From sequence record MN850584.1: a DNA stretch of 64,000 nt; one strand, 5' to 3'. This DNA is from Escherichia phage arall. The position numbers were made by a program, and so were the translations under genes. The notes beneath the pieces were generated by a model. That model was not told where the DNA came from, did no database searches, and saw only the letters and a list, made by a program, of their open reading frames with translations. Position 1 is the stretch's first letter; each line of letters starts with the position of its first letter. Positions 1 to 64,000 of the stretch are shown here, one piece after another.

Positions 1-89
1 TCGTTGTGTTTAGTGATGATCCAGAAGATTCTTTCCGTATTGTTCTGGAACCAACTATCACCAATGGTGCAACTTTGGCAAGTGTGTTT
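1..89 (+). CDS. 3' end of upstream gene (partial, frame 3; ...VVFSDDPEDSFRIVLEPTITNGATLASVF*)
   Basis: Open frame running into window start, TAA at 87-89, followed by rho-independent terminator at 111-133. Confidence 0.4.
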
Positions 90-110
90 TAAGTAAGCCA
101 GCAAATAAAA

Positions 111-133
111 ACCCGCTTCGGCGGGTTTTCTTG
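111..133 (+). terminator. Rho-independent terminator (ACCCGC-TTCG-GCGGGT + TTTCTT)
   Basis: GC stem with tetraloop followed by T-run; identical copy at 25028-25049. Confidence 0.75.
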
Positions 134-166
134 CATTAATGCCAGATTTAATAAGAGGAGTAGTAG

Positions 167-1360
167 ATGGCAGCACCAAAATCATGGGAACAATATAAAG
201 AAGAGTGTCAACCTATTGCGAATAATAAAGGGATTGAGATCCTAGGATATGTTGAACCGTTTATAGGTTGTGATACGAAAATGATTCTACGCTGTAGGCA
301 GGAACATGAATGGAAGACTTGTAGTATTAGTAATTTCAAGCACGGTAACAGTTGTCCTATCTGTTCTGGTAAGAAGCCGTTAACATGGGAAACAGAATTG
401 CCGATCTTGGAAGAGATAGCACAGAAGAAGGGGTATCAGGTGTTAGGGTACGTTGGAGAATGGAAAGGGAATAAAACAAAACTTGATTTGTTGTGCCATT
501 GTGGGAATAGATGGCAAAGTACAGCAATTCATCAATTTAAAGGCGGTCGAGGTTGTCCACAATGTAGGGGGGAGAATACAAGGAAGGCACTAACAATGTC
601 CGACGATCAACATATTGCAGATTTCTTTTCTACAGGGAAATTTAAGGAAGGCACTATCTTCACTAACACAGGAACACGGAGTAAAGGATGCAGGCATAGT
701 ATCTGGATGGTTGAATGTCCTGTTTGCTCTCATGATGAATATGTTCAAGCAGGTGTTTGTGATGGTAAATTTTACTCTGAAGGAAATAACCTTAAACGAG
801 GGTGCATTCCGTGTCGTTGTGGGAACTATCGGTATACAGAAGACCAGATCACCTATAGGGTAAAAAAGGAAGTAGAAGGGCAAGGGTATGTCTGGGTAGG
901 TTGGATCGGTAAACCGTCTAGAAGTCACGGTAAGTTTAAATATCTTTGTCTTGTGCATGGGGAACAGACAGGGAGGGCTAATAACTTATTAAGCCTCGGT
1001 CAAGGTTGTCCACAGTGTGCTGGTCATAATCAACAGCAATTATATATTAATATTGTTAAAGATAATGATATTATAGTGGCTCTTAAGTTTGGTATAGCTA
1101 AAGATAGTGATAGGCGATTAAATAGTCAAAATAGTTGTAATATGTTTTTTATGGAGCGTATTTGTTTATATGATTTTAGCACAGTGAAACAATGTAAGGC
1201 TGCTGAAAGAGCTATAAAGAAAAAATTAAAAACTGGTATTTTAACGGAAAGAGAGTTGAAAGACGGTTATACAGAAACAGTAAGTGTTTCTGATTTGGAA
1301 AATCTTCAAGAAATTATTACACAACATGGTGGCAAATTAGTATATAATAAGGAGATGTAA
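167..1360 (+). CDS. Cys-rich repeat protein with C-terminal T5orf172/GIY-YIG-like domain (putative homing-endonuclease-like)
   Basis: RBS AGGAG upstream; three ~55-aa modules each ending GCPQC/SCPIC with upstream CxC/CH pairs; C-terminal LYINIV...KFGIAKD...RRL pattern resembles T5orf172/MUG113 fold; motif recall only. Confidence 0.55.
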   Translation: MAAPKSWEQYKEECQPIANNKGIEILGYVEPFIGCDTKMILRCRQEHEWKTCSISNFKHGNSCPICSGKKPLTWETELPILEEIAQKKGYQVLGYVGEWKGNKTKLDLLCHCGNRWQSTAIHQFKGGRGCPQCRGENTRKALTMSDDQHIADFFSTGKFKEGTIFTNTGTRSKGCRHSIWMVECPVCSHDEYVQAGVCDGKFYSEGNNLKRGCIPCRCGNYRYTEDQITYRVKKEVEGQGYVWVGWIGKPSRSHGKFKYLCLVHGEQTGRANNLLSLGQGCPQCAGHNQQQLYINIVKDNDIIVALKFGIAKDSDRRLNSQNSCNMFFMERICLYDFSTVKQCKAAERAIKKKLKTGILTERELKDGYTETVSVSDLENLQEIITQHGGKLVYNKEM

Positions 1361-1912
1361 ATGCGGATTACTGATAAGTATGTGTTCTTCTTTTCGGCAA
1401 AAGATGAATTTAGCAACTGGTATCTATCATCTTTTATTGAACCTTTAGCTCCCAAGTATAATAATTCTATCACAAGTTCTGTCGAATTTACTTGTGTGGA
1501 ACAATATATGATGTGGAGAAAAGCATGTTTGTTTTATGATTACAATATTGCATCTTCTATTTTAACCGGAGATCTAAGATATACAGGAGAAAAAGAACAA
1601 GCATATTATAAGCGACTAGGTAGATTAGTTAAAGATTATGATGAAGACACCTGGACTTCTTTACGGGAGAAGATTGTCAAACGTGGTTTGTATCTTAAAT
1701 ACACACAAAATGAAGATCTCAAAAATAAACTTATTGCTTACGCAGATAAGGAGTTCGTAGAGGCAAGCCCTTATGATTCTATTTATGGTATCAAAATGGG
1801 GATGTGGGATCGGGACGTGGAAAATAAGGATTGTTGGAAAGGACAAAATCTTTTAGGAAAATGGCATACAGACCTTGCTGTTTATCTAAAAACACAATCT
1901 GATATTTCCTGA
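1361..1912 (+). CDS. NADAR (YbiA/DUF1768)-family protein, putative ADP-ribose-processing hydrolase
   Basis: Start overlaps previous stop (TAAATG); N-terminal FFFSAKDEFSNW and internal EQYMMWRKA, ASPYDSIYGIKMG, GQNLLGKWH match NADAR/YbiA conserved blocks. Confidence 0.7.
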   Translation: MRITDKYVFFFSAKDEFSNWYLSSFIEPLAPKYNNSITSSVEFTCVEQYMMWRKACLFYDYNIASSILTGDLRYTGEKEQAYYKRLGRLVKDYDEDTWTSLREKIVKRGLYLKYTQNEDLKNKLIAYADKEFVEASPYDSIYGIKMGMWDRDVENKDCWKGQNLLGKWHTDLAVYLKTQSDIS

Positions 1913-2130
1913 TATTTTGAAAATTTTTATTTTTATAAAAAGGGGTGTGGTTTCATGTACGGAAATCCACCCTCTGAATAATATATCCAGAGTAAATATT
2001 ATTCTGTACTCTGTTAATAAAGTATTTAATTTGTTTGTTGGACTATGGTATCTGATCTTTAAAAGGTATACTATCTCTTAACTACTACTTATAACAGAAC
2101 AGTAAAATCATTTTTATAAAAAGGATAAAA

Positions 2131-2327
2131 TTATTTAAAGTTTTTACAGATTTTTGGATACAAATTTTGAAAATGAAAAGTTCAAGTTTGGTCAAAATTA
2201 TTTAAAGTTTTTGTACGTATTTCTATCCAGATTTTGAAAATGAAAACTTCAATTTTTTAAAAATTCCCCAGTTTATTTAAAGTTTTTTTGCCTTTTTCCG
2301 TAGAAAAATCAAAAATGAAAAGTTCAA
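2131..2327. repeat. Three direct repeats (~55 bp units: TTATTTAAAGTTTTT...TTTTGAAAATGAAAAGTTCAA)
   Basis: Units start at 2131, 2208 and 2273; each ends with TTGAA-N9-TTCAA inverted motif. Confidence 0.8.
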
Positions 2328-2352
2328 TTTCGTGTTTTTATGGGTGTGCGGA

Positions 2353-2409
2353 TGATAATCATTCTCACTAAGAGAATGAGAATCATTAGCAAATGAGAAT
2401 TTTTCTCAT
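2353..2409. promoter_or_regulatory. Cluster of GATAAT/GAGAAT palindromes (TGATAATCATTCTC; GAGAATGAGAATCATT; ATGAGAA-TTT-TTCTCAT)
   Basis: Perfect 7-3-7 inverted repeat at 2393-2409 plus overlapping dyads; same TGATAATCATTCT motif recurs at 12237, 12295, 13148. Confidence 0.6.
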
Positions 2410-2672
2410 TTAGAGAATAACGCGCAGGGGTGGTGTTTGTCTCGCGCTCCCGTGTCCCCTCGCCATACAATAAGAATAGCATAACCAACAACAAAAGCAA
2501 GCGATTATTTTTATCTTTACATTTCTTTACAAATTTATTTTAGACGAGCTACCGGCGATCAACCTTCCAACCAGTGCCCCCTGGTATGTTAGCCCCGCCT
2601 TTACGCCGTGGGGGTGGCGTTTCCTCTTCTGTATGTAAAACAGTATAAGCCCGATCCCTGGGCTTGTCAAGA

Positions 2673-2939
2673 TTATTTTTTGTTTTCTTGCCAGGATAGG
2701 ACACCTAACCAAAAATACATGTCGCCCCGCGCCCCTGGCGGGATCTTGCTTTCCCCGCCGCCACTGCAAGCCCATAGATAACCATTTACGAACGTATCAA
2801 AGTGATCTATCTCTTCCACCTTATGATTGCCCAGGTTGAGAACGGTTTCAACCTTTAAGCCCGTTGCGCTTGCTACCTGGTGCACCGTGCCGCCTTGCCA
2901 GCCCAATGAGTGCATGAGGTGTAAAGTAGTATTTGTCAT
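2673..2939 (-). CDS. Hypothetical protein in GC-rich island
   Basis: 88-aa ORF (MTNTTLHLMHSLGWQGGTVHQV...) with upstream minus-strand promoter-like TTGCTA-17-TATTAT and AAAGGG RBS; local GC clearly higher than flanks. Confidence 0.4.
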   Translation of the reverse strand: MTNTTLHLMHSLGWQGGTVHQVASATGLKVETVLNLGNHKVEEIDHFDTFVNGYLWACSGGGESKIPPGARGDMYFWLGVLSWQENKK

Positions 2940-2985
2940 GGTATCGCCCTTTCTTTGATGTGCGCCCTGGTTGGCGCGGTAGAAA

Positions 2986-3015
2986 GATAATAGCCCTTTC
3001 CTTTATAGATAGCAA
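2986..3015 (-). promoter_or_regulatory. Sigma70-like promoter (TTGCTA-17-TATTAT) for 2673..2939
   Basis: Consensus-like hexamers on minus strand, divergent from + strand promoter at 3056. Confidence 0.4.
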
Positions 3016-3055
3016 GCAAAAAAAAAGAAATGAAAAAAAGATTAAAAAAAAGGGG

Positions 3056-3084
3056 TTGACGTTCCTCACCTGGTAGCGTATTAT
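3056..3084 (+). promoter_or_regulatory. Sigma70-like promoter (TTGACG-17-TATTAT)
   Basis: Hexamers with 17-nt spacer; divergent partner of minus promoter. Confidence 0.45.
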
Positions 3085-3211
3085 TCATCTTGTCGAGGGG
3101 GGCGAGGCACAACGACAATAAACAAAAGGAGGGCGCAATGTAGGACGGGCAAAGGTGAGGATCTCCATAATCCACCGTCACAATAACATTACTTATAAAA
3201 GGTTGATAACG

Positions 3212-3307
3212 ATGATCAAGAAAGAAAACAGCTTGACGGTTGGAACGATTAACGCTATCATTCTAGCCGTTCCATTTTGGGTTGTAGTAGCGGTTATTAT
3301 CTTTTAA
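3212..3307 (+). CDS. Small hydrophobic peptide (31 aa, MIKKENSLTVGTINAIILAVPFWVVVAVIIF)
   Basis: ATG with AAAGG upstream, single predicted TM helix. Confidence 0.3.
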   Translation: MIKKENSLTVGTINAIILAVPFWVVVAVIIF

Positions 3308-3315
3308 AAATATTC

Positions 3316-3371
3316 TTGACAACGTTTTTTAATCTGATAAGATGTATCACATAGGGCGGCAATAGTGCCGC
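3316..3371 (+). promoter_or_regulatory. Early promoter cassette: TTGACA-16-TAAGAT + 5' hairpin GCGGCA-ATAG-TGCCGC
   Basis: Conserved module CAC-ATAGGGCGG-hairpin then AACAGAAGAGA leader and ATG at 3396. Confidence 0.7.
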
Positions 3372-3395
3372 TCATAACAGAAGAGAGAAATAATC

Positions 3396-3668
3396 ATGGC
3401 ATCATATAGCGCATCAATGATCGTAATGGGTATCACTGGTAAACCTATGCGCGGTGGCGGATCTTTCGCTAACATCAATATTGATGGGCGTTTATCCCTG
3501 GATGCAGCGATCACCGTGGCACGGGAAACATTTAAAAAAGAATGTAATTTCAATAAACAAGATTATCTCGGTTTCGCTATTGAAAAAACCGCGCGCTTTG
3601 TTGATTATAAAAGCCCGAAAATGGTTGATACTACACTAAAAGCGCAAGATGTAGCATTTTTGCTTTAA
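3396..3668 (+). CDS. Hypothetical early protein (90 aa)
   Basis: ORF directly downstream of promoter-hairpin cassette with A/G-rich RBS. Confidence 0.6.
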   Translation: MASYSASMIVMGITGKPMRGGGSFANINIDGRLSLDAAITVARETFKKECNFNKQDYLGFAIEKTARFVDYKSPKMVDTTLKAQDVAFLL

Positions 3669-3671
3669 GGC

Positions 3672-3732
3672 TTGACACTGAAAAATAATTTGGTAATATA
3701 TACTACATAGGGCGGGGAAATGGTTTCCCGCC
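3672..3732 (+). promoter_or_regulatory. Early promoter cassette: TTGACA-16-TAATAT + hairpin GCGGGGAAA-TGG-TTTCCCGC
   Basis: Same module as 3316. Confidence 0.7.
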
Positions 3733-3754
3733 AAATCAAAGAAAGGGTAACACA

Positions 3755-4117
3755 ATGAGCAAGCAAATCAATACTATCATGTTAAACCTGGTATCTTTCC
3801 GCGACGACGTGAAAAATCTTCCACGTGATGCAGTGGATGCACGTATCGAAAGCTATCGCTCACAGATCGCAACGCTACCGCTAAAACGTGATCAACATGC
3901 CGCTAATATGATGCTTAATGCTATGCTTAAAAAGATGATTCAATGTGATCTTACCCTGGCTTATGAATATGCTGGCGATCTCTTTGTAACATATAGCAAG
4001 CCCGTACCAGGTATGAGCACAACCGAAGAATTGCATGCCTTAAATCTGCGACAAGATGCATGGGATAACATGCGCCGTGTTATGGTATGGGTAGAAAGCG
4101 GTAAAATTTACGAATAA
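3755..4117 (+). CDS. Hypothetical early protein (120 aa)
   Basis: ORF after cassette, RBS AAGGG. Confidence 0.6.
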   Translation: MSKQINTIMLNLVSFRDDVKNLPRDAVDARIESYRSQIATLPLKRDQHAANMMLNAMLKKMIQCDLTLAYEYAGDLFVTYSKPVPGMSTTEELHALNLRQDAWDNMRRVMVWVESGKIYE

Positions 4118-4123
4118 AAACGG

Positions 4124-4176
4124 TTGACATTGCACTAAAACCTGATAAGCTATCTTAAAGCGGGAATAGTTCCCGC
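4124..4176 (+). promoter_or_regulatory. Early promoter cassette: TTGACA-16-TAAGCT + hairpin GCGGGAA-TAG-TTCCCGC
   Basis: Module variant with compensatory stem. Confidence 0.65.
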
Positions 4177-4195
4177 TTACATAGGATAAAACTTT

Positions 4196-4342
4196 ATGAA
4201 ACAATATGTAATGAGTATTCACACCAAAAACGGCGCTACTGTTACGACTCCGGCACGGTTTGCACTTGTAAACCGTTGCAAGAGACTAAAACGAGAGCTA
4301 AAAAACAACCGTGCAACGGGCTTTAAACGCTGGGGAGGATAA
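4196..4342 (+). CDS. Small basic protein (48 aa)
   Basis: ATG 20 nt after hairpin; stop precedes GGAGG RBS of next ORF. Confidence 0.45.
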   Translation: MKQYVMSIHTKNGATVTTPARFALVNRCKRLKRELKNNRATGFKRWGG

Positions 4343-4344
4343 TC

Positions 4345-4605
4345 TTGTTTTTTCTAAAAGTTTTTGATAATGTGATCGCTTTTGAACATGCTGCAACGTT
4401 CAACCTGGCGAGATACGCTATCAGGTTTAAAGATAATGTTTATCCCCGTGCTGGTGGCGGTTACACTATCTTTAATCATCGTAACGCTCAATTAACGGAT
4501 ATAACGAATCCAGATCCTGGAGTGTATCGCATAGGTTGGCTACCGTCAAAAGACGCGGCAAGCATGTTTAAGGTATGTAAACTACTAACAGAAGAGGCAA
4601 ATTAG
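4345..4605 (+). CDS. Hypothetical protein (86 aa), probable TTG start
   Basis: GGAGGA 6 nt upstream of TTG at 4345; no in-frame ATG near RBS. Confidence 0.5.
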   Translation: MFFLKVFDNVIAFEHAATFNLARYAIRFKDNVYPRAGGGYTIFNHRNAQLTDITNPDPGVYRIGWLPSKDAASMFKVCKLLTEEAN

Positions 4606-4606
4606 C

Positions 4607-5161
4607 ATGGGGCGTGAGTATGTGATCCAGTCCTGGGTAAAGCATGACGCTAATGATCCGCGCATAATACCAGATGACATGATCGATCACATGGTAGGGT
4701 ATAGCGGGGAGCAGATAGGAAATCGAGCGGCAAAGAGCAACGGCAACACAAAGGCGCGATCCGTTCGCCCTGGTTGGCTGGCAAATGGTAACGCTGACAT
4801 TACAAGCGCCGCAGATCCAAGCGATGACGCTAAAAATAATCCCTTATACAGCATTGATCCGGCTTTTAAGGTGTTAGAAGAATATCCCGCTAAATTAGCC
4901 GCACTAGATAAAGCATACGAAGAAAAACGGGTGGCATGGACTGTATACAACACCGCTAAAATGGTGCTAGATGCAAAATTGATTAAAGCCCAGGAGAAGA
5001 TCAATAAACTTGTTACCATAGCGCAAGAGGAAGACCAGGACGACCAGGAGGAAGAGGAAGAAATCATGCCTATCCTGGAAGAGGAAGAGATCCAGCCATA
5101 CATGCCGACGGAAGAGGAAAAAAGACAAGCCTTAAAAAATTACGAAAATTGTATTGTGTAA
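4607..5161 (+). CDS. Hypothetical protein with strongly acidic C-terminal tail (EDQDDQEEEEEIMPILEEEEIQ)
   Basis: Start overlaps previous stop (TAGCATG); 184 aa. Confidence 0.6.
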   Translation: MGREYVIQSWVKHDANDPRIIPDDMIDHMVGYSGEQIGNRAAKSNGNTKARSVRPGWLANGNADITSAADPSDDAKNNPLYSIDPAFKVLEEYPAKLAALDKAYEEKRVAWTVYNTAKMVLDAKLIKAQEKINKLVTIAQEEDQDDQEEEEEIMPILEEEEIQPYMPTEEEKRQALKNYENCIV

Positions 5162-5164
5162 GGC

Positions 5165-5220
5165 TTGACATATGCAAACAAGCCCCGTAATATGTACCAC
5201 ATAAAGCGGGGCAACGCCCC
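5165..5220 (+). promoter_or_regulatory. Early promoter cassette: TTGACA-17-TAATAT + hairpin GGGGC-AAC-GCCCC
   Basis: Module variant. Confidence 0.6.
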
Positions 5221-5242
5221 ATAAGGTGAAATAAAAAATCAC

Positions 5243-5270
5243 TTGACACCTGAAATCAGTAAGCTATAAT
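5243..5270 (+). promoter_or_regulatory. Sigma70 consensus promoter TTGACA-16-TATAAT (no hairpin)
   Basis: Near-perfect hexamers upstream of 5308. Confidence 0.7.
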
Positions 5271-5307
5271 GCTTATATAAATTAAAGCGTTACTAAGGAA
5301 TAAAATC

Positions 5308-5673
5308 ATGGCTAAAAATATCAATGTTTCTGCTTATGCTACCCTGGCTAACACTGCTAAAATTGAACTATCCAGCATTGAAGCGGTACATATTAGCGCC
5401 CGTCGCTGGTTTCAAAAGTCTTATGGTAATACTTATTTCTCTTTGATGGTTGACGTTGAGATCGGCGGTAAATTGGTCGAAGTGGTTAACGTTCCGTTTC
5501 AATATGGTTATGGTGATCATTTTGATACCGTCGCCCTGGAAGAGTTTAGCAAGGTTATCAACCTGGAAGGTAAAGACTTTTCAAATTATGCTTACCTTTC
5601 CCGTTTTTGCCGTGACAATGGGATCGCTGTATACAGTCATGCAAGCGATGTTAAACGTAAAAAAGATTTATAA
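5308..5673 (+). CDS. Hypothetical early protein (121 aa)
   Basis: RBS AAGGAATAAAATC-ATG; downstream of tandem promoters. Confidence 0.6.
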   Translation: MAKNINVSAYATLANTAKIELSSIEAVHISARRWFQKSYGNTYFSLMVDVEIGGKLVEVVNVPFQYGYGDHFDTVALEEFSKVINLEGKDFSNYAYLSRFCRDNGIAVYSHASDVKRKKDL

Positions 5674-5679
5674 AAAGCA

Positions 5680-5737
5680 TTGACAGCACGAATAAAAAGC
5701 ATATAATACTTATATCGAGAGCGGGAATAGTTCCCGC
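5680..5737 (+). promoter_or_regulatory. Early promoter cassette: TTGACA-16-TATAAT + hairpin GCGGGAA-TAG-TTCCCGC
   Basis: Module. Confidence 0.7.
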
Positions 5738-5761
5738 CTCACTGAAAAAGAGATTAACATC

Positions 5762-6001
5762 ATGGCTAAATCTAAAATGTACAACGGTCACAAAAATAAA
5801 ACTCATTGGAATGTAAGCCTTTGGATCAACAACGATGAAGGTTTTTATAATCTTGCGCGTGAATTTATCGCAGCTAACACCAATAAGAATGACGCAGCGC
5901 GTGATATGATGTTATTTCTTGAAAGTATGGATCAAGATAAAACGCCAGACGGATTCAAGTTCAGTAAAACCGCGATCCGTGCCGCTATGGTTGGAATGTA
6001 A
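5762..6001 (+). CDS. Hypothetical early protein (79 aa)
   Basis: ORF after cassette. Confidence 0.6.
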   Translation: MAKSKMYNGHKNKTHWNVSLWINNDEGFYNLAREFIAANTNKNDAARDMMLFLESMDQDKTPDGFKFSKTAIRAAMVGM

Positions 6002-6096
6002 AGGAGACATAAAAATGAAACATCGTTCGACCTATCTCACAAAACGTTTTAGCTTAGATCATAAATTGGGCTACTACGGAAGAAATAGAAAATAAT

Positions 6097-6155
6097 TTGA
6101 CAACGTTTTAAATTAGTGTAAGATATATCACATAAGGCGGGAAATGGTTTCCCGC
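6097..6155 (+). promoter_or_regulatory. Early promoter cassette: TTGACA-16-TAAGAT + hairpin GCGGGAAA-TGG-TTTCCCGC
   Basis: Module. Confidence 0.7.
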
Positions 6156-6178
6156 CAAATCAAAGAAAGGTTATAATT

Positions 6179-6406
6179 ATGGCTATCGTTATTGTTCGCG
6201 TATCCGGTACGGTTGGAAGCTCCCAGGTAGTAGCAGTTATCACAGAGAAGAAAGGGGATGATCTTCACTCTTCCTTGAATAGCTGGGCGGTCGCTAATTT
6301 TGGTCAGTGGTCGAGCGTCGAGTATATCGAATCCTACCAGGTGCCAACGATTAGCCTGACCGATCTCAACGTTGATCGTCTGTTATGCCTGGATGAATTA
6401 ATCTGA
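6179..6406 (+). CDS. Hypothetical early protein (75 aa)
   Basis: ORF after cassette. Confidence 0.6.
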   Translation: MAIVIVRVSGTVGSSQVVAVITEKKGDDLHSSLNSWAVANFGQWSSVEYIESYQVPTISLTDLNVDRLLCLDELI

Positions 6407-6415
6407 AAAAGATTG

Positions 6416-6471
6416 TTGACACGGGAAAGAAAAAGAGTAAACTGTATTACATAGGGCGGCAATAGTGCCGC
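6416..6471 (+). promoter_or_regulatory. Early promoter cassette: TTGACA-16-TAAACT + hairpin GCGGCA-ATAG-TGCCGC
   Basis: Near-identical to cassette at 3316. Confidence 0.7.
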
Positions 6472-6496
6472 TCATAACAGAAGAGAGATTATCACG

Positions 6497-6712
6497 ATGG
6501 CTAATATCCGCACACTGTTAAAAAATGCAAAGCAAGTTTTATTTTCAGATGACGAATATTTTAATAAAGATATCACAGGCGTGAAAAATCTTAAAGATGT
6601 GAAAGATGTGATAGGTATTCGCGGATCTTTACGTAAAGGTGACACATACGGTAACAAGGTGCAATATAAGTTAGATCAGTTTTATGATTTTACTTTGACA
6701 ATTATTTCATAA
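6497..6712 (+). CDS. Hypothetical early protein (71 aa)
   Basis: ORF after cassette. Confidence 0.6.
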   Translation: MANIRTLLKNAKQVLFSDDEYFNKDITGVKNLKDVKDVIGIRGSLRKGDTYGNKVQYKLDQFYDFTLTIIS

Positions 6713-6718
6713 AACCGC

Positions 6719-6779
6719 TTGCAATCTTAATAAAATAAAGTAAACTAAATTCATCAAGGCGGTGGAATAGCCCACCGCC
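6719..6779 (+). promoter_or_regulatory. Early promoter cassette: TTGCAA-16-TAAACT + hairpin GGCGGTGG-AATAGC-CCACCGCC
   Basis: Module with different stem sequence (covariation). Confidence 0.6.
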
Positions 6780-6803
6780 TAACAAAGAGAAGAGGAAAAT
6801 ATC

Positions 6804-6974
6804 ATGATCACTTTCGCCACCCGTGAAGCCGCTCGCAACGTTGCACGTAAAGTTAACGCCGCCAACCTGGGCGCTACGCTTAAAGCCCCGGTGAAAGATG
6901 AATCAGGTAAATGGATCTTCCCTGGTCTGCGTCACGCTGATAAGCTGGGAACGTTAACGCTAAAAAATAAATAA
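6804..6974 (+). CDS. Small protein (56 aa, MITFATREAARNVARKVNAAN...)
   Basis: ATG 25 nt after hairpin with AGAGGAAAAT RBS; below ORF-track size cut-off. Confidence 0.5.
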   Translation: MITFATREAARNVARKVNAANLGATLKAPVKDESGKWIFPGLRHADKLGTLTLKNK

Positions 6975-6981
6975 GATCCGC

Positions 6982-7039
6982 TTGACAGTAGCATCATTTA
7001 TAAGTAAAGTAACAACAACGGCGGGAAATGGTTTCCCGC
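6982..7039 (+). promoter_or_regulatory. Early promoter cassette: TTGACA-17-TAAAGT + hairpin GCGGGAAA-TGG-TTTCCCGC
   Basis: Module. Confidence 0.7.
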
Positions 7040-7060
7040 CATCAATAAAGAGATAAAATC

Positions 7061-7420
7061 ATGAAATCAGTAAAAGCAATTAAAACCTACATTGTGTCGG
7101 CTATTTCTTTTGAAGGTACTACAACAGAAAAAGAAAAGATCACCGAACTGATGCGCCGTTTTAACTCTGAATACTGGTATCCCGATAATCAAAAACGTTA
7201 CAATTATAACGTGATCAAGGCGATAGCCTCATGGTTACAAGGTTTACCGTCAGACATTAACATCGCCTTTGATTATAACGAGATTGATCATTTATTAATT
7301 GAATGGAAGTACATAAAAGAAACAAGCAAAGAAACAACCGTTACCCGTGAGCGGGAAAATTATTGGTTATATATTGCAAGCATGATCGTAATCCTGGCAA
7401 AACAGCATAACGTGGCGTAA
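7061..7420 (+). CDS. Hypothetical early protein (119 aa)
   Basis: ORF after cassette. Confidence 0.6.
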   Translation: MKSVKAIKTYIVSAISFEGTTTEKEKITELMRRFNSEYWYPDNQKRYNYNVIKAIASWLQGLPSDINIAFDYNEIDHLLIEWKYIKETSKETTVTRERENYWLYIASMIVILAKQHNVA

Positions 7421-7435
7421 TTAAGAGGAAGAAAC

Positions 7436-7573
7436 ATGAACGCATCACAGCAGATCGAAAAATTCAACCGCAGCAAGGCGCGTAAAGATTGGAACGAAGA
7501 GATCACCAAAAAAGGCGACAAGCGGAACAAAACAAAGAGAGATCGCAGCACAAAAAGATACTGGAACGAATAA
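7436..7573 (+). CDS. Small lysine/arginine-rich protein (45 aa)
   Basis: AAGAGGAAGAAAC-ATG; ends just before terminator. Confidence 0.45.
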   Translation: MNASQQIEKFNRSKARKDWNEEITKKGDKRNKTKRDRSTKRYWNE

Positions 7574-7580
7574 CAAAAAA

Positions 7581-7603
7581 GGGCGCAATAAGCGCCCTTT
7601 TAG
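7581..7603 (+). terminator. Rho-independent terminator (GGGCGC-AATAA-GCGCCC + TTTT)
   Basis: GC stem + T-run. Confidence 0.7.
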
Positions 7604-7692
7604 CTTATATAGAGGCTTGTTACCCATAGGCAATGGTAACGCCAGGATAAGCCTATAAATCAACGTTAAACGGCTTTACAGGAGCTTTAAAA

Positions 7693-7875
7693 ATGAAATT
7701 AGACGAAATAAGCAAGGCACTAGCCCAGGGGCAAAGGTTATGCGCCCGATATCGTGATCAATATGGCTTCATAACTAGCGGCGTGATCCTGGGGATTGAA
7801 GGCAATAAGATTTTTATTGACACGTTGAAAAACGTTGTATATAGTGACAATATAATCTCAATAAAACATATATGA
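7693..7875 (+). CDS. Hypothetical protein (60 aa)
   Basis: ORF with RBS AGGAG. Confidence 0.5.
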   Translation: MKLDEISKALAQGQRLCARYRDQYGFITSGVILGIEGNKIFIDTLKNVVYSDNIISIKHI

Positions 7876-7883
7876 GGCAAGAA

Positions 7884-8285
7884 ATGAAAAAATTATTGAT
7901 CGCTGGTTTAATCTCTTTTGGCATGGTTGGAACATCTAGCGCGGCGATATCCTCCACAGTAGCAGAATTAAGCGCCGTTGATGCAATGGAAAACGTCATG
8001 CTTATTAATAATGCGATCCCCGATGAAATCATGGAGGATTCACACATGATCGCTTATGGTGCTGTTACACAACTAACGGCAAAAATAGATAAATCTATTG
8101 TTAACGGCTTAAATGAAGATGTGCCATGTGAAATTATTACCAGTGTGCTGACTACTCAAAATTTTACGCCGTGGTTAAAAAGTATTCAAAAAGTACACAG
8201 TACAGCCGCAGATCGTAGCAATGAAAAACTAGTGTCAGCACTTGCAACGTATACCCTAGCAAAATGCACCGAGATAAAAGATTGA
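7884..8285 (+). CDS. Secreted/periplasmic hypothetical protein (signal peptide MKKLLIAGLISFGMVGTSSA)
   Basis: Start moved to MKKLL (RBS GAGGCAAGAA); classic n-h-c signal peptide with AxA. Confidence 0.55.
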   Translation: MKKLLIAGLISFGMVGTSSAAISSTVAELSAVDAMENVMLINNAIPDEIMEDSHMIAYGAVTQLTAKIDKSIVNGLNEDVPCEIITSVLTTQNFTPWLKSIQKVHSTAADRSNEKLVSALATYTLAKCTEIKD

Positions 8286-8311
8286 CAACATAGAAAGCAC
8301 GTTATAAGATA
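8283..8311 (+). promoter_or_regulatory. Sigma70-like promoter TTGACA-17-TAAGAT
   Basis: Hexamers upstream of 8333. Confidence 0.5.
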
Positions 8312-8332
8312 CACACAACAAAGGAGAACTAC

Positions 8333-8635
8333 ATGAACGGCATAGCTAAAACGTTTTTTCTTTTTTCTGGTGTAAATGATCCATCAATAAAAGTCGATAG
8401 TGTAAAAGAAAACAATACTATCACCGCTAAATTGTTTCAAGATGAAACAAATAACGTGCTAATCATTAATCTTAAAGAAATAACGAAAGGTTATTATACT
8501 ATTGCTTACCATGCGATCTATCATGCGGGTACTAGTGAGGAAGTGCAAACAAGCAACAACGAAAGCGCGGCGCTACCTGGTGATCTGGTGCTGGGCGTTA
8601 TCAGTTTAATTGTCAATGATTTTTTTAAGGAGTAA
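8333..8635 (+). CDS. Hypothetical protein (100 aa), possible N-terminal signal sequence
   Basis: RBS AAGGAGAACTAC-ATG. Confidence 0.55.
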   Translation: MNGIAKTFFLFSGVNDPSIKVDSVKENNTITAKLFQDETNNVLIINLKEITKGYYTIAYHAIYHAGTSEEVQTSNNESAALPGDLVLGVISLIVNDFFKE

Positions 8636-8639
8636 AACC

Positions 8640-8735
8640 ATGCCCTATTTACATTTATTTTTCGGTATCTTATTGACAGGATCTTTTTTCTTCTGTATGC
8701 TTGTTTCTATTGTAAACCACGTTTTAAGACATTAA
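8640..8735 (+). CDS. Small membrane peptide (31 aa)
   Basis: RBS AAGGAG 8 nt upstream; one hydrophobic helix. Confidence 0.35.
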   Translation: MPYLHLFFGILLTGSFFFCMLVSIVNHVLRH

Positions 8736-8744
8736 GGAAACAGC

Positions 8745-8864
8745 ATGAAAATTATTCCCGTACAGTATAGCGTAATAAATCCAGCATATGAGGAAGGAAG
8801 GAAAACAAGCATGGCTTTATGTTGTATTGCTACTATAGCCATGTTGTTATATATTGTGTTTTAA
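8745..8864 (+). CDS. Small membrane peptide (39 aa)
   Basis: RBS AAGGAAACAGC-ATG; C-terminal hydrophobic segment. Confidence 0.35.
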   Translation: MKIIPVQYSVINPAYEEGRKTSMALCCIATIAMLLYIVF

Positions 8865-8893
8865 TAGGTTTTATAGTTGTACGCTTTAAAGGC

Positions 8894-8921
8894 TTGACAA
8901 TTTTTTGTTATGCTTTAAAAT
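8894..8921 (+). promoter_or_regulatory. Sigma70-like promoter TTGACA-16-TAAAAT
   Basis: Hexamers upstream of 8965. Confidence 0.5.
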
Positions 8922-8964
8922 ATATCTTGAAAACGGCAAAGGCCGCAAACAAAAGGGTAAAATT

Positions 8965-9288
8965 ATGAAATCTGTGATCGGTGTTTATTTGGATAACTCT
9001 GATTTTTTCTATCATCGCGCTCGTTTCCTTGATGCGATTGAAATGATAGAATCAGGCTTTAAAGAGTATCGCCTTGCACATGATGACCTAGAAGCATTAC
9101 AGGGCAATAGTGTTTTTACATTGCAAGCGAAAGCACTATGCAAAAGCCGGATCGACATTGCGAGCAAAAAGATAGAACGCGGCATGTCCTGGTTACGCAC
9201 CGCAGAAATCAACATGGGGCAATGGTACGGCGAAAACTTAGAAAATAAACGCACTTTTGTAAATGTAGAAAATCTTAAAGATTATTGA
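8965..9288 (+). CDS. Hypothetical protein (107 aa)
   Basis: Start set at MKSVIG with RBS AAAGGGTAAAATT. Confidence 0.55.
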   Translation: MKSVIGVYLDNSDFFYHRARFLDAIEMIESGFKEYRLAHDDLEALQGNSVFTLQAKALCKSRIDIASKKIERGMSWLRTAEINMGQWYGENLENKRTFVNVENLKDY

Positions 9289-9350
9289 TTGACAGCACAC
9301 CTAACAGATAGTATATTGTATCTCATAGAGCGGGGAAATGGTTTCCCCGC
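9289..9350 (+). promoter_or_regulatory. Early promoter cassette: TTGACA-17-TATATT + hairpin GCGGGGAAA-TGG-TTTCCCCGC
   Basis: Module. Confidence 0.7.
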
Positions 9351-9370
9351 CTTAACAGAAGAGATAAGCT

Positions 9371-9655
9371 ATGAAGATCACAAAAGCACTTTCCAACTAT
9401 GCAGCACGTCGCGGATTATGTTTAACCGTTGAAAATTTAGGGAAAGAAGATTTTTTGTGCTTTTGGGAGCTTGAGAATGATAATGAGTGGATCTTCTCTT
9501 ATTCTATCTGCGAAGATCAAAACGGTTGTTTATTAACCTGGCGCGGTAATATCTATCTACCGGAAGAAATCAAAGAAGAATTACCAGGCACGATCATGAC
9601 TGAGAAACAGCTTAAGGAAGTGATCAATTTTGTAGGGCAAAACATTAAAAAATAA
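9371..9655 (+). CDS. Hypothetical early protein (94 aa)
   Basis: ORF after cassette. Confidence 0.6.
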   Translation: MKITKALSNYAARRGLCLTVENLGKEDFLCFWELENDNEWIFSYSICEDQNGCLLTWRGNIYLPEEIKEELPGTIMTEKQLKEVINFVGQNIKK

Positions 9656-9656
9656 T

Positions 9657-9716
9657 TTGACACTAGGCAAACAACGTAGTAAAGTTTATCACATAGGGCG
9701 GGAAATGGTTTCCCGC
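9657..9716 (+). promoter_or_regulatory. Early promoter cassette: TTGACA-17-TAAAGT + hairpin GCGGGAAA-TGG-TTTCCCGC
   Basis: Module. Confidence 0.7.
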
Positions 9717-9739
9717 TCACAACAGAAGAGAAACAAATC

Positions 9740-9910
9740 ATGATCCCAACTATGTTTTATGTATCGCGCAAAGGTCACAATATTTTTTGGTCTGAAGATT
9801 TAAATGAAGCCATGACGTTTGCCCGTGATCGTGTTGCTATCGGTGGCGTTAACATTACTGTAACCGATGAAAACGGCATTGAATACTATAACGGCGACGA
9901 TGAAGAGTAA
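9740..9910 (+). CDS. Small protein (56 aa)
   Basis: ATG 24 nt after hairpin, RBS AGAGAAACAAATC. Confidence 0.5.
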   Translation: MIPTMFYVSRKGHNIFWSEDLNEAMTFARDRVAIGGVNITVTDENGIEYYNGDDEE

Positions 9911-9918
9911 TTAATGAG

Positions 9919-9939
9919 GCGGGGGGAGTATTCCCCGCC
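9919..9939 (+). promoter_or_regulatory. Conserved 5'-leader hairpin (GGCGGGG-GGAGTAT-TCCCCGCC) without clear -35
   Basis: Same flanking context (…GTCAATAAAGAGG…ATG) as other cassettes. Confidence 0.45.
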
Positions 9940-9958
9940 GTCAATAAAGAGGTAAATC

Positions 9959-10228
9959 ATGAAAATATCATTGGACGTTGCAATCAAGGCCATCGAATCC
10001 GGTTACACCCTGGTAAAAGATGATAAGGCTAAAATAGTGCATCATGTTAACAAGGAAACAGGCGAAAGCATGATCACATATAAAGCCGCCTACTTTCTCC
10101 AATCAGTAGCAGATCCGCGCGTACAACGCCAGGTTACAGCGGCTATTGCTAAAAAATTATGTGCTTTACAGGGCACAAGTTTTAACGAGATCGCCCCGTG
10201 TTTTGACTGGTCGAGCTTGAAAAAATAG
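9959..10228 (+). CDS. Hypothetical early protein (89 aa)
   Basis: ORF after hairpin. Confidence 0.6.
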   Translation: MKISLDVAIKAIESGYTLVKDDKAKIVHHVNKETGESMITYKAAYFLQSVADPRVQRQVTAAIAKKLCALQGTSFNEIAPCFDWSSLKK

Positions 10229-10229
10229 T

Positions 10230-10290
10230 TTGATAATATGCTGTTATCTGGTAAAGTGTACGACATAGGGCGAGGCAATAAGGCAACGCC
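10230..10290 (+). promoter_or_regulatory. Early promoter cassette: TTGATA-16-TAAAGT + hairpin GGGCG-N14-CGCCC
   Basis: Module variant. Confidence 0.5.
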
Positions 10291-10310
10291 CATTAATGAG
10301 GGGTAGAATC

Positions 10311-10415
10311 ATGTTAGAGAAAATTTTCACGGTTGTAATAGTGGGCCTGGCGTTATCGGTTGGATTGGTTGCAACTATGGCTAACATGATCCTATCTTCC
10401 CACGGTATCGGCTAA
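10311..10415 (+). CDS. Small membrane peptide (34 aa)
   Basis: RBS GAGGGGTAGAATC-ATG; hydrophobic. Confidence 0.35.
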   Translation: MLEKIFTVVIVGLALSVGLVATMANMILSSHGIG

Positions 10416-10429
10416 AAGAGAAACACAAC

Positions 10430-10594
10430 ATGAAAACAGAAATCATTATTGAAATCATCAACGGTTATAAAGAAGCCTTTATTTTTGCCGAACCAGCGAC
10501 GGATAACAATGGGGAATATATTGAGAATCTAGACGATTATGATTTTTCTCCTAGCGCCCTGAAATATACACTACTAACACCGCCAACCGTTTAA
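10430..10594 (+). CDS. Small acidic protein (54 aa)
   Basis: RBS AAGAGAAACACAAC-ATG. Confidence 0.4.
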   Translation: MKTEIIIEIINGYKEAFIFAEPATDNNGEYIENLDDYDFSPSALKYTLLTPPTV

Positions 10595-10672
10595 CTGATG
10601 CAGCTAAATTAATGCCATCGGTGCATGCTTACATTGGTGAAGATAATTTGATTTATATTGAATAAAAAGTAT

Positions 10673-10729
10673 TGACACCGATCCCCAATATGTTATTATT
10701 TACCACGTAAGCGGGAAATGGTTTCCCGC
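10673..10729 (+). promoter_or_regulatory. Early promoter cassette: TTGACA-16-TATTAT + hairpin GCGGGAAA-TGG-TTTCCCGC
   Basis: Module. Confidence 0.7.
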
Positions 10730-10753
10730 TAGGTAATCAAAAAGGTAAATACT

Positions 10754-11143
10754 ATGCGCAACCTGGTTTCTGTTTCTAACGTTGAAAAATTCCAATCTTT
10801 ACATGGTATCGTTAACAACGTGGCGCCTTTTTTAGTAAACGGCTTGATTGCAAAGATGAAAAATAAACATCATGCGGCATGGTCTGCTTACTGCTTTGAT
10901 AATGATGAAAAAGCGGCTGAAATGATGTTAAATATGCTGTTAGACAGTGTAGAATCATCTTTACCGGAAAACATCGCAGAAGAGATCACCTATCGTTATA
11001 ATATGGCGATCACTTACCAGGAGGTTGCGCAATTCAATATGATGGACGATGACGAACAACAGGATCAGGAAATGTTTTGGGAGTATGCAGATCGTAAATC
11101 GGCTTTTGATGAAAAGTTAGCGATGTATTATAACGAATATTAA
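10754..11143 (+). CDS. Hypothetical early protein (129 aa), acidic
   Basis: ORF after cassette. Confidence 0.6.
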   Translation: MRNLVSVSNVEKFQSLHGIVNNVAPFLVNGLIAKMKNKHHAAWSAYCFDNDEKAAEMMLNMLLDSVESSLPENIAEEITYRYNMAITYQEVAQFNMMDDDEQQDQEMFWEYADRKSAFDEKLAMYYNEY

Positions 11144-11159
11144 TACACGGTAAAAGAAA

Positions 11160-11184
11160 GGGGCGCACTAAGCGCCCTTTTTTG
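11160..11184 (+). terminator. Rho-independent terminator (GGGCGC-ACTAA-GCGCCC + TTTTTT)
   Basis: GC stem + T-run. Confidence 0.8.
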
Positions 11185-11528
11185 TATTCTTTTTTCACAA
11201 TGGAAGCGACACGTAAAGAATAGGCGTAAAGGTGGCGTAAAACCATCTAAAACCGACTGTAACCGCTTAAACAAGGTAGGAATGATTAATCACCTTACCA
11301 GGATGAAAAAGCTGTTATAAAGCTATCTAGGGCGTTTAAAGCACATAGGAAATAATTTGCTTTTTATCTTGCCTTTTATCCTGCTTTTGATTATTATTAT
11401 GGAACGGGCGGCACCTGGGGACAGGGGAAGATAATCACCGGAAGATCCCGCTATATATTAATAGCTAATACCTATTAAACAACAAAACATCAAAGGTATA
11501 AACTATCAAATCTTTACAATTCTACCTA

Positions 11529-11557
11529 TTGACACCGGATCACGCTTACACTATTAT
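11529..11557 (+). promoter_or_regulatory. Sigma70 promoter TTGACA-17-TATTAT
   Basis: Consensus hexamers; the ORF-track TTG 'start' at 11529 is the -35 element. Confidence 0.65.
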
Positions 11558-11603
11558 TTATCACGTAGGGCAAATCATTTTAAACGGTAAACGAGGAATC
11601 ACC

Positions 11604-11987
11604 ATGAGCAATATCATCAACCTGGCAGCGACTGTAAACGGTAAAGATTTTAACGGCGCTGTAGATCGTGATCCTATGTGGTGCTTATCAGTGTTTAAAG
11701 GCGATCTGGTTGAAGTTAGAACAACCGAAGGTTATAGCGACGATTATAAATGCGAGATCCATTTACATAACTGGTACACGGGTAAAACTTATGCGCTGAA
11801 TCATGCGTTTATCGGGAAAATTGAATATCGCGAGATGATCGACGAAGAAACCGGGCAAGATTTTAGCGAAAACGTTTATATTCGTTCAGAAACATTAGCC
11901 GAACGTTTGATCGAGAAAATGAAAGCAAAAAATAAAATTAATTTAACTCATTGGATTGATATAACAAACGATCCAGCTTATCAGTAA
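11604..11987 (+). CDS. Hypothetical protein (127 aa)
   Basis: ATG with RBS ACGAGGAATCACC; in frame with ORF-track entry. Confidence 0.6.
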   Translation: MSNIINLAATVNGKDFNGAVDRDPMWCLSVFKGDLVEVRTTEGYSDDYKCEIHLHNWYTGKTYALNHAFIGKIEYREMIDEETGQDFSENVYIRSETLAERLIEKMKAKNKINLTHWIDITNDPAYQ

Positions 11988-12003
11988 ATAACATTCCATA
12001 CAA

Positions 12004-12029
12004 GGGCGCACAAAGCGCCCTTTCTTTTT
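12004..12029 (+). terminator. Rho-independent terminator (GGGCGC-ACAAA-GCGCCC + TTTCTTTTT)
   Basis: GC stem + T-run. Confidence 0.8.
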
Positions 12030-12117
12030 ACCTCAATAAAGATGATAGCTTTTACCTATCAAAAACGTTCACCGAAAAAAGTGAATAGATCGCGGTATCG
12101 AGCTAATCAAGGAGCAG

Positions 12118-12258
12118 ATGAATAACCATACCATGAAGATCATAAGGCGCTTACAACGTGTTTTAGACCGCTTATTTTTAATTTCTTCATGCAACTATCT
12201 GGCAAAAACAGCCTTTTTCTTGTCTTTCCTCTTAAATGATAATCATTCTTATTTATAG
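12118..12258 (+). CDS. Possible small ORF (46 aa)
   Basis: Good RBS AAGGAGCAG-ATG but lies in otherwise non-coding AT-rich region. Confidence 0.3.
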   Translation: MNNHTMKIIRRLQRVLDRLFLISSCNYLAKTAFFLSFLLNDNHSYL

Positions 12259-12698
12259 CTGATTATTTATGCAATAAACTGCATAATTCAATAATGATAA
12301 TCATTCTTAACTTATGACCATCTAACCTATAAAATAATAAGTTATCTAACTAAATTAAAACTAATTATCTTACTTTTATTTATAACTTACTGTTACTATC
12401 TCATTGATAACCTTATATTAAACAACAATAACTAATATAAATCATTACTAAGCTAACTATAATCTATCTAACCCTTAAAACTACAACTATAATCTATCGA
12501 ATTGTTGCACAAAGTAACTATTAAATTGTTAGTAACATTGCTAAATAATTAATATCCTATCTATTTATGATCTAATCTTTACCTTCCTATTTATTACCTA
12601 ACTAATCATTTCATACAGTAATCATTGCATACAGTAACTATGACAAGAAATATAATTCGCAAGCGTATCATTAGCAGCCTATGCCGGACACATAGGCG

Positions 12699-12845
12699 GC
12701 TAATATTAACGCAACTACACACCCCACATAATAACCATCGGTGATGGTTATTATTTGTGTTTATGTAGCTTGCAACAATTGCAAGCGCAACAATATACAT
12801 GGTATATTGTATTCCCTTACATTGTTGCGGTGCGTTAATATTAGC
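12699..12845. repeat. Nested inverted-repeat complex
   Basis: Outer 15-bp IR GCTAATATTAACGCA (12699-12713) / TGCGTTAATATTAGC (12831-12845); inner perfect palindromes ATAACCATC-GGT-GATGGTTAT (12731-12751), CTTGCAA-CAA-TTGCAAG (12769-12785), CAATATAC-ATG-GTATATTG (12791-12809), IR CGCAACAAT/ATTGTTGCG. Confidence 0.85.
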
Positions 12846-13147
12846 TAATGTTTAGAACATTGGCTATAATATAAGCTGCATATAATAAGCTATACAATAA
12901 TAAACATGGTGAATAATGACCCTGATGATCATAATGCGCCACCCTCCAGGGGGCGCTATGTGTACACAAAAAATCTTTCTTGTCAAGAAAATATTAACAC
13001 TATTGCGCAAAATTATTTACAACTGAATAGATGATTTTTCATACTATTGCCCCTATAACATACCTCATTTGTTGAGCCTACTTTCTTAAAAGCGCAATAA
13101 ATCAGAATTATCTTGATTTTTAGGGCGTTTTATAGTATAGAAAATAT

Positions 13148-13166
13148 GCAAATGATAATCATTATC
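13148..13166. promoter_or_regulatory. Fur-box-like 19-mer GCAAATGATAATCATTATC
   Basis: 17/19 match to recalled E. coli Fur consensus GATAATGATAATCATTATC. Confidence 0.4.
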
Positions 13167-13332
13167 AGCTATCTTCCACGGGTGGCACTATTTCACGCCA
13201 GATCATTTCATTTGGCAAGGTGTATATAGATGTTTAGACTTGCCAAGCCATTGATTTACTTAGAATTTATCTGTTTTGTTGTGAGTAGTACCTTTCTTGC
13301 TTAGAAAATAATCAAAAGTCTTATAAGTCATT

Positions 13333-13365
13333 GAATGATAATGCAAATGATAATTATTCTCATTG
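13333..13365. promoter_or_regulatory. GATAAT-repeat element (GAATGATAATGCAAATGATAATTATTCTCATTG)
   Basis: Two GATAAT hexamers plus ATTCTCATT half-site shared with 2353-2409 cluster. Confidence 0.4.
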
Positions 13366-13809
13366 ATATTTGAGGGGGACGGTCGGCAGAAATCGGGGGG
13401 CGCTGAAAATCGCGTTAAGCACCTCTCGCAAGCGAGCAGTGTTTTGCGGCAAGTTATTGATATTATTGACTTTACGCTTATGAAAAGGGGGTGTGTCGAA
13501 ATAAATCGGGTATACCGGAAAATTTTTGTGGCATAGATATTTATTTGTCTATATTATGTACAAAGGGGTGTATTAAAAATAATAGGTATATATAGAATAA
13601 TTGATAGGGAAATCCTATACTAAATCCTTCATTAATGATGTTCCTATGTTGCTGTTCTTGTAACAGATGAAAAGACGCTATATGATGTGTGGCATGAGAC
13701 GTAAATTTATAAGATGCAAATAATGCTTGCATTGAATAGAAATGTCTATACACTGTGTTTCATAAGATATGCAATATCGCGCATAACAAACTACTAATGA
13801 GAGGTGTAA

Positions 13810-14127
13810 ATGAGAACCTTAGCTTTGTATATTGATCCTCACTCCATTCGAGAAATGCGAGATGTACAACAGGATTACGAATTCTACCCAGAAATTTGTG
13901 AACGCTATGAAACTATTCTTAGTTCTGTAGAAGATCCAGATACTAGTGAAACAGGTGCTTCCCACTTACTGTGGATGTTGAATGAAATTCAGGATGTGTG
14001 TAATGGTATGTCTGAAACCAAACACCATCGTTGGCTAGGCTATATTCAGGGTGTTATGGTTATGAAAAACCTTATTACAGTGAACGATGAACGTAATGCT
14101 ACACGCCCCGTCTTTAATGGAGCATAA
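13810..14127 (+). CDS. Hypothetical protein (105 aa)
   Basis: First ORF of co-directional array; RBS GAGG. Confidence 0.55.
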   Translation: MRTLALYIDPHSIREMRDVQQDYEFYPEICERYETILSSVEDPDTSETGASHLLWMLNEIQDVCNGMSETKHHRWLGYIQGVMVMKNLITVNDERNATRPVFNGA

Positions 14128-14128
14128 C

Positions 14129-14344
14129 ATGAAAAGCATTCAGGTGTGTATTGAAAATAATTGTGGTTATCTGGGATTGACACACGTTGCTTTCCCTCTT
14201 ATGTTAGATGCCGATATCGCTTACAGCGGAGTTGCTTATGTGTCATTCAAGACAATGAGCCAAGTACCTGGCTGGAAGTGGGGAGTAGTTGATGTTGTTG
14301 AAGGAGAAGATTATGTTTTCCTTCCACACGAATATACTGTTTAA
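14129..14344 (+). CDS. Hypothetical protein (71 aa)
   Basis: Start at MKSIQ with RBS GGAG; ORF-track upstream start overlaps previous gene. Confidence 0.5.
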   Translation: MKSIQVCIENNCGYLGLTHVAFPLMLDADIAYSGVAYVSFKTMSQVPGWKWGVVDVVEGEDYVFLPHEYTV

Positions 14345-14359
14345 AGAGAGGAAAAGAAG

Positions 14360-14530
14360 ATGGATAAACAAACTACTGTGTACTTAGTAACAAAGAATAC
14401 CCCAGGCTGGAGCCAATGCAGCACTGTCCCTTACAAGATCTGTGCAACACTAGCACAACGTGCAGAAGCAGAAGTGAATGCCATGCAATACAGCTATGGT
14501 GAGATCATTCCTTTTACTCTTGAACAATAA
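14360..14530 (+). CDS. Small protein (56 aa)
   Basis: RBS GAGAGGAAAAGAAG-ATG. Confidence 0.45.
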   Translation: MDKQTTVYLVTKNTPGWSQCSTVPYKICATLAQRAEAEVNAMQYSYGEIIPFTLEQ

Positions 14531-14541
14531 GGAGTTGTGTA

Positions 14542-14994
14542 ATGTTTGAAATTGGTAAAGTGTATCGTTTTAAGAACGCATCTTATATCCGTAAGTTTGC
14601 TAATGTGTCTGAGTGCAATAGCAGGATTGCTTCTTTCTTAGGTGATTCCTATTTTCGTGTATTAGATGTGGATGACTGGTATGGTGTCACTGCTTTGCAA
14701 TCCTTAGCAGGAGAACAAGAAATTATCGCTCAAAATGAAGGAGACTTTCTTCAGTGTTACACGTTACTTGCAAAAAGTGAGTTTGAGTATTTTGTAGAAG
14801 TCTTAGAGGAAGCACCAAAAAGTAAACACGAAGAGAAATACCTGCTTGTAGTGGATGGAGTTCCGATCATGGAAACCATCTCCCGTGAGGAAGTTGAAAA
14901 AGAGGCAAAACGTTACAAGCTGGATCGTACACAGAGTGTAGTTGAAGTCTATTCTCTTGTTGGTGTTGCAGATATTAATGTGACCATTGTATAA
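14542..14994 (+). CDS. Hypothetical protein (150 aa)
   Basis: RBS AAGGAG. Confidence 0.6.
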   Translation: MFEIGKVYRFKNASYIRKFANVSECNSRIASFLGDSYFRVLDVDDWYGVTALQSLAGEQEIIAQNEGDFLQCYTLLAKSEFEYFVEVLEEAPKSKHEEKYLLVVDGVPIMETISREEVEKEAKRYKLDRTQSVVEVYSLVGVADINVTIV

Positions 14995-14997
14995 TAT

Positions 14998-15210
14998 ATG
15001 TGTAATGACAGATACATTCTTCGTGTATCTGATAAGTCTCCTATGTTTGACTGGCGGGGCTGGTGGCTACTAGCTCCGATGCAAGGTCTGACAGACGTGG
15101 AAAAGGAGGCTTATGTGTATACAAAAGAAGAGATAGAAGATAACCTTTATTTGACAGATAACATTAAGAATGGTATCTTTGAGTGTAAATTGAAAGGAGA
15201 GGAAGAATGA
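14998..15210 (+). CDS. Hypothetical protein (70 aa)
   Basis: Tightly packed. Confidence 0.5.
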   Translation: MCNDRYILRVSDKSPMFDWRGWWLLAPMQGLTDVEKEAYVYTKEEIEDNLYLTDNIKNGIFECKLKGEEE

Positions 15211-15506
15211 CTATTACAGAAAAACTGCGCTGTATTGCAAAGCAAAGTGGAGAAGGTTTATGGTTTCCTATTGAGGAAATTATTCAGGACTGTTATGATC
15301 AGGCTAAGACTGGCAAATACTCCAAAGCATTTAAACCATCTGTTTTCGGTTTGGATGATTATCCAAAAAATAAACAAGCAAAGAAACGCCAAGTTGATTT
15401 GATTGATCTTGCTATGGAAGCACTACGAGAGCGTGGACTTAGTAAGGTGTATGCTTTAAACACCAAAGAGGGTTTTGTAGATTCAGTGATCGTAGATTGG
15501 CATTAA
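15207..15506 (+). CDS. Hypothetical protein (99 aa)
   Basis: Start overlaps stop (ATGA). Confidence 0.55.
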   Translation: MTITEKLRCIAKQSGEGLWFPIEEIIQDCYDQAKTGKYSKAFKPSVFGLDDYPKNKQAKKRQVDLIDLAMEALRERGLSKVYALNTKEGFVDSVIVDWH

Positions 15507-15515
15507 GGAGAAACC

Positions 15516-15884
15516 ATGCAAGAGAATAGTAAAGTGTGTAGCATGAAAAGCAGCCCCTATTTGCTACAATTTTATGAGTGGTGGTTAGAACAAGAAGATA
15601 CAAACTTTAGCAAAAAGCATTATGGTCTTTGCACGTGTCTTGTAGACTTTTTGTACAATATTGCTTGGATAAAAGATGTTGAGAATGTATCAAAGCTCCA
15701 ATCCTCTGTACGAGAGGAAATGAAGGAACAATTTAAGAAAGCGGGTTTGAACCATTTACATCCGTTTAATACGGATTTCTCGCACTACTTTACGGAAACA
15801 GAACTAGGCATTGCACACCTTAATAAAGAACGTGTACAATGGGTGATTGATCGTATTCGTGATATGGAGGAATACAATGGTTAA
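15516..15884 (+). CDS. Hypothetical protein, paralog family A (LLQFY...HPFN...HLNKERVQWV)
   Basis: RBS AAGGAG; shares blocks with 16794..17378. Confidence 0.6.
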   Translation: MQENSKVCSMKSSPYLLQFYEWWLEQEDTNFSKKHYGLCTCLVDFLYNIAWIKDVENVSKLQSSVREEMKEQFKKAGLNHLHPFNTDFSHYFTETELGIAHLNKERVQWVIDRIRDMEEYNG

Positions 15885-16086
15885 GTTTAAAACTTTCTGT
15901 GCAATCACTGTTTGTCTTATTCTTGCATACGTGTTATTCTCTAGTATCATTCGTTTAGGTGAGTATATGGCAAGAGAAGCTCGTGAAAGTGAAGCTAAAA
16001 AAGAACAGTGCATCGTGTTAAAGCACCAAAGGGATGCTGAAAAATTTCTTGAACAGGATTGTGGGCGCTATGTGAATTATAATTAG
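15877..16086 (+). CDS. Small membrane-anchored protein, paralog family B (…KEQCIVLKHQRDAEKFLEQDC)
   Basis: Start at MVKFKTF overlapping previous stop; similar to 20875..21099. Confidence 0.55.
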   Translation: MVKFKTFCAITVCLILAYVLFSSIIRLGEYMAREARESEAKKEQCIVLKHQRDAEKFLEQDCGRYVNYN

Positions 16087-16095
16087 GAGGGAAGT

Positions 16096-16344
16096 ATGTT
16101 AGATATTTTTACCTTTGATCGTGTTGGTACACCGATTACCGAAGAAGAACGTACCAAAATTGAACAAGAATTGGATGCTTTACGTGCGTCTCTTACAGAC
16201 ACAGCCTCACTACAACGTGAAGCTGCACATCTCACAGAGATCACTGGTATTCAGTGGAGCACGGAGTGGGTTGTAATTACAATTGAAGCGGATATTTGGG
16301 GACATGAAGAGACGCTACGTACCGGAGTAGTAACGGTTTGGTGA
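16096..16344 (+). CDS. Hypothetical protein (82 aa)
   Basis: RBS AGGAGGGAAGT. Confidence 0.55.
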   Translation: MLDIFTFDRVGTPITEEERTKIEQELDALRASLTDTASLQREAAHLTEITGIQWSTEWVVITIEADIWGHEETLRTGVVTVW

Positions 16345-16390
16345 TAGATGTTATTCTTTTGTGTTTCTTGATATATAAATAGGAGGGTTT

Positions 16391-16615
16391 ATGGTAAAAC
16401 GTCTGGAATGGGATGCGTGTACTGCTCACGCTTGCCACTGTGATATTGTTGAAGATCCTAATGGAGAGATGGTGTATTATGAAGATTACGAAGCATTGCA
16501 CAATGCTGTGATTGCTTTACTGGATGATATTAGCTCACGCTATCCAGGACAACAATTCACGTGTCCACATATCCAACTATTAGCCGAACTTACGGAGTAT
16601 CCAAGTGTTCCATAA
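16391..16615 (+). CDS. Hypothetical Cys-containing protein, paralog family C (CDIVxDPxGxxV..DY)
   Basis: RBS AGGAGGG; similar to 21760..22023. Confidence 0.55.
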   Translation: MVKRLEWDACTAHACHCDIVEDPNGEMVYYEDYEALHNAVIALLDDISSRYPGQQFTCPHIQLLAELTEYPSVP

Positions 16616-16616
16616 T

Positions 16617-16784
16617 ATGGGTGTCCCTGAACAACTGCTCTTTATTGTAGGATTAGTAGGCTTATTGGCGGCTGGCGCTAAAGCCGCTTCTCACACGCAT
16701 CACATAATGTTAAGATTTCTGTTCCTACTCCCTTCTATCCTTGTATTATTAGTCATATTGATTGATAACATTTTTCACAATTAA
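16617..16784 (+). CDS. Small membrane protein (55 aa)
   Basis: Start 1 nt after previous stop; two hydrophobic segments. Confidence 0.45.
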   Translation: MGVPEQLLFIVGLVGLLAAGAKAASHTHHIMLRFLFLLPSILVLLVILIDNIFHN

Positions 16785-16793
16785 GGAGAGGTT

Positions 16794-17378
16794 ATGAATA
16801 AAATTATACCAAGCAGTTATGAATTATTGCAGTTTTATGTATATTACTTAGACTGGGTTAATAGATCGAATGTTAAAGACAATGCGATGTTTAGTAAAAA
16901 CATCTGTTTAACAGAAAGTATCTTCCGTTATTGGCACACAGGTAGAAAGTGTACACACAGTGAAGCTATGCGCATTGTAGGAGAATATCTGGAGCAATTG
17001 CAAAAAGCAGAGCTACCTGTCCTTCACCCATTCAATGAATCTAAAGAAGAATTAGAACAAGAGTGTAGAGAAGGTAAGTGCCATTTGAATGAAAAACGTA
17101 TCGAATGGGTGAGGCAACGTTTAGCCGATGCAGGAAAGCCTCCTAGTGACTCTGACTATACGTGGTATGATGTAGAGGGTTTAGTTCAAGGTTTTGAGGC
17201 TTGTGCTATAGATAATACCAACTTTGCCAAAGTTTTATGTGAGGCTTATGATCTGGCAGATAAAATCCGAAATCACGGATGGAAACAAGAGCATAAAGAA
17301 TCATATGAACGCCTTGACAAGATTTTCAAACAGATCTATTCTAACCACAAGAAGATGTTCCAAATGGAGGATGTGTAA
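16794..17378 (+). CDS. Hypothetical protein, paralog family A (194 aa)
   Basis: RBS AAGGAGAGG; LLQFY/HPFN/HLNEKRIEWV blocks. Confidence 0.6.
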   Translation: MNKIIPSSYELLQFYVYYLDWVNRSNVKDNAMFSKNICLTESIFRYWHTGRKCTHSEAMRIVGEYLEQLQKAELPVLHPFNESKEELEQECREGKCHLNEKRIEWVRQRLADAGKPPSDSDYTWYDVEGLVQGFEACAIDNTNFAKVLCEAYDLADKIRNHGWKQEHKESYERLDKIFKQIYSNHKKMFQMEDV

Positions 17379-18064
17379 TGAAAGAGATTATGTTTGAAGG
17401 GCATTGTTACGAAGTTCCAGACAATGCAAATTTCATGGCTCGTGATATCACTGGAGATGTGTTCTGGTTTGAAGATGAACCTATGTTTTCTTCGAACAAA
17501 CACTGGTTTTCACAACAATCTTCTTCGGAAAATATGACTTTTGGCTACGTAGAGCCTAAAGTGCGCTGCAAAGCAGCTTCTTCTTTGGTAAAAATTTCCC
17601 AAGATGATCAAGAAAATACTCAAGATGTTGTTAGTGCGCTACTGAAGTACATTGCAGAACTTGAGAAGAAAATTAAAGAAGCAGAAACTAAGGTGAAAGC
17701 ACGATCAGCAATCATCGAAGCCATGTCTGAACGTATTTTAGAACTAGAAGATTTGTGTGGAGAGGCTTATCAAGTGGTTGGTGCGCTGGCTTGTGAAGCA
17801 CAAATGTTTGAAACTTCAGAACAAGTTTCACATATGTTAGATAATTTGAGTGAATGTAAAATGATTCATGATGATGTATTGCCATTTTGTTGCAATGTTA
17901 ACAAAACAGAGCAAACACAAGATTCAGAAACAGTTTATGTTCCGCTAATGTGTGTTCCAGATCATCTAAAAGGTGTATTCTCTTGTAAATGGTCGCTGTT
18001 GAGCGTTACTAATTGTGGTGAAAACTATTCTGCCAACATTGAATTGCTAAAACACGTTAAATAA
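17378..18064 (+). CDS. Hypothetical protein with central coiled-coil (228 aa)
   Basis: Overlapping stop/start; heptad-like segment LLKYIAELEKKIKEAETKVKA. Confidence 0.6.
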   Translation: MKEIMFEGHCYEVPDNANFMARDITGDVFWFEDEPMFSSNKHWFSQQSSSENMTFGYVEPKVRCKAASSLVKISQDDQENTQDVVSALLKYIAELEKKIKEAETKVKARSAIIEAMSERILELEDLCGEAYQVVGALACEAQMFETSEQVSHMLDNLSECKMIHDDVLPFCCNVNKTEQTQDSETVYVPLMCVPDHLKGVFSCKWSLLSVTNCGENYSANIELLKHVK

Positions 18065-18074
18065 GGAGAGTAAT

Positions 18075-18479
18075 ATGTGGTCTGTTAAAATCAAATATAA
18101 TGCGCAGTATTATGGTGGAAAGCCTTACGAAGTTGTTATTTGTGACTGTATCTCTAAAGAAGTTGCACAGCTTTGTGGCGCTGGTGTTAGTGAAGCTATG
18201 AACAAAATGCATAACTCTACTGTGCGTTACCTGGATCAAGATATTCCAGAAGATGTAAATGACTATGCTTACGAAATTATTTACAGTGAAGGTAAAAAGC
18301 TCTCTATTGAAGATGCACTTAAAGCACTACCTGCTATGTGCAACCCGACACCAGAAGCAGTTAAAGAGATTTTACCAGAATCCAACCCCGATGAATATGC
18401 CTCTATGGTTGCTTCAGATATGTGGAATCTCTGTCGAGAAACTATGATTAAAAATCTGGTGGAAATGGCGCATGAGTAA
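18075..18479 (+). CDS. Hypothetical protein (134 aa)
   Basis: RBS AAGGAGAG. Confidence 0.6.
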   Translation: MWSVKIKYNAQYYGGKPYEVVICDCISKEVAQLCGAGVSEAMNKMHNSTVRYLDQDIPEDVNDYAYEIIYSEGKKLSIEDALKALPAMCNPTPEAVKEILPESNPDEYASMVASDMWNLCRETMIKNLVEMAHE

Positions 18480-18690
18480 AACGCACTTTATACATCCGTT
18501 TGATCCAAAGAACAAGGCGGTTATACACCGCCGTTGGACTGAAACGCGCATTACAAAATGTCCTGTGCCAGCAGCACAGGAATATAACAAAACATATAAA
18601 GCAGAATTTGTGGAGTACACCTTTGTAAATAACAAAGGGAAGGAGGTTTATGTTCCAGAATACTGCCTTTGGATAAAATGGGAGGAATAA
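18472..18690 (+). CDS. Hypothetical protein (72 aa)
   Basis: Overlaps previous gene by 8 nt. Confidence 0.5.
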   Translation: MSKTHFIHPFDPKNKAVIHRRWTETRITKCPVPAAQEYNKTYKAEFVEYTFVNNKGKEVYVPEYCLWIKWEE

Positions 18691-18857
18691 TGCAAACATT
18701 TTTTATCGACAAGTTTAATAAAAATATGAACACGTGGATGGCAACATTCACTATGCAATTTGCGTCATTTAAAGAGGCTCAAGAATGGTGCGATCAGCAC
18801 AAGGATTTTGATTTTTACTATCAAATTAATACAAATCTTTCTCCAGAGGATAAATAA
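18690..18857 (+). CDS. Hypothetical protein (55 aa)
   Basis: Start at MQTFF, RBS GGGAGGAATA, TAATG overlap. Confidence 0.5.
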   Translation: MQTFFIDKFNKNMNTWMATFTMQFASFKEAQEWCDQHKDFDFYYQINTNLSPEDK

Positions 18858-18858
18858 T

Positions 18859-19203
18859 ATGTTGGCTGATATTGAAATCCTTATGTACCGCCAAGGTATG
18901 ATCAAAATGTGGCTGGATTCTTTTAGCAACATATACTGCACAGTGCGATCAGCAGAGGAGCGTAAAACGCTTATTTTATCTGCTATTGTTGATAAACAAC
19001 GTTTCTTCAAAGAAGTTTTGCAAACAGGCTTCTCCGATGCAGGAGTAGAGATTGCAACTCTTAGTCTTGGGGTGCTGTCTTACTTGGAATCCGTTGTTTT
19101 ATATGTCTTCTCTTTAGAAGAACACTTGCAATTTGAAGCATTAAAACTTATCTTAGACGCTGCAATTGACATAGAACAAAATCGAATTGATTCTTTTGAA
19201 TAA
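18859..19203 (+). CDS. Hypothetical protein (114 aa)
   Basis: Start at MLADIE (ORF-track upstream extension lacks RBS). Confidence 0.5.
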   Translation: MLADIEILMYRQGMIKMWLDSFSNIYCTVRSAEERKTLILSAIVDKQRFFKEVLQTGFSDAGVEIATLSLGVLSYLESVVLYVFSLEEHLQFEALKLILDAAIDIEQNRIDSFE

Positions 19204-19219
19204 AAATAAGGAGAAAACC

Positions 19220-19678
19220 ATGCAAGAGGTTAAACATTATCCACATGGTCGTAGTTTTGTAGCTGTATGGCATGTTCCTGCTCGTAATGAACTGTTTTGT
19301 GCATCTTTTCATTACAAAGATGGACAATATTTCACCTATGACGAGACGATGGATGATTTTATCCCAGAGTGCGATCATGGGTATACACCAATGTTCTTTA
19401 AACGTATGAAAGCTCGTTTCTTCGTTACAGATGTTGATGGTGAACCTACTTGGCACATCGAAGAAGATTGGCAAGATTCTGTGGATATTAAAGAAGCCCC
19501 AGAATGGGCTACACTACTGGTACACGTGAAAACCCCTACCCTTGACATTATGGCGTGGGTTAATCATGATGATACCCATTACCAATACATAAACAGTAGC
19601 ACAGAGATTTCTGGTGAGATTATTGGTCGTTGGAAGCCTACGAATCAGGTTGCTATTGTCGGATATAAGACAGTATAA
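19220..19678 (+). CDS. Hypothetical protein (152 aa)
   Basis: Start at MQEVKH with RBS AAGGAGAAAACC. Confidence 0.6.
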   Translation: MQEVKHYPHGRSFVAVWHVPARNELFCASFHYKDGQYFTYDETMDDFIPECDHGYTPMFFKRMKARFFVTDVDGEPTWHIEEDWQDSVDIKEAPEWATLLVHVKTPTLDIMAWVNHDDTHYQYINSSTEISGEIIGRWKPTNQVAIVGYKTV

Positions 19679-19679
19679 T

Positions 19680-19874
19680 ATGAAAAGTAGCGTAGATTGG
19701 GATGATTTATCCGCTTTTGAAAAATGGTTCTTAGGTAGTGGTTGTTATGCAGATGGGGATCTCGAAAGAGATCCTTCTGGAAACTACATTATGCCATTAA
19801 CCCAAGGTTTTTATGAGTGCTGGTGCGCAGCACAAAACAACGTACTGAATAAGGAGACAACACAATGCAATTAA
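19680..19874 (+). CDS. Hypothetical protein (64 aa)
   Basis: Start at MKSSVDW right after previous stop. Confidence 0.5.
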   Translation: MKSSVDWDDLSAFEKWFLGSGCYADGDLERDPSGNYIMPLTQGFYECWCAAQNNVLNKETTQCN

Positions 19875-20104
19875 ACATCGGACAACCAATTTTTGATGCA
19901 GATACTGGTCAATATGCAGTGATTGTTGCTCGTATGAGCGGTGATGACTTTATTGTTTCAGAACTACTGGAATCAGATCCGCAACTGCGTGTGGTTTGTG
20001 ACCTATATCTTCGAGACGAAAGTGATCGCATTGCACTGAAAGAAGATGGTATGCTTTACTACACCTGGACTAGAGATCCTGGTGTAAAGGAGGTAGAGGT
20101 ATAA
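19865..20104 (+). CDS. Hypothetical protein (79 aa)
   Basis: RBS AAGGAGACAACAC. Confidence 0.55.
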   Translation: MQLNIGQPIFDADTGQYAVIVARMSGDDFIVSELLESDPQLRVVCDLYLRDESDRIALKEDGMLYYTWTRDPGVKEVEV

Positions 20105-20403
20105 TGGTAAGGAATAGGGGTTTACATAAAAGAAGACACCTTACTTACTGGCATCGCAAAGTACATGAACCTGTATCAAAGAAAGAATGGCAATACCTTC
20201 CTTATGGAAAGGAGCGAAGGAAGTATTTGTTAGCTCATTTAAGGGTACATGGTTCGCTTCCTGTTAACAGTAAGTGGCAATTGCAAACAGCTTATGACGA
20301 AGATATGAAATATCTGTTAAAGAGAGGCATTATTTGCCTTGTTAAGATAGGACGATGGAAATCTCGTCAATCTTATATCGTACTTAAACAGGAGAAACGA
20401 TGA
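20104..20403 (+). CDS. Basic hypothetical protein (99 aa), possibly nucleic-acid binding
   Basis: RBS AAGGAGGTAGAGG; K/R-rich. Confidence 0.55.
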   Translation: MVRNRGLHKRRHLTYWHRKVHEPVSKKEWQYLPYGKERRKYLLAHLRVHGSLPVNSKWQLQTAYDEDMKYLLKRGIICLVKIGRWKSRQSYIVLKQEKR

Positions 20404-20651
20404 ATATCAAAGATGTTGTAGCATACGTAGAAGATGAAGTTAAAAACCATACAAGTTTACTGAAAGTAATGGTTGTGGTTAAAGATGGTATTGGACAAGT
20501 AAACGTACAACATGTCTTATCTGACACTGTATATAATGTGTTTGAATGTAAAGAAACACCTCATGGAGTACGTGTGGTTTATATTGATAACAATTTCAAA
20601 GAATGTGTGAGACATACCTTAGAAAATGAACTAAGGATCACAATCTTATGA
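20400..20651 (+). CDS. Hypothetical protein (83 aa)
   Basis: ATGA overlap. Confidence 0.55.
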   Translation: MNIKDVVAYVEDEVKNHTSLLKVMVVVKDGIGQVNVQHVLSDTVYNVFECKETPHGVRVVYIDNNFKECVRHTLENELRITIL

Positions 20652-20821
20652 GTTATTATGTTGTACCTTATGCCAATAAGTGGAGAGTAAGAGAAACTTG
20701 TTTTCTGTTCTCCTGGTGGGCTACATTCGGAGATGGCTGTGGAAATGATACAGGGAAGCCTGTAGAGTATGACACAAAAGAAGAATGTGAACAGTGGATA
20801 AAATTAACACAAAGATGTTGA
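20648..20821 (+). CDS. Small Cys/Trp-containing protein (57 aa)
   Basis: ATGA overlap with previous gene. Confidence 0.4.
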   Translation: MSYYVVPYANKWRVRETCFLFSWWATFGDGCGNDTGKPVEYDTKEECEQWIKLTQRC

Positions 20822-20846
20822 CACGATCTTAACTTCTTGTTAGTAT
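20818..20846 (+). promoter_or_regulatory. Sigma70-like promoter TTGACA-17-TAGTAT (internal to array)
   Basis: Hexamers upstream of 20875. Confidence 0.5.
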
Positions 20847-20874
20847 CAATGTGTACTAACGATAAGGAGGGTTT

Positions 20875-21099
20875 ATGAAGTCTGTAAACAAGTTGCAACA
20901 ATTTTTGTTATCAACAGCAATCTTTTTGCTTTTGTTAATTGGTATTCTGTATGGTGCATCTAACTTATACAATCTACATAATGATGTAGAACAGAATAAA
21001 GAGAAGTGCATCATTCTAAAACACAAGAAACAAGCAGAAGATTTCTTAAAGAATAAGTGTTACAACTACATTGATTATGAGGAGACAAACAATGATTAA
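20875..21099 (+). CDS. Small membrane-anchored protein, paralog family B
   Basis: RBS AAGGAGGG; N-terminal TM; KEKCIILKHKKQAEDFLKNKC block. Confidence 0.55.
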   Translation: MKSVNKLQQFLLSTAIFLLLLIGILYGASNLYNLHNDVEQNKEKCIILKHKKQAEDFLKNKCYNYIDYEETNND

Positions 21100-21334
21100 A
21101 GAATTAGGTATGCGAGTATACAGTGAGTGGACTCCAAGCAATGGCCCAGGAGTTGTTGCAGCTAAATGTATCAATGGTCGTATTGAGTACCTGGAAGGGT
21201 ATGAAGATAATGAAGAATTAGTAGATTATGCTAAATCTTTTATTGAAGATGATACAGACTTTATTGTATTATATGATACAGGAGAGTTAGAGTATGGATA
21301 TGATGGAGATGGGGATATCTTTGAACTTCAATAA
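21092..21334 (+). CDS. Acidic hypothetical protein (80 aa)
   Basis: Start at MIKELG with RBS GAGGAG. Confidence 0.5.
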   Translation: MIKELGMRVYSEWTPSNGPGVVAAKCINGRIEYLEGYEDNEELVDYAKSFIEDDTDFIVLYDTGELEYGYDGDGDIFELQ

Positions 21335-21541
21335 GAGTAGTAAGTAAGGTATAAAGAGTATATAGTTAGTTATAGAGTTAGTAACATTACATATACTCTT
21401 TCCATGTATAACATGGAATATTCTCTACCTCGCTATCGCTCGGTATATAAGATTAGGGTAGCATGTTTTTTACGAAAAGTAAAACTGTTTATACCGATTG
21501 ATAGCAGGTTTTTAATAGATTCTATCTGTGAGGAGTAGAAA

Positions 21542-21760
21542 GTGTACAAATTATATAAAGGAAAAGATAAGTTTACGGGTAATACATCTGGTTTCTATGT
21601 AACACCACGCGGCGTTGCCGTATTTGATTGGATTCCTGGTACTCCAGATCGTGAAATGATCTCTCTTGTAAAACTGTCGGAACAAGAGTACACTTACGGT
21701 GACATTACAACATTCTATTCTCGTGCAGAAAATCCAAAACTGATTGCGGAGTGGGAATAA
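21542..21760 (+). CDS. Hypothetical protein (72 aa), GTG start
   Basis: RBS GAGGAG 8 nt upstream of GTG. Confidence 0.5.
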   Translation: MYKLYKGKDKFTGNTSGFYVTPRGVAVFDWIPGTPDREMISLVKLSEQEYTYGDITTFYSRAENPKLIAEWE

Positions 21761-22023
21761 TGGTTACACGATATGATTTAGAGGTGTACAGCCAAGGTGC
21801 TGCTGGTCAATGTGATATTGTACCAGATCCAGAAGGAGACTATGTTCTTCTTGCTGATTACAACAAGCTAGAAGAAAGACTTCTGGCTGTGTATGCTAAA
21901 GAGAACAAAACAATCTGTCCTTATTGCAATGGAATGGGTTGGGTGGTTGCAGATGTTGGACAAATGTATGAGTGTGTACCTTGTAAAACCACAGGCTTTA
22001 TTGAAAAGGATACTGACAAATGA
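21760..22023 (+). CDS. Cys-rich hypothetical protein, paralog family C (CPYCNG...CVPC)
   Basis: TAATG overlap; CxxC pairs suggest Zn binding. Confidence 0.55.
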   Translation: MVTRYDLEVYSQGAAGQCDIVPDPEGDYVLLADYNKLEERLLAVYAKENKTICPYCNGMGWVVADVGQMYECVPCKTTGFIEKDTDK

Positions 22024-22268
22024 CTGTAGCAGATAAAATGAGAGAACTGGCAGAAAACGCAGAACTTAACAAAGCAAAGGAGAGTTTACAAAACATCTAC
22101 GCGTATATTGAAAGAGCAGCTAAAGATGGAGACAGAGAAGCCGCTATATACACGCTTTATCCAACTTTTGTAAAAGTTAGTTTGGATGCTGAAGGTTTTT
22201 CAACTTTTATTGATACAGAAACATCTCATTACGATGAAAACTTTACTCGAATAGTTATTCGATGGTAA
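22020..22268 (+). CDS. Hypothetical protein (82 aa)
   Basis: ATGA overlap. Confidence 0.55.
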   Translation: MTVADKMRELAENAELNKAKESLQNIYAYIERAAKDGDREAAIYTLYPTFVKVSLDAEGFSTFIDTETSHYDENFTRIVIRW

Positions 22269-22373
22269 ATTTCTGATATTTATGCGCCCTGGCTACCTGG
22301 GCGTAATAAATTCAGCTTATATTTGATCCGCGCCTTCGGCGCTTAGGCAAAGCCACGCCACATAGGAGAGTTT

Positions 22374-22784
22374 ATGTTCAAATGGTTAAAAGAGTTTCTA
22401 ACATCTTTGGCAGAACCTAAGCAAGATGTTATTAAAAGCTCTATCACAGGAAAACCGCTTGTTATAGTTACAGGCGTCTTTGGTCATGGGTTTTCTCTTA
22501 AACAAACAGACATAGGTTTACAGGGATGTTTGATTAGTTTTAGAATCACTCAATTAGGAGATAATAGACAAACAATCTTAGACCTTTTCAATGGGGAGTT
22601 TGATGATTATTTATCTAAGAGTGGTAAAGAACGTCTGATCGAACATATAAAACACCGCTATGAGCATGGTGGTTACTACTTAGATACAAAACGTAATGCA
22701 CAAGGTGATCTTGACATAGTTCGTATAGCGTGGGATAATGAATTTAAAACTAAACTTGGTAAACTTCTGGAGGAGTTGTGGTAA
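22374..22784 (+). CDS. Hypothetical protein (136 aa)
   Basis: RBS AGGAGAG. Confidence 0.55.
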   Translation: MFKWLKEFLTSLAEPKQDVIKSSITGKPLVIVTGVFGHGFSLKQTDIGLQGCLISFRITQLGDNRQTILDLFNGEFDDYLSKSGKERLIEHIKHRYEHGGYYLDTKRNAQGDLDIVRIAWDNEFKTKLGKLLEELW

Positions 22785-22960
22785 ATATTAAAACAGGTGA
22801 TATTGTACGTCTTGCCAGTGAAGAAATGTTAATGACTGTAATGGTATCTACCTATGATACTTGCGAAGTGGTATGGTTTGATGTTAATGAACAACTACAG
22901 AAAGCTACATTTGATAAACGTATGCTTCGTAAAGTTGAAGAAGTGAAGGAGGAAGAATAA
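22778..22960 (+). CDS. Hypothetical protein (60 aa)
   Basis: Overlaps previous gene. Confidence 0.5.
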   Translation: MVNIKTGDIVRLASEEMLMTVMVSTYDTCEVVWFDVNEQLQKATFDKRMLRKVEEVKEEE

Positions 22961-22961
22961 T

Positions 22962-23174
22962 ATGACAATGTTGCTTCGTATGTTTGTGTTTCTTATGTTC
23001 TGGATTATCGTTGGTAACGGTATTGTGTTTTTGATTTTTCCTGAAGTAATGACAGGTAATGAAAATAAGGCAGTGCCTTACATTATGCTTATCGGTTACG
23101 GTATTGGTACACTCGGATTACTGTTTGCTGACTGGTTAGTCAATACTTTGTTCTCTAAGTACAGGAACAACTAA
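22962..23174 (+). CDS. Membrane protein (70 aa, two TM segments)
   Basis: RBS AGGAGGAAGAATAAT. Confidence 0.55.
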   Translation: MTMLLRMFVFLMFWIIVGNGIVFLIFPEVMTGNENKAVPYIMLIGYGIGTLGLLFADWLVNTLFSKYRNN

Positions 23175-23175
23175 T

Positions 23176-23448
23176 ATGTCGGAAAAATTACCTAATGTTT
23201 TCTTTTGTTTTGTAGATTGTGTTACACAAGAAATTATAGTTGACGAAGAAGGTATGTTTACTTATTTTGCATCTGAAGAAGAGGCAAAACTGTCAGCTAT
23301 GAAATGTATAAGCCAATTGTCAGTACCTGCTGTCAACAGGTTCGGTATTGCACAGGTGTATAAAACAGTAACAGAGTTTACACCAGATCGAAAACTAACT
23401 TTTCTTAACGTTCACTTTGTTTGTAAGTTTAGTGAACTACGACATTAA
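23176..23448 (+). CDS. Hypothetical protein (90 aa)
   Basis: Start 2 nt after previous stop. Confidence 0.5.
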   Translation: MSEKLPNVFFCFVDCVTQEIIVDEEGMFTYFASEEEAKLSAMKCISQLSVPAVNRFGIAQVYKTVTEFTPDRKLTFLNVHFVCKFSELRH

Positions 23449-23461
23449 ATCAGGAGTGAAA

Positions 23462-24061
23462 ATGAAAGAATATTGGAGTGGTGAGAAGGGCTTACTAAAG
23501 CCAGGAATGCTTTTGCGAGTAAAGAACATGTTGATCACACAGGATTACATAATGCCTAATCCTGGGGCATTAGTAGAATTCCTTACTGCACGAGATCAAC
23601 CTGGGGTTGGTGAAATGTGGATTGTAACGTGGATATCTCTTGATGGTAAGTTGCGCGTTGCTCCTATCGACCCAAAACATTTGGAATCTCCTTACGCCAG
23701 CATTGATTCTCGGATCATAGATTTGGCTAGAGTTTATAAGGCTAGGACTGGTGTAGAATTAGATGTAGAAATTTTAAATCAATGTATTGACTTCTTACCT
23801 GAAAAAGTGCATAATGCACAACAAGAAGATAGCGGTTTAGAAGTTATTCTTCTGAATGATGGGATGTTCTCTGGTTTGGCATCTGTAGATTTTCCAATAA
23901 CATTAAGATTGTTACCTGGGGAATACGTACTGGATGAAACAACTATTGCTATATCCTCTAAAATTTTAGAACTCATTCCAGGTGCAAGGTGTGTTGGTGA
24001 TACCTCTTCCTTGCTGTTTACTCTGAATGAAGAAGCCATTATAGTTAAAAAGGAGAAGTAA
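23462..24061 (+). CDS. Hypothetical protein (199 aa)
   Basis: Start at MKEYW with RBS CAGGAGTGAAA. Confidence 0.6.
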   Translation: MKEYWSGEKGLLKPGMLLRVKNMLITQDYIMPNPGALVEFLTARDQPGVGEMWIVTWISLDGKLRVAPIDPKHLESPYASIDSRIIDLARVYKARTGVELDVEILNQCIDFLPEKVHNAQQEDSGLEVILLNDGMFSGLASVDFPITLRLLPGEYVLDETTIAISSKILELIPGARCVGDTSSLLFTLNEEAIIVKKEK

Positions 24062-24166
24062 ATGATGACGTTTATTGTTGGTGTTGTTGTTGGTTATTTT
24101 GGTCACAAGTACCAGGATGTTATCATCGCTAAAGTTGACGAAGTAATCGAAAAATTTAAACACTAA
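24062..24166 (+). CDS. Small membrane peptide (34 aa)
   Basis: TAAATG overlap; hydrophobic N-terminus. Confidence 0.35.
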   Translation: MMTFIVGVVVGYFGHKYQDVIIAKVDEVIEKFKH

Positions 24167-24217
24167 TTTTCTAAAAGGCTGTACTATTGTGCAGCCTATC
24201 TTTCAAAGGAGAGTAAA

Positions 24218-24391
24218 ATGTTCAAAGATACCAATTATAAATGTGTACATTGTGGTAAATCTTTTGGTGATCACCAAGCTAAAACATTCAATTGTCCACG
24301 AAAAGGGCGAGGTAGCTTTAAAGGTTTTAATCCATCCCACGTTTATTCTCCCAACTACGAGAAACCAGAAGAAGAAAAATTTGTAATCTGA
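24218..24391 (+). CDS. Small zinc-ribbon protein (57 aa; CVHCG...CPRKG)
   Basis: RBS AAGGAGAG; two CxxC-like pairs. Confidence 0.5.
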   Translation: MFKDTNYKCVHCGKSFGDHQAKTFNCPRKGRGSFKGFNPSHVYSPNYEKPEEEKFVI

Positions 24392-24400
24392 GGAGGCAAT

Positions 24401-24688
24401 ATGGAACTAGTACAAGAAGTTTATGAAAAACTAAAAGAAGAGAATCTTGATTGGCCTGAACATGCTCTTATTGTCGTCAAAGATACTAATGGTGAAATAA
24501 AATTCTCAAGTGTAAGTGAAGACGATGTTGTTTTAAGTCCTACAGGATATTATATGAGAGGTGTTACGTGCCTATTCAACACCAAAGTGTATCCTGAAGT
24601 TAAACTTAGTTACGGTGAACCTGATCATCCAGAAATCGTTACACGTAATGAATATGAAAATTATTATTTTGCTCGTGAAAGCAAATAA
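24401..24688 (+). CDS. Hypothetical protein (95 aa)
   Basis: RBS GAGGAGG. Confidence 0.6.
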   Translation: MELVQEVYEKLKEENLDWPEHALIVVKDTNGEIKFSSVSEDDVVLSPTGYYMRGVTCLFNTKVYPEVKLSYGEPDHPEIVTRNEYENYYFARESK

Positions 24689-24696
24689 GGAAAGCT

Positions 24697-25020
24697 ATGC
24701 AAAAAATAAACACTGGTTCTCGTCCTAAACAGAAGCAAACAAAAGCAAGGGTATCTTATGTTGACAACTCTTGTTATAATTTCAAAAATGTTAAAGAAGT
24801 TATCATTGATGAAAAAGAAGGTTTGATTCACATTTCATCTGAACGTTTGAAAGGTAGTGTTACTCTTCGTGAGAATGTATCTATACCTATGAAAGTTGTG
24901 GCTACACTCTGTGTTGATAAACCAGATGTTGTTAACTACTATGTGTTCCGTGATAGTTGTATTTCATTACATAATAAGATTTTTAAATCTTCGCACGTTA
25001 AAACAAAACACATTGTATAA
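24697..25020 (+). CDS. Hypothetical protein (107 aa)
   Basis: RBS AAGGAAAGCT. Confidence 0.6.
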   Translation: MQKINTGSRPKQKQTKARVSYVDNSCYNFKNVKEVIIDEKEGLIHISSERLKGSVTLRENVSIPMKVVATLCVDKPDVVNYYVFRDSCISLHNKIFKSSHVKTKHIV

Positions 25021-25027
25021 CACATAA

Positions 25028-25049
25028 ACCCGCTTCGGCGGGTTTTCTT
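25028..25049 (+). terminator. Rho-independent terminator, identical to 111-133
   Basis: ACCCGC-TTCG-GCGGGT + TTTCTTG. Confidence 0.75.
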
Positions 25050-25094
25050 GTATGTGTGTTTTTATTTGTCTTAGCATAAACAATAGGAGGTATT

Positions 25095-25316
25095 ATGTCT
25101 GTAGTTGTAGAAGGTAGTATTGGTTTCTTAGTAGATAACCCTCACCCTTTCGTGGTTAAGGTTCATATTCAAGAAAAGGTAAGCAACAATACGTGGTTGT
25201 GCTTGTTAGATAGTAAGATACACTCTTATACAGAGGTTTATCTTCACACTTGGCAAATTGGTACGATAACAGCAGAGGATGAATTGATAATTGAACTATA
25301 TGAACGAGATCTGTAG
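25095..25316 (+). CDS. Hypothetical protein (73 aa)
   Basis: RBS AGGAGGT. Confidence 0.55.
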   Translation: MSVVVEGSIGFLVDNPHPFVVKVHIQEKVSNNTWLCLLDSKIHSYTEVYLHTWQIGTITAEDELIIELYERDL

Positions 25317-25396
25317 ATGACTTTATTAGAGAGTATCGTAGTGTTAATCATCTTTATCATTGTTGTCATAGGATATTTTACAGAAGACTAAAATAA

Positions 25397-25429
25397 AGCC
25401 CCTAGAATCGCTTCTAGGGGCTTTTGTTT
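25397..25429. terminator. Bidirectional terminator hairpin (11-bp stem AGCCCCTAGAA/TTCTAGGGGCT) at convergence of + and - blocks
   Basis: Long perfect stem, T-runs on both sides. Confidence 0.7.
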
Positions 25430-25491
25430 GCATTAGATAGGGAAACGTATTACTAAAATAAAAAGTGCGTTAGAATGCGTTACAGGAGGTT

Positions 25492-25749
25492 TTAAGAATG
25501 CATAAAATCTTCTTCAGGGCAGGTTGAGAGATAAGAGATGCACGTTGGGACAACAACAACATTATCTTTAAGGTTTGCAACCAAGCCTTTTGTGATTCCA
25601 GCCACTGCCCCGTTAATATCTGCTTGACGGATACCAAAACCTTGTTGTGCGGATAGATAACAAAATCCCTCACCTTTCTGTTGATTATTATTGAAGTAAT
25701 AAACGTAGTGCATCATAAAATGGTCTTTAACGATTTGTTCTGTGGTCAT
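25492..25749 (-). CDS. Hypothetical protein (85 aa)
   Basis: RBS AGGAGA; last gene of minus block. Confidence 0.5.
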   Translation of the reverse strand: MTTEQIVKDHFMMHYVYYFNNNQQKGEGFCYLSAQQGFGIRQADINGAVAGITKGLVANLKDNVVVVPTCISYLSTCPEEDFMHS

Positions 25750-25760
25750 AATATTCTCCT

Positions 25761-25785
25761 ATAAGAAAAGGGGCTTTCGCCCCTT
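25761..25785 (-). terminator. Hairpin AAAGGGGC-TTTC-GCCCCTT, one of three identical copies
   Basis: GC stem with flanking T/A runs; same 20-mer at 37056 and 50147. Confidence 0.6.
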
Positions 25786-25792
25786 GGTCAAG

Positions 25793-26605
25793 TTACTTAG
25801 TCAAATGATCTTCTATCATTTTTATGAAAGCAGGATTGCTAAAAGCATCTGCTGCCTTTTCTCTGTAAACAAAGACTCCTCTATCTTCGTAAAGAAGAGT
25901 TTCTTCGTAATTAATTCCTGGGTTAACAACAATCATTTTTGTACCCATATTAAGTGCAGGGAATAATTCCCAATTAAAATTGATAACTTGGTTTGAACAT
26001 CCTACTACAACAACCAAATCTTGCATGGTCAAAGTATCAAACAAGTGAGCCATATCTGCATACAAAGGTGCAGCCTCACCAAAAAATACAACATTAGGCT
26101 TCACCCAGTTATAATCATCTATGTTTATACTATTGTAACCAATATCTACCAGTGTTTTGTAATCTCCAGGATGCATACGGTAAACTACTTCAGGAAGATA
26201 CCCGTGCACGTGAATAACAGAATCCCTGTCCACACCTGCTCGCTCTAGTAGATCATCAACGTTTGTTGTCAAGTTTACTACTTGGTTAGGATATTCCTTA
26301 AACCACTTTGCTATTTGAATATGTGCAGCATTAGGTTGTACATCTTTAAGCTCAACACGTCTTTTGTTATAAAATTCGTGTGTTTTGGCATACAAGTCCA
26401 TACCGTTCTCGTCTACACCACCGACCACTGGAAGATCTGGAGATGTTCTCACACGATAACCTGCTTGGAAAGCTCCAATATCGCAGACCTCTTCTAAGTC
26501 ATATTCTTCCCATAAGGCACGACCACTATCTGTGTCTGTTCGGAACGTTCGAATCCCACTGTCTGCACTTAAACCTGCGCCACTAACAAAAATTACTCTT
26601 CGCAT
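25793..26605 (-). CDS. Sir2 (sirtuin)-family protein, Zn-ribbon-less
   Basis: GAGLSADSGIRTFR (sirtuin GAGxSxxSGIPxFR), TTNVDDL (TQNID), HVHG catalytic His, VVFFGE; no Cys4 Zn module; RBS AAGAGGA. Confidence 0.8.
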   Translation of the reverse strand: MRRVIFVSGAGLSADSGIRTFRTDTDSGRALWEEYDLEEVCDIGAFQAGYRVRTSPDLPVVGGVDENGMDLYAKTHEFYNKRRVELKDVQPNAAHIQIAKWFKEYPNQVVNLTTNVDDLLERAGVDRDSVIHVHGYLPEVVYRMHPGDYKTLVDIGYNSINIDDYNWVKPNVVFFGEAAPLYADMAHLFDTLTMQDLVVVVGCSNQVINFNWELFPALNMGTKMIVVNPGINYEETLLYEDRGVFVYREKAADAFSNPAFIKMIEDHLTK

Positions 26606-26616
26606 TCAATATCCTC

Positions 26617-27162
26617 TTAGTAATCATCATCCCAAGAAGATGCGTCGTAACGCTCTTCCTCTTCGAAATCCCAATTAATTTCTACTCCAAAATCTAAAAA
26701 CAATTTAACAATGTTTTCTGTAGAGTAGTATTTATCATAAGCATTAGCTAGTTCCCAATACTTGTCACTCAATTTTTTATATTTAGGATCATTATAGTCA
26801 TAATCTACTTTATAACCATAATCATACATCTCTTGTTTAGCTTTAAGCATAGCTTCTGGTGTAAGAAGATTAGGGAACGGACGATTTCTTTCTTTTAACT
26901 TAGAAGCAATCCAGTTTGCAACATTCGCCACTTCACCATCTCGATTATCACCTAAACAACTTGCATAATCTCCATCTTCGTAAGTGCCTAAATCCCCACA
27001 GACCACATGTACAATACTTGAATACGATCCACACGTTTCACAATCTGAAAAAGTGTCTACTGTTGTAATATCAATAGATAAAACTGGTAAAGCCATAGCT
27101 TCTTTCACACAAGCCTCCTCATATAATAACATATCATCAAAACCCATATATCCTCCACACAA
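26617..27162 (-). CDS. Highly acidic, Tyr/Asp-rich hypothetical protein (181 aa)
   Basis: ORF in operon; composition only. Confidence 0.55.
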   Translation of the reverse strand: MCGGYMGFDDMLLYEEACVKEAMALPVLSIDITTVDTFSDCETCGSYSSIVHVVCGDLGTYEDGDYASCLGDNRDGEVANVANWIASKLKERNRPFPNLLTPEAMLKAKQEMYDYGYKVDYDYNDPKYKKLSDKYWELANAYDKYYSTENIVKLFLDFGVEINWDFEEEERYDASSWDDDY

Positions 27163-27164
27163 AT

Positions 27165-27185
27165 AAAGCCCCTGATTGGGGCTTT
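27165..27185 (-). terminator. Intergenic hairpin AAAGCCCC-TGATT-GGGGCTTT (weak terminator/attenuator)
   Basis: 8-bp GC stem; poor T-run. Confidence 0.4.
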
Positions 27186-27201
27186 GGTTAAGTTTTATGG
27201 A

Positions 27202-27813
27202 TTATACCAGACTTTTAAGGTACTTGTCAAGGGCTTCTTGATCACCTTGACAAACATAGCAACGGAAGTCTTGAGCAGAAGGTTCTTTGTCCTCGTCCCA
27301 ATCCCAATAAACAGTACCTTTATAACGTGAACCTGGGAACTCGAAATATGCCACATGAGTAATATGGTGTGGGCCACCCCAAAATTCTGTAAAAGTAAAT
27401 TGAGGATACGCTGCTTTAACTGTATTCTCAAACCAAGTTTTACGATCTAATGCTTCGTTTATAAAATAAGCATGGCGTTCCATTTCATCCCAATCTTTCC
27501 AAACGCATTTTTCATCCAGAGAAAAAACAAAATCTTCACTGTTAAAATCGTCTGTATCTGATTCCAAAATATCATAATCATGTGCACTAGGTATCCACCA
27601 TCCAGCTTCTAATAGTGCTTTTGCAGGTACAAAACCTTTTTCAGCATATTGATCAAATTCTTTTACTCTACGTACAGTGCAGTATTCATCTTCACCACCA
27701 ATGTCCAGCAGACAAGCACCTTTGCGTCTTGCTGCAAGACCATGTGTATCAAAAACTACAACACTACCTTCACCATCTTCACGATCTACTTGATATGCAA
27801 CTTTTTGAGTCAT
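27202..27813 (-). CDS. Hypothetical protein (203 aa)
   Basis: ORF with ATG; no recognised motifs. Confidence 0.55.
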   Translation of the reverse strand: MTQKVAYQVDREDGEGSVVVFDTHGLAARRKGACLLDIGGEDEYCTVRRVKEFDQYAEKGFVPAKALLEAGWWIPSAHDYDILESDTDDFNSEDFVFSLDEKCVWKDWDEMERHAYFINEALDRKTWFENTVKAAYPQFTFTEFWGGPHHITHVAYFEFPGSRYKGTVYWDWDEDKEPSAQDFRCYVCQGDQEALDKYLKSLV

Positions 27814-27814
27814 A

Positions 27815-27952
27815 TTACCCCCAATGTATATGGGAAATTAACCAAAAGATAAATTCCCAAAAACACCAACCAAGAAAAGTTAATGGAATTATAAAAGCTA
27901 TCAGAGCAGTCTTCCAGCCTTTCCACAATGTTTCCACTATTCCTCCATACAT
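27815..27952 (-). CDS. Possible small membrane protein (45 aa) filling Dcm-27813 gap
   Basis: Hydrophobic ORF exactly spanning intergenic gap; weak RBS. Confidence 0.3.
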   Translation of the reverse strand: MYGGIVETLWKGWKTALIAFIIPLTFLGWCFWEFIFWLISHIHWG

Positions 27953-28926
27953 TTAAGAATATGTGCAATGACAGGTATAGTCCAACCGTTGCCTAACATC
28001 TTATATGCTTGTGTGTTACTACTCACTTTAAAGTAATCATCTGGAACACCTTGTAAGCGGCAACACTCTTTAACCGTTAACTTTCTGTAATGTACGCCTT
28101 CACTCAATTTTTCAAAGGCATCTAGATATCTTCCAGGTGGAATGTAAGCTAATAGTACGTCTTTCGGCACAGTCGTGAGGCAACGAGTTTTTTCACTGTC
28201 CTGAACTTCCAAACAATGTACCAAACGATCAGTTTTAGATGTACTACGTTTGCCATTCTCATTAATTCTACGCCCATATATTGCTGCCGGATAAAAAACC
28301 AGTTGTCTGCGACTCTTTTCAAAATACTGTTCTATATTACCACCTTTGGCATAATTTGCATCTATGCAATAAGCCTTATCTCTGTCTACAATACTATCAT
28401 CTTCAATAATATCTTGCAACACTTCATTGGTAATCTCCCAGGGTTTTATTTCCCAGTTGCACCAGTATAAACGTTGTCTATTCTGTGCCGTGAAATCTGC
28501 GGAGTTAATGAATACGGGATCAACACCTAAGTAACTTGTGATCACGTTTTCCCACTCCACTTTCATCTTAACGTTTTCAAGCATGAACTTAACATTAGGA
28601 TTAAACTTTTTAATATGTTCAAGAATTTCAACATATTCGAAGAATAGCTTAGATCGCGGATCTTGAAAGTTCAAACCCTTACCAGAAGAAGAGAAGCCTT
28701 GACACGGACTACCACCTAACAAAAGATCAATTTCTCCCCACGGGATATCCCATTCTCTCCATTTTGTAACATCACCTAACTGAATAATATCTGGAAAATT
28801 TGCTTGGCTTTCAGCTATGGCAAATTTGTCTAATTCTGAAGCATAATATGTATCTACTTCAATACCTGCACTTTTTAGCGCAAGCATTCCTCCTGACATA
28901 CCATCAAAAAGACTTAAAACTTTCAT
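27937..28926 (-). CDS. DNA (cytosine-5)-methyltransferase
   Basis: Motif I LFDGMSGG, motif IV GSPCQGFS, motif VI ENV, C-terminal NGWTIPV-like block. Confidence 0.85.
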   Translation of the reverse strand: MKVLSLFDGMSGGMLALKSAGIEVDTYYASELDKFAIAESQANFPDIIQLGDVTKWREWDIPWGEIDLLLGGSPCQGFSSSGKGLNFQDPRSKLFFEYVEILEHIKKFNPNVKFMLENVKMKVEWENVITSYLGVDPVFINSADFTAQNRQRLYWCNWEIKPWEITNEVLQDIIEDDSIVDRDKAYCIDANYAKGGNIEQYFEKSRRQLVFYPAAIYGRRINENGKRSTSKTDRLVHCLEVQDSEKTRCLTTVPKDVLLAYIPPGRYLDAFEKLSEGVHYRKLTVKECCRLQGVPDDYFKVSSNTQAYKMLGNGWTIPVIAHILKCMEE

Positions 28927-28928
28927 TA

Positions 28929-29339
28929 TTACTTCTTCTCCTTAACACTAGCTGGTAATTCTGCCTTGAGGCAGAAGTTTAAACGGTAAGCCTCATTCTC
29001 ATTTAAAAGTACAGATTCACACGATAACCAGAACAAGAGATCCTCAATACCAGGGCTGTTAAGCCAACAGTGCAGAAGAGAATGTTGTTCTATATCAATG
29101 TAATTTAGTAACAAGGCTTGTAAGGCGTAACTAGTTCCTGTCGTTTTTGCTTTTTCAAGGATGATATTGTGTTTACTAACAACTTTCTTCTTAAGACCAA
29201 ACCATTTATTAACAACAACAGTCTCTTCTTGTAGTTGTTTTCTTATTTTCTCACATTCTTTAACTACAATCTGCATCTTATCCACTGCTGATTGAAGTTG
29301 TTCTTTTGTTGGGTTTACAAAATAGTCACTATAGTACAT
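28929..29339 (-). CDS. Hypothetical protein (136 aa)
   Basis: ORF in operon. Confidence 0.55.
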   Translation of the reverse strand: MYYSDYFVNPTKEQLQSAVDKMQIVVKECEKIRKQLQEETVVVNKWFGLKKKVVSKHNIILEKAKTTGTSYALQALLLNYIDIEQHSLLHCWLNSPGIEDLLFWLSCESVLLNENEAYRLNFCLKAELPASVKEKK

Positions 29340-29396
29340 GCTAATCTTCTCCTCTTCTGTTTTTCTGTAGTTTATTCGAAAAAACTGGTGTTGTCA

Positions 29397-29424
29397 ACAA
29401 AAAACCCGCCGAAGCGGGTTTATA
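29397..29424 (-). terminator. Terminator hairpin AACCCGC-CGAA-GCGGGTT with T-run on minus strand, followed by TTGACA
   Basis: Variant of 111-133 family; internal terminator/promoter junction in minus block. Confidence 0.6.
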
Positions 29425-29682
29425 TTATTCTACAGGAACTTCTTCACCAAGAGAAACTTCTAAACGGAATGCTTTACTTTCAATACACTCACTACCTTTT
29501 AGAAAATCAAATTGCACTATAGACTGACTTAATAGGATAGATAGAATCACATCACAATCTTCACTAGGAGCTAGATGTTTGTATTCTTCCTTCAAGGTAA
29601 CATCATAAAAACATAAATCCCCTACTCCTAGTTCATCCCATCCTTCCCACGCATCTACAAAGTTAAACTCTAAACCTTTCAT
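29425..29682 (-). CDS. Hypothetical protein (85 aa)
   Basis: ORF. Confidence 0.5.
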   Translation of the reverse strand: MKGLEFNFVDAWEGWDELGVGDLCFYDVTLKEEYKHLAPSEDCDVILSILLSQSIVQFDFLKGSECIESKAFRLEVSLGEEVPVE

Positions 29683-30203
29683 ACAACCTCCTCGTAGTTG
29701 TTATTGTGTTTTACTGTCTCAACATACAATAAAGATTCCATCTGTAATACATTACCAGAAATAATAAACCCGTAAGCCATTTCAGATGTGTCTATATCAT
29801 ATGCCCCGTCTTCCGGTTTAGCAAAGTGTAAAACTATTTCATCTGGGTTTTCTTCATCCCATAGTTTAGAAATTTTCCGAACCAGAATGTTAGCTAAAAT
29901 AGTTGACATTCGGGATAAAGCTGTATCCTCGTATCTTTTAAAACCTAACCAATAGAGGTTAAGAATTTCTACTTCTTCTTGTGTTAAGTTTTTGTCTAAA
30001 GTAATCAGATCTGTAGGATACATCGTTTTTGTTGAACCTACTGTTACAAAACCTGGAGTGTTATGAAAAACAATCTTAACTTTATCACGTATAAAGTTTA
30101 AACCTTGTGCCTCAACTATATATTGTATTGTAGGTACAATATCGTTTGTTACATCAATAAAACTATCTTTAATGACGCTTATATTATTTCTGGACAAGAC
30201 CAT
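29679..30203 (-). CDS. Hypothetical protein (174 aa)
   Basis: ORF, overlapping stop/start. Confidence 0.55.
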   Translation of the reverse strand: MVLSRNNISVIKDSFIDVTNDIVPTIQYIVEAQGLNFIRDKVKIVFHNTPGFVTVGSTKTMYPTDLITLDKNLTQEEVEILNLYWLGFKRYEDTALSRMSTILANILVRKISKLWDEENPDEIVLHFAKPEDGAYDIDTSEMAYGFIISGNVLQMESLLYVETVKHNNNYEEVV

Positions 30204-30762
30204 TCTCCTCTAAAATAGGCTTAATAAATTCGAAAATTTGTTTTTTACTTTTATCTCGAATATTAAAACAAGGAACATTAAACTTTTTAGCCAACATCCA
30301 AGCTGTTCTTGTACCACCTAAAGGATCTCCATTTTTATCTGTATTTGCACAAGCTAAAAGAAAACAAGATGGTTTTGGATTCTCAAGATCTCTTCCAAGA
30401 ACTTGGTGGATATTTCTTTGATGTAATTTTTTAGCACCTTGAGATAATCTGTCCCAAGCTGGATGCAATTCTTTTGCATATTGCAAGGTTAGAGCATAGT
30501 TTACACTATCTGGTCTGTCAAGAACAATAACCTCTCCCTCTATTTCATTACCTTTAAACGAGAGCCAAGGGATGTATATTTCTTTCTTTGTATTGTTCCC
30601 ACTATCATATACCCCGCATTCAAATGCGGAATCTGCACCTTCTGCTTTACCAGATCGCAAAATGAACCATGTAGATAACCATTTTGCAACAGATACCATA
30701 GTATCCCATTCTTCGTCTGTAATATCTCTGCTACCAACACCTGTGTAGAATAAATCGCTCAT
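30184..30762 (-). CDS. DprA/Smf-like Rossmann-fold (SLOG-superfamily) protein
   Basis: Start at MSDLFY (RBS AAGGAG); TGVGSR ... SGKAEGAD pattern typical of DprA/LOG/SLOG nucleotide-binding folds; motif recall only. Confidence 0.4.
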   Translation of the reverse strand: MSDLFYTGVGSRDITDEEWDTMVSVAKWLSTWFILRSGKAEGADSAFECGVYDSGNNTKKEIYIPWLSFKGNEIEGEVIVLDRPDSVNYALTLQYAKELHPAWDRLSQGAKKLHQRNIHQVLGRDLENPKPSCFLLACANTDKNGDPLGGTRTAWMLAKKFNVPCFNIRDKSKKQIFEFIKPILEENGLVQK

Positions 30763-30772
30763 GGTTTTCTCC

Positions 30773-31093
30773 TTAACAAGTAATATTGGGAGTAACAATT
30801 GGATTAACAATTGGAGTAATAGGGTACGTAAACCAAGGGCTTCCAATTTCCCAAGGATAATAAGGTCTACGAGGATCGTATGGAGGAGTTACTTCAGGCT
30901 TTTTCCAAATCTCCGCTAATTGTTTCTTCCATTTATCCCTTGCTGTCTCATTATCTTCATCCAACTGTTCATCATTATCTTTTATTTCTGGTTTTGGAAA
31001 TAAAAGCTCTTTGACTAATTCAACATCTTCCGTCTCAATAGTAGTTTCTTTCGTAAGTTCTCCTACTGTTTCTTTAATTGTGATTTTATACAT
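30773..31093 (-). CDS. Pro/Glu-rich hypothetical protein (106 aa)
   Basis: ORF. Confidence 0.5.
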   Translation of the reverse strand: MYKITIKETVGELTKETTIETEDVELVKELLFPKPEIKDNDEQLDEDNETARDKWKKQLAEIWKKPEVTPPYDPRRPYYPWEIGSPWFTYPITPIVNPIVTPNITC

Positions 31094-31839
31094 TAGTCCT
31101 CCTCTAAAGTAGAATAAAATTGTAACGTATTTGAATCATCAAAATATGCAAAGGTTAAATTACCATTGAAGCAAGATCCTGTGTCCATATATACCCTATT
31201 ACTGCTAATCACAGGTTTAGGAACATAAGAATGCCCGTGAAATACATAATCTACTCCTGAAACCCTAGGAAGAAGAATCCCTTCAAGTGCGCAATCTATC
31301 ATATCACGATCCCACATTAAAGATTCTGTGAATTGAGAAACTTGCTCTTTATTCATATTCAAACAAAATGGCAAAACTTCTGTCACTGGTAAATGTTCCA
31401 AAACTGAAGGATACCCACCGTGAATAAAGCCTAGTTTCATATTACGATAATTGACAACAAGTACAACAGGTAAATCTTCTAGCATCAAAGCAAGAGCAGT
31501 TGCACCCTCTTCTCCACACTCGTCTAGAACTGTATGGCCTCCGTTCTGAAACCAACATTCGTAATATCGTCTATCACCTTCTAACAACCCTTTAATCATC
31601 ATATCTTCATGATTTCCACGAATACCATAACGATTTAGCTTTCTGGTGAATTCAACAACACAACGAAAATTCTGCTTGCCGCGATCTGTAAGATCTCCTA
31701 AAGATACAACAACATCTTGATCTCGGATACCTAAAGTATTAACACCTTTCTGGTACAAATCAAAGCAACCATGTAAATCACCAATAATAAACAGGTCTTG
31801 ATCATCTTTTACACTAATTTCTTGATATACTAACATCAA
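31093..31839 (-). CDS. Calcineurin-like metallophosphatase (Ser/Thr protein phosphatase family)
   Basis: GDLHG, GDLTDRG, GNHE motifs. Confidence 0.8.
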   Translation of the reverse strand: MMLVYQEISVKDDQDLFIIGDLHGCFDLYQKGVNTLGIRDQDVVVSLGDLTDRGKQNFRCVVEFTRKLNRYGIRGNHEDMMIKGLLEGDRRYYECWFQNGGHTVLDECGEEGATALALMLEDLPVVLVVNYRNMKLGFIHGGYPSVLEHLPVTEVLPFCLNMNKEQVSQFTESLMWDRDMIDCALEGILLPRVSGVDYVFHGHSYVPKPVISSNRVYMDTGSCFNGNLTFAYFDDSNTLQFYSTLEED

Positions 31840-32162
31840 CTCTCCTCAAAATCCATAAGTATAAAGATATTAACTTTACCTTCTATATTATGTTCTACAA
31901 CAAGATCTGCAAATTCTTTGTAGGCTTTTTCTTCTATTTGTTCAATGTGAGACGCTACATCTTTGTATATAGCGTCACCATCTACTTTAACAAGGAGGAA
32001 TAGAGATCTTACTTCAATCTCTTTATTTTTACGGGGTAGAAAATCGACGGCTTCTTGTATACGCCAGCCGAGATACCCTGGAGTCCTTTGAATATCCTCC
32101 AAATGACTTTCTAAGATTTCCCTTCCTTTGTCTATTAAAGCCTGTTCTGTCGTTATTTTCAT
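31836..32162 (-). CDS. Hypothetical protein (108 aa)
   Basis: ORF. Confidence 0.5.
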   Translation of the reverse strand: MKITTEQALIDKGREILESHLEDIQRTPGYLGWRIQEAVDFLPRKNKEIEVRSLFLLVKVDGDAIYKDVASHIEQIEEKAYKEFADLVVEHNIEGKVNIFILMDFEES

Positions 32163-32172
32163 CCCCTTCTCC

Positions 32173-32745
32173 TTAATGTGTTAATGAAACTGCGTAGCTA
32201 AACACAGGTTCAGATATTACATCGGCTACAGTAATAAAAACGTCTTCGTCTTGAGTTGTTTCTACACGACATACAGTTACACCATTCACCACGAATTCAA
32301 CGCAATGTGGAATATCTTCACAAACGAAGGTAGTGTAAGTAACACCCAAAGCATCATACAAAGATTTAACAGTGTTTGCAAGTGCCGCAGTTTCTTCTTT
32401 TTCTGAGACAATGAATGCTGTAACAACAAGATTGTTTGCATAGTTTAGACTGTCCTCTATAGCCAATGATTTACAAGGTAGTAATGCAAAATATTTACCT
32501 GGTTTAATCAGACCTGCTTCCCATTGATTCAAAATTGCCTGGGATGGTTTAGTAATATAAAACAGATTTTCACTTGGGTTATCAATATTACTTCTGGCGA
32601 TACAACGTGAAGGATTATTATTATCAAATACATGATCAAAATCTACACAAACAGGTAAACTGAAAGGTGTGAATTTTTTACCTAATAATCCTATGGCTGA
32701 TAATATGTTTGCTGTGCTTATCTTCCCGTTAAAAGCTAAACGCAT
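32173..32745 (-). CDS. Hypothetical protein (190 aa)
   Basis: ORF. Confidence 0.55.
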   Translation of the reverse strand: MRLAFNGKISTANILSAIGLLGKKFTPFSLPVCVDFDHVFDNNNPSRCIARSNIDNPSENLFYITKPSQAILNQWEAGLIKPGKYFALLPCKSLAIEDSLNYANNLVVTAFIVSEKEETAALANTVKSLYDALGVTYTTFVCEDIPHCVEFVVNGVTVCRVETTQDEDVFITVADVISEPVFSYAVSLTH

Positions 32746-32756
32746 ATTTAACTCCT

Positions 32757-32960
32757 TTAACTAGCAACCGTAACTTCCGAACTTTCTTCTTTCGTACTGT
32801 CTACGATATGCCTGGTGGCAATATACGAGACTTGCCAGTTACCATCTGGTGTAGTCTCAATAAGTACCCTATCTACTTCGAGAAAATGCAAAAATTCAAC
32901 CATCGCTCGCTTCGATAGGAATTGTTTTTTAACAGTCTCCTCAAAAGATTGAACTGCCAT
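32757..32960 (-). CDS. Hypothetical protein (67 aa)
   Basis: ORF. Confidence 0.45.
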   Translation of the reverse strand: MAVQSFEETVKKQFLSKRAMVEFLHFLEVDRVLIETTPDGNWQVSYIATRHIVDSTKEESSEVTVAS

Positions 32961-32969
32961 GTTTCCTCC

Positions 32970-33632
32970 TTATTTAATATTCAATTTTGCACAAAGACGT
33001 TGTACCGCTTTGGCATCGAACAAACTCCCACGAATAGTTCTCTTTCCTGATTCATTCAGATGTTTTGCAATCGTCATATATGGCGTTTTACAAGCTCTGT
33101 ATGCAACTAAAGAATCTTTTAAAGAAAGCGCAAACTCTTTTGAGCGTTTTGCTTCTTCCGTTTTCGTATAATCTGTTCTTTTGTATTTAGGGTTTGCTGC
33201 ACCAAGAAGCGTTCCCTTCGCTTTTGCTACTTTAAGGCTCTTCTTAACACGATCAGATATTGCACGAGCCTCTTCTTCTGCCAGAACTGCTAAAATATTT
33301 ATTATCATATTTTCAGCGGAGGGCATAGTTGCTATTCGTACATTAATCATCTCTAACAAGGTTGCAACAGAAGCTGTGTTACGTCCAAGACGGTCAACCT
33401 TAGCAACAACAAGTGTAGCACCTGTTTCTTTGCAAAGATTAACAGCTTTTACAAGCTCTCTACGTTGCTTCCAATCGCCTTTACCCGAATAAAACTCTGC
33501 AAAGCTACCTACAATAGTATAATTTTCTTGTGAATCCAGGAAGCGTTGGATATCTGCTTCCTGTGATTCTATACCATACTGGTTGCCTTGTTGTTTCTTC
33601 TTAGAAAGTCGATGATACAGTACAAACTTCAT
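32970..33632 (-). CDS. Serine recombinase (resolvase/invertase family) with C-terminal HTH
   Basis: YHRLSKKKQ (catalytic Ser region), VAKVDRLGRN hallmark, ~220 aa. Confidence 0.8.
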   Translation of the reverse strand: MKFVLYHRLSKKKQQGNQYGIESQEADIQRFLDSQENYTIVGSFAEFYSGKGDWKQRRELVKAVNLCKETGATLVVAKVDRLGRNTASVATLLEMINVRIATMPSAENMIINILAVLAEEEARAISDRVKKSLKVAKAKGTLLGAANPKYKRTDYTKTEEAKRSKEFALSLKDSLVAYRACKTPYMTIAKHLNESGKRTIRGSLFDAKAVQRLCAKLNIK

Positions 33633-33689
33633 AATACCCTCCTGTTCTGTTACAGGAAGTATGCACTACCTTAACGTTAAAGTCAACAG

Positions 33690-33905
33690 TTAAGTAGTGG
33701 TAATATCATCTTCTTGAATATCAGGATCAACTTCTGCAAAGATAGCTTCTACAGGAATTTCTTCACCTGCTATTCTAGAAAGAAGCACTGAACCAATAGC
33801 TTTTGCGTGTTCTTCGGATTCCGCATAAACATTAGTCCCTGTGTCTTTTTTCTTAGTTTCGTTAAAATATACCAGATAGTAATTGTATGCCATTATTCTT
33901 CCCAA
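33690..33905 (-). CDS. Hypothetical protein (71 aa)
   Basis: ORF. Confidence 0.5.
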   Translation of the reverse strand: MGRIMAYNYYLVYFNETKKKDTGTNVYAESEEHAKAIGSVLLSRIAGEEIPVEAIFAEVDPDIQEDDITTT

Positions 33906-34144
33906 TCGTTGTTACGAGCATTTTCAAGAACCTTGACAACTTCTGCATACTCTACAGCTAAACCAGCACACACTTCAGCTTGTTTTGCAATTGCTTGTTT
34001 AAAGAACATAGCGATTGCAACACTCTGTGTTGTGTGAATGTTATCTGCTTTAGTTGATACGTGAAGATCAAAATCTTCTTCATCAAAGGTGAGTTCCATA
34101 GTAACAATAAATTTCTCGGTCATAAAAATGCTCCTCTTAAACAA
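33893..34144 (-). CDS. Hypothetical protein (83 aa)
   Basis: ORF. Confidence 0.5.
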   Translation of the reverse strand: MFKRSIFMTEKFIVTMELTFDEEDFDLHVSTKADNIHTTQSVAIAMFFKQAIAKQAEVCAGLAVEYAEVVKVLENARNNDWEE

Positions 34145-34646
34145 AATAGAAAGGTTGAGTTAAACCCAGCCTGTTTTTTGGGTCGTAGACGTACCAAGCA
34201 TATGCTGTCTTATCAGTACCACCTGCAACAAAAGATGGTCGTTCAGAAAGAACAATCAAATTTGTTGGTGGATTCTGTTTATGGAATTCCCTTCGTTTAA
34301 TAGACTCTAGGAAACCAAGACGCAACAAGTATATGCAAACGTCTGCTTCTTTTAAGCTCTTTTGCAAGAACTCAAGTGCAAGTTTGAATGGGGGATTTGT
34401 GATTATAATATCCGGCTTAGTATACCATTCATGGTTAAAATAATCTTTCCCTTCTTCTAACTCACAATATTCTGATCCTTCTGGAAAATGTTGATAAATT
34501 GCAGCAGCAGCGCCTTTACACGGTTCTGCAAAAATAAAACCTTCTTCTTTAAGGTTATTAAAATCTATTACACTAAATAATGCATTTATACATTTTTGTG
34601 GAGTAGGATAGTAATCAGTTGGTGGACGATCATACTTATTTGCCAC
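34137..34646 (-). CDS. Putative N6-adenine (amino-) DNA methyltransferase, small
   Basis: IIITNPPF (motif IV NPPF) preceded by AEPCKGAAA (AdoMet-binding-like). Confidence 0.6.
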   Translation of the reverse strand: MANKYDRPPTDYYPTPQKCINALFSVIDFNNLKEEGFIFAEPCKGAAAAIYQHFPEGSEYCELEEGKDYFNHEWYTKPDIIITNPPFKLALEFLQKSLKEADVCIYLLRLGFLESIKRREFHKQNPPTNLIVLSERPSFVAGGTDKTAYAWYVYDPKNRLGLTQPFYFV

Positions 34647-35064
34647 TACTTAAAATCTCCTCTTTTGTGATTTCAGGGTCTTCTTCAAAAACCATAATAT
34701 CTCTTAAGAACGTTAATTCTTCCATAGATACTGGTATTGTATCTTCTTCTGTTTTTCGTTTACATAAATCGTCAAGAAAGTTTTTAAAGTTTTCTGACAA
34801 ATCGTAAAATTTCAACAGTTGATAATCACAGGAGGAGATCCTATCTAGTTCTAACATTCTTTCTAAGATATTTTCTGTGTTGCCATACAGCACACGAACT
34901 TCTCCGAAAGGGTTGACTGAATATTGTGAAGTTCTGAACCATCCCTTTTTAGATACAGTGTAACGCTGTTCTGCTAAACTTTCAATAAAATTTTTAGCTC
35001 TTTTACAGTTTTGTTCTAAAGAGTAGTAGGCTTTTTCTACAAAGGTTACAGGTACTGGTAACAT
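34636..35064 (-). CDS. Hypothetical protein (142 aa)
   Basis: ORF. Confidence 0.5.
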   Translation of the reverse strand: MLPVPVTFVEKAYYSLEQNCKRAKNFIESLAEQRYTVSKKGWFRTSQYSVNPFGEVRVLYGNTENILERMLELDRISSCDYQLLKFYDLSENFKNFLDDLCKRKTEEDTIPVSMEELTFLRDIMVFEEDPEITKEEILSSGK

Positions 35065-35105
35065 ATCTCCTCCTAATAAACCCCCTTGAGGGGGTTTGTG
35101 TTAGA

Positions 35106-35759
35106 TTAATTATCAGAGGATACTTTATCAAGTTTTTCAGAGACTGTCAATACTTTTTCTTGTGATTCTTTCATTTCTGCTAAAATACTTTCAGCTTCAT
35201 CACTATCAGGATCACCAGTCAACAGCATACTAATTAGTTGCTCCTTGCTGAAGTTCAGAATATCTTCCGCTGTTAGTTCCAGTTGTTCTTCGATCTCTTC
35301 AATAAAAGTTTCACCACCGGAAAAAGCATCTCGTAGTTTTGCAACTTCCATCGCTTCTTCTGGAGTTGCCCCTGCATCTAAAGCTGCTAAAGCAAAATCT
35401 GCCCCACTACCAACAGCATAATAATCTTCAGTTAAAGGATATGCTCGCGTTGGATTATTACCCTCGTGCATATAAATTTTACCGTCTGGGTGAACAACCA
35501 ATGCCACAAACTCTTCATCTTCTTTATCAGGATCTGACTGGATCACCAAACCTGGGATTGTCTCTTGTGCTGCTTGGCATTGTAAGTTTTGTTCGAACCA
35601 AGAAAAGAAAGTCAGGATAGAAGACAGACGTCCTGCACCACCAACAAGGTAATCCCCAATTTTACGCACTTTCTTGAAATTTAAAGTGTCTACACGACTA
35701 CCTACTGTTACTTTACCATCAGATAGAATTTTGTTATGTGTTGCAATAATTGTTGTCAT
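35106..35759 (-). CDS. HslV-like N-terminal-nucleophile (proteasome beta-type) peptidase
   Basis: MTTII (Thr right after Met), SDGKVTVG, KKVRKI, GGAGRLSSILTFFSWFE, AVGSGADFALAA match recalled HslV blocks; acidic C-terminal extension. Confidence 0.7.
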   Translation of the reverse strand: MTTIIATHNKILSDGKVTVGSRVDTLNFKKVRKIGDYLVGGAGRLSSILTFFSWFEQNLQCQAAQETIPGLVIQSDPDKEDEEFVALVVHPDGKIYMHEGNNPTRAYPLTEDYYAVGSGADFALAALDAGATPEEAMEVAKLRDAFSGGETFIEEIEEQLELTAEDILNFSKEQLISMLLTGDPDSDEAESILAEMKESQEKVLTVSEKLDKVSSDN

Positions 35760-36250
35760 TGTACTTCCTCCTGTAGTGTTTTAAGGACTGCTTTACCACC
35801 GCTTACATATTTACGGAGGTAATCAATAGCTCTTAGTGTTTCTTTATCCACAAGAATTTTATTAGTTCTTGTCAATGGATGATTCAGTAAGTCACTGCAA
35901 TTTCTTACTAACATAGATTTCTTGTGAAAGATACTGCTAAGAAAAAGAAGTTTAGAATCTTCTTCATCAATCAGGAGTAATTCTGAATTAGACCCAGCTA
36001 CATTTATTATACACTCAAACAAGCCTTCTTGACTATCAGATAATTCCTGGTAATATTTAGTTAGCCAATCCTCTCCTTTTAACCAACTAAAAAACATCTG
36101 AACTTTTTGCAAAGTTGTCATGTTCTCTAAACGAAGAGATATTTCTTTTTCAATCTTGTCAATATAAATCTGTCTAAACTCATTCGGCTTAACTAAGCCA
36201 GCTTGATAGCATTCATCAATACCATTGCGATCAATCTCAATTAGCGTCAT
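35756..36250 (-). CDS. Hypothetical protein (164 aa)
   Basis: ORF; not HslU-like. Confidence 0.55.
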   Translation of the reverse strand: MTLIEIDRNGIDECYQAGLVKPNEFRQIYIDKIEKEISLRLENMTTLQKVQMFFSWLKGEDWLTKYYQELSDSQEGLFECIINVAGSNSELLLIDEEDSKLLFLSSIFHKKSMLVRNCSDLLNHPLTRTNKILVDKETLRAIDYLRKYVSGGKAVLKTLQEEVQ

Positions 36251-36286
36251 TTAACCTCCATAATAGGCATCCTTGCCTTGTAATTA

Positions 36287-37039
36287 TTAATATACTTCCG
36301 TGATGAACTGAGACAAACGGGAACGTTGGTTATCAGCAGTTGTCATTTCAACATAACCAATAAAATCTACAATAGCTTCCCTTTCTCCTTCTTCGTTAAT
36401 AGGAACAACACGATCTAACAAATCACCTAACCCGTTAGCTCTTCGTTTAATTGCATATGTTTGATTAACATCGCCCATAATGACAATACGTGTATTAAGA
36501 CCTGCTCGCTCAAGGAGAAGTTTTACTGTATTTGGTGACATAAGTTGAACTTCATCAATAAGAATAATACTGTTATCCCACGTAGCACCTAGTGCATAGT
36601 TTGGAATATTAAGTTCAATTTTGCCACTTGCAATATCGTTTTCCAATTTATTTGCAGTCATAAACTGTTGGAAAATTCTTTTAGTTGATTCGTAGTGTGC
36701 TGCTAGTTTATCAGTCTTATCTCCAGATAAGAAACCAATTTGATCATCACCTACTTCTGTCGGGTTTTTAAGGAAAATCAACTTTCTGAAATCACCAGCT
36801 TTAAGCATTTGCAATGCTTTCCATAGTGCTGTTGTCGTTTTTCCTGTTCCTGCTGGGGCATTAACAATGGTTAAATCATTCCAAACCATGCTTCTTACAA
36901 TAGCTTCTTGATTCCCAACAGGGGTAAATTCATCAAGACGGTAATCATCATTTCCTACTGCTTTAGCCGCATAACGACTGGCACGTTTGTCATCATTGGC
37001 TGCTGATTGACGACGAGCCTTTGCGGTTTTATTTCCCAT
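36287..37039 (-). CDS. phoH: PhoH-like ATPase
   Basis: Walker A VNAPAGTGKTT, Walker B ILIDEVQ, typical PhoH size. Confidence 0.85.
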   Translation of the reverse strand: MGNKTAKARRQSAANDDKRASRYAAKAVGNDDYRLDEFTPVGNQEAIVRSMVWNDLTIVNAPAGTGKTTTALWKALQMLKAGDFRKLIFLKNPTEVGDDQIGFLSGDKTDKLAAHYESTKRIFQQFMTANKLENDIASGKIELNIPNYALGATWDNSIILIDEVQLMSPNTVKLLLERAGLNTRIVIMGDVNQTYAIKRRANGLGDLLDRVVPINEEGEREAIVDFIGYVEMTTADNQRSRLSQFITEVY

Positions 37040-37055
37040 GTTTGCACTCCTTATA

Positions 37056-37078
37056 AAAGGGGCTTTCGCCCCTTTGTT
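37056..37078. terminator. Hairpin AAAGGGGC-TTTC-GCCCCTTT (copy 2 of 3), bidirectional-type
   Basis: Between lysozyme stop and phoH start. Confidence 0.6.
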
Positions 37079-37578
37079 TAGTTATAAGCGTCTAATGTTC
37101 CAGTTTTAAGTACCTGAATTACACGCTCTGCGCGATTAGGCGTTTGGCGATACCATTTACTTTTACGTAAATTTATAGAGGCTTGAGTATAATATGAATT
37201 ACTCACTAAAGTCAAGCTATTTTTGAAAGATTCTGCACCTTTCAATCCCATTTGAAATACCATATTGATAATAGCCATTTTACGATTAGGACTTACTTTA
37301 TCGTAAATAGGAGATAATATGGTACTTGAATGGATTTGTTGTATCGCTTTCTTTACGTCACTTTCAAAGATTCTTCTAGCTTCCGCTTCAGTAATAACTC
37401 CATTGGTTTTTCTACCTACTAAGTTATCAAGAATGCGTATAGCTTCTGCTTTATCTTTGCGTTTTGTCAGAAGGTGTCCAATACCAACTGTCCAATACCC
37501 TTCGGTATCAGGATATACAGTTAGCTTTAGTCCTTCATCAAAACGTAACATATCAAACACATCAACTACTTTAGCCAT
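37078..37578 (-). CDS. T4-type lysozyme (GH24 endolysin)
   Basis: DMLRFDEGLKLTVYPDTEGYWTVGIGHLLTK...WYRQTPNRAERV closely parallels recalled T4 gpe. Confidence 0.9.
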   Translation of the reverse strand: MAKVVDVFDMLRFDEGLKLTVYPDTEGYWTVGIGHLLTKRKDKAEAIRILDNLVGRKTNGVITEAEARRIFESDVKKAIQQIHSSTILSPIYDKVSPNRKMAIINMVFQMGLKGAESFKNSLTLVSNSYYTQASINLRKSKWYRQTPNRAERVIQVLKTGTLDAYN

Positions 37579-37590
37579 GTTTTCCTTATA

Positions 37591-37734
37591 TCAGTCGCCC
37601 TCCCCATGATCTAGCTCTTGAAACAGTAGGTGTTCAGGAGACATTTCACGTTTAGGCTTCGTCTTTTTAGTTTGGGACTTAAGCTCTGTTGCCAAAGCAC
37701 GAGAAAAGATCTTACGTTTCTGTTTACCTTTCAT
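37591..37734 (-). CDS. Possible small lysine-rich protein (47 aa)
   Basis: ORF in gap between glutaredoxin and lysozyme. Confidence 0.3.
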   Translation of the reverse strand: MKGKQKRKIFSRALATELKSQTKKTKPKREMSPEHLLFQELDHGEGD

Positions 37735-37738
37735 ATTG

Positions 37739-38005
37739 TTACTCCGCAATCTGAGCCATGAATTCACGTAGTTCAGAAAAACCTCCTACGTGGGTTAGCT
37801 GTTCACCATCTTCCACAAAAATCTGAGGAAATGTGCGTGGTAGAACACCTGTTTTCTCTAAAACCAGATTCTGAATCTGATCTAAAGAATAGTCTTCATC
37901 TAAGGTAAGATATTTAAAATCCTGTTCACGCTGTTCTAGTAGAATCTTAGCGTTAGTGCAGAAAGGACAATTTGGTTTACCGTAGATAATAAAATTCATT
38001 TTCAC
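37739..38005 (-). CDS. Glutaredoxin-like protein (CPFC active site)
   Basis: IIYGKPNCPFCTNAK, ~88 aa thioredoxin fold size. Confidence 0.8.
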   Translation of the reverse strand: MKMNFIIYGKPNCPFCTNAKILLEQREQDFKYLTLDEDYSLDQIQNLVLEKTGVLPRTFPQIFVEDGEQLTHVGGFSELREFMAQIAE

Positions 38006-38832
38006 TCCTTGTTTAAAAGTATAGTTAAAGTTCTTACAATACCGCTATCAACACTTCGCGGATTTAAAGTAGGATCTGTTTTTAAATAAGATGTTGCTGG
38101 TCTGACTGCTTTGGAATTATAGGTTGAAGCAGATACAGGATTAACTGTAACAGATAAATCTATAACAAGAAATATCTTTCGTGCAAAATCATACCAAGAA
38201 ATATAATCTGCACCTGCATAGTGTACAACTTTACTATTTACACCATCTTTTACAAGTTTAAAAATTGTTTCTGCAAGATCAGGTGCATAAGTAGGACATG
38301 ACAAATGATCACATACTACATTAAATTCTTTTTGACCACCGTTGTAGCGTTCCAACATAGTTTTCAAAAAGTTATGTCCAAATTCACTATAAACAGAAGC
38401 TGTTCTGATAATAAGTGCTGTAGGACAAACTGTTTGTACTAAAGTTTCACCTAATTGTTTACTGTAACCGTAGGTGTTCAAGGGGTTTGTTTTACTATCT
38501 TCTGTGCCAGCAACATGCCCATCAAAAACATAGTCTGTTGAAATATGTACAAACTGTATCAGTAAATCATTACATGCTTTGGCAATGTTTGTTGCACCGT
38601 ATGCATTAACATTTATACAGGTGTTAACATCTTCTTCAGCTTTATCTACTGCCGTGTAAGCCGCACAATTCACAACAACATCAGGCACGTGCTGTACAAG
38701 ACTATTCATAACATCTTTAAAGTTGGTAATGTCTATATCACTTGCTTCAATCAAAATAACATCTTCGGGCGCAACTTTTGCCAAAGACTGTCCTAATTGA
38801 CCTTTTGAACCAAAGATTAAAAATTTTGTCAA
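38002..38832 (-). CDS. rmlD: dTDP-4-dehydrorhamnose reductase
   Basis: N-terminal GxxGQLG Rossmann, HISTDYVFDG, YGYSK. Confidence 0.85.
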   Translation of the reverse strand: MTKFLIFGSKGQLGQSLAKVAPEDVILIEASDIDITNFKDVMNSLVQHVPDVVVNCAAYTAVDKAEEDVNTCINVNAYGATNIAKACNDLLIQFVHISTDYVFDGHVAGTEDSKTNPLNTYGYSKQLGETLVQTVCPTALIIRTASVYSEFGHNFLKTMLERYNGGQKEFNVVCDHLSCPTYAPDLAETIFKLVKDGVNSKVVHYAGADYISWYDFARKIFLVIDLSVTVNPVSASTYNSKAVRPATSYLKTDPTLNPRSVDSGIVRTLTILLNKE

Positions 38833-39383
38833 AATATGATCTCCTTTAGTGTTTTGGCTTGCTGATCTTTTTGTGACAAGATAGGTTTAAAATTAATATC
38901 ATTAAAGATTAAATCAAAACCCCAATCAATATTGATATCTGGATCATTCCACGCAAGACTACACTCTGAAGTCGGATCGTAATATTCTGTACATTTATAT
39001 TCAAAATCAGCAATGTCACTAATCACAACAAAGCCATGAGCGAAACCAGGAGGAATCCAAAATTGTGTTTTATTCTTTTCAGATAAGAGAACACCTACCC
39101 ATTCTCCAAATGTTGGACTACCAACCCTAATATCTACAGCAACATCATAAACTTCACCACGAACACAACGTACTAACTTCCCTTGTGGGTTTTTCTTTTG
39201 AAAATGAAGCCCACGTAGAACTCCTCGAATAGAACGTGAATGGTTATCTTGGACAAAGTTTTGTTTACCTATGTATTGATCATATAAAGCCTGATTAAAA
39301 CTTTCTAAGAAAAAACCACGTTCATCTCCGTAAACGTCAGGTTGAATGATCAACAAATCTTCGATTTTTGTTGCTTGAATCAT
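38829..39383 (-). CDS. rmlC: dTDP-4-dehydrorhamnose 3,5-epimerase
   Basis: GDERGFFLESF and cupin-like blocks, 184 aa. Confidence 0.85.
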   Translation of the reverse strand: MIQATKIEDLLIIQPDVYGDERGFFLESFNQALYDQYIGKQNFVQDNHSRSIRGVLRGLHFQKKNPQGKLVRCVRGEVYDVAVDIRVGSPTFGEWVGVLLSEKNKTQFWIPPGFAHGFVVISDIADFEYKCTEYYDPTSECSLAWNDPDINIDWGFDLIFNDINFKPILSQKDQQAKTLKEIIF

Positions 39384-39395
39384 TTAATTTCCCCT

Positions 39396-40265
39396 TTATT
39401 TTAATTTAAGTAAATACTTACCGTAGTCTGTTTTACTTAAAACCTCTCCAGAACTTTTTACAGAGTCTAAAGTAATCCATTCATTTTTAAAAGCAATCTC
39501 TTCCAGGCATGCAACCTTCATACCTTGTTGCTTTTCTATTGCATGAACAAATTGAGATGCTTCCATAAGACTTTCATGTGTTCCTGTATCCAGCCAAGTG
39601 AAACCTCTTCCTAGTTTACAGACACGTAAAGCCTTTTCTTTCCAGTACATCTCATTTATATCTGTAATCTCTAACTCCCCTCTAGCAGAAGGTTTAACGC
39701 TTTTAGCTTTCTGTACAACAGAATTATCGTAAAAGTACAAGCCTGTGATTGCATAGTTGCTTTTTGGTGCTTTTGGTTTTTCTTCAATACTCACCACTGT
39801 ACCTTCAGAATCAAACTCAACAACACCAAATCTTTCAGGATCATTTACGTGATACCCAAAAATATTAGCTCCACCATTCTTTTCAATATGTTCTTTAGCA
39901 GAATCTAAAATGCTACCAAAACTCTGACCAAAGAATAAATTATCACCTAGCACAAGTGCTACAGAATCTTCACCAATAAAGTTCTCACCAATAATAAACG
40001 CTTCTGCTAAACCTCTTGGGCTATCCTGTATTGCATACTGTAAGGAAATACCAAAAGAAGAACCATCACCTAGAAGATTTACAAAATTAATTTGATCTTC
40101 TGGTGTTGTAATTATTAGTATTTCCCTAATTCCAGAAAGCATTAGGACAGAGAGTGGATAATAAATCATAGGCTTATCATAAATTGGTAATAGTTGTTTA
40201 CTAACCCCTTTAGTAACTGGGTAAAGTCTTGTTCCACTACCACCTGCTAAGATAATACCTTTCAT
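39396..40265 (-). CDS. rmlA: Glucose-1-phosphate thymidylyltransferase
   Basis: [52 protein letters not shown] near-identical to recalled RmlA N-terminus. Confidence 0.92.
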
Positions 40266-40273
40266 ACTCCTCC

Positions 40274-41263
40274 TTAAACTTTATTTTCCCACCACTCTTT
40301 GTTATCTACATACCAATCAATGGTTGAATAAAGTTTTTCTTCAAATGTGCCTTTAGCTTTCCACCCTAATTCCTTTTCAATCTTATAAGGATTCACTTCG
40401 TATCTTAAATCATGTCCAGGTCTATCTGTAACCATTTCAATGAGGCTACAAGCATCTGTTTCAGATGGATACACCGCATCCATATAATCACAAATCATAT
40501 AGATTACATCAATATTAGTTCTAGGGTTTCTGCTCCCAATATTATATGTTTCTCCAGATTTGCCTTTAGTTACTACTAGGTGTAATGCTTCTGCGTGATC
40601 GTCAACGTATAACCAATCTCTTACTTGAAGACCATTGCCATAAACAGGGATTGGTTTATGCATCAAGATATTTGTTATCGTTTTAGGTATTAGTTTTTCT
40701 GGATGATGATATGCTCCAAAATTATTTGAACAATTTGTTATAACTGTCGGAATACCATAAGTACGATGCCATGCTCTTACCAAATGATCGCTTGCAGCTT
40801 TAGATGCAGCATATGGACTACTTGGTTTATAAGGATTCTGTTCTGTAAACGGATAATCCCCTTCTTCCATATCACCATACACTTCATCTGTTGAAATATG
40901 ATGGAACATTTTAAGATTTGATTTATCTCCCATTAAACGAACAGCTTCTAGAAGATTAAATGTTCCAACAATATTTGAATTTATAAAAACACTCGGTGAT
41001 GCTATTGAATTATCTACGTGACTCTCTGCTGCAAGATGCATTATATAATCTGGATTAACATCTGCCACAATCTTAGCAGTTAACTGCGCATTTGTCAAGT
41101 CAACACGACAAAACTTTACATTAGGTGTTTCTGATAAATTTCTAGGGTCTGAAGCGTAACCCCATTTATCTATAACGTAAATATCATTCTTAGTATTTTT
41201 AGCCAGGAAACGAACTACTGCACTTCCAATAAAGCCTAAACCACCTGTTACTAAGTATTTCAT
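40274..41263 (-). CDS. rmlB: dTDP-glucose 4,6-dehydratase
   Basis: [60 protein letters not shown]. Confidence 0.92.
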
Positions 41264-41457
41264 TTAGTCTCCTTCCAATTATTCCCTTCAGTAAAAATAA
41301 TACCTTCATAAAACAACCATCTGGAACCTTTTTCAACAGGAACAGGAATCTCTTCTTCAGTAAAGTTATAAACCTCTCTAGCATCTTCTAAAAGTGATGC
41401 AAATGTTTTTGGACTTACTGTTACGCGAGGAGCATTGATCAGTTGATCTAGCATCAT
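41260..41457 (-). CDS. Hypothetical protein (65 aa)
   Basis: Start at MMLDQ with RBS GGAGGA; stop overlaps rmlB start. Confidence 0.45.
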   Translation of the reverse strand: MMLDQLINAPRVTVSPKTFASLLEDAREVYNFTEEEIPVPVEKGSRWLFYEGIIFTEGNNWKETK

Positions 41458-41470
41458 TCTACTATCCTCC

Positions 41471-41797
41471 TTACCAAACGTGTTGAGAAATAATAGTTTC
41501 CGTTTCAATGTTATATTTTTCAAGAAGTTGTGCGTAGGCTTCTTTTGCATTCTTATTTAGTTGCTCAAGATCTACAGCTATACTTCCTTCGCCACCTTCT
41601 AAATAAATGCCATATATGCAATAAGATTCATCAGCATCATAGAAAGGAGAGATACGGCTTAAATCAAGACCTTCTTGTAAGAACCAATTAAAATCTCCAT
41701 CAAATTCTTCTTCAATTCTAGGATCTTCTCCTACAGCCTCTTCCCATTTATTAAAAGGTGCACCCTGTAACATACGCCATGCAATATCAACCCCCAC
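41471..41797 (-). CDS. Hypothetical protein (108 aa)
   Basis: ORF. Confidence 0.5.
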   Translation of the reverse strand: MGVDIAWRMLQGAPFNKWEEAVGEDPRIEEEFDGDFNWFLQEGLDLSRISPFYDADESYCIYGIYLEGGEGSIAVDLEQLNKNAKEAYAQLLEKYNIETETIISQHVW

Positions 41798-41933
41798 TAT
41801 CTTCCTCCTCTTCTTTTTCTTCTGTATGAACGAAACCTAAGCCGTTACAATTCCAACAAGGAATAAATTGTTCCATACTAACAATAAAATTCCCAGTGCC
41901 GCCGCAGATAGGACAAATACTTACATCGTCCAT
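41787..41933 (-). CDS. Possible small zinc-ribbon protein (48 aa; CPICGG...CWNCNG)
   Basis: Two CxxC pairs; fills gap, no strong RBS. Confidence 0.3.
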   Translation of the reverse strand: MDDVSICPICGGTGNFIVSMEQFIPCWNCNGLGFVHTEEKEEEEDSGG

Positions 41934-41935
41934 TA

Positions 41936-42118
41936 TTAAAGCTCCTCAATCTTTTCTAACATCTGTTTTAACTCATTCTCTGTTAACAGAATTTCTGTGA
42001 TACCATCATAAGTTTCTACCATCAGAGTAAAACATTTCTCTCCATCTGAACATACAAAAGCACCACCTTCATCTTCTGTTAAGTCAGAATTAATATCTAC
42101 ATCAACAAAATCAATCAT
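41936..42118 (-). CDS. Hypothetical acidic protein (60 aa)
   Basis: ATG with RBS AAGGAG. Confidence 0.45.
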   Translation of the reverse strand: MIDFVDVDINSDLTEDEGGAFVCSDGEKCFTLMVETYDGITEILLTENELKQMLEKIEEL

Positions 42119-42329
42119 CTTTTTCTCCTTTGATAATTTCAAACTTGGCTACACCATTAACTATAATATGACCGCAAGACAGAACTCCTAGCCAATGATC
42201 ACCATTCTTTTTTAAACGTTTACCGTAAACATCACAGAAACCATTCTGTAATTCGGAAGCCTCGTAAGAGGCTCCCTTTTCGAAAACGTCTTTGAAGTCA
42301 GAAATTAATCCAACACAAAGTAGTTTCAT
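42111..42329 (-). CDS. Hypothetical protein (72 aa)
   Basis: ORF. Confidence 0.5.
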   Translation of the reverse strand: MKLLCVGLISDFKDVFEKGASYEASELQNGFCDVYGKRLKKNGDHWLGVLSCGHIIVNGVAKFEIIKGEKDD

Positions 42330-43414
42330 TAAAAGTCTAACTCCTCGTCATCACTTACATCTTTATTTGCTGAATTCAGTTTGTAAGCTGTAATTTGGAT
42401 CTCTTGTGCTGCTGCTTGAATTTGATCTGGATTTAACCAAACATCCATCCAAGGCAGTGGACTTTTCTTCGGTGCACGGAATTTGTGTTTCATTTTCAGT
42501 CTGCGATAGATAGGCGCGGCATTGAAGTAAACCCAAAGTTTGAACAACTCTGCGTTACCACCAACGATAACCCTTCCTTCACTAAACAGATAGTCACACC
42601 AATCTTCCTCTTGTCCAACTACCGTATCAAGAATTTCTGTCAGAACGTCGATATTGTCTTCGTATACTTTTCTCCAAACAGGATCTTTCAGCAGTGCATC
42701 AATAATAGCATAATCCATTTTAACGTGCAATAGTTCATCCAACATAATTTTTTGAATGAGTTTAGCTGCACCTACAAACAATTGCTGCTCTGCTAAGGCA
42801 AATGTTGCAGCAAAAGAGGAGATGAACTGAATACCTTCCAGACCGATAAGTGCAATCATTCCTTTCAGGATCAGTAGACGAAGGTTATCATCCTTCTCAA
42901 TCAGACCTAGAGCATATTTATGTCCTGCCTCTGCCAGATCACTCATTATCTCTTCAACTATACCCATCCTCTGGAAGATTCTTTCATTCTCCATGATCTG
43001 ATCGATAACTTCATTCGGATTAGGGATACACTGACGAATAATTTCAGAATATGTCAAAGCGTGTAAAACTTCCATTTCTGATTGCTTCATCATCATTGCA
43101 CATGCTTCGTTGTTGCTTAAAAATGGTGCAAACAAAGTGATGATTGATTTAGCAAGTGAATCATTTTCCCATTGGAAAGATAGGTTTTTGATCATAACAT
43201 CATAGTTGCTTTTAGAACAAGCTACGAAATCTTTTCGTGTCTGATCTAAGTTTACTTCGTTTTCATCCCAATCTTGCTGTTTTTGTAGTTTGTACAGACG
43301 ATGCATTTCTGGGTATGTTACGTTAATAGAATCAAAAATACCTAACTGTTCTCCCAAAAATACAGGGTAGAAACCTTCTTTGTAAGTGTCGTTGTATAAA
43401 TTAATTGCTGCCAT
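42329..43414 (-). CDS. nrdB: Ribonucleotide reductase class Ia beta subunit
   Basis: Ferritin-like di-iron blocks and size as in NrdB. Confidence 0.88.
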   Translation of the reverse strand: MAAINLYNDTYKEGFYPVFLGEQLGIFDSINVTYPEMHRLYKLQKQQDWDENEVNLDQTRKDFVACSKSNYDVMIKNLSFQWENDSLAKSIITLFAPFLSNNEACAMMMKQSEMEVLHALTYSEIIRQCIPNPNEVIDQIMENERIFQRMGIVEEIMSDLAEAGHKYALGLIEKDDNLRLLILKGMIALIGLEGIQFISSFAATFALAEQQLFVGAAKLIQKIMLDELLHVKMDYAIIDALLKDPVWRKVYEDNIDVLTEILDTVVGQEEDWCDYLFSEGRVIVGGNAELFKLWVYFNAAPIYRRLKMKHKFRAPKKSPLPWMDVWLNPDQIQAAAQEIQITAYKLNSANKDVSDDEELDF

Positions 43415-43736
43415 TTAAATCCTCCACAATATCACACATTGCTTTTATTGTATCAATGTGTTCTCTCTCCATACCATTCTCTATGTAAGCCTTCTCTAAT
43501 GCGTTCCATACACTCTTTGTGAGTAGTACAGTAACTTCTCCCTCATATCTTGCCCTGGTTAAAGCATACCAGGTAGCTATGGGATCATTGGAAGCCCATA
43601 TTTCAACACTGGAAAATTGAAAACCTGCAATATAATGACAACACCAATCGAATGTAAAATCTTTACTCTCTACCAGTGTATAATTTCCCCAGCGTCTTTG
43701 TGGTGTTGCCCCAGGTAATACAACTAATGTAGGCAT
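43401..43736 (-). CDS. Hypothetical protein between nrdA and nrdB (111 aa)
   Basis: ORF. Confidence 0.5.
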   Translation of the reverse strand: MPTLVVLPGATPQRRWGNYTLVESKDFTFDWCCHYIAGFQFSSVEIWASNDPIATWYALTRARYEGEVTVLLTKSVWNALEKAYIENGMEREHIDTIKAMCDIVEDLNGSN

Positions 43737-43745
43737 ATTCCTCCT

Positions 43746-43769
43746 TAAGAAAGGGGGACAAAGCCCCCT
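43746..43769 (-). terminator. Hairpin AGGGGG-N6-CCCCCT + TTTCTT after nrdA
   Basis: GC stem, T-run on minus strand. Confidence 0.55.
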
Positions 43770-43776
43770 AGTTTCA

Positions 43777-46041
43777 TTACATTTTACAGGCGCTACACCC
43801 CTCGTCTTCAGAATCTTCTTGAGCGAGTGAGGATGCCGATTTTGTTCTGCTATTTAGATAGTACAAAGACTTACCACCAAGTTTTGCAAACTGAAGAATA
43901 TATTGCATTTCTGATTTAATGGATAAACGACCACCTTCCATCTTAGAATAGTCAATCCACTTATCACATGATGCACCTTGATCTAAGAATTTAGTCAACA
44001 GTCCATATGCTTCAGCCATATCTTTATCTGGTGTATCCCAAGCCGATTGGTAAATATCTTTTAGTTTATCGTAGTCTGGCACAATAAACAGAACATTACC
44101 CTTTTGGCTTTGTTTATAAACTATAGTATCACGTACAGGATACACAGAGTTAGTCGTATTACTTACAAGACTACTGGACTCATTCGGAGCAATAGCTGCT
44201 AATACACTATTTCGGATACCACCTTGTGCAATTATATCTTGTCGTAAACCTTCCCAATCCATTTTAAGTTTAAAATTGCCAATATCGTCTACAGCTTTAG
44301 CGTAGGTATCAATAGGCAACCATCCTTCAGGCCATTTGGTTTTATGCATCCATTCTGCATTACCTTTCTCTTTTGCCAAACGAAGAGAAGCTCTTGCTAA
44401 CCAATAATAATGTCTTTCTGCTAATTCGTGAATTAGTTTTTTGCCGTAAGGATCTGAATAAGTAACAAAATTACTTGCCAGATAATGTGCAAGGTTTGTA
44501 ATACCTACACCGATAGACCTACGTGCTTTAGCAGTGATTTCGTTATGTTTAAACGGATACTTCATTGTTTCAATAACATTATCAATAGTCAGAACGGTAT
44601 AATATGCAACATCTTCATATTCTTCTGGTGTAACACGACCAGCTACAATAGAAGACAGGAAGCATAATGCCAATTCTTGATCTTCTGTATTCTCACCTGT
44701 GAAAAGATCAGTCATATTGTGAAATGCTTTCGTAGGTAAGAAAATTTCTTGGCACAAGTTTGACTGGTAAATAACATCCTTAAACGGAGTATGCTTATTA
44801 GCATTATCCGCAAAGAACATATAAATACGTCCTGTCTCTGCTCTTTGTGTAATAATTTCTGCCAGAAGATCTCGTGCTTTTACAAACTTCTTCTTAATTC
44901 GTTTGCGACTAACTTTTTCATATACTTCTTCAAACTCTTCCTCGCTTTTATAAAGCGCCTCATAGAGTTCTGGTGCTTCGTCATAACTGACTAGCATCCA
45001 ATCTTTACCTTTTGCTGCACGGCGCAGGAAAGCATTGTTTACTACAATAGAGTAATCAAGTTTATCTACTCGTTTTTCACTAACAGTAGTTGGATTTTTC
45101 AAACGTACCAGATCTTCAAAATCAGGTTCTAGTATTGTAAACGTTACTGTTGCACTTCCACCACGACTTGCTTGTTTTGATGCTCCAACACTTGTCTCCA
45201 TCCATTTCAGATATGGTAAAAGACCACCGTGAACGATACGGTTGTTCTTAACACCTTGTCCTGTGGCACGGGTTTGAAGGTTAACACCAATACCTGCATT
45301 ATTCAATGTATATTCATGCGCAAGATAGTTAGCAATTGCTAAAGATTCTGCTGTATCGTCTGCTCTAAACAGACAACAAGAAGCACTACCTTTAATCTTA
45401 GTACGCAAAGTTGTTAAATAAGGCGATGGTAAATTAATCTTAAGATCACTTACGTAGGTATATAGACGTTTAATGTCTTCTACTCTGCGATCTTTTGGTT
45501 GAATTTCCATTACCTTCATTGCTACACCAATGAATAAAAACTGTGGTGATTCAAAAACAACATCATTGATCGCATCTTTCACAAGATACTTATCAACCAT
45601 CTGGCGCAGTACGGAATAACCATAAGTTAGGTTTTTATCGTGATTGACAATTTTACCAATCTCAATAATTTCTTCTTCTGTATAATCCATTTTTCCCCAA
45701 TAGCCTTTACTTACAGACATATTGTAGAAATCCAGGAGGGAGGGGATATTGTGATATCCCCCATGAGCCTGTTTATAAATCATACCAAGAAGTAACCGAC
45801 CTGCCATATCACTATATGCCTGATCTTTCTTATCAATACATGCTGCTATCATAGCTTTATGTAAATCACGAGTAGGCACACCGTCGTAACAACGTTTAAC
45901 AGCTTCGAGTTCAATTTCAGACCAATTTAATTTACCAGCAGCAAACTCTGACCATTTACGAAGTTTTTCTGGATTAAATTCTTCTTTCTTGCCGTTTGTT
46001 TTTGTTACATAACGGATAGATTTGCTTAGATACTGAGTCAC
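43777..46041 (-). CDS. nrdA: Ribonucleotide reductase class Ia alpha subunit
   Basis: N-terminal ATP-cone-like region; SNLCQEIFLPT, C-terminal EGCSACKM tail; co-linear with recalled E. coli NrdA. Confidence 0.93.
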   Translation of the reverse strand: MTQYLSKSIRYVTKTNGKKEEFNPEKLRKWSEFAAGKLNWSEIELEAVKRCYDGVPTRDLHKAMIAACIDKKDQAYSDMAGRLLLGMIYKQAHGGYHNIPSLLDFYNMSVSKGYWGKMDYTEEEIIEIGKIVNHDKNLTYGYSVLRQMVDKYLVKDAINDVVFESPQFLFIGVAMKVMEIQPKDRRVEDIKRLYTYVSDLKINLPSPYLTTLRTKIKGSASCCLFRADDTAESLAIANYLAHEYTLNNAGIGVNLQTRATGQGVKNNRIVHGGLLPYLKWMETSVGASKQASRGGSATVTFTILEPDFEDLVRLKNPTTVSEKRVDKLDYSIVVNNAFLRRAAKGKDWMLVSYDEAPELYEALYKSEEEFEEVYEKVSRKRIKKKFVKARDLLAEIITQRAETGRIYMFFADNANKHTPFKDVIYQSNLCQEIFLPTKAFHNMTDLFTGENTEDQELALCFLSSIVAGRVTPEEYEDVAYYTVLTIDNVIETMKYPFKHNEITAKARRSIGVGITNLAHYLASNFVTYSDPYGKKLIHELAERHYYWLARASLRLAKEKGNAEWMHKTKWPEGWLPIDTYAKAVDDIGNFKLKMDWEGLRQDIIAQGGIRNSVLAAIAPNESSSLVSNTTNSVYPVRDTIVYKQSQKGNVLFIVPDYDKLKDIYQSAWDTPDKDMAEAYGLLTKFLDQGASCDKWIDYSKMEGGRLSIKSEMQYILQFAKLGGKSLYYLNSRTKSASSLAQEDSEDEGCSACKM

Positions 46042-46052
46042 TTCCTCTCCTA

Positions 46053-46313
46053 TTAATTATGCATATTTAGAACATCTACATCATAACCGCCACGCATCTC
46101 ATTATATAAGCCATTTGCGTATAGAAAACCTTCAAAATGATCTATACCTTCAAAACCTTTTGCCTTTGCTTTGCGGTCTGCTTCTTGTCTTTTTGGGGAT
46201 AATCTTTTAGATGTATCAAGGATAACTGTTACATTGCAACCTAATGTTTCATCAAAATAGACTTCAATTTCACAGCCTTCATATTTATTACTTTCTGTCA
46301 TTTGGCCTCTCAA
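46053..46313 (-). CDS. Hypothetical protein (86 aa)
   Basis: ORF. Confidence 0.5.
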   Translation of the reverse strand: MRGQMTESNKYEGCEIEVYFDETLGCNVTVILDTSKRLSPKRQEADRKAKAKGFEGIDHFEGFLYANGLYNEMRGGYDVDVLNMHN

Positions 46314-46724
46314 TTAGAATTCAGAATCATCATCTCGTGATGGATCATGTTCATTTCCGAAGTCTTCCATTTTGATATGAGAGCTACCCCAACCTGTAAA
46401 ATCTTCTTCTCCAAAGTGCAAAATATCTACACCTTGATAGATTCGCTTATATTTATAGTCTTGTCGAACTGGGAAAGTATACAATGTAGTATTTGCAAAC
46501 ACCACACGTCGATTGTTGTTACTACGAATATTAACACCACGTTCTACTGTATAATGTCCATCGGTAGACATACCAAGCATTACTAATGCTGCTCGCAATG
46601 TAGTGTTATGATACTCGTGAGGAATTTTTCCTCCGTGTTTTTTAGCCATTTCTTTCCAGATCGGTGTAGCCTTAATGGTAGACATACTTACGGTCGCCCA
46701 AACGGTTGTATTAATTAGTGACAT
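46314..46724 (-). CDS. Hypothetical protein (136 aa)
   Basis: ORF. Confidence 0.5.
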   Translation of the reverse strand: MSLINTTVWATVSMSTIKATPIWKEMAKKHGGKIPHEYHNTTLRAALVMLGMSTDGHYTVERGVNIRSNNNRRVVFANTTLYTFPVRQDYKYKRIYQGVDILHFGEEDFTGWGSSHIKMEDFGNEHDPSRDDDSEF

Positions 46725-46822
46725 AAATTCTCCTTCTCTCTTTTTAAGGAGAGCTACGCTCTCCTAACGTTAGCCTATACTACACGAATCTCAATTAAAA
46801 GTCAACTATAATTTTAAGTTGA

Positions 46823-47794
46823 TCACCATTTTGTATGGTTAGTCAAAAGTTGACGATGTTGAATCCAAGCGCAGAAGTTTCCACTCCACAAACGATGTTT
46901 ACGATCCATATGTGTAATACCTTCTTCCCAAGAAGTAGGGAACGGAGGAATATTAATACCACCTTTCTGTTGTTTTAATCCTGACAAATCCATTTCTTTC
47001 ATTGGCGTTGCCTGGTGTTCAAACGGAGATGCATGTACCTTTTGTCCAGACAGCAAACGAGAATAGATATCCAATGCTTTATCTTTAGTATCATTCAACT
47101 TACGATAACTTACCTGAGCGCAACAAGAAGCTGAAATAGCTTTTGCTTCCTCTTCTGTCAACATTTTCTCGTTGGAGAAGGTTTCACCCAAGAAATAACG
47201 GATCATACCAGTTTCTGGATCTCGATCACGATTAACGTAAGGTGTATGCCATTCCCCTGGGAAAAGAAGATATGGTTCAGAAGATTCATACAGTTTTTTA
47301 ATTTCTTTAGCAAGAGCCTCAATAGTAGGATCTGCATCAGCATCTACACGCAACCACAAGAAGTTTTCTAGCTCTGTAGTGGTTACTACAGTCTTCATAC
47401 GCTGGAATGGTTCTAGTAGGCGGTTTGCAACCTGTTTATGATAACCAGCAAGGGCAAACTCTTCTGCAAAACGTGCAGCACTTAGTGCAGCCAAGTCCCA
47501 CCATTCTTTTGCAGTGTAACCTGCATCAATCAGGGCATCGTGATCTGTGCCTTTATCTTGCATACCTGGTTGGTTAGCACCAAAACGATAAGGACGTGCT
47601 GGAGATTGCCGTACCATTTCAATTAGAGTTTTAACAGGGATAGCTCGACTTGATGCAGCATTACGAGAAAACAAACGATGCGTCATCAATTCAGAGTGAA
47701 TGATTCGAGGATATTCAAGTTCAAAGGTAACAATATCCTTACCTTCAGATGTTTGAGAGTGTGCAATAATTTTTGCTGAAATAGAATCTGTCAT
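46823..47794 (-). CDS. thyX: Flavin-dependent thymidylate synthase
   Basis: ThyX signature region MTHRLFSRNAASSRAIP (RHRxxxxxS). Confidence 0.82.
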   Translation of the reverse strand: MTDSISAKIIAHSQTSEGKDIVTFELEYPRIIHSELMTHRLFSRNAASSRAIPVKTLIEMVRQSPARPYRFGANQPGMQDKGTDHDALIDAGYTAKEWWDLAALSAARFAEEFALAGYHKQVANRLLEPFQRMKTVVTTTELENFLWLRVDADADPTIEALAKEIKKLYESSEPYLLFPGEWHTPYVNRDRDPETGMIRYFLGETFSNEKMLTEEEAKAISASCCAQVSYRKLNDTKDKALDIYSRLLSGQKVHASPFEHQATPMKEMDLSGLKQQKGGINIPPFPTSWEEGITHMDRKHRLWSGNFCAWIQHRQLLTNHTKW

Positions 47795-47803
47795 TATTTC
47801 TCC

Positions 47804-48394
47804 TTAAGGTAGTAAAATACTTTCAATTTCTTCCCACTGATTATCTAAACCAGTGATAATTACATTAGGAAGTTTCTTTAACTCTTCCAAGTACGGATCT
47901 TCATAAATAGTGTTGAAATATATTTTCAACGTTTCATCTGGGAATAGGACAAGATTTTCAGCCCTATCATCAATAGTTACGTCGCAAGGCAATAAGTATT
48001 TTTCTTTTGTTGCGAAAAAACCATTACCAGATGTTCTACTAAAATCCACTTTATCTAAAGATCGTGTTACGTGTCTATATTTAGAACTAAGGTGTCCACC
48101 CTTAGTGTGGCTTGCTATAGATATATTAGCTCCATTTGCAATTATACGATGAACAACATCTGTACTATTAGGTACTACTCCCATAGTATCATATAGATGT
48201 TGGTTATCCCAAAAAGAGTAAGGATCTACACCAAATTGCTTTTTAAAATCAGGAAAATATTTCGTAATATCATAATGCACAGTCTTTTGTGTCTTATCAA
48301 ACTTGATATTAGATCTACTTACCGCATTTAACCAACTCAACCATTCTATATCGGCAGGAGCTATTACTAAATCCCAATCACATACTAGACGCAT
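47804..48394 (-). CDS. Putative HAD-family 5'(3')-deoxyribonucleotidase
   Basis: Start at MRLVCDWDLV (HAD motif I DxD near N-terminus, RBS AGGAG); C-terminal TIDDRAEN; motif recall only. Confidence 0.45.
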   Translation of the reverse strand: MRLVCDWDLVIAPADIEWLSWLNAVSRSNIKFDKTQKTVHYDITKYFPDFKKQFGVDPYSFWDNQHLYDTMGVVPNSTDVVHRIIANGANISIASHTKGGHLSSKYRHVTRSLDKVDFSRTSGNGFFATKEKYLLPCDVTIDDRAENLVLFPDETLKIYFNTIYEDPYLEELKKLPNVIITGLDNQWEEIESILLP

Positions 48395-48941
48395 TATTTC
48401 TCCTGTTATAACATTTTCTACACATTGTTTCGTAAATGTCTTCTCCTCCAATAACAATCTGTTCTTTAGAGTCGATAAGTCTAGCATTGAAAATAGCTTT
48501 TCTTCCACATTTACAAATGCTTTTCAATTCTGTAATTGAATCTGCTATGGCTAATAACCGTTCAGAACCTTCAAACAATTCTGTAGCAAAATCTGTTTTA
48601 AGTCCATAGCAGAATACAGGAATATCGTAATTATCTACCACATCTCCAAGAATGTCAACCATATCTTTAGTTAGGAATTGTGATTCGTCCACAAATACTG
48701 CATCTACTGGATTTTCTTTAAGCTGTGTATAAATTTCCAGCATATCTTCTTTTGTTTTAACTGGTTTTGCTTCCTCTTTAATACCTATCCTAGAAGCAAT
48801 AGCACAACCAGATCTGGTATCTAAAGCTGAAGTTAAAAGAAGAACTTTCATATTTCTTTCTTTATAGTTCCAAGCTGTTTGTAGCAGATGTGTGCTTTTA
48901 CCACTGTTCATTGGACTATATCGGAAATAAAGTTTAGCCAT
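48378..48941 (-). CDS. tdk: Thymidine kinase
   Basis: P-loop SPMNSGKST, C-terminal Zn-ribbon CKCGRKA; typical Tdk size. Confidence 0.85.
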   Translation of the reverse strand: MAKLYFRYSPMNSGKSTHLLQTAWNYKERNMKVLLLTSALDTRSGCAIASRIGIKEEAKPVKTKEDMLEIYTQLKENPVDAVFVDESQFLTKDMVDILGDVVDNYDIPVFCYGLKTDFATELFEGSERLLAIADSITELKSICKCGRKAIFNARLIDSKEQIVIGGEDIYETMCRKCYNRRNNASSM

Positions 48942-48983
48942 ATTTTCTCCTCTAACGCTCCCATTTGTGGGAGCGATAATACT

Positions 48984-49562
48984 TTATTTTTTCTCTTCGT
49001 CAAGAAGAATTTTTACTATTTGTTTTCTTCGCTTACTTACTGTACTTTCTGGTGAAATTCCGCGCTTCGTTAGCCAATTTTTATCCTTTTTAGACTGGCA
49101 TAAAGCTATCGCTTCTTTCTCCGCTTTTGCTTCCCTGAATGTCATATCGTGCTTGTCAGCATAAGCCAGGATAGCGTTACACTGCTTACAAACTACACGC
49201 AGGTCGTCTTCTGTTACGTACAATAGGCGTGAAACAAAACTTGGGATATCTTCATAACAGGTTAATGTACCTGCTGCATTAATATGGTCTACTTGAAAGT
49301 CTTTCATACCTCCTGTATGTCCACACAATTCACATTTACAATTCCAAACCTGTTTCGGTTTGCCTGTTTTCTTATCTAAAACTATATTTCCATCTTTATC
49401 CAACCTATCCGCTTTAAATCGTACAGATTGGATCTTTTTTATCTTATTCGGGTGTCTCACCCATGCTTTCCTTAAGCAACCCCTTAAATATGTATAAAAG
49501 GCTGCTTGAGTTTTCCAAGGTGTTCCATCTCCCCAAATAACTTTAGGTTCTTTATTTTCCAA
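48984..49562 (-). CDS. HNH endonuclease
   Basis: CELCGH...QVDHINAAG...CKQCN HNH motif. Confidence 0.7.
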   Translation of the reverse strand: MENKEPKVIWGDGTPWKTQAAFYTYLRGCLRKAWVRHPNKIKKIQSVRFKADRLDKDGNIVLDKKTGKPKQVWNCKCELCGHTGGMKDFQVDHINAAGTLTCYEDIPSFVSRLLYVTEDDLRVVCKQCNAILAYADKHDMTFREAKAEKEAIALCQSKKDKNWLTKRGISPESTVSKRRKQIVKILLDEEKK

Positions 49563-49746
49563 TAGTGCTCACCTTTTTAGCTACATAATCTCCAGGTGGA
49601 ATGTTATATTTAAAGAAAAGCATACGGTCTAAACCAGCTTTACACATGTTTTCTGGGATTGTGATTGTATATAGGAGTTTATCTCCACGTTTATTGTATA
49701 TTTTATATACTTCACCCTCTCCGTATTGTTTACCGTGAGAAGCCAT
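49552..49746 (-). CDS. Hypothetical protein (64 aa)
   Basis: ORF. Confidence 0.45.
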   Translation of the reverse strand: MASHGKQYGEGEVYKIYNKRGDKLLYTITIPENMCKAGLDRMLFFKYNIPPGDYVAKKVSTIGK

Positions 49747-50131
49747 CTACGCTCTCCTTCAATGTTTCAATAGCATCTGCTGCTTCAATATACTTACCTT
49801 TGTACATTGCTTTTAAAGCCTTACGAACAAGATCATCGTCTGTGTATAAATCAATTAGCTGATTAGCTAACTCAATTTTTACAGGATTTTTTAAGTTAGG
49901 GTAGGCTTCATACAACATATTGTAATACTTATCACTTAATTCTTTTTCAATATGAATAACGTGAATCGCTTTGTTTAGGTTGATCACACGATCACCTTTG
50001 TTTCGACAAGCATACTTAGCTAACTTAGTGAAACAAGGAGTTGCACCAATTAGATATGCAAGTTCCAAAGGTTGCATACGCATACGTTTGTAGTGATCAC
50101 CATCAATTTGAATATCCAGTGCTGTAGTCAT
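49730..50131 (-). CDS. Hypothetical protein (133 aa)
   Basis: ORF. Confidence 0.5.
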   Translation of the reverse strand: MTTALDIQIDGDHYKRMRMQPLELAYLIGATPCFTKLAKYACRNKGDRVINLNKAIHVIHIEKELSDKYYNMLYEAYPNLKNPVKIELANQLIDLYTDDDLVRKALKAMYKGKYIEAADAIETLKESVDGFSR

Positions 50132-50146
50132 AAATCCTCCAAAAAT

Positions 50147-50170
50147 AAAGGGGCTTTCGCCCCTTTTTAT
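50147..50170. terminator. Hairpin AAAGGGGC-TTTC-GCCCCTTTTT (copy 3 of 3), bidirectional-type
   Basis: GC stem flanked by T/A runs on both strands. Confidence 0.6.
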
Positions 50171-51132
50171 TAAATTCCAATAACAGTGTTTACACGCTTC
50201 TCTTTGCTACGCAAATTAACACGTCCACGAGACAGGCTATTACATGATGTGCATCTTAGCACTTGGAATGTACTAACCGCTGTTGTGTAAACCTTACCAG
50301 GAACAACTTCAAGGTGCTCTTTACCGCAACGAGGACAACGAAGTTTTTCATCGTCATAGAATGCAGATACGTTAGGATGTTGTGGAATCCATGCACGAAG
50401 TTTGATGTAAAGATCTCTAAGAGAAACAACATCACCATCATTGTATGTTTGCATACGGAAGAAGGCATGTCTATCTCCTTCACAACATGCTTTCCACAAA
50501 GGAAAACCTTCATTATCAAGTTTAAAGTTTTCTGTATCAAAATACAAACACATTTCTTTAAGCGCATTAGAAGGTAGTGCAAACTGCTTCTTAGCTGCCT
50601 TGAGTGTATCAATTACAACATAATGTGATGGTGGCTCCATACCGTGAAAAGCAAAACGTTGGTTAATATAAGCCTTATCAAACTTAATACCATTGTGCGC
50701 GATCACAATATCTGCATCGTCAAGTAAGTGCCAGAGATCTTGACATAATTCCCAATCATCTGTATGATCTATGTCAAACAAAGGGTAATTGCTAAGGTTC
50801 TTACCTTCTACTTCCCCTGTTTCTAAATCAGCAGATGAATAGGAAAGCAAGTAACCTCGACGAATAACTTGTTCAGGTGCAATAAAGGCTTTGAAACGTG
50901 AGAAGCTATACACAATCTCCGGTGCTGTCTCTACGTCAATAATTTTAATTACTGGCCCACCTTTATCTTGCGGAGCACCGCGATGTGGTGAATTTACACG
51001 AGCTAAGTAATCATTTACTGTGCTCTTCTTAGTAGAACTTCCCAACACCTCTTGTGCAATCTTACGCGAAGAATAACCTTGTGCTTTCATAGATACAATC
51101 AAGGCTTTCTGTTCGTCTGTTAATTTACTCAA
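50170..51132 (-). CDS. DEDD-type 3'-5' exonuclease with N-terminal HTH and C-terminal Zn-ribbon
   Basis: IIDVETAP (Exo I), IAHNGIKFD (Exo II), CPRCG...CTSCN. Confidence 0.6.
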   Translation of the reverse strand: MSKLTDEQKALIVSMKAQGYSSRKIAQEVLGSSTKKSTVNDYLARVNSPHRGAPQDKGGPVIKIIDVETAPEIVYSFSRFKAFIAPEQVIRRGYLLSYSSADLETGEVEGKNLSNYPLFDIDHTDDWELCQDLWHLLDDADIVIAHNGIKFDKAYINQRFAFHGMEPPSHYVVIDTLKAAKKQFALPSNALKEMCLYFDTENFKLDNEGFPLWKACCEGDRHAFFRMQTYNDGDVVSLRDLYIKLRAWIPQHPNVSAFYDDEKLRCPRCGKEHLEVVPGKVYTTAVSTFQVLRCTSCNSLSRGRVNLRSKEKRVNTVIGI

Positions 51133-52163
51133 TGTTCCTCCTGCTCTGAAATATATGCTTGTAGCATACTTTCAAAAGTTGTTTCATCATTCGCCCAACG
51201 TTTCATATATACCAACTGAAAAATTGTCTCTATCCATTCGTCAGTTGTCATCTCTACTTCTTCACCATCCCAAGAAGTAAATTTAACGCCATCTGGGAAC
51301 CATTCATAATACTGATCTTTAACTGTCTGAAAAAGTTCAGCCTGTGTTTTACATTTGGAAATAAGATTAAAGCAAGTAATATCTCCAAACTTAACATCGA
51401 AATCTTGGTAAGGTCGAATACTATCTGTCTTATCGCCCATTAGCATTTGATAAGCTAACCAGTAACTACCCCAACCCTTAACTTCTTTTTTCTTACCTTT
51501 TTCTACGATCCAGATATCACCAATAGATTCATCAATCAGAATAACACAAGGATTTTTATAAACACCATCCTCTTTATAAAAGTTAAAGAGTAAACTTGGT
51601 GTGTGTAAGCTATCTTTGTCGATAGATGCTACAATATGAGAAAACTTACCAGTTTCCTTGTAGGCTTTATACCCTGCATATCCATAGATTTCTAAAGCAT
51701 CATCTGCCTCAATACCAGTAACAACGTCACCGTTATGTTTTTCAACTAGATAATCTTTAGTATCTGATAATTGGATTGGTCTTAAATCTGATCGCTCTGA
51801 TTTATATTCTTTTGGCATTTTGAAAGAATGCCGGAAGGTTTTTCCTACCCCGATGACACCGCAATACTTTTGAAGTTTTAGGTGATCCACCATCTGGGTT
51901 ATTTTTGTCTTTGCAGCTTGAAACGTAAAAGAAATATTCTCTGGGACTATTTGAACATCTTTTATTTCAAAATCTTCTTTGGAGAACAACTTCTTACCAG
52001 CAGCTTCGCGTTGCGCGTTAAGTGCTCCTAACCATCCTCCAATATTTTTTGAAGATTTACCCCAAAAATCTGTTCTTGTTTCAAACTCTTTTACATTACC
52101 GGAAGCCTTGTGTACAGCGTGGATTTTTCTTTGTTCTAAAGCTGAAGACGCTTGGAACGCCAC
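51129..52163 (-). CDS. FEN-type 5'-3' exonuclease/flap endonuclease
   Basis: GIEADDALEIYGY (GxEADD), LMGDKTDSIRP (H3TH-like). Confidence 0.65.
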   Translation of the reverse strand: MAFQASSALEQRKIHAVHKASGNVKEFETRTDFWGKSSKNIGGWLGALNAQREAAGKKLFSKEDFEIKDVQIVPENISFTFQAAKTKITQMVDHLKLQKYCGVIGVGKTFRHSFKMPKEYKSERSDLRPIQLSDTKDYLVEKHNGDVVTGIEADDALEIYGYAGYKAYKETGKFSHIVASIDKDSLHTPSLLFNFYKEDGVYKNPCVILIDESIGDIWIVEKGKKKEVKGWGSYWLAYQMLMGDKTDSIRPYQDFDVKFGDITCFNLISKCKTQAELFQTVKDQYYEWFPDGVKFTSWDGEEVEMTTDEWIETIFQLVYMKRWANDETTFESMLQAYISEQEEH

Positions 52164-52255
52164 TTGATCGTAGTCTATTGCAAGAATTGTGTTCTCGTCA
52201 ACATATTTGTGCAGGTCTTCCGGTTGGATTAAAATGTAACCGCTAATATTACCTC

Positions 52256-52468
52256 CTATTCATCATCTGAACTCTCTGTTGAGAATGTTCGTGTGTAGGG
52301 ACACTGACGACTTGCAGAAACCTCTATAACCTTGTCGTACATACCGTTAGAGTAAAAACAGTATTTTGTACTTCCAGAAACTTGTTCTCCAGAATTAATT
52401 AAAGTTATTTGACCAGCATAAGAATAAGAACTGATTACTAAAAGTAAACCGACAAGAAGTTTTTTCAT
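52256..52468 (-). CDS. Small secreted protein (signal peptide MKKLLVGLLLVISSYSYA)
   Basis: n-h-c signal peptide, 70 aa. Confidence 0.55.
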   Translation of the reverse strand: MKKLLVGLLLVISSYSYAGQITLINSGEQVSGSTKYCFYSNGMYDKVIEVSASRQCPYTRTFSTESSDDE

Positions 52469-52543
52469 TGGTGTGTCTCCTTAAAAGCCCACCTAACTAA
52501 GTAGGTAGGCATATTAACACATATTAAATTAGTAAGTCAAGTA

Positions 52544-53428
52544 TTATTTTTGAATAGTTGACTTAATAAGGTCTTGCATAATACCACGGATTTCATTAAA
52601 GCACAGAAGGACAGATGCTTCAAAAGATCCTTCTTCATCGTTAAAGTATTTAGGGAATTTAATACCACTCAACTTAAATTCTTTATCAACAATAAAGTTA
52701 ACGAAACCGTCATATTCCAGGCCAATGGCAACAACGTGCTTACCATCTTCCATAAGTTCTACTGCACGAGATTCATAAAGGGATTCTTTACTCCATACAA
52801 CCACACCTTCAGAATCTTCAAGTTTAATATAATTACCAAGGGTCAGTCGTTCAGCCTCATGTTCTTCTAAGATGGTATCAAAACCTTTAATAATGGCTTC
52901 TTCGTGTACACTAAACGGCAGAACTGGGAAAGTACCCAACACCTCACGAAGAAACACAGCAATATCTTCACTAATTTTCTTAGTACCATTAAGAACGTAG
53001 GTAATACTGTTCTCAGTGTCTACAACAACATAGTTATAGAAATCATCTGCCTCTGTTTCTGGGAGCAGAGAAAACACGATATCAGCCTCAATTGCTTTTT
53101 TACTTTCTTTATCCAAGAAGAATTCTTTAGTAGGATTTGCAGCAATAAACTCTTGTTCCATCTCTTGGAGTTTTTCATTAAGAATGCGTTTAACTTTTTT
53201 CTTGTTAACTTTCTTAACAGATTGCCCTACTTTAATAACCTCTAAACCAGAGAACACTTTTACATAGGAACCATCATCTTCAAAACGAACAAGACCAATG
53301 GTATGTGCTTGTTGACCCTGTGCCACAACAAAATCCAGCGGTTTGTCTGTTACTGTGTTCAGTGCGGAAATAGACAGACCATCACCAGAAATCAGGGTTA
53401 CGCAAGATTTGAAATTTTTAGCAAACAT
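52544..53428 (-). CDS. RdgC-like recombination-associated protein
   Basis: LGTFPVLPFS vs recalled RdgC LGSLPVVPLS, SLLP block, C-terminal similarity; ~300 aa. Confidence 0.5.
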   Translation of the reverse strand: MFAKNFKSCVTLISGDGLSISALNTVTDKPLDFVVAQGQQAHTIGLVRFEDDGSYVKVFSGLEVIKVGQSVKKVNKKKVKRILNEKLQEMEQEFIAANPTKEFFLDKESKKAIEADIVFSLLPETEADDFYNYVVVDTENSITYVLNGTKKISEDIAVFLREVLGTFPVLPFSVHEEAIIKGFDTILEEHEAERLTLGNYIKLEDSEGVVVWSKESLYESRAVELMEDGKHVVAIGLEYDGFVNFIVDKEFKLSGIKFPKYFNDEEGSFEASVLLCFNEIRGIMQDLIKSTIQK

Positions 53429-53438
53429 AGTTTTCTCC

Positions 53439-53717
53439 TCAAATAATAACTACAAAATATTTTACACCATCATATTCGACAATATGATCAGGATATTTAA
53501 ATCCTTTATAAGATTTACCAAACAGACTAACAGCCTCATTAGCTTTGTTTTGCGGATTACTCAGCCACTGTTCTTCTGTGTAAAACTTAAACTCTGTTCT
53601 CTTACCTTCTTTTTCTAAACCAACAATTTCCTGTGTGATATCTTCAATACCTGCATTCTTCAAGGATTTGATTACCTGACGCAAACCGTGTTTAAAGATA
53701 TCTTCTGCTGTTAACAT
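53439..53717 (-). CDS. Hypothetical protein (92 aa)
   Basis: ORF. Confidence 0.5.
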   Translation of the reverse strand: MLTAEDIFKHGLRQVIKSLKNAGIEDITQEIVGLEKEGKRTEFKFYTEEQWLSNPQNKANEAVSLFGKSYKGFKYPDHIVEYDGVKYFVVII

Positions 53718-53730
53718 AATACCTCCAATA

Positions 53731-53754
53731 AGCCCCCGAAGGGGCTTTATTTCT
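53731..53754. terminator. Hairpin AGCCCC-CGAA-GGGGCT + TTATTTCTT
   Basis: GC stem; T-run is on + strand though flanking genes are on -. Confidence 0.45.
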
Positions 53755-54476
53755 TAAGCAATGATTGCTGCGATATTAGGTTTAACAAAGGTAGATGGTT
53801 TCATAATTTTACCTTTGTCATCAAAGAATACGTACACCTTTTGAACTTCGTTATATACAGCATGTACCCCAGTATAAGAACCTTCTGCACGATCTTTGCT
53901 TCGCATCTCGATAGCATCGCACTCTTTTTCAAGAGCTTCAATAATATCCTTAGTTTCCCAAATAGCCAGGAGTTGCTTCTTGGTAGGATACTTGGACTCA
54001 TTGCTATTCAACACTTCACGCATAACCTTCTTCTCGTTATAAACAGAACGCACCAAAGTATCTCGTGCCATACGGGTAAGTGTAAGAGACATTAAGGCAA
54101 ATTGCAAGTCATTTTCTACCATTTTATCAAATTCAATGATAACATCGTAAATGTTTTCTGCCAGAACATCTCCTGTCGGCATTTCCAGAGCTTTATCAAC
54201 ACCTTCTTTACCAAAGAACATAAATGCCAGGTAGGATGCTACCACAAAAATATCTGCTGCTGCATCAAGTAATTCAACGTGATCATTTTCCTGTGCTGCT
54301 GCTTGAAACTCTTTAAGTTCTTCTCGTACAAAAGAAAGTTGAGCTTCAAACATCTCTTGAGTAAATTCTGGAGTTACTCCACCGCGTGCCTTAGCATTCC
54401 AAGCAACAATTTGATCGGCAGCTTTGATAAAGAAGCTATTGTCCACTTTTACTTGTTTGAAAAAATTCTCGATCAT
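53754..54476 (-). CDS. Hypothetical protein, possibly all-alpha NTP pyrophosphohydrolase (MazG-like)
   Basis: Spaced acidic residues in helices (ELKEF...ELLDAAADI); weak. Confidence 0.3.
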   Translation of the reverse strand: MIENFFKQVKVDNSFFIKAADQIVAWNAKARGGVTPEFTQEMFEAQLSFVREELKEFQAAAQENDHVELLDAAADIFVVASYLAFMFFGKEGVDKALEMPTGDVLAENIYDVIIEFDKMVENDLQFALMSLTLTRMARDTLVRSVYNEKKVMREVLNSNESKYPTKKQLLAIWETKDIIEALEKECDAIEMRSKDRAEGSYTGVHAVYNEVQKVYVFFDDKGKIMKPSTFVKPNIAAIIA

Positions 54477-54485
54477 TGTTTCTCC

Positions 54486-54665
54486 TTATTTAAAATATTG
54501 TTCTAACAAAACACTAATGCGAACTACCGATTCGCCCATATACGCCCCAGCACAGAGGAAAACAACAAATCTACAAAAATTGCAGTACCATTTGTCCACT
54601 GGAAACGAGGCTAACATTATAATTGCAATAGCAATTAACATCATAAGAACTGTTACTAATACCAT
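54486..54665 (-). CDS. Small membrane protein (59 aa)
   Basis: RBS AAGAGG, two hydrophobic segments; fills 200-bp gap. Confidence 0.5.
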   Translation of the reverse strand: MVLVTVLMMLIAIAIIMLASFPVDKWYCNFCRFVVFLCAGAYMGESVVRISVLLEQYFK

Positions 54666-54673
54666 ATTACCTC

Positions 54674-55789
54674 TTACTCTGCTGGTTCCCAAGTACCTGG
54701 AATCATCTTACGTAAACGGACACCTGTTGGTTTCGTAGGTATTCCACCATCGGAAAACTCTTCATACTCAATCTCAACAAATTTACCAATTAACATTTCA
54801 GCATTTTCTGCTTTACGATAGTTAATAGTTTCGTCTGAATCCTTACGCATCAGGAATTCGACTACTTTACCATTTTCCATCTCTCCTGTCAATACCCCGT
54901 CACCATTTTTATCACGCTTTGCACTTACCACTTTAACTTCAAGCGTCTGGCGTGGTTTACGTTTAATAACATCATAAGAACGTTTATCAAATTCGTAAAC
55001 ACCTTTTGCATTACGATACACCACACCTTCCGCTTTCTCACGTAGAGCTTTTGCATAGAAAGCATCAAACTGTTCTTGGTTTTCAATGTACTCTGTATGT
55101 ACTACACAAATAAGTTCATCTAAACCTTTGTCTTCAACAACTTCTTTTAGAGCAGCCAAAACTTGAACCCTCTTCTCAAATGGTACAGATGCCACAGGAA
55201 CATCATATACATAGTATTTAAGAAGTGGTGTGTTAGCATTATGCTTTTTCCACGCACTATTAATTTGTTGAAGGCTAAGAACACCCAAGCCAGCAAAAAC
55301 TTCACCGTCAAGAGGATGACCAACTACTTCTTTAATAAAGGTTGGAATTTCTTCCCAGTGAGGTGGAAGTTTATATACCTCCCCAGCTTTAGATAAACAT
55401 TCACCTTGCATGTTAATCATTGAACGTAGACCATTCAATTTATATTGTGCATAACCTGGGAACAAAACACGGTCAGCATAATCTTTATAATCCTGACATT
55501 TCATGGGTGTGGAAGGAACATGGTTTTCAGCTTCCTCTTTTGTTTTATAGTACCCATTCTTAAGTTGCTTTGTCCATTTGGCAAGAGCTTCTATTTCAGC
55601 TTGTTCTTCTGCTGTTGTTTCATTTGAGCGACCAATATTTTTAGGTTCTGCCGTATAAGATTTGCTAGTGATCTTTCCACCTAATTGACCATGAGCAACA
55701 GTTACAACACTACCTTCGGTATAGACTGACCACTGTCTAATTTTACCTGTAGAAGTTTTACCATATAATGTAGGATTAGTTTGTTTCAT
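54674..55789 (-). CDS. ATP-dependent DNA ligase-like nucleotidyltransferase
   Basis: Start at MKQTNP (RBS GGAGG); KLNGLR (motif I variant), LDGEVF (III), EGVVYR (IV), VIKRK (V), C-terminal OB-like region. Confidence 0.6.
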   Translation of the reverse strand: MKQTNPTLYGKTSTGKIRQWSVYTEGSVVTVAHGQLGGKITSKSYTAEPKNIGRSNETTAEEQAEIEALAKWTKQLKNGYYKTKEEAENHVPSTPMKCQDYKDYADRVLFPGYAQYKLNGLRSMINMQGECLSKAGEVYKLPPHWEEIPTFIKEVVGHPLDGEVFAGLGVLSLQQINSAWKKHNANTPLLKYYVYDVPVASVPFEKRVQVLAALKEVVEDKGLDELICVVHTEYIENQEQFDAFYAKALREKAEGVVYRNAKGVYEFDKRSYDVIKRKPRQTLEVKVVSAKRDKNGDGVLTGEMENGKVVEFLMRKDSDETINYRKAENAEMLIGKFVEIEYEEFSDGGIPTKPTGVRLRKMIPGTWEPAE

Positions 55790-55979
55790 CTTTAACCTCC
55801 AGTTGCGAAAGAACCCATTTAGCCATTTCAATTTCACCGTGTAGTCTGCCTAGTTCATAGGCATCATCAATATTACCACCAGTGTAATCATCCACCATAA
55901 AGTAAGGATCTTCACTACTGTTAGGCGCGTTTGCAATTCTCGTTAGTTCTTCAATAAATGTCATAGTTAACCTTACCAA
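55776..55979 (-). CDS. Hypothetical protein (67 aa)
   Basis: ORF. Confidence 0.5.
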   Translation of the reverse strand: MVRLTMTFIEELTRIANAPNSSEDPYFMVDDYTGGNIDDAYELGRLHGEIEMAKWVLSQLEVKDETN

Positions 55980-56197
55980 TTATACACAAGAGTTTGAATT
56001 TGTTCCATCAAATCTTCAAGATCTGTATCAACATATTCAGAAGATGTTGCCATAAAGTATGTAATCATTGTGAACCCTTCCGAAGAAAGGGCATCAAGGA
56101 TATCATTAAACATATCTTCCATTTCAGTATTCTCACCAAATGAGAATAACATTTGTTGATCTTCGCTTACACCTTTAACATAGATAGCTGTACTCAT
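55973..56197 (-). CDS. Hypothetical acidic protein (74 aa)
   Basis: ORF. Confidence 0.5.
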   Translation of the reverse strand: MSTAIYVKGVSEDQQMLFSFGENTEMEDMFNDILDALSSEGFTMITYFMATSSEYVDTDLEDLMEQIQTLVYNW

Positions 56198-56200
56198 ATA

Positions 56201-56521
56201 TTAATCCTTAAGACGTTCATTTAAATCTGCAATAACATCACCTAAATCTTCACATTCCAGCGTTAACTCTGAAACTTGTCCACTCAAATAAGAAACTTCT
56301 TCGTTTAGATCTGAAATAATGTTTTCTAATGAATCTACTTGGTCATCATATGCACGTTTTGTTTCTTCAAGTTCTTCCGTAAGATCATTAATCAAACGGA
56401 GCAAAGATAAGATATAGCCGTCTCCTGTCTCGTTCCTCCACTCACTTCCATAGCGATAAATAATAATTTTACCATCATCGACTACTGTAAAATACTTACC
56501 TTTACCAGAATAAATTTCCAT
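56201..56521 (-). CDS. Coiled-coil hypothetical protein (106 aa)
   Basis: ORF. Confidence 0.5.
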   Translation of the reverse strand: MEIYSGKGKYFTVVDDGKIIIYRYGSEWRNETGDGYILSLLRLINDLTEELEETKRAYDDQVDSLENIISDLNEEVSYLSGQVSELTLECEDLGDVIADLNERLKD

Positions 56522-56530
56522 AAATTCTCC

Positions 56531-56935
56531 TTATTGTAGCTTAAGTGAACTGCGAAGACGTTTCTCTTGCTGATCACGAATATGTTGTGGAACCTCATGA
56601 ATTGAGTCGTTACCGTGCCTATTTTCAACAACTAAAGAGATAACTTGATAACCAAACTCTTCAGCAAGAGTTAAATAAGGTTTAAGTTCTTTCTCTGTGG
56701 TTGAAGTGTTAGAGACAATAATCTTTTTAATATTAGATGCCATAGCATCACGAACAATACTCTGACACCATGCGTGGGCTTTACCTACATTTTCTGGCTT
56801 CCAATCGTAAACACCCCTTTCTGTGTAATGGTATTGATCTGCCTCACAGATAGGCCAATAACCTTCAGAAATAATTTCTGCTACTGTAGATTTACCTGCA
56901 CCTGAAACACCACGTAAAATGATAAGTTGTTTCAT
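56531..56935 (-). CDS. P-loop polynucleotide kinase (Pnk kinase-domain-like)
   Basis: IILRGVSGAGKST (Walker A), IIVSNT; parallels recalled T4 Pnk kinase domain. Confidence 0.65.
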   Translation of the reverse strand: MKQLIILRGVSGAGKSTVAEIISEGYWPICEADQYHYTERGVYDWKPENVGKAHAWCQSIVRDAMASNIKKIIVSNTSTTEKELKPYLTLAEEFGYQVISLVVENRHGNDSIHEVPQHIRDQQEKRLRSSLKLQ

Positions 56936-57868
56936 TTAGCCTCCAAAGAAGTTTTCTATTTCTTTACGTCGCTCTTGTGGAGCTAGAGCAGCCCATTGAA
57001 CCTTCGTAAAATTATTTCGAAGCCATTCTATCAAAGTATAATATTCTTCGTCAACAATTTGTTTAGCATTATTTGGGTTGTCCCAAATCATATCCCACTT
57101 CTTATTACCACCACGCATAAGGAACTTCTTAGCAAGATAGTATGGTGACTTAATTTTTAAGAGTAAGTTAAACGGGTAGTTTGTTTCACGAACAACAAAG
57201 CCTTCGTGTCTACAATGTTTAGACATTTCAACAACATCTGAAAATTTAATCATCGGATAAACTTCAGGACGTTTAAATTTTGTAATAGATGCAATCCCAT
57301 CAAGAACACCTTCAGGTAACATGAAACTTGTCCCATCAAGATTTTGAATTCTTGCTCCAATTAAGTATGCGCCTGGTTCTTCTTCGACAATATGTGGATC
57401 AGAAGGATCACAGATTTCAAAAAGGAAAGTTGCTTTTGCACTTTCTGTCCACTTAATGAAATACTCTATGTCATCACACTCGGAAACAATACGGTTCTTG
57501 GCAATAGTTGCAAAGTCTGACTCTAGGCTCCCTGTTGTTGATACAACAAGTTTCCCTTTGTACACACCTACAGATGCCATAAAACCGTTTACTTTACGGA
57601 CAGCATCTACAAATTCATCTCCTGGAAGATCTGTACCATTCTCAAAACGATTAAAGATTTTAGTAAAAGGCCAAATAACAATATTATCTTCTGAGTCAAC
57701 AACCAACCCACGACAATCTAAAAGTCGTTTGTCAACGTTCCACAAGTTATCCCAGAATACATTGTTTTTGTATTTAAGTACAGCAAGACCAGCATACTCT
57801 CCAGATTTAACTTCTTTTTTATGCACTAAACCTTTTGCAATCAGGTCATCACAATTGAACTTAGCCAC
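56936..57868 (-). CDS. RNA ligase-like nucleotidyltransferase (GTG start)
   Basis: RKVNGFMA (motif I KxNG), HEGFVVRE (motif IV), LLLKIKSPYY (motif V); RBS AAGGAG. Confidence 0.55.
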   Translation of the reverse strand: MAKFNCDDLIAKGLVHKKEVKSGEYAGLAVLKYKNNVFWDNLWNVDKRLLDCRGLVVDSEDNIVIWPFTKIFNRFENGTDLPGDEFVDAVRKVNGFMASVGVYKGKLVVSTTGSLESDFATIAKNRIVSECDDIEYFIKWTESAKATFLFEICDPSDPHIVEEEPGAYLIGARIQNLDGTSFMLPEGVLDGIASITKFKRPEVYPMIKFSDVVEMSKHCRHEGFVVRETNYPFNLLLKIKSPYYLAKKFLMRGGNKKWDMIWDNPNNAKQIVDEEYYTLIEWLRNNFTKVQWAALAPQERRKEIENFFGG

Positions 57869-57869
57869 C

Positions 57870-58421
57870 TTAATCTCCTTTGATTATCTTATGATGGTCT
57901 ACAACAATAATATCACGCTTATCCATAATAGAGATGATTTCGTCAAAATGCAAGATTTTCCCGTGTGCATCCCAACCAACATCCAACATTTTCCCATACA
58001 AATGATCAGGGAATGATCCGTGAGAGTGTCCGTGTAGCATGATTGATCCATGCCCTTGTTTATTCCAGGCAGCCATAGGGTAATGACTTAAGACGAAGAA
58101 CAATTTCTGATATTTCACTTCGTCATAATACACAACTTCTCCATACTCTGCAAGCACTTTTCTGTGTTTACTGTAATCATGGTTCCCAACACAGTAAGTA
58201 ATATCCCCTTGGAGACGGGAAGCAATCTTACGGGTATCTTCTTCAGTCCCGAAACAGAAGTCCCCAAGATGGTACATCTTTACTCCTGGTGTTGTGGCAC
58301 ATTTATTCCATGCTTCGATCAGTGCTTCTGTCATATGCTCCATATCTTCCCACGGGCGATATTCAGGAGCAAACTCTCGGATACGTTTGTGCATAAAATG
58401 CAAATCACTTGTAATAAACAT
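57870..58421 (-). CDS. Calcineurin-like metallophosphoesterase (putative RNA 3'-end healing phosphatase)
   Basis: DLHFMH, GDFCFG, GNHD, HGHSHG motifs. Confidence 0.75.
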   Translation of the reverse strand: MFITSDLHFMHKRIREFAPEYRPWEDMEHMTEALIEAWNKCATTPGVKMYHLGDFCFGTEEDTRKIASRLQGDITYCVGNHDYSKHRKVLAEYGEVVYYDEVKYQKLFFVLSHYPMAAWNKQGHGSIMLHGHSHGSFPDHLYGKMLDVGWDAHGKILHFDEIISIMDKRDIIVVDHHKIIKGD

Positions 58422-58783
58422 TAGTATAATCCCTCGCTGAATAGTTCACTGTTGTGACCATTTCTTTCGTAGTTAATTTGTTTGGCGTTATCTGCAATGA
58501 CATAAGCATCTTTGCGACTCCACCAGTTATAATACTGATCAATAAACCCTTGATTATCAGGTAAGCAAAACAGTTTATCGATCAATCCTGCATCTTTTAA
58601 AACATTAAGTTGTGCAGATAGTACAGGATTTGCATGCCTAACACAAGGAATAATTAACTCTTCACCATTGTTAAGAATATACTTGTTCGCAGCGCAGACT
58701 ATAACACGTTGAGCATAGTGATCCTCACCAATCCAAGTGAGAGGTTGGTAACAAATATCATGTTGATTAGTAGCGCACATCAA
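58421..58783 (-). CDS. Hypothetical protein (120 aa)
   Basis: ORF. Confidence 0.5.
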   Translation of the reverse strand: MMCATNQHDICYQPLTWIGEDHYAQRVIVCAANKYILNNGEELIIPCVRHANPVLSAQLNVLKDAGLIDKLFCLPDNQGFIDQYYNWWSRKDAYVIADNAKQINYERNGHNSELFSEGLY

Positions 58784-58938
58784 TTTTCTCCATACTCTTT
58801 TAGTCTATCAGCTAAAAAACTGTAATCAGGAAGTAAAAGATCATTACTCGTATCGCTCCAATTTTCTTCCTCTCTATAGATAAAATGCCCTTCATCCTCT
58901 TCTTGCTCTGACCAGACTGAGTAATGCATAACACCTAC

Positions 58939-59313
58939 TTAATAGTTAACACGTTTAATTTCAACACCATAGGATGCAATAAAATTTTCCTTAGCTAACA
59001 TATATTTACCAGCAGCAGAAGGATTTGATGTATGAACATAGATAGTTTTAAGAGCATCCCATTCACCTGCGTACAACATACATTCTACGTCTAAGAACGC
59101 ATGATATCCTTCTTGATCTTCTCCAAGATCATTATCGAAGTGTATCTCTGAAATATTATTGAAATTATCTTCATCTGAAACAAAAGATGACCAATCCCCA
59201 AAAGATTTTAACCAAATGGCATCCTCATAACCATAATCTTTAGGATCTCTTAAATCGTCTAACCAAAGAATTTTAGCCACTATCAACCCCCTTCCTGTTT
59301 CTCTTCTTTCCAA
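58939..59313 (-). CDS. Hypothetical protein (124 aa)
   Basis: ORF. Confidence 0.5.
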   Translation of the reverse strand: MERRETGRGLIVAKILWLDDLRDPKDYGYEDAIWLKSFGDWSSFVSDEDNFNNISEIHFDNDLGEDQEGYHAFLDVECMLYAGEWDALKTIYVHTSNPSAAGKYMLAKENFIASYGVEIKRVNY

Positions 59314-59474
59314 GTTTTACCTTTATCTACCAATTGCTTAGAAACAGCAAATCTTTCTCCATTGACATAAAACAGATAAAGAATAAAGGATTTTCCTATA
59401 GTTACAGTATCTACTACTTCTGCACGCTTTACACCTTGCATGTATTTGGCTTTACCTGAATAAATAAGGAACAT
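59283..59474 (-). CDS. Hypothetical protein (63 aa)
   Basis: ORF. Confidence 0.45.
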   Translation of the reverse strand: MFLIYSGKAKYMQGVKRAEVVDTVTIGKSFILYLFYVNGERFAVSKQLVDKGKTWKEEKQEGG

Positions 59475-59752
59475 TATTTATTCCTTTTGTTGTTGATCAC
59501 ATCTAAAGCTGTGTAAGGTTTGTTTGTACCACTGTATTCAAGAATAATTGGTGCATGTTCATAGACAAACTCAAAAGTACCATACACAGAATCTGCAACT
59601 GAAATAAGCATTTCAGTGCCTTCATCGTTCTTAATTAATGAAAACCTTGCCCCTGGTTTATTGAGCACTTCATATTTCTTACCTACTGTCAGCAAACCTG
59701 AATACCATTCATTTTGCACAACAGACAAACACTTCAGGTAGGTTTTTCTCAT
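59474..59752 (-). CDS. Hypothetical protein (92 aa)
   Basis: ORF. Confidence 0.5.
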   Translation of the reverse strand: MRKTYLKCLSVVQNEWYSGLLTVGKKYEVLNKPGARFSLIKNDEGTEMLISVADSVYGTFEFVYEHAPIILEYSGTNKPYTALDVINNKRNK

Positions 59753-60090
59753 TTCTTTTTGCTCCTTCTTTTAGGCTTCTCATATAAACCTAACACAGCC
59801 GACTCTTTTGCACAAATAGGAACTGATTTCATTCCTCGTTTTTTAGCTTCTGGTAGATTCAAAACCCACCAGCCAAACCAATACAATTCATCTTCTGTGA
59901 AAGGATCTGCCATAGGATCTGCTTCACGTTCTTCAAATTTAGCAAGAGCTTCTTCTATCTTTTCTATTGGAGTATCAAAGACAAAAGCCTCTGTGTCAAA
60001 TTTTTGTTTCTTAGGAGCGGCCTTTGCCGCCCCATCTTTAGATGCGTGCTTTGTTACGGATCGCTTCTTCGGTGTTTTCGCCATCAACAA
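59749..60090 (-). CDS. Hypothetical protein with basic termini (113 aa)
   Basis: ORF. Confidence 0.5.
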   Translation of the reverse strand: MLMAKTPKKRSVTKHASKDGAAKAAPKKQKFDTEAFVFDTPIEKIEEALAKFEEREADPMADPFTEDELYWFGWWVLNLPEAKKRGMKSVPICAKESAVLGLYEKPKRRSKKK

Positions 60091-60277
60091 CCTCCATACG
60101 GTGTAAGAAATCTTGCTGGAATCGCCAATACTGTTGACCAGTCCTTACATCTTCGTAGATCACAACAGGATCAAATACTTTAGATACACCCGCTGGTTTA
60201 GGAAAGCCAACTACACGATATAAACCACCTTTGCTAATACAAGAATATGTTACATCAGTTAAAATTTCTTTTTTCAT
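60038..60277 (-). CDS. Hypothetical protein (79 aa)
   Basis: ORF. Confidence 0.5.
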   Translation of the reverse strand: MKKEILTDVTYSCISKGGLYRVVGFPKPAGVSKVFDPVVIYEDVRTGQQYWRFQQDFLHRMEVVDGENTEEAIRNKARI

Positions 60278-60471
60278 TTTTTAATAAACTCCAAAACAGG
60301 TACGTGATCAGCAGTCAAAGTTACACAATTGTAACTTACCTTTTCAACTTCAGAGAATGCTTCAACCCAAAGTAAGAAATTCTCTTTAGCTTCTTCATAA
60401 TTCAATGTTGACTTAACAACATGGAACTCACCAAGAATTACTCTATAGATTGTTTGCATAGTTTGATTCAT
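60274..60471 (-). CDS. Hypothetical protein (65 aa)
   Basis: ORF. Confidence 0.5.
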   Translation of the reverse strand: MNQTMQTIYRVILGEFHVVKSTLNYEEAKENFLLWVEAFSEVEKVSYNCVTLTADHVPVLEFIKK

Positions 60472-60537
60472 TTATTTTTCCTTTGTTTAGAATGTGTTAA
60501 ACAATCGCAAATGCTTGTGACGCACTTTGTGATCCCA

Positions 60538-60906
60538 CTAATTAACGTCAGCACTATGATTGTTGAGAGTATAGGATACTCCATCGCCCAAGTCAACATG
60601 AATCTCAACTCCTAACTGTCTTTCTAATGGTAAACGTTTTGAGAATTGATAATTACAAAGTTTGCAATCTAAGTCAAGCAACTCATGTTTGCTTAAGCCT
60701 GGAATGATAACTTTGCTTCCCACTGTCCACTCAATACCTTCAAAGTTATCTCTTCTTTTCAAAATGTCAAGTAAGAAGATGATTTGTTGCCATTCCGTAG
60801 ACAAGTCTTCTTCATAGAACGCAGAACAAAAAGTTTTATCATCGTAGAAAGCATACATTATGCTTCCATCTATTGTTTCACTTCTAACGTAGCGTGTGAC
60901 CCTCAT
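60538..60906 (-). CDS. Hypothetical protein, first gene of minus-strand block (122 aa)
   Basis: RBS AGGAGGGAAT; upstream divergent promoter region. Confidence 0.55.
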   Translation of the reverse strand: MRVTRYVRSETIDGSIMYAFYDDKTFCSAFYEEDLSTEWQQIIFLLDILKRRDNFEGIEWTVGSKVIIPGLSKHELLDLDCKLCNYQFSKRLPLERQLGVEIHVDLGDGVSYTLNNHSADVN

Positions 60907-61247
60907 TATTCCCTCCTATACGGCTCTGTAACGAGCTAATGGCCTTTAAGATATGCAATCACCTTACCTCACAGTAAAACTCGTTACAATCGTTTTTAGG
61001 AGGTTTAGGTTGTACTTAAAAATAATCTAAAAAGGTGTTGACAAACGCAAAAAAGTATGCTACCCTAACCCCCGAAAAACGCCGAGCGCAGCGAGGGGGT
61101 GTTATCTAATCTTGTGATACATGATCTAACAGACAACTGAGTAGTCTACATATAGCACTATGTTATGTCTATAATACTAACATACATGCTCTATACTAAC
61201 AATAGATTCTTTATTAATTTTATTATTAATTAAATAATAAATATCTA

Positions 61248-61276
61248 TTGACTTTAGATCTATCTGTATGTAGAGT
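61248..61276 (+). promoter_or_regulatory. Sigma70-like promoter TTGACT-17-TAGAGT
   Basis: Hexamers 40 nt upstream of 61316, RBS AAGGAG. Confidence 0.55.
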
Positions 61277-61315
61277 AGAAAACATAAAGTCCGAACTCAA
61301 CTAAGGAGATAAACA

Positions 61316-62209
61316 ATGAAAGTTAGTATTCTACATGGTGTTGACTGTTATGTTACTGATGTAGACGTTAAAGTCTTTACATTCTCTGGTGGAGAACAAC
61401 ATGTTCAACTAGATACGAATCTATCAGGTTTCAATCATGCTACAGACAGAATCTTACTCTCTTTAGAAGTAAGATCTGCTAAAGACTTGATGACTTTGGT
61501 TATGACTAAGAATGCATTGGACAATATGCTATATCATAAACCATATTGTGTTGATTTGCTCATGTTGTATGTGCCATATGCACGACAAGACAGAGTGTGT
61601 GAACCTGGGGAAGCATTCGGAGTTAAAGCATTTGCTTCTATAATTAATTCATTAAATTTCTCACGTGTTATCGTTGCTGATCCACATAGTGATGTTACTC
61701 CAGCGGTGTTTGACAGACTCTGTGTAATACCTCAAGAAGAGATTGCTTACGAAACTTTAAAGTGGAAGTTACGTATGGAGAATTTTGCTCTTGTTAGTCC
61801 TGATGGTGGTGCTCTTAAGAAAATATTTAAATTATCTAAGAAAATGTCTTTAGATGTGTTCTGTGCAGAGAAGGTTAGAGATACTGCAACAGGTGCTATT
61901 GTTCGTACAGACATTTCTGTACAGGATTTCAATAAGCGTAACCTGATGATCGTAGATGATATCTGTGACGGCGGTAGAACTTTTATTGAATTGGCTAAAG
62001 TGCTACGTGCTCGTAACGCAGGTAAGATTGAGTTATATGTTACACACGGTATCTTTTCTAAAGGTCTTAAAGAGTTAAGTGAGCACTTTGACTGCATTCA
62101 TTCTCTTAATGTGTGGGAAGATAACATCCAAGAAGATTCCGGTGTTCTTGTTAAGAATCAGTCAGATTTGCAACAACAAATTGTATCTCCATACGTGTGG
62201 AATTTTTAA
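61316..62209 (+). CDS. Ribose-phosphate pyrophosphokinase (Prs)-family protein; candidate ADP-ribose pyrophosphokinase of NARP1-type pathway
   Basis: VPYARQDRV, ADPHS, VSPDGGA, MIVDDICDGGRTFIEL...YVTHGIFSKG parallel recalled Prs; adjacent to NAMPT-like gene. Confidence 0.8.
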   Translation: MKVSILHGVDCYVTDVDVKVFTFSGGEQHVQLDTNLSGFNHATDRILLSLEVRSAKDLMTLVMTKNALDNMLYHKPYCVDLLMLYVPYARQDRVCEPGEAFGVKAFASIINSLNFSRVIVADPHSDVTPAVFDRLCVIPQEEIAYETLKWKLRMENFALVSPDGGALKKIFKLSKKMSLDVFCAEKVRDTATGAIVRTDISVQDFNKRNLMIVDDICDGGRTFIELAKVLRARNAGKIELYVTHGIFSKGLKELSEHFDCIHSLNVWEDNIQEDSGVLVKNQSDLQQQIVSPYVWNF

Positions 62210-62219
62210 ATAATAAGTG

Positions 62220-62254
62220 TTGACAATAGGGAGTATGCTTAGTAAGATACTCCC
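62220..62254 (+). promoter_or_regulatory. Sigma70-like promoter TTGACA-17-TAAGAT overlapped by palindrome GGGAGTAT-N10-ATACTCCC
   Basis: 8-bp inverted repeat spans spacer and -10. Confidence 0.55.
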
Positions 62255-62280
62255 ACACTAACAAACAAGGAGACATAACT

Positions 62281-64000
62281 ATGAATATTTTTGCACCTTT
62301 TGCTACTGATTGGTATAAACCTGGTCACAAGCAGATGTACAACCAAAATACAAAACTCATTTTCTCTAATTTAACTCCTCGTAATGATAAAAACTTTGCA
62401 CACTATGCAGATCGTGAAGCACGTGGTGTAATTGTTTTAGGTATTCGTCGAGCAGTTACTGATGCTCTTGTAACTATGTGGGATAGCTTCTTTAAAATGT
62501 CTCGTAGTGCAGCAGTAAATAAGTTTTATCGTATGTCTAAAAATGCATTAGGTGCTTCTTCTCCTTCTGCTGAATGTTGGGGAGAATTGCACGATTTAGG
62601 TTATCTTCCGCTGGAAGTTCGATCTCTGCCAGAAGGTGTTTTGTGTCCTATTGGTGTTCCTGTGTTTACTGTGCATAATACTTTAGAAAAATTCTTTTGG
62701 TTAACTAACTATGTGGAAACACTATTGTCAGATGAAACTTGGAAGACAATGACTAATGCTACAGCAGCTTTTCAGTATAAGCGTATTGCTATGGCATATG
62801 CGATGGCAACGTGTGATAATATTGATCACGTTAACTTCCAGTGTCATGATTTTAGCCTACGTGGTTTAAGTAATATTGAAGATGGTTATAAGAGTGGTAT
62901 CGCTCATTTGGCATCGTTCACAGGCACAGATAATATTCTGGCTATTGAAACTGTGCATGATTATTATGGTATTGATTATGATCAGTTTGTTGCAGGTTCT
63001 ATTCCGGCAACAGAACATTCAGTAGCAACGACTAACATTGGAGCTATTGTTGAAGATCTGAAGAAACATTTCCCACATCTTAAAGATGATGTTGATGGGC
63101 TTCGTTATGTAGCAGAGAAAGAGTTTCTTCGCCGCTATATTGAAGAAATTGTTCCAGAAGGTTTTTGTTCATATGTAGCAGATTCTTATGATTACTGGGC
63201 TGTCTTGACTCGCATTCTGGTAGAATTGAAAGAGTCCATTATGTCACGAAATGGTCGTCTTGTTATTCGTCCAGATTCAGGAGATCCGGTTAAAGTTGTT
63301 GCAGGATACAATGTTGAATCTTTTGCTAACTATGAAGACCTTTTAAATAATGGTATTGCTACAGCCACTGAAGTAGTTCATTTGGCTGATGTTAATAAGT
63401 ATTACAATGTTCTTCAGGATTGCAGTGTTGCTGATTGTATTGATGAAACTTATGAGATTCCTTATTGTGAAGCAGTAGGTTCTATTCAAATCCTTTGGGA
63501 AGTGTTTGGTGGTACTATCAACCGAAAAGGCTACAAGGTTCTTGATCAGCACATCGGTATGATTTATGGTGATTCTATTACTGTTGAACGAGAACACGAG
63601 ATCTTACGCCGACTGAAGAAGAAAGGTTTTGCAGCTTCCAATATTGTATTTGGTGTTGGTAGTTATACTTATCAGTTCAATACACGAGATACTTTTGGTT
63701 TTGCTGTTAAAGCAACAGGTAGTATCATCGGTGAACACGAAATTTTGGTAAGTAAGGAGCCTAAAACTGATCCTGGTAAACGCTCTGCAAAAGGTTTTAT
63801 TAAGGTTGTTAAGGATACAAATGGTAAACTTTCTCTTGTGGATAATCTTTCTTTTAAAGATATTCAAGATGAAGACAATGAGTTAAAAGTTATCTTCAGG
63901 GATGGTACGGTTATTACACCACAAGTAGAAGGACGTGATGAAACATTTACTGATATCCGCAACCGTGTTGATGTAGAGGTTCTTCGTACTATGGGAACCA
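62281..64000 (+). CDS. Nicotinamide phosphoribosyltransferase (NAMPT/NadV)-family protein, 3'-truncated by window; candidate nicotinamide ADP-ribose transferase
   Basis: TDWYKPGH (TDSYK), CHDFSLRG, GTDN, VIRPDSGDP, GMIYGDSIT, FGVGS. Confidence 0.8.
   Translation, partial: MNIFAPFATDWYKPGHKQMYNQNTKLIFSNLTPRNDKNFAHYADREARGVIVLGIRRAVTDALVTMWDSFFKMSRSAAVNKFYRMSKNALGASSPSAECWGELHDLGYLPLEVRSLPEGVLCPIGVPVFTVHNTLEKFFWLTNYVETLLSDETWKTMTNATAAFQYKRIAMAYAMATCDNIDHVNFQCHDFSLRGLSNIEDGYKSGIAHLASFTGTDNILAIETVHDYYGIDYDQFVAGSIPATEHSVATTNIGAIVEDLKKHFPHLKDDVDGLRYVAEKEFLRRYIEEIVPEGFCSYVADSYDYWAVLTRILVELKESIMSRNGRLVIRPDSGDPVKVVAGYNVESFANYEDLLNNGIATATEVVHLADVNKYYNVLQDCSVADCIDETYEIPYCEAVGSIQILWEVFGGTINRKGYKVLDQHIGMIYGDSITVEREHEILRRLKKKGFAASNIVFGVGSYTYQFNTRDTFGFAVKATGSIIGEHEILVSKEPKTDPGKRSAKGFIKVVKDTNGKLSLVDNLSFKDIQDEDNELKVIFRDGTVITPQVEGRDETFTDIRNRVDVEVLRTMGT

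What the first reader, a model, noticed from the sequence alone, without database searches (positions are those of the whole stretch)
2353..13365. Recurrent Fur-box-like GATAATCATTCT motif at five sites
TGATAATCATTCT(C/T) occurs at 2353, 12237, 12295 and 13148, and a double GATAAT element at 13333. The copy at 13148-13166 matches 17 of 19 positions of the recalled E. coli Fur consensus. Either the phage uses or titrates the host iron regulator Fur, or a phage regulator recognises a similar hexamer array.
Basis: partly seen in the sequence, partly recalled or inferred. Interest (0 to 1): 0.5.

Follow-up and report, generated by a model that had tools for sequence, protein, structure and literature searches.

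The report
Conserved Fur boxes in phage ends
This virulent E. coli phage, a relative of phi92, carries about eight near-perfect binding sites for the host iron repressor Fur in its terminal repeat and two other gene-free regions, and relatives share them, so the phage probably reads or exploits host iron status, although Fur binding is untested.

Summary
The window is a phi92-like E. coli myovirus (Justusliebigvirus).

**Match to Fur**
- I built a Fur weight matrix from ten canonical E. coli K-12 Fur promoters.
- The phage sites score 14-23 bits, against 11-22 bits for the E. coli training sites.
- Site 13153-13167 is a perfect TGATAATnATTATCA.
- Overlapping hits sit 6 bp apart, as in genuine Fur operators.

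**Location: three gene-free places only**
- An array at 2348-2408.
- Two boxes at 12232-12309.
- Two clusters at 13142-13167 and 13337-13367. These lie inside the 343-bp direct terminal repeat, mapped by homology to 13075-13417, so they occur at both ends of virion DNA.

**Conservation**
- The boxes persist in Phapecoctavirus and in Klebsiella, Citrobacter and Mydo-like phages. Weaker versions lie in the terminal repeat of the rV5-like phage LL12.
- The box nearest the array's right edge fills the 18-nt spacer of a weak promoter-like pair. This pair lies at a fixed distance from a ~230-nt non-coding element shared by two phage subfamilies.
- These phages encode no Fur homolog.

**Verdict**
- Most likely these are host-Fur operators that make part of the phage programme iron-responsive.
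- Rivals are a phage-encoded binder (origin iterons) and Fur titration.
- Binding and function are untested.
- I found no prior description.

The parts
2127..2331 (.). Three AT-rich direct repeats of 63-75 bp, immediately left of the box array. They are context only and their role is unknown. Each unit contains a weak GAAAATGAAAAG double hexamer.
   Evidence: the repeat finder family D1. A repeat_region is annotated at the homologous place in phage alia.
2348..2372 (.). Box A1: two overlapping Fur-type 19-mers offset by 6 bp (14.2 and 11.8 bits). The 7-1-7 core is TGATAATCATTCTCA at 2353-2367.
2372..2391 (.). Box A2: GAGAATGAGAATCATTAGC, 18.5 bits. The core is TGAGAATCATTAGCA at 2377-2391.
2389..2408 (.). 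Box A3, the proximal box: GCAAATGAGAATTTTTCTC, 10.1 bits in this phage. In other genera the homologous box is GAKAATCATTCTCATTTGC and scores 14-19 bits.
2389..2418 (+). Candidate rightward promoter P_left. The -35-like hexamer is GCAAAT at 2389-2394 (TTGAAT in Vequintavirinae). The 18-nt spacer is filled by box A3. The -10-like hexamer is GAGAAT at 2413-2418.
   Evidence: The hexamers lie outside the Fur 19-mer but are conserved at fixed spacing in 25 homologs. The layout matches the E. coli ryhB promoter. Function is inferred, not shown.
2420..2640 (.). Non-coding element of about 230 nt, conserved at 70-99% identity in Stephanstirmvirinae and Vequintavirinae. It lies between P_left and P_right and its function is unknown.
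   Evidence: One-nucleotide indels exclude coding. There is no Rfam match, little covariation, and minimum-free-energy z-scores of +1.2 and +0.6.
2642..2670 (-). P_right, a consensus sigma-70 promoter on the minus strand (TTGACA-17-TATACT) that points into the conserved element.
   Evidence: The hexamers keep the same position (-48 to -51 from the anchor) in every lineage checked, while the GC-rich spacer varies.
12232..12256 (.). Box B: two overlapping 19-mers (11.8 and 11.6 bits). The core is TGATAATCATTCTTA at 12237-12251. It lies about 210 bp after the terminator of the last early gene (12002-12022).
   Evidence: Conserved as TGATAACCATTATCA in Phapecoctavirus.
12290..12309 (.). Box C: AATAATGATAATCATTCTT, 17.8 bits. 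The core lies at 12295-12309.
   Evidence: It is degenerate in Phapecoctavirus.
13075..13417 (.). Direct terminal repeat (343 bp), which forms the physical ends of the virion genome. Coordinates were mapped by homology.
   Evidence: The annotated phi92 DTR-L and DTR-R align base for base. BME3 has a 342-bp repeat (PMC12210895). GenBank records PD06, PHB05 and BME3 start or end at about these boundaries.
13142..13167 (.). Box D, inside the terminal repeat: GCAAATGATAATCATTATC, 20.7 bits (23.2 on a uniform background), plus a 6-bp-offset partner of 10.2 bits. The 7-1-7 core at 13153-13167 is perfect.
   Evidence: Conserved in phi92, tuntematon and phiWec179.
13337..13367 (.). Box E, inside the terminal repeat: three overlapping 19-mers at 6-bp offsets (13.7, 17.6 and 10.9 bits), forming the hexamer array GATAAT-GCAAAT-GATAAT-t-ATTCTC-ATTGAT. 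The core lies at 13348-13362.
   Evidence: Conserved in Phapecoctavirus.

Best explanation
**What the motifs are.** They are operator sites for the host ferric-uptake regulator Fur, kept by selection in the non-coding DNA of this phage lineage. Iron-loaded Fur dimers would occupy eight clusters per genome copy as laid out in the window, and ten in virion DNA, which carries the terminal repeat twice.

**Where they sit.**
- Three clusters form the array at 2348-2408.
- Two lie just past the last early gene, at 12232-12309.
- Two lie inside the 343-bp terminal repeat.

**Proposed mechanism (inferred).**
- At the array, the proximal box fills the spacer of a weak rightward promoter. This promoter faces a conserved ~230-nt non-coding element and opposes a strong leftward promoter.
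- With iron present, Fur would silence the rightward promoter. Under iron starvation the promoter would fire, producing convergent (antisense) transcription across the element.
- The terminal-repeat boxes would act in the same way on rightward transcription entering the first genes.
- The result would be that part of the early programme responds to the host's iron state.

**Status of each step.**
- Shown: the sequence match, the enrichment, the conservation and the positions.
- Inferred: Fur occupancy, promoter activity and the physiological consequence.
For: 1. **Sequence match.** 13153-13167 matches the 7-1-7 Fur box 15 of 15. 13148-13166 matches the 19-mer 17 of 19.
2. **Weight matrix.** On a matrix built from 15 sites in ten canonical E. 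coli K-12 Fur-regulated promoter regions, the phage sites score 14-23 bits. The training sites score 10.9-22.1 bits.
3. **Shared natural cores.** The E. coli ryhB and fhuA boxes contain the same ATAATCATTCTC core.
4. **Fur-type clustering.** Hits occur as overlapping 19-mers exactly 6 bp apart (2348/2354, 12232/12238, 13142/13148, 13337/13343/13349). This is the signature of Fur clusters described in PMC2189734.
5. **Full-length palindrome.** The conserved unit is the whole 19-bp 9-1-9 palindrome AATGAKAATCATTMTCATT.
6. **Restricted distribution.** In the complete phi92 genome, 13 sites score 14 bits or more against 0.68 expected. Ten of them lie in three gene-free places. All 7-1-7 matches with at most one mismatch are there too.
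7. **Conservation where flanks have diverged.** Boxes are kept in tuntematon, phiWec179, Klebsiella phi1_175008, Citrobacter Tr1 and a Mydo-like contig. Weaker boxes lie in the PhageTerm-defined repeat of LL12.
8. **Fixed position.** In 19 of 26 distinct homologs from both subfamilies, a box of 11 bits or more sits 108-124 bp from the same anchor. It lies between conserved -35-like and -10-like hexamers 18 nt apart. The -35 / box / -10 layout is shared with the E. coli ryhB promoter, along with GAATGAGAAT(G/C)ATT.
9. **No phage Fur.** tblastn with E. coli Fur finds no homolog in these phages.
Against: - There are no binding or expression data of any kind.
- Boxes B to E have no convincing sigma-70 promoter next to them.
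- The -10-like hexamer lacks the critical A at position 2 in 8 of 25 homologs (CTGAAT, CGGAAT). The -35-like hexamer is poor in this phage's own genus (GCAAAT).
- No iron-related gene lies beside any box.
- About half of the phage half-sites carry G (TGAGAAT). That base is a minority (11-14%) in the E. coli matrix. This could point to a different protein.
- The array next to AT-rich repeats resembles origin iterons.
- The matrix was seeded with the consensus, so it leans towards it.
- Homologs are phylogenetically related, so the counts are not independent.
Confidence: 0.55

Rival explanations
1. The boxes are bound by a phage-encoded dimeric DNA-binding protein whose specificity happens to coincide with, or deliberately mimics, the Fur box. 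The array next to the AT-rich repeats and the strong inward promoter would then be a replication origin of the lambda or T7 kind: palindromic iterons, an AT-rich unwinding region and activating transcription. The terminal boxes would be secondary sites for the same protein.
For: - The phi92 array has five 19-bp palindromes spaced 23, 29, 24 and 17 bp apart, directly beside three AT-rich repeats of 63-75 bp.
- A conserved strong promoter, P_right, transcribes towards the array.
- Box number varies between isolates through a 52-bp indel.
- The G-variant half-site TGAGAAT is much commoner than in E. coli Fur sites.
- The replisome is annotated as T7-like.
- Boxes in the LL12 terminal repeat keep TGAGAA/TTCTCA but are poor Fur sites.
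Against: - The match covers all 19 positions of the Fur model, including the AAT/ATT flanks and the in-phase hexamers beyond the palindrome. A chance coincidence with an unrelated protein is improbable.
- PVP-SE1 and several Mydo-type relatives have a single box above the score threshold at this place. The Mydo alignment shows a second, sub-threshold TGAGAAGCATTCTTA just upstream. Neither is an iteron array.
- No candidate regulator gene lies beside the sites.
- Fur would compete for such sites in any case.
Confidence: 0.2
2. The boxes bind Fur, but their purpose is titration. As the genome replicates, hundreds of copies carrying about ten high-affinity clusters each soak up the Fur pool. This derepresses host iron uptake and supplies iron for the phage's iron-dependent ribonucleotide reductases. 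It would be a natural version of the Fur titration assay.
For: - There are many very high-affinity sites, with copy number varying between isolates.
- Most sites are not tied to recognisable promoters.
- The phage family encodes class I and class III ribonucleotide reductases (phi92 annotation).
- From my own knowledge, not tested here: E. coli holds roughly 5,000-10,000 Fur monomers per cell, and multicopy Fur boxes do derepress the regulon.
Against: - Titration would become effective only late in infection, when new host gene expression is of little use.
- It does not explain the fixed position of the proximal box between promoter-like hexamers across genera.
- It does not explain why the boxes sit specifically in the terminal repeat.
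- This rival is not exclusive of the main explanation.
Confidence: 0.15
3. The boxes are recognition sites for DNA packaging or DNA entry. They might be bound by terminase at the terminal repeat. Alternatively they might mark a stop signal for stepwise genome injection, at the inner border of the roughly 11-kb promoter-dense right-terminal block.
For: - Boxes D and E lie 73 bp and 50 bp from the two boundaries of the terminal repeat.
- The Klebsiella phage record ends 55 bp after a box.
- The LL12 repeat also carries such boxes.
- The array lies about 11 kb, or 7.5% of the genome, from the right end. It borders a block with about 20 consensus promoters. From my own knowledge, this is reminiscent of the first-step-transfer region of phage T5.
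Against: - The same motif occurs in an array 11 kb inside the genome, where terminase has no known business.
- In relatives the proximal box is tied to a promoter-like layout.
- Nothing is known about entry polarity in these phages.
Confidence: 0.07
4. The motif is a chance product of AT-rich, repeat-rich non-coding DNA and has no function.
For: - The regions are 33% G+C and full of short repeats.
- A few isolated high-scoring hits also occur in coding DNA, for example 37985-38003 at 18 bits.
Against: - Enrichment holds when the gene-free DNA is simulated at its own composition: 12 hits against 0.49 expected.
- The consensus match is perfect.
- The boxes are conserved in genera whose flanks are only about 70% identical or cannot be aligned.
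Confidence: 0.02

Closest known systems
E. coli Fur operators, e.g. the ryhB, fhuA, fepA-fes and entC promoters (19-bp Fur box, 7-1-7 and 9-1-9 models; Chen et al. 2007, PMC2189734)
   Same: - Identical consensus.
- Same score range on a matrix built from those promoters.
- Same clusters of overlapping sites 6 bp apart.
- The ryhB promoter shares GAATGAGAAT(G/C)ATT and the -35 / box / -10 layout with the phage's proximal box.
   Different: - The sites sit in a virulent phage, in its terminal repeat and in gene-free DNA. They are not in front of iron-uptake genes.
- The TGAGAAT half-site variant is unusually frequent.
- Arrays of up to five or six separate boxes spaced 17-29 bp apart are unusual for host promoters.
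Fur boxes carried by temperate phages and prophages: upstream of sitABCD in lambdoid coliphages (PMC6969025), and the gel-shift-verified Fur site upstream of nohA in the Qin prophage (PMC2189734)
   Same: - Phage-borne DNA that is wired into the host Fur regulon.
- The nohA site lies beside a prophage packaging gene. That nohA is a terminase small-subunit (Nu1) homolog in a prophage is my own knowledge, not stated in the paper.
   Different: - Those sites control cargo or host-like genes in lysogens.
- Here the phage is strictly lytic, the sites are in non-coding terminal DNA, and no iron gene is attached.
Host nutrient-regulator sites in lytic cyanophages (PhoB boxes before pstS/phoA, NtcA sites). 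This comparison rests on my own knowledge and was not tested here.
   Same: A virulent phage keeps binding sites for a host nutrient-sensing transcription factor, so that phage expression follows host physiology.
   Different: - The regulator and nutrient differ.
- The cyanophage sites precede identifiable metabolic genes.
- The sites here precede a conserved non-coding element and the genome ends.
Lambda-type origin iterons and the T7 primary origin (my own knowledge)
   Same: An array of 19-bp palindromes beside an AT-rich region, with a promoter transcribing towards it.
   Different: - The palindrome is the Fur consensus.
- The array shrinks to one or two boxes in related genera.
- No initiator gene is linked to it.
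- Origin activity is untested.

Membership tests
Fur box (Fur operator) | Match to the 19-bp consensus GATAATGATAATCATTATC, or to the 7-1-7 core TGATAATnATTATCA | tested here: met
   Matches are 17 of 19 at 13148-13166 and 16 of 19 at 2372-2390 and 12290-12308. The 7-1-7 core has 0 mismatches at 13153, 1 at 2353 and 13348, and 2 at 2377, 12237 and 12295.
Fur box (Fur operator) | Weight-matrix score within the range of genuine E. coli Fur sites | tested here: met
   The matrix came from 15 sites in 10 canonical Fur promoter regions of MG1655. Phage sites score 14.4-23.2 bits and training sites 10.9-22.1 bits on the same scale. Caveat: the training sites were picked by consensus-seeded iteration, not taken from footprints.
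Fur box (Fur operator) | Clusters of overlapping sites offset by 6 bp (in-phase hexamer arrays) | tested here: met
   Offsets of exactly 6 bp occur at 2348/2354, 12232/12238, 13142/13148 and 13337/13343/13349. The rule is taken from PMC2189734.
Fur box (Fur operator) | Overlap with the -35/-10 region or the start site of a regulated promoter | tested here: inconclusive
   The proximal box fills the 18-nt spacer between conserved -35-like and -10-like hexamers. The hexamers are weak, though. Boxes B to E have no convincing promoter.
Fur box (Fur operator) | Binding by Fur with its metal cofactor in vitro or in vivo | not testable with these tools
   This needs a gel shift, a footprint or ChIP.
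Fur box (Fur operator) | Iron- and fur-dependent expression of the adjacent transcript | not testable with these tools
   No transcriptome of these phages was found in the held literature.
Lambda-type replication-origin iterons | Several copies of a palindromic repeat next to an AT-rich unwinding region, conserved as an array | tested here: not met
   An array plus AT-rich repeats is present in Justusliebigvirus. However, only one box passes the score threshold in PVP-SE1 and several Mydo-type phages (a second, sub-threshold box shows in the Mydo alignment), and the AT-rich repeats are not conserved there.
Lambda-type replication-origin iterons | A linked phage initiator protein that binds the repeats | not tested
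   Neighbouring proteins show only NADAR, CapR/T5orf172 and gp30.8 domains, or no domain at all.
Terminase recognition site at the genome end | Confined to the packaging or terminus region | tested here: not met
   Boxes D and E are inside the terminal repeat. The same motif also forms an array about 10.7 kb away, at 2348-2408.
Structured non-coding RNA (for the neighbouring 2420-2640 element) | Covarying base pairs, above-background folding energy, or an Rfam match | tested here: not met
   There is no Rfam hit. At most 1-3 compensatory pairs were found. Folding z-scores are +1.2 and +0.6.

The most novel reading that the evidence does not exclude
Host Fur is co-opted as an architectural or roadblock protein, not as a simple repressor. 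Under this reading, the Fur-box array, the conserved 230-nt element, the strong inward promoter and the AT-rich repeats together form one of two things. The first option is a transcription-primed replication origin. The second is the boundary of a T5-like first-entering segment, namely the ~11-kb right-terminal block that carries about 20 consensus promoters. The boxes inside the terminal repeat would let Fur mark both genome ends. Phage DNA entry, replication start or end-joining would then be gated by the host's iron state.
Probability: 0.1. Interest if true: 0.85.

Novelty: new variant of a known kind. Interest (0 to 1): 0.6.

Why it matters
- **A new setting for Fur boxes.** Fur boxes are textbook elements of bacterial iron genes. 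I found no report of them as a conserved feature of strictly lytic phages, and none inside a terminal repeat. Full-text searches gave only Fur boxes before cargo genes of temperate phages.
- **Practical relevance.** If Fur binds, a large and therapeutically used group of coliphages and their relatives (phi92-, phAPEC8-, PVP-SE1- and Mydo-like) senses or manipulates host iron status. Iron is scarce at infection sites, so this bears on phage therapy in iron-limited tissue.
- **An experimental handle.** The result gives a way to study an unannotated non-coding element conserved across two phage subfamilies.
- **Easy to test.** The claims can be checked directly with a gel shift, a Fur titration plate assay and plating on a fur mutant.

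Tried and rejected
- **Chance or AT-richness.** Rejected by shuffles and by simulating the gene-free DNA at its own composition.
- **Known RNA family.** Rfam scans of 1-16000 and, more permissively, of 2300-2760 gave nothing credible.
- **Structured RNA for the conserved element.** RNAalifold on both strands gave almost no covariation. Single-sequence folding was no better than shuffles. I could not decide the transcribed strand or even whether the element acts as RNA.
- **Small protein in the element.** Rejected because homologs differ by 1-nt and 4-5-nt indels in the most conserved block.
- **Palindromes as terminators.** The RNA hairpin would have about 7 weak pairs and no U-tract. Rejected by inspection.
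- **Phage-encoded Fur.** None found by tblastn.
- **Regulator gene beside the sites.** Pfam found none.
- **Strong sigma-70 promoters at boxes B to E.** The scan gave only 9-of-12 matches, no more than in shuffles. My hand-built candidates were weak and only partly conserved: TTGATT-N17-TAnnAA before box D, and TTGAAT-N18-TATTCT at box E.
- **Metagenome pattern scan.** It returned 118 loci. A follow-up BLAST over all loci held so far found about 20 true homologs of the element, and only a handful of those came from the metagenome scan.
- **Proteus phage Mydo record.** It is not opened at its termini, so it gave no terminal-repeat test.
- **Literature.** The phi92 genome paper is not in the held library. 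The supplement of Chen et al. with footprinted sites is not held either, so I built the matrix from the K-12 genome. One literature search was wasted on terms that were too loose.

Full report

Yes.
- GATAATCATTCT occurs exactly three times, at 2354, 12238 and 12296 on the + strand, against 0.01 expected.
- The 19-bp Fur consensus GATAATGATAATCATTATC is matched with 2 mismatches at 13148-13166. It is matched with 3 mismatches at 2372-2390 and 12290-12308. The expectation is 0.03.
- Read as the 7-1-7 core TGATAATnATTATCA, site 13153-13167 is perfect. Sites 2353 and 13348 have one mismatch. Sites 2377, 12237 and 12295 have two.
Its fourth copy is ATTAT, not ATTCT, and its 'double GATAAT' lies at 13337 and 13349.

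**2. What is the window?**

- It is a phi92-like virulent E. coli myovirus (Justusliebigvirus, Stephanstirmvirinae). It is 94-96% identical to phages Paula, alia and JohannJBalmer.
- All the boxes lie in gene-free DNA.
- Region A lies between a NADAR-domain gene that ends at 1912 and a leftward gene at 2673-2939.
- Region B is the 1.8 kb between the last gene of a block of small genes (ending at 11987) and the next gene at 13810.

**3.

- I fetched ten canonical Fur-regulated promoter regions of E. coli K-12: fepA-fes, fepD-entS, fepB-entC, fhuA, cirA, fecA, fecI, exbB, ryhB and fiu.
- I derived a symmetric 19-bp matrix from 15 sites by consensus-seeded iteration. Its consensus came back as GATAATGATAATCATTATC, with 14 bits of information.
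- On that scale the training sites score 10.9-22.1 bits. The phage sites score as follows:

| Site | Score (bits, uniform background) |
|---|---|
| 13148 | 23.2 |
| 12290 | 21.8 |
| 13343 | 20.1 |
| 2372 | 19.5 |
| 13337 | 17.0 |
| 12232 | 15.8 |
| 2348 | 14.4 |
| 2389 | 11.8 |

- With the phage's own base composition as background, 7 positions in the window reach 14 bits, against 0.35 expected.
- In the 2.4 kb of gene-free DNA simulated at its own 33% G+C, 12 positions reach 10 bits, against 0.49 expected.
- The hits come as overlapping 19-mers exactly 6 bp apart. Chen et al. describe this cluster architecture for footprinted Fur operators (PMC2189734).
- The natural ryhB and fhuA boxes contain the same ATAATCATTCTC core as the phage motif.

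**4. Where the boxes are in the genome**

- phi92 is annotated with 343-bp direct terminal repeats. Their sequence aligns base for base with window 13075-13417.
- BME3 has a 342-bp repeat (PMC12210895). Three GenBank records begin or end at about these boundaries.
- Boxes D (13142-13167) and E (13337-13367) therefore lie inside the terminal repeat. They are present at both ends of packaged DNA.
- Boxes B and C lie about 800 bp to the left of the repeat, roughly 210-270 bp past the terminator of the last gene of the right-end block.
- The stretch between region A and region B (3056-11557) carries about 20 consensus TTGAC(A/G/T)-N16/17-TAnnnT promoters. Most are followed by a GC hairpin. The box clusters thus bracket a promoter-dense block of small genes that occupies the last ~11 kb of the genome. 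I read this as the early block.
- In the complete phi92 genome, 13 positions reach 14 bits, against 0.68 expected. Ten of them fall in region A, box C and the two repeat copies. Every 7-1-7 match with at most one mismatch is there too.

**5. Conservation**

- Phapecoctavirus is about 70-75% identical in this non-coding DNA. Boxes B, D and E survive there as islands of identity, with D and E 179 bp apart against 195 bp here.
- A Klebsiella phage and a Citrobacter phage of the same subfamily carry boxes of 15-20 bits in the corresponding gene-poor DNA.
- A Mydo-like contig has a box cluster in a gene-poor stretch about 10 kb downstream of its region A. That is the same distance as in the window.
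- In the rV5-like phage LL12, the repeat was mapped with PhageTerm to 104,966-105,424 (PMC6658697). Two of the only three hits of 11 bits or more in 15.5 kb fall inside that 459-bp repeat. They are weaker, at 11.6 and 12.6 bits.

**6. Region A in detail**

- The DNA just right of the array (window ~2420-2640) is conserved at 70-99% identity in phages of Escherichia, Salmonella, Klebsiella, Proteus, Cronobacter, Enterobacter, Erwinia and Pectobacterium. These span Stephanstirmvirinae and Vequintavirinae. The element is unannotated, or covered only by doubtful mini-ORFs.
- One-nucleotide indels in its best-conserved block rule out coding.
- In 19 of 26 distinct homologs, a Fur box of 11 bits or more sits 108-124 bp from the same anchor point.
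- In the six Justusliebigvirus sequences, the box at that place is weaker (TGAGAATTTTTCTCA, 10.1 bits). Stronger boxes lie just upstream: three boxes in total in the window, and five to six in phi92 and alia, through a 52-bp indel.
- Only one sequence has no box, and its left half is not homologous.
- The conserved unit reads TTGAAT-GAKAATCATTCTCATTTG-CAGAAT. The 19-bp palindrome fills an 18-nt spacer between two hexamers.
  - The -35-like hexamer is TTGAAT in 13 of 25 homologs, and GYAAAT in this subfamily.
  - The -10-like hexamer is CAGAAT in 9, GAGAAT in 8, CTGAAT in 6 and CGGAAT in 2.
- These hexamers lie outside the Fur 19-mer, yet they keep their spacing. That argues for a promoter, which I call P_left.
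- The putative host-dependent promoters annotated in the phAPEC8 record use TAGAAT or TAAGAT as the -10 hexamer.
- The E. coli ryhB promoter has the same -35 / box / -10 layout and shares GAATGAGAAT(G/C)ATT.
- On the far side of the element, a strong minus-strand promoter occupies the same position in every lineage. It reads TTGACA, TTGCAA or TTGACG, then 17-18 nt, then TATAnT, CATAAT or TACAAT. It has an A/T-rich stretch upstream, and its GC-rich spacer varies. I call it P_right.
- The element is therefore flanked by convergent promoters, one of which carries the Fur box.
- I could not show that the element is a structured RNA. It has no Rfam match, almost no covariation on either strand, and folding energies no better than shuffles.

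**7. How it most likely works**

- **Shown:** the sites match the Fur model in full, are strongly enriched, are confined to three non-coding landmarks and are conserved.
- **Inferred, about 0.7:** host Fur binds them.
  - The match spans all 19 positions plus in-phase flanking hexamers.
  - Fur is nearly invariant across the host genera. This point is my own knowledge.
  - The phages encode no Fur homolog.
- **Inferred, about 0.4-0.5:** at region A, Fur represses P_left when iron is plentiful.
  - In iron-starved cells P_left would fire against P_right across the conserved element.
  - That would give antisense transcription or transcriptional interference.
  - Box D lies where a rightward transcript from a conserved TTGATT-N17-TAnnAA pair would start. 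That promoter is weak by consensus.
- My overall confidence in the operator explanation is 0.55.

**8. Rivals**

- **(a) A phage-encoded binder, with the array acting as origin iterons.** This is attractive because the array adjoins three AT-rich repeats and is approached by a strong promoter. The TGAGAAT half-site is also far commoner than in E. coli sites. However, the array shrinks to one or two boxes in other genera, and the coincidence with the whole Fur model would be unexplained. Confidence 0.2.
- **(b) Fur titration by replicating genomes.** This is quantitatively conceivable, and it is compatible with the main model. It acts late, though, and it does not explain the fixed promoter-like context. 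Confidence 0.15.
- **(c) A packaging or DNA-entry signal.** This fits boxes D and E but not the internal array. Confidence 0.07.
- **(d) Chance.** Excluded.

**9. Comparison with what is known**

- As sequences, these are members of the Fur-box family by every feature I could test: consensus, matrix score and 6-bp clustering.
- The two defining functional features, Fur binding and iron-dependent expression, cannot be tested here.
- Known phage-borne Fur boxes control cargo genes of temperate phages (the sit operon, PMC6969025). A gel-shift-verified Fur site also lies upstream of nohA in the Qin prophage (PMC2189734).
- I found no description of Fur boxes in virulent phages or in terminal repeats.
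- The nearest concept is the PhoB and NtcA sites of lytic cyanophages. That comparison is my own knowledge.
- I therefore rate the finding as a new variant of a known kind.

**10. Limits**

- The Fur matrix was seeded with the consensus. Its training sites were inferred, not footprinted.
- The homolog counts are not phylogenetically independent.
- The terminal-repeat coordinates rest on homology.
- No transcript, binding or phenotype data exist for any of this.

Noticed in passing
window 2420-2640: A non-coding element of about 230 nt is conserved at 70-99% identity across Stephanstirmvirinae and Vequintavirinae. The hosts are Escherichia, Salmonella, Klebsiella, Proteus, Cronobacter, Enterobacter, Erwinia and Pectobacterium. 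It is unannotated and absent from Rfam. It shows little covariation and folds no better than shuffles. It contains a tandem TCTTTACA(N3)TCTTTACAAA and G-rich runs.
   Followed up: partly
window 2642-2670 (minus strand): A consensus sigma-70 promoter, TTGACA-17-TATACT, has a GC-rich hairpin-forming spacer and an A/T-rich upstream stretch. The hexamers keep the same position in all lineages while the spacer changes. The promoter points into the conserved element and towards the Fur-box array.
   Followed up: partly
window 3056-11557: About 20 consensus promoters (TTGAC(A/G/T)-N16/17-TAnnnT) lie in this stretch, roughly one before each small gene. Most are followed by a GC hairpin such as TAGGGCGGCAATAGTGCCGCTC (3352-3373 and 6452-6473). 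This promoter-dense block fills the last ~11 kb of the genome and is bracketed by the Fur-box clusters.
   Followed up: partly
window 2127-2331: Three AT-rich direct repeats of 63-75 bp (71-83% identical to the reference copy) lie immediately left of the box array. The homologous place in phage alia is annotated only as repeat_region.
   Followed up: no
window 12082-12110 and 12660-12830: A 29-nt block, TGAATAGATCGCGGTATCGAGCTAATCAA, is invariant between Justusliebigvirus and Phapecoctavirus. A set of conserved hairpins follows, one with a compensatory change (CTATG..CATAG to CTACG..CGTAG in phiWec179). They lie in the right-terminal non-coding DNA and their function is unknown.
   Followed up: no
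window 12267-12286: The palindrome TTATGCAATAAACTGCATAA lies between boxes B and C and is conserved in Phapecoctavirus.
   Followed up: no
window 37985-38003 (phi92 24507-24525): An isolated Fur-matrix hit of 18 bits (GATAATAAAATTCATTTTC) overlaps the start of the thioredoxin-domain gene (phi92 gp063). It is conserved in phi92. It may be chance within coding DNA.
   Followed up: no
window 2348-2408 versus L005 36988-37100 (phi92) and L001 (alia): The number of boxes in region A differs between close relatives. The window has three, while phi92 and alia have five to six, through a ~52-bp indel that carries two boxes.
   Followed up: partly
window 167-1912: The genes left of region A encode a CapR-homology / T5orf172 protein (167-1360) and a NADAR-domain protein (1361-1912).
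   Followed up: no
GenBank MG065645, MG065689, MG065639, MG065656 (hits H8, H9, H12, H13): Records labelled 'Campylobacter phage' with host C. jejuni are about 95% identical to this E. coli phage group over the non-coding terminal region. The labels are probably wrong or reflect contamination.
   Followed up: no
L154 12967-13425 (phage LL12 terminal repeat): The PhageTerm-defined 459-bp repeat of the rV5-like phage LL12 holds four TGAGAA/TTCTCA-type half-site pairs within its first 170 bp. They score only 11.6-12.6 bits as Fur sites. The terminal-repeat motif may therefore be looser than the Fur consensus in that genus.
   Followed up: partly

What the first reader, a model, noticed from the sequence alone, without database searches (positions are those of the whole stretch)
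2420..3100. GC-rich island with divergent promoters
A stretch of about 600 bp is visibly more GC-rich than the rest of the window. It contains one plausible minus-strand ORF (2673..2939) and back-to-back sigma70-like promoters at about 2986-3084. This compositional discontinuity suggests horizontally acquired DNA or a structured RNA.
Basis: partly seen in the sequence, partly recalled or inferred. Interest (0 to 1): 0.45.

Follow-up and report, generated by a model that had tools for sequence, protein, structure and literature searches.

The report
Conserved small-RNA locus in phi92-like phage
The GC-rich patch is a conserved control region of a phi92/rV5-type coliphage, read on the minus strand: it holds a small orphan protein gene and, right behind it, a structured small RNA with its own promoter that I could not find described anywhere and that occurs once in each of about 230 related phage genomes.

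Summary
Positions 2421-2920 are the most GC-rich stretch of the window (0.50 vs 0.37, z about 4.4). The homologous stretch is the most GC-rich 300 nt of a whole related genome. The 88-aa minus-strand ORF is a genuine conserved gene (phi92 gp224), and the divergent promoters are predicted and conserved.

The island is a composite:
- gp224 (GC 0.49).
- A GC-rich hairpin, which looks like the gp224 terminator, nested in the spacer of a near-consensus minus-strand sigma70 promoter (P1, 2670-2642).

RNA1 is the part conserved across Stephanstirmvirinae, Vequintavirinae and uncultured relatives. It occurs once per genome in 228 phage records. P1 sits at a fixed distance in 37 of 38 lineages. Covariation supports a 4-bp hairpin, a loop-to-downstream pseudoknot and a long hairpin with a variable tip. 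A near-invariant 3' segment, AAGGUnRAUCGCCGG, follows. RNA1 matches no Rfam family, tRNA, E. coli genome or plasmid.

Recent horizontal acquisition is not supported. Its function is unknown. My best guess is an early trans-acting RNA; a role in priming replication at the adjacent AT-rich repeats is not excluded. Fur-box-like palindromes flank the locus.

The parts
2127..2331 (.). Three AT-rich direct repeats of about 63 nt (GC 0.21), to the left of the locus. All the minus-strand promoters point towards them. This is context, and a possible DNA-unwinding or iteron region.
   Evidence: the repeat finder family D1 has 3 copies at 71-100% identity. GC is 0.215. The stretch is annotated as a repeat_region in phage alia. 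It is among the two most AT-rich places of the alia genome.
2347..2410 (.). Cluster of about three Fur-box-like palindromes (TGATAATCATTCTCA, TGAGAATCATTAGCA, TGAGAATTTTTCTCA).
   Evidence: The pattern AATGATAATCATTMTCA with up to 3 mismatches gives 18 hits against 1.1 expected, and they lie almost only at 2347-2410 and 12235-13364. The cluster is conserved in all genera aligned. The same core AATGAGAATCATT is listed among Fur boxes in PMC3055841 and PMC4481299.
2415..2466 (-). Conserved GC-rich block downstream of promoter-like site P2 (contains GAGACAAACACC). No RNA structure is supported.
   Evidence: Conserved in alignments. GC of 2420-2476 is 0.60. RNAalifold finds no consensus structure at -1 kcal/mol. 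The hand-drawn closing helix is no better than shuffles, 267/500.
2473..2500 (-). P2: a second minus-strand sigma70-like site. In this window it is weak (TTGCTT-16-TATTCT, 7/12). It is stronger in other genera.
   Evidence: A positionally conserved minus-strand promoter sits at alignment column 306: TTGCAA-17-TATATT in Mydovirus and Certrevirus, TTGACC-17-GATAAT in L009 and L011 (GATACT in L008). The window copy is below the scan threshold. Coordinates were read from the sequence.
2514..2533 (-). Two direct copies of TGTAAAGA, 10-11 nt apart, between RNA1 and P2. They lie in an AT-rich linker (GC 0.23).
   Evidence: Conserved as TTTGTAAAGAwwTGTAAAGA in most lineages. The motif is not enriched elsewhere in the window: 14 hits against 13.7 expected.
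2541..2637 (-). RNA1, a structured non-coding RNA. From 5' to 3': a purine-rich leader; P1 helix 2619-2616 with 2607-2604; a pseudoknot between loop 2612-2610 and 2595-2593; the long hairpin P3, 2589-2581 with 2574-2567, with a variable tip; and the near-invariant 3' segment AAGGUUGAUCGCCGGUAG at 2566-2549.
   Evidence: The covariance model scores 99 bits, E=2e-29. Covariation score is 0.22 against 0.08 in shuffles (0/500 reach it) and at most 0.045 for slid controls; 10 of 15 pairs change on both sides. Locus L039 keeps all three helices with different letters. Indels are not multiples of 3. The element occurs once per genome in 228 phage records.
2642..2670 (-). P1, a near-consensus sigma70 promoter for RNA1 (TTGACA-17-TATACT). 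The predicted start is near 2635. Its spacer (2665-2647) is a GC-rich hairpin followed by a T-rich stretch, which looks like the terminator of gp224 nested inside the promoter.
   Evidence: It scores 11/12, the best site in 1900-3500, and the same bases are also called as a minus-strand terminator. A match of at least 9/12 lies at a fixed distance in 37 of 38 distinct loci, against 5% at random places. Most of the 27 lineages fold a GC-rich hairpin of differing sequence within or overlapping the spacer, with mean dG -11.6 kcal/mol; 22 other promoter-like sites (10/12 or better) in the window give 0 to -7.3.
2673..2939 (-). gp224 gene: an 88-aa all-helical protein of unknown function (phrog_19316).
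   Evidence: ORF. phi92 gp224. PHROG match at 5e-58. 21 homologues, with tblastn hits down to 36% identity in divergent loci. AlphaFold pLDDT 93. No Pfam, PDB or fold match.
2987..3015 (-). Predicted promoter of gp224 (TTGCTA-17-TATTAT).
   Evidence: Scan result, 9/12. An equivalent site lies 31-47 nt upstream of the start codon in L002, L016, L032, L017 and L031.
3056..3084 (+). Plus-strand early promoter (TTGACG-17-TATTAT) that opens the long array of small plus-strand genes.
   Evidence: Scan result, 10/12. Conserved as a divergent partner in L002, L016 and L032. Similar to the early promoter consensus reported for Certrevirus (PMC7344957).

Best explanation
The island is a conserved transcription module of a phi92-like (Justusliebigvirus) phage, read on the minus strand and probably expressed early. 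It is GC-rich because of what it encodes, not because it is foreign.

How I think it works, step by step:
1. Host RNA polymerase with sigma70 starts at the minus-strand promoter 3015-2987 and transcribes the small gene gp224.
2. That transcript probably ends at a GC-rich hairpin plus T-rich stretch that lies inside the spacer of the next promoter, P1.
3. P1 (2670-2642, TTGACA-17-TATACT) starts a separate non-coding transcript, RNA1, near 2635.
4. RNA1 folds into a 4-bp hairpin. Three to four bases of its 7-8-nt loop pair with a G-run after an A-rich linker, forming an H-type pseudoknot. A long irregular hairpin with a variable tip follows.
5. A near-invariant 3' segment (AAGGUnRAUCGCCGG) follows these helices. 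I could not show that it pairs with anything within RNA1, so it may be exposed.
6. I infer that RNA1 acts in trans early in infection. The structured 5' part would serve as a stable scaffold, and the 3' segment would contact a conserved partner: a host RNA or a protein.

What is shown: the composition; the reality and conservation of gp224; the conservation and position of P1; the helices, by covariation; one copy per genome; and the absence of RNA1 from known RNA families.

What is inferred: transcription itself, its early timing, the 3' end, the terminator role of the spacer hairpin, and the trans-acting mechanism.
For: Composition.

Only the non-ORF part 2514-2639 is kept at 82-88% identity in distant genera, where it is unannotated (alignments).

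P1 scores 11/12 here. A match of at least 9/12 sits at a fixed distance in 37 of 38 distinct loci, against 5% at random sites, although the spacer sequence differs between lineages. No plus-strand promoter is conserved.

Covariation, on a MAFFT alignment and on a model-based alignment:
- 83% of cells are paired, against 75% in shuffles.
- The covariation score is 0.22, against 0.08 in shuffles (0/500 reach it) and at most 0.05 for slid partners.
- 10 of 15 pairs change on both sides.
- Pair 51:76 flips between A:U and G:C even within Mydovirus.
- Pseudoknot pair 28:43 is C:G in 25 sequences and A:U in 8.
- L039 replaces CGCC:GGCG by AGAC:GUCU and the pseudoknot CCCC:GGGG by CCAU:AUGG, and has a different P3.

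G.U pairs favour the minus strand, 11 against 5.

The covariance model separates true members (72-110 bits) from pattern-only hits (at most 25 bits).

There is one copy in each of 228 phage records and one in the whole alia genome.

The region is not coding: indels of 1-2 nt occur between close relatives.

A spacer hairpin followed by a T-rich stretch is called as a terminator and is kept in most of 27 lineages with different sequences.

gp224 is real.

The early-promoter consensus of Certrevirus (AAAA-N3/4-TGTTGAC-N17/19-TATAAT, PMC7344957) fits P1.
Against: - No expression data: transcription, the start site and the timing are predictions.
- No 3' end was found. There is no intrinsic terminator between the conserved 3' segment and P2.
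- The fold of the single sequence is no more stable than its shuffles (z about 0).
- The pseudoknot rests on three pairs with one covarying position and one exception, L034.
- The invariance of the 3' segment is partly due to how homologues were found. Loci found through a different part of the RNA show GGUAG changed to GGGAG or GGCAG, and GGAUC changed to GAAUC.
- No complementary target of at least 10 nt exists anywhere in the 147-kb alia genome, and 9-mers are at chance level: 9 found, against 13 with shuffled queries (for the window).
- Host targets could not be searched.
- Three tandem minus-strand promoters with no minus-strand ORF behind them, running into Fur-like boxes and AT-rich repeats, fit a DNA-level role such as an origin at least as naturally.
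Confidence: 0.55

Rival explanations
1. The region is a replication origin. The tandem minus-strand promoters (P1, P2, and P3 in other genera) drive transcription into the adjacent AT-rich repeat region. There the RNA forms a hybrid and primes DNA synthesis, or opens the duplex, as at the T7 primary origin (promoters 1.1A/1.1B followed by an AT-rich stretch), T4 oriF/oriG/oriE, or ColE1 RNA II. RNA1 would be a structured pre-primer, and gp224 or the palindrome-binding protein would be accessory factors.
For: - Three positionally conserved minus-strand promoters have no minus-strand ORF downstream.
- They point at 3 direct repeats of about 63 nt with GC 0.21. In other genera they point at A6T6 tracts.
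- In the alia genome this is among the two most AT-rich spots, and it lies next to the most GC-rich one.
- Clusters of protein-binding-type palindromes lie between them.
- The origin of rV5-like phages is unknown; the rV5 paper could not place it by skew (PMC3606486).
- The RNA strand is G-rich: plus-strand GC skew is negative across 2400-2900.
Against: - Simple transcriptional activation or priming does not need a conserved RNA fold or a near-invariant 15-nt segment, yet both are under selection.
- The AT-rich repeats themselves are not conserved in sequence between genera.
- The cumulative GC-skew extremes lie at strand switches of transcription elsewhere, at 34 kb and 136 kb.
- A second, similar AT-rich and Fur-box region exists at 11988-13800, so this locus is not unique.
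Confidence: 0.2
2. RNA1 is a cis-acting RNA element. It would act on the polymerase that makes it or on the downstream transcript, as the put antiterminator RNAs of phage HK022 do, or as a ligand-sensing leader does. It would control how far minus-strand transcription proceeds.
For: RNA1 lies immediately downstream of a strong promoter. It is a compact two-domain fold. No discrete terminator defines a short RNA.
Against: - There is no gene on the minus strand to regulate for several kb. The next features are a second promoter, palindromes and AT-rich repeats, then antisense to plus-strand genes.
- No riboswitch or leader family matches, even at E up to 10.
- P2 would make read-through control from P1 redundant.
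Confidence: 0.08
3. The element works only as DNA: a set of protein-binding sites and cruciform-prone repeats, for example for a phage regulator or host factors. The apparent RNA helices would be DNA hairpins or coincidence.
For: The neighbourhood is dense in DNA motifs: Fur-like palindromes, TGTAAAGA direct repeats and promoters. The near-invariant segment contains GATC in most members. Watson-Crick covariation cannot tell RNA from single-stranded DNA.
Against: - A promoter sits at a fixed distance in 37 of 38 lineages.
- G.U pairs are tolerated on the minus strand more often than on the plus strand, 11 against 5.
- A variable-length hairpin tip with GNRA-type loops (GAAA, GCAA) in divergent members is typical of RNA.
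- GATC is lost in L056 and L059.
Confidence: 0.08
4. This is the first reader's reading: a recently acquired foreign island, carrying the 88-aa ORF, inserted into an AT-rich phage genome.
For: Composition is the most deviant in the window and in a whole related genome. gp224 has the highest GC3 of 41 ORFs.
Against: - The order of parts and the position are the same across Stephanstirmvirinae, Vequintavirinae and uncultured relatives.
- There is no homologue in E. coli genomes or plasmids.
- There are no mobility genes or flanking target duplications.
- gp224 homologues are GC-rich relative to their own loci in most lineages.
- About half of the excess GC lies in non-coding RNA and promoter hairpins.
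Confidence: 0.03

Closest known systems
Small non-coding RNAs encoded by phages and transcribed from their own promoters (lambda OOP, P22 Sar, P1 C4, P4 CI, and the early small RNAs of Pseudomonas phage PAK_P3). Recalled from my own knowledge.
   Same: A short non-coding transcript with its own sigma70-type promoter in a phage control region. It is structured, present in a single copy, and conserved within a phage group.
   Different: There is no sequence or model similarity to any curated family. No antisense target lies opposite or elsewhere in the phage genome. No intrinsic terminator was found. RNA1 occurs in large strictly lytic myoviruses and not in temperate immunity regions.
Pseudo-ToxI, the antitoxin-mimic RNA of Pectobacterium phage PhiTE (PMC3475682)
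   Same: It is found in the same phage group: PhiTE is a Certrevirus that also carries RNA1 at 39707-39801. It is a non-coding, pseudoknot-forming RNA made by the phage.
   Different: Pseudo-ToxI consists of tandem 36-nt repeats near 99-100 kb of PhiTE. RNA1 is a single non-repeated unit at another locus. No ToxI-type family matches.
The T7 primary origin (promoters 1.1A/1.1B followed by an AT-rich region), the T4 oriE/oriF/oriG origins, and ColE1 RNA II. Recalled from my own knowledge.
   Same: Tandem promoters aimed at an AT-rich, repeat-bearing stretch. A small early gene lies next to them (compare T4 repEA/repEB). For ColE1, a structured pre-primer RNA.
   Different: No origin has been mapped here. 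There is no sequence similarity. RNA1 has a conserved compact fold and a near-invariant segment, which T7- and T4-type priming does not require.
The put RNAs of phage HK022 (cis-acting antiterminator RNAs). Recalled from my own knowledge.
   Same: A structured RNA of two helical domains encoded directly downstream of an early promoter.
   Different: There are no downstream genes or terminators on the same strand that would need read-through. RNA1 has a pseudoknot, not two plain stem-loops. There is no sequence similarity that I could test.
Fur boxes of Enterobacterales (19-bp GATAATGATAATCATTATC, or the 7-1-7 form TGATAATnATTATCA)
   Same: The flanking palindromes match the 7-1-7 consensus at 12-14 of 14 specified positions. 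One site in the window, at 13153-13167, matches perfectly. The core AATGAGAATCATT is listed among Fur boxes in published tables.
   Different: They lie in a lytic phage and are not visibly overlapping the -35/-10 of a conserved promoter. Binding by Fur is untested; a phage protein with similar specificity is equally possible.

Membership tests
Any Rfam 15 family (4227 covariance models) | A score at or above the family's gathering threshold. | tested here: not met
   No hit at gathering threshold in the whole window. At E up to 1 over 1500-4000 there was only a chance hit outside RNA1. At E up to 10 over 2400-2700 there was only ohsC at 16 bits against a threshold of 50.
tRNA / tmRNA | A cloverleaf or tmRNA architecture detectable by ARAGORN. 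| tested here: not met
   0 genes in the window.
Type III antitoxin RNA (ToxI, pseudo-ToxI) | Tandem direct repeats of about 34-36 nt, each forming a pseudoknot. | tested here: not met
   No tandem repeat within 2400-2700. RNA1 is single-copy in the genome. The pseudo-ToxI locus of PhiTE lies elsewhere.
Classical trans-acting (Hfq-type) small RNA | Its own promoter. | tested here: met
   P1 scores 11/12 here and is conserved in 37 of 38 loci. This is prediction only.
Classical trans-acting (Hfq-type) small RNA | A Rho-independent terminator with a U-tail at the 3' end. | tested here: not met
   No terminator-like site on the minus strand between 2541 and 2420. None is conserved in other lineages. 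Only L039 has a hairpin about 45 nt downstream.
Classical trans-acting (Hfq-type) small RNA | A conserved single-stranded seed complementary to target mRNAs. | tested here: inconclusive
   A near-invariant segment exists. It has no complement of at least 10 nt in the phage genome. Host transcripts could not be scanned: a 105-nt blastn against E. coli genomes found nothing at E up to 10, which cannot detect short seeds.
Transcription-primed phage origin (T7 / T4 type) | Promoter(s) directed into an AT-rich unwinding region with repeats. | tested here: met
   P1 (and P2, P3 in other genera) point at 2127-2331, which has GC 0.21 and 3 direct repeats.
Transcription-primed phage origin (T7 / T4 type) | Mapped initiation of DNA synthesis or an RNA-DNA hybrid at the site. 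| not testable with these tools
   This needs marker-frequency sequencing, 2D gels or R-loop mapping. GC skew is dominated by the direction of transcription (PMC3606486).
put-like cis-acting antiterminator RNA | Terminators and genes on the same strand downstream whose expression depends on read-through. | tested here: not met
   There is no minus-strand ORF of 60 aa or more downstream of RNA1 before the plus-strand genes. The only one, 2324-2500 (TTG start, 58 aa), spans palindromes and regions with indels.
Fur box | A match to the 19-bp or 7-1-7 consensus, more frequent than chance. | tested here: met
   18 hits against 1.1 expected, with 0 of 100 shuffles reaching 18. A perfect TGATAATCATTATCA lies at 13153. 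In the alia genome, the best matches to a degenerate form of the box, 8 sites with at most 1 mismatch, all lie in the two non-coding regions.
Fur box | Binding by Fur and iron-dependent regulation. | not testable with these tools
   This needs EMSA, ChIP, or infection of a fur mutant.
Horizontally acquired genomic island | A patchy distribution among close relatives, a donor-like match elsewhere, and mobility genes or flanking repeats. | tested here: not met
   Present at the same place in all relatives examined. No match in E. coli genomes or plasmids. No flanking duplication. Only the atypical composition is met.
Helix-turn-helix DNA-binding proteins (for gp224) | A significant match to an HTH family profile or fold. 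| tested here: not met

The most novel reading that the evidence does not exclude
RNA1 is the founding member of a new class of phage RNA. It is made within minutes of infection and uses its pseudoknot scaffold and near-invariant 3' segment to bind and neutralise, or to redirect, a conserved host component of Enterobacterales. That component could be a defence-system sensor or effector, a ribonuclease, or a small-molecule signal; in other words, RNA1 would be an RNA-based counter-defence or takeover factor. A second version of this reading: RNA1 is the structured pre-primer that defines the still unknown replication origin of rV5/phi92-type phages, with the flanking Fur boxes tying initiation to the host's iron status.
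Probability: 0.2. Interest if true: 0.8.

Novelty: new member of a known kind. Interest (0 to 1): 0.55.

Why it matters
rV5-, phi92-, phAPEC8- and PVP-SE1-type phages are among the broad-host-range myoviruses most often isolated for therapy and biocontrol. Yet the start of their early region is routinely annotated as 'hypothetical protein' or as empty. This work defines a single-copy RNA gene, with a promoter, a covariation-supported fold and a search model, that is more conserved than any protein gene around it. That gives a concrete handle on early host takeover or on replication initiation in this group. It should also stop annotators calling spurious ORFs over it. The nested terminator-in-promoter arrangement, and the restriction of Fur-type operators to two non-coding hubs, suggest testable links between iron status and the phage programme.

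Tried and rejected
1. Known RNA families, tRNA and tmRNA: none match.
2. A host or plasmid origin of the island: no match. The five bacterial-genome pattern hits are chance, apart from one phage contig binned into a MAG.
3. RNAalifold's first proposal, a long-range helix CGGCG:CGCCG enclosing P3: rejected, because L039 breaks it while keeping the local hairpin through compensatory changes.
4. A helix closing the invariant segment (AAGG with CCUU downstream): 66% paired, and one side is invariant, so it is untestable.
5. A second structured RNA downstream of P2 (2415-2466): no consensus fold, and the candidate closing helix is no better than shuffles.
6. A conserved plus-strand promoter overlapped by the Fur-like boxes: only Av-05 reaches 9/12, so it is not conserved.
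7. Coding potential over RNA1 (minus-strand ORFs 2527-2775 and 2549-2704, plus-strand ORF 2608-2781): rejected because of 1-2-nt indels between close relatives and the lack of any family hit.
8. gp224 function: no family, solved structure or fold neighbour. The afdb50 library was unavailable.
9. An antisense target of the 3' segment within the window or the whole alia genome: none. A full duplex-energy scan timed out.
10. A genome terminus at this locus: relatives assemble as circles, and PhiTE is circularly permuted. The 'attL' label in one record looks like an automatic annotation.
11. Identity with the PhiTE pseudo-ToxI RNA: it is at a different locus.
12. Literature searches for a described RNA in these phages found nothing.
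Full report
WHAT THE WINDOW IS. The region 2000-3400 is 96-98% identical to Justusliebigvirus phages (phi92, alia, Nernie, EmilieFrey and others). In phi92 the minus-strand ORF is annotated as gp224, a hypothetical protein. In alia the AT-rich stretch to its left carries two 'repeat_region' features. In the complete alia genome the locus lies at 76.9-78.3 kb. It sits between a short block of plus-strand genes (ATPase, CapR/T5orf172 endonuclease-like, NADAR) and the long array of small plus-strand genes typical of an early region.

At every window size from 200 to 600 nt, the most GC-rich place of the 64-kb window lies within 2421-3150. Its GC is 0.49-0.56, against a mean of 0.37, z = 4.3-4.7. 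Genome-wide in alia, the homologous stretch is the most GC-rich 300 nt. The repeats next to it are among the two most AT-rich.

THE ISLAND IS A COMPOSITE. It consists of:
- a conserved non-coding block, 2420-2476, GC 0.60;
- an AT-rich linker, 2477-2540, GC 0.23;
- a second non-coding block, 2541-2637, GC 0.58;
- a promoter with a GC-rich spacer, 2642-2670;
- the ORF, GC 0.49.

THE KEY LEAD. A sensitive BLAST of 2400-3000 against 50,697 phage records gave 238 hits. In distant genera, the part that survives at 82-88% identity is not the ORF. It is query positions 115-240 (window 2514-2639), and it is unannotated there. These genera include Mydovirus, Certrevirus, Seunavirus, Henunavirus and others on Klebsiella, Proteus, Cronobacter, Salmonella, Erwinia, Pectobacterium and Raoultella. 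Alignments of loci from six genera, and then of 21 and later about 40 distinct loci from IMG/VR and metagenomes, show a fixed order of parts on the plus strand:
1. Fur-box-like palindromes.
2. A GC-rich block containing GGTGTTTGTCTC.
3. TCTTTACAwwTCTTTACAAA.
4. A core with the block CTACCGGCGATCnACCTT.
5. A promoter on the opposite strand.

STRAND AND PROMOTER. On the minus strand, TTGACA-17-TATACT (2670-2642) is the best sigma70 match in 1900-3500, at 11/12. A scan mapped onto the alignment shows this site at the same column in every lineage, although the spacer sequence is unrelated between lineages. There is a second conserved minus-strand site (P2) about 130 nt further on. In Mydovirus, Seunavirus and Henunavirus there is a third (P3) beyond the palindromes. 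No plus-strand site is conserved. Quantitatively, 37 of 38 distinct loci have a match of at least 9/12 whose -10 element ends 64-77 nt before the conserved 3' segment. At random places in the same loci the figure is 5%. The published early-promoter consensus of Certrevirus has the same form (PMC7344957). In this window P2 is weak (7/12), and I do not rely on it.

RNA1 STRUCTURE. The single sequence folds no better than its shuffles, so the case rests on comparison between sequences. Reading the minus strand from the predicted start near 2635, the parts are:
- a purine-rich leader;
- a hairpin CGCC-loop-GGCG;
- an A-rich linker and a G-run that can pair with the C-run in the hairpin loop, forming an H-type pseudoknot;
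- a long irregular hairpin whose tip varies in length and sequence (GGGGCA here; GGAG, GAAA, GCAA or UGGU elsewhere);
- the segment AAGGUUGAUCGCCGGUAG.

On a MAFFT alignment of 33 distinct sequences, and on a model-based alignment of 34, the named structure has 83% of cells paired, against 75% after shuffling. Its covariation score is 0.22, against 0.08 for shuffles (0 of 500 reach it) and at most 0.05 when partners are slid by 1-3 columns. Ten of the 15 pairs change on both sides.

Individual pairs are informative:
- Pair 51:76 is A:U in 24 sequences and G:C in 10, and it flips between close Mydovirus relatives.
- Pseudoknot pair 28:43 is C:G in 25 and A:U in 8, with one mismatch (L034).
- The most divergent member, L039, replaces CGCC:GGCG by AGAC:GUCU and the pseudoknot CCCC:GGGG by CCAU:AUGG. 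It rebuilds the long hairpin as AGAU-A-CUU[GCAA]AAG-AUCU.

L039 also disposes of RNAalifold's alternative long-range helix. G.U pairs that would be A.C on the other strand outnumber the reverse case 11 to 5. That is weak but consistent with the strand indicated by the promoter. Indels of one or two bases between near-identical phages rule out coding.

A covariance model built from the alignment scores true members at 72-110 bits. The sequences that merely contain the 18-nt search pattern, including all hits in bacterial genomes, score at most 25 bits. The model finds one copy in the window and one in the whole alia genome. BLAST finds exactly one place in each of 228 phage records.

THE 3' SEGMENT. 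Its invariance is partly an artefact of searching with it. I therefore searched IMG/VR with a pattern from the hairpin and pseudoknot instead. The new loci carry AAGGUCGAUCGCCGGGAG, AAGGUGAAUCGCCGGUAG..GGCAG and ..GGUAA. So the core AAGGUnRAUCGCCGG is what is really kept, and the GATC site is not essential. Nothing in the window (up to 3 mismatches) or in the whole 147-kb alia genome (no complement of at least 10 nt; 9-mers at chance level) is complementary to it. If it base-pairs, the partner is in the host. Otherwise it binds a protein or makes a tertiary contact.

TERMINATOR INSIDE A PROMOTER. The P1 spacer is a GC-rich hairpin followed by the T-rich -10 and discriminator region. The scan calls the same bases both a promoter and a minus-strand terminator. 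Most of 27 lineages have such a hairpin with different sequences, with a mean dG of -11.6 kcal/mol. Twenty-two other promoter-like sites (10/12 or better) in the window give 0 to -7.3. This fits the termination of the upstream small gene's transcript and a fresh start for RNA1. It also accounts for part of the GC excess.

WHAT IS NOT SUPPORTED. The block downstream of P2 is conserved but shows no covariation. Horizontal acquisition is contradicted by the distribution and by the lack of any bacterial or plasmid relative. No Rfam family, tRNA or tmRNA matches. The literature I could search describes no such RNA. The rV5 paper only marks a 'non-coding' box and could not place the origin. The PhiTE pseudo-ToxI RNA lies at another locus.

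MECHANISM. The following are shown:
- a promoter-linked, single-copy, non-coding element with a conserved fold;
- a conserved small gene in front of it;
- a conserved hairpin nested in the promoter.

The following are inferred:
- that host polymerase transcribes it early;
- that the hairpin terminates gp224 mRNA;
- that RNA1 acts in trans through its 3' segment.

I give the trans-acting reading, together with the anatomy, 0.55. The main rival (0.2) is that the tandem minus-strand promoters and RNA1 serve a replication origin at the adjacent AT-rich repeats. The anatomy resembles the T7 primary origin, T4 oriE and ColE1 RNA II (these comparisons are from my own knowledge). A cis-acting RNA, a purely DNA-level element and a foreign island are less likely, for the reasons listed under the rival explanations.

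NOVELTY. RNA1 belongs to a known kind of thing, a small structured RNA encoded by a phage. But it belongs to no described family that I could test, and it is more widespread and more conserved than its protein neighbours. It deserves an experimental look. By itself it does not overturn anything.

Noticed in passing
window 2347-2410, 12235-12309, 13147-13167, 13346-13364: Fur-box-like palindromes (AATGATAATCATTmTCA) occur 18 times against 1.1 expected, and they lie almost only in two non-coding regions. The site at 13153-13167 is a perfect TGATAATCATTATCA. In the whole alia genome, the best matches to a degenerate form of the box, 8 sites with at most 1 mismatch, all lie in the two homologous regions. 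Possible readings are iron/Fur control of a lytic phage, Fur titration, or a phage regulator with similar specificity.
   Followed up: partly
window 11988-13800: A second long non-coding region, with no ORF of 50 aa or more on the plus strand between 11988 and 13362. It contains the most AT-rich stretch of the window (12231-12530, GC 0.21) and its own short repeats, Fur-like boxes and GC-rich patches. Many GenBank records of relatives start or end inside it (BME3, PD06, PHB05, ESCO13 and others). That may reflect a packaging start or just a convention.
   Followed up: partly
window 2642-2670 and the homologous sites in L003-L058: A promoter whose spacer is a conserved GC-rich hairpin followed by a T-rich stretch. 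It looks like a terminator for the upstream gene nested inside the promoter of the next transcript. It is kept by compensatory changes in most of 27 lineages.
   Followed up: yes
window 2127-2331: Three AT-rich direct repeats of about 63-75 nt (AAAATTATTTAAAGTTTTT...TTTTGAAAATGAAAAGTTCAA). Other genera have CCCyAAAAAATTTTTTCGC tracts at the equivalent place.
   Followed up: partly
L003:1677-1862, L004:1677-1862, L007:1777-1968: Mydovirus and Seunavirus phages have an unrelated 61-63-aa ORF (MExxKVIxSETMVTLxTWE...) exactly where gp224 sits. So the slot in front of RNA1 is filled by different small genes in different lineages.
   Followed up: partly
L017, L028, L031, L034 (the 100 nt downstream of RNA1): In one uncultured lineage the P2 block is replaced by a different conserved GC-rich module (GGCGGUGUGUUAUUAAAyGGCGC...CACACUAG). 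It may be another structured element.
   Followed up: no
GenBank MG065689.1 and MG065645.1 (hits H44, H92, H143): Records named 'Campylobacter phage A110a/A145', with host C. jejuni, are 96-97% identical to these coliphages across the locus. They are probably mislabelled or contaminant genomes.
   Followed up: no
L050:1412-1493 (Pyrinomonadales MAG JBBRYU010000046.1): An 18-nt stretch matching the RNA1 3'-segment search pattern (20 consecutive bases identical to the window) sits in the loop of a 12-bp hairpin followed by a T-rich stretch, downstream of a sigma70-like promoter. The covariance model scores only 22 bits, so I treat it as chance, but the context is curious.
   Followed up: partly
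window 167-1912: Just upstream lie a 397-aa protein with four CapR-homology repeats plus a T5orf172 domain (phrog_681 'endonuclease'), which looks like a homing endonuclease, and a 183-aa NADAR-domain protein.
   Followed up: no
window 3233-3261 and 3316-3343: Two further strong plus-strand sigma70-like promoters (10/12 each) lie within 300 nt of the first. They frame a 50-aa ORF with a hydrophobic C-terminus (3155-3307). At this point phi92 carries about 350 extra bases, and a gp225 ORF is annotated in that stretch of the record.
   Followed up: no
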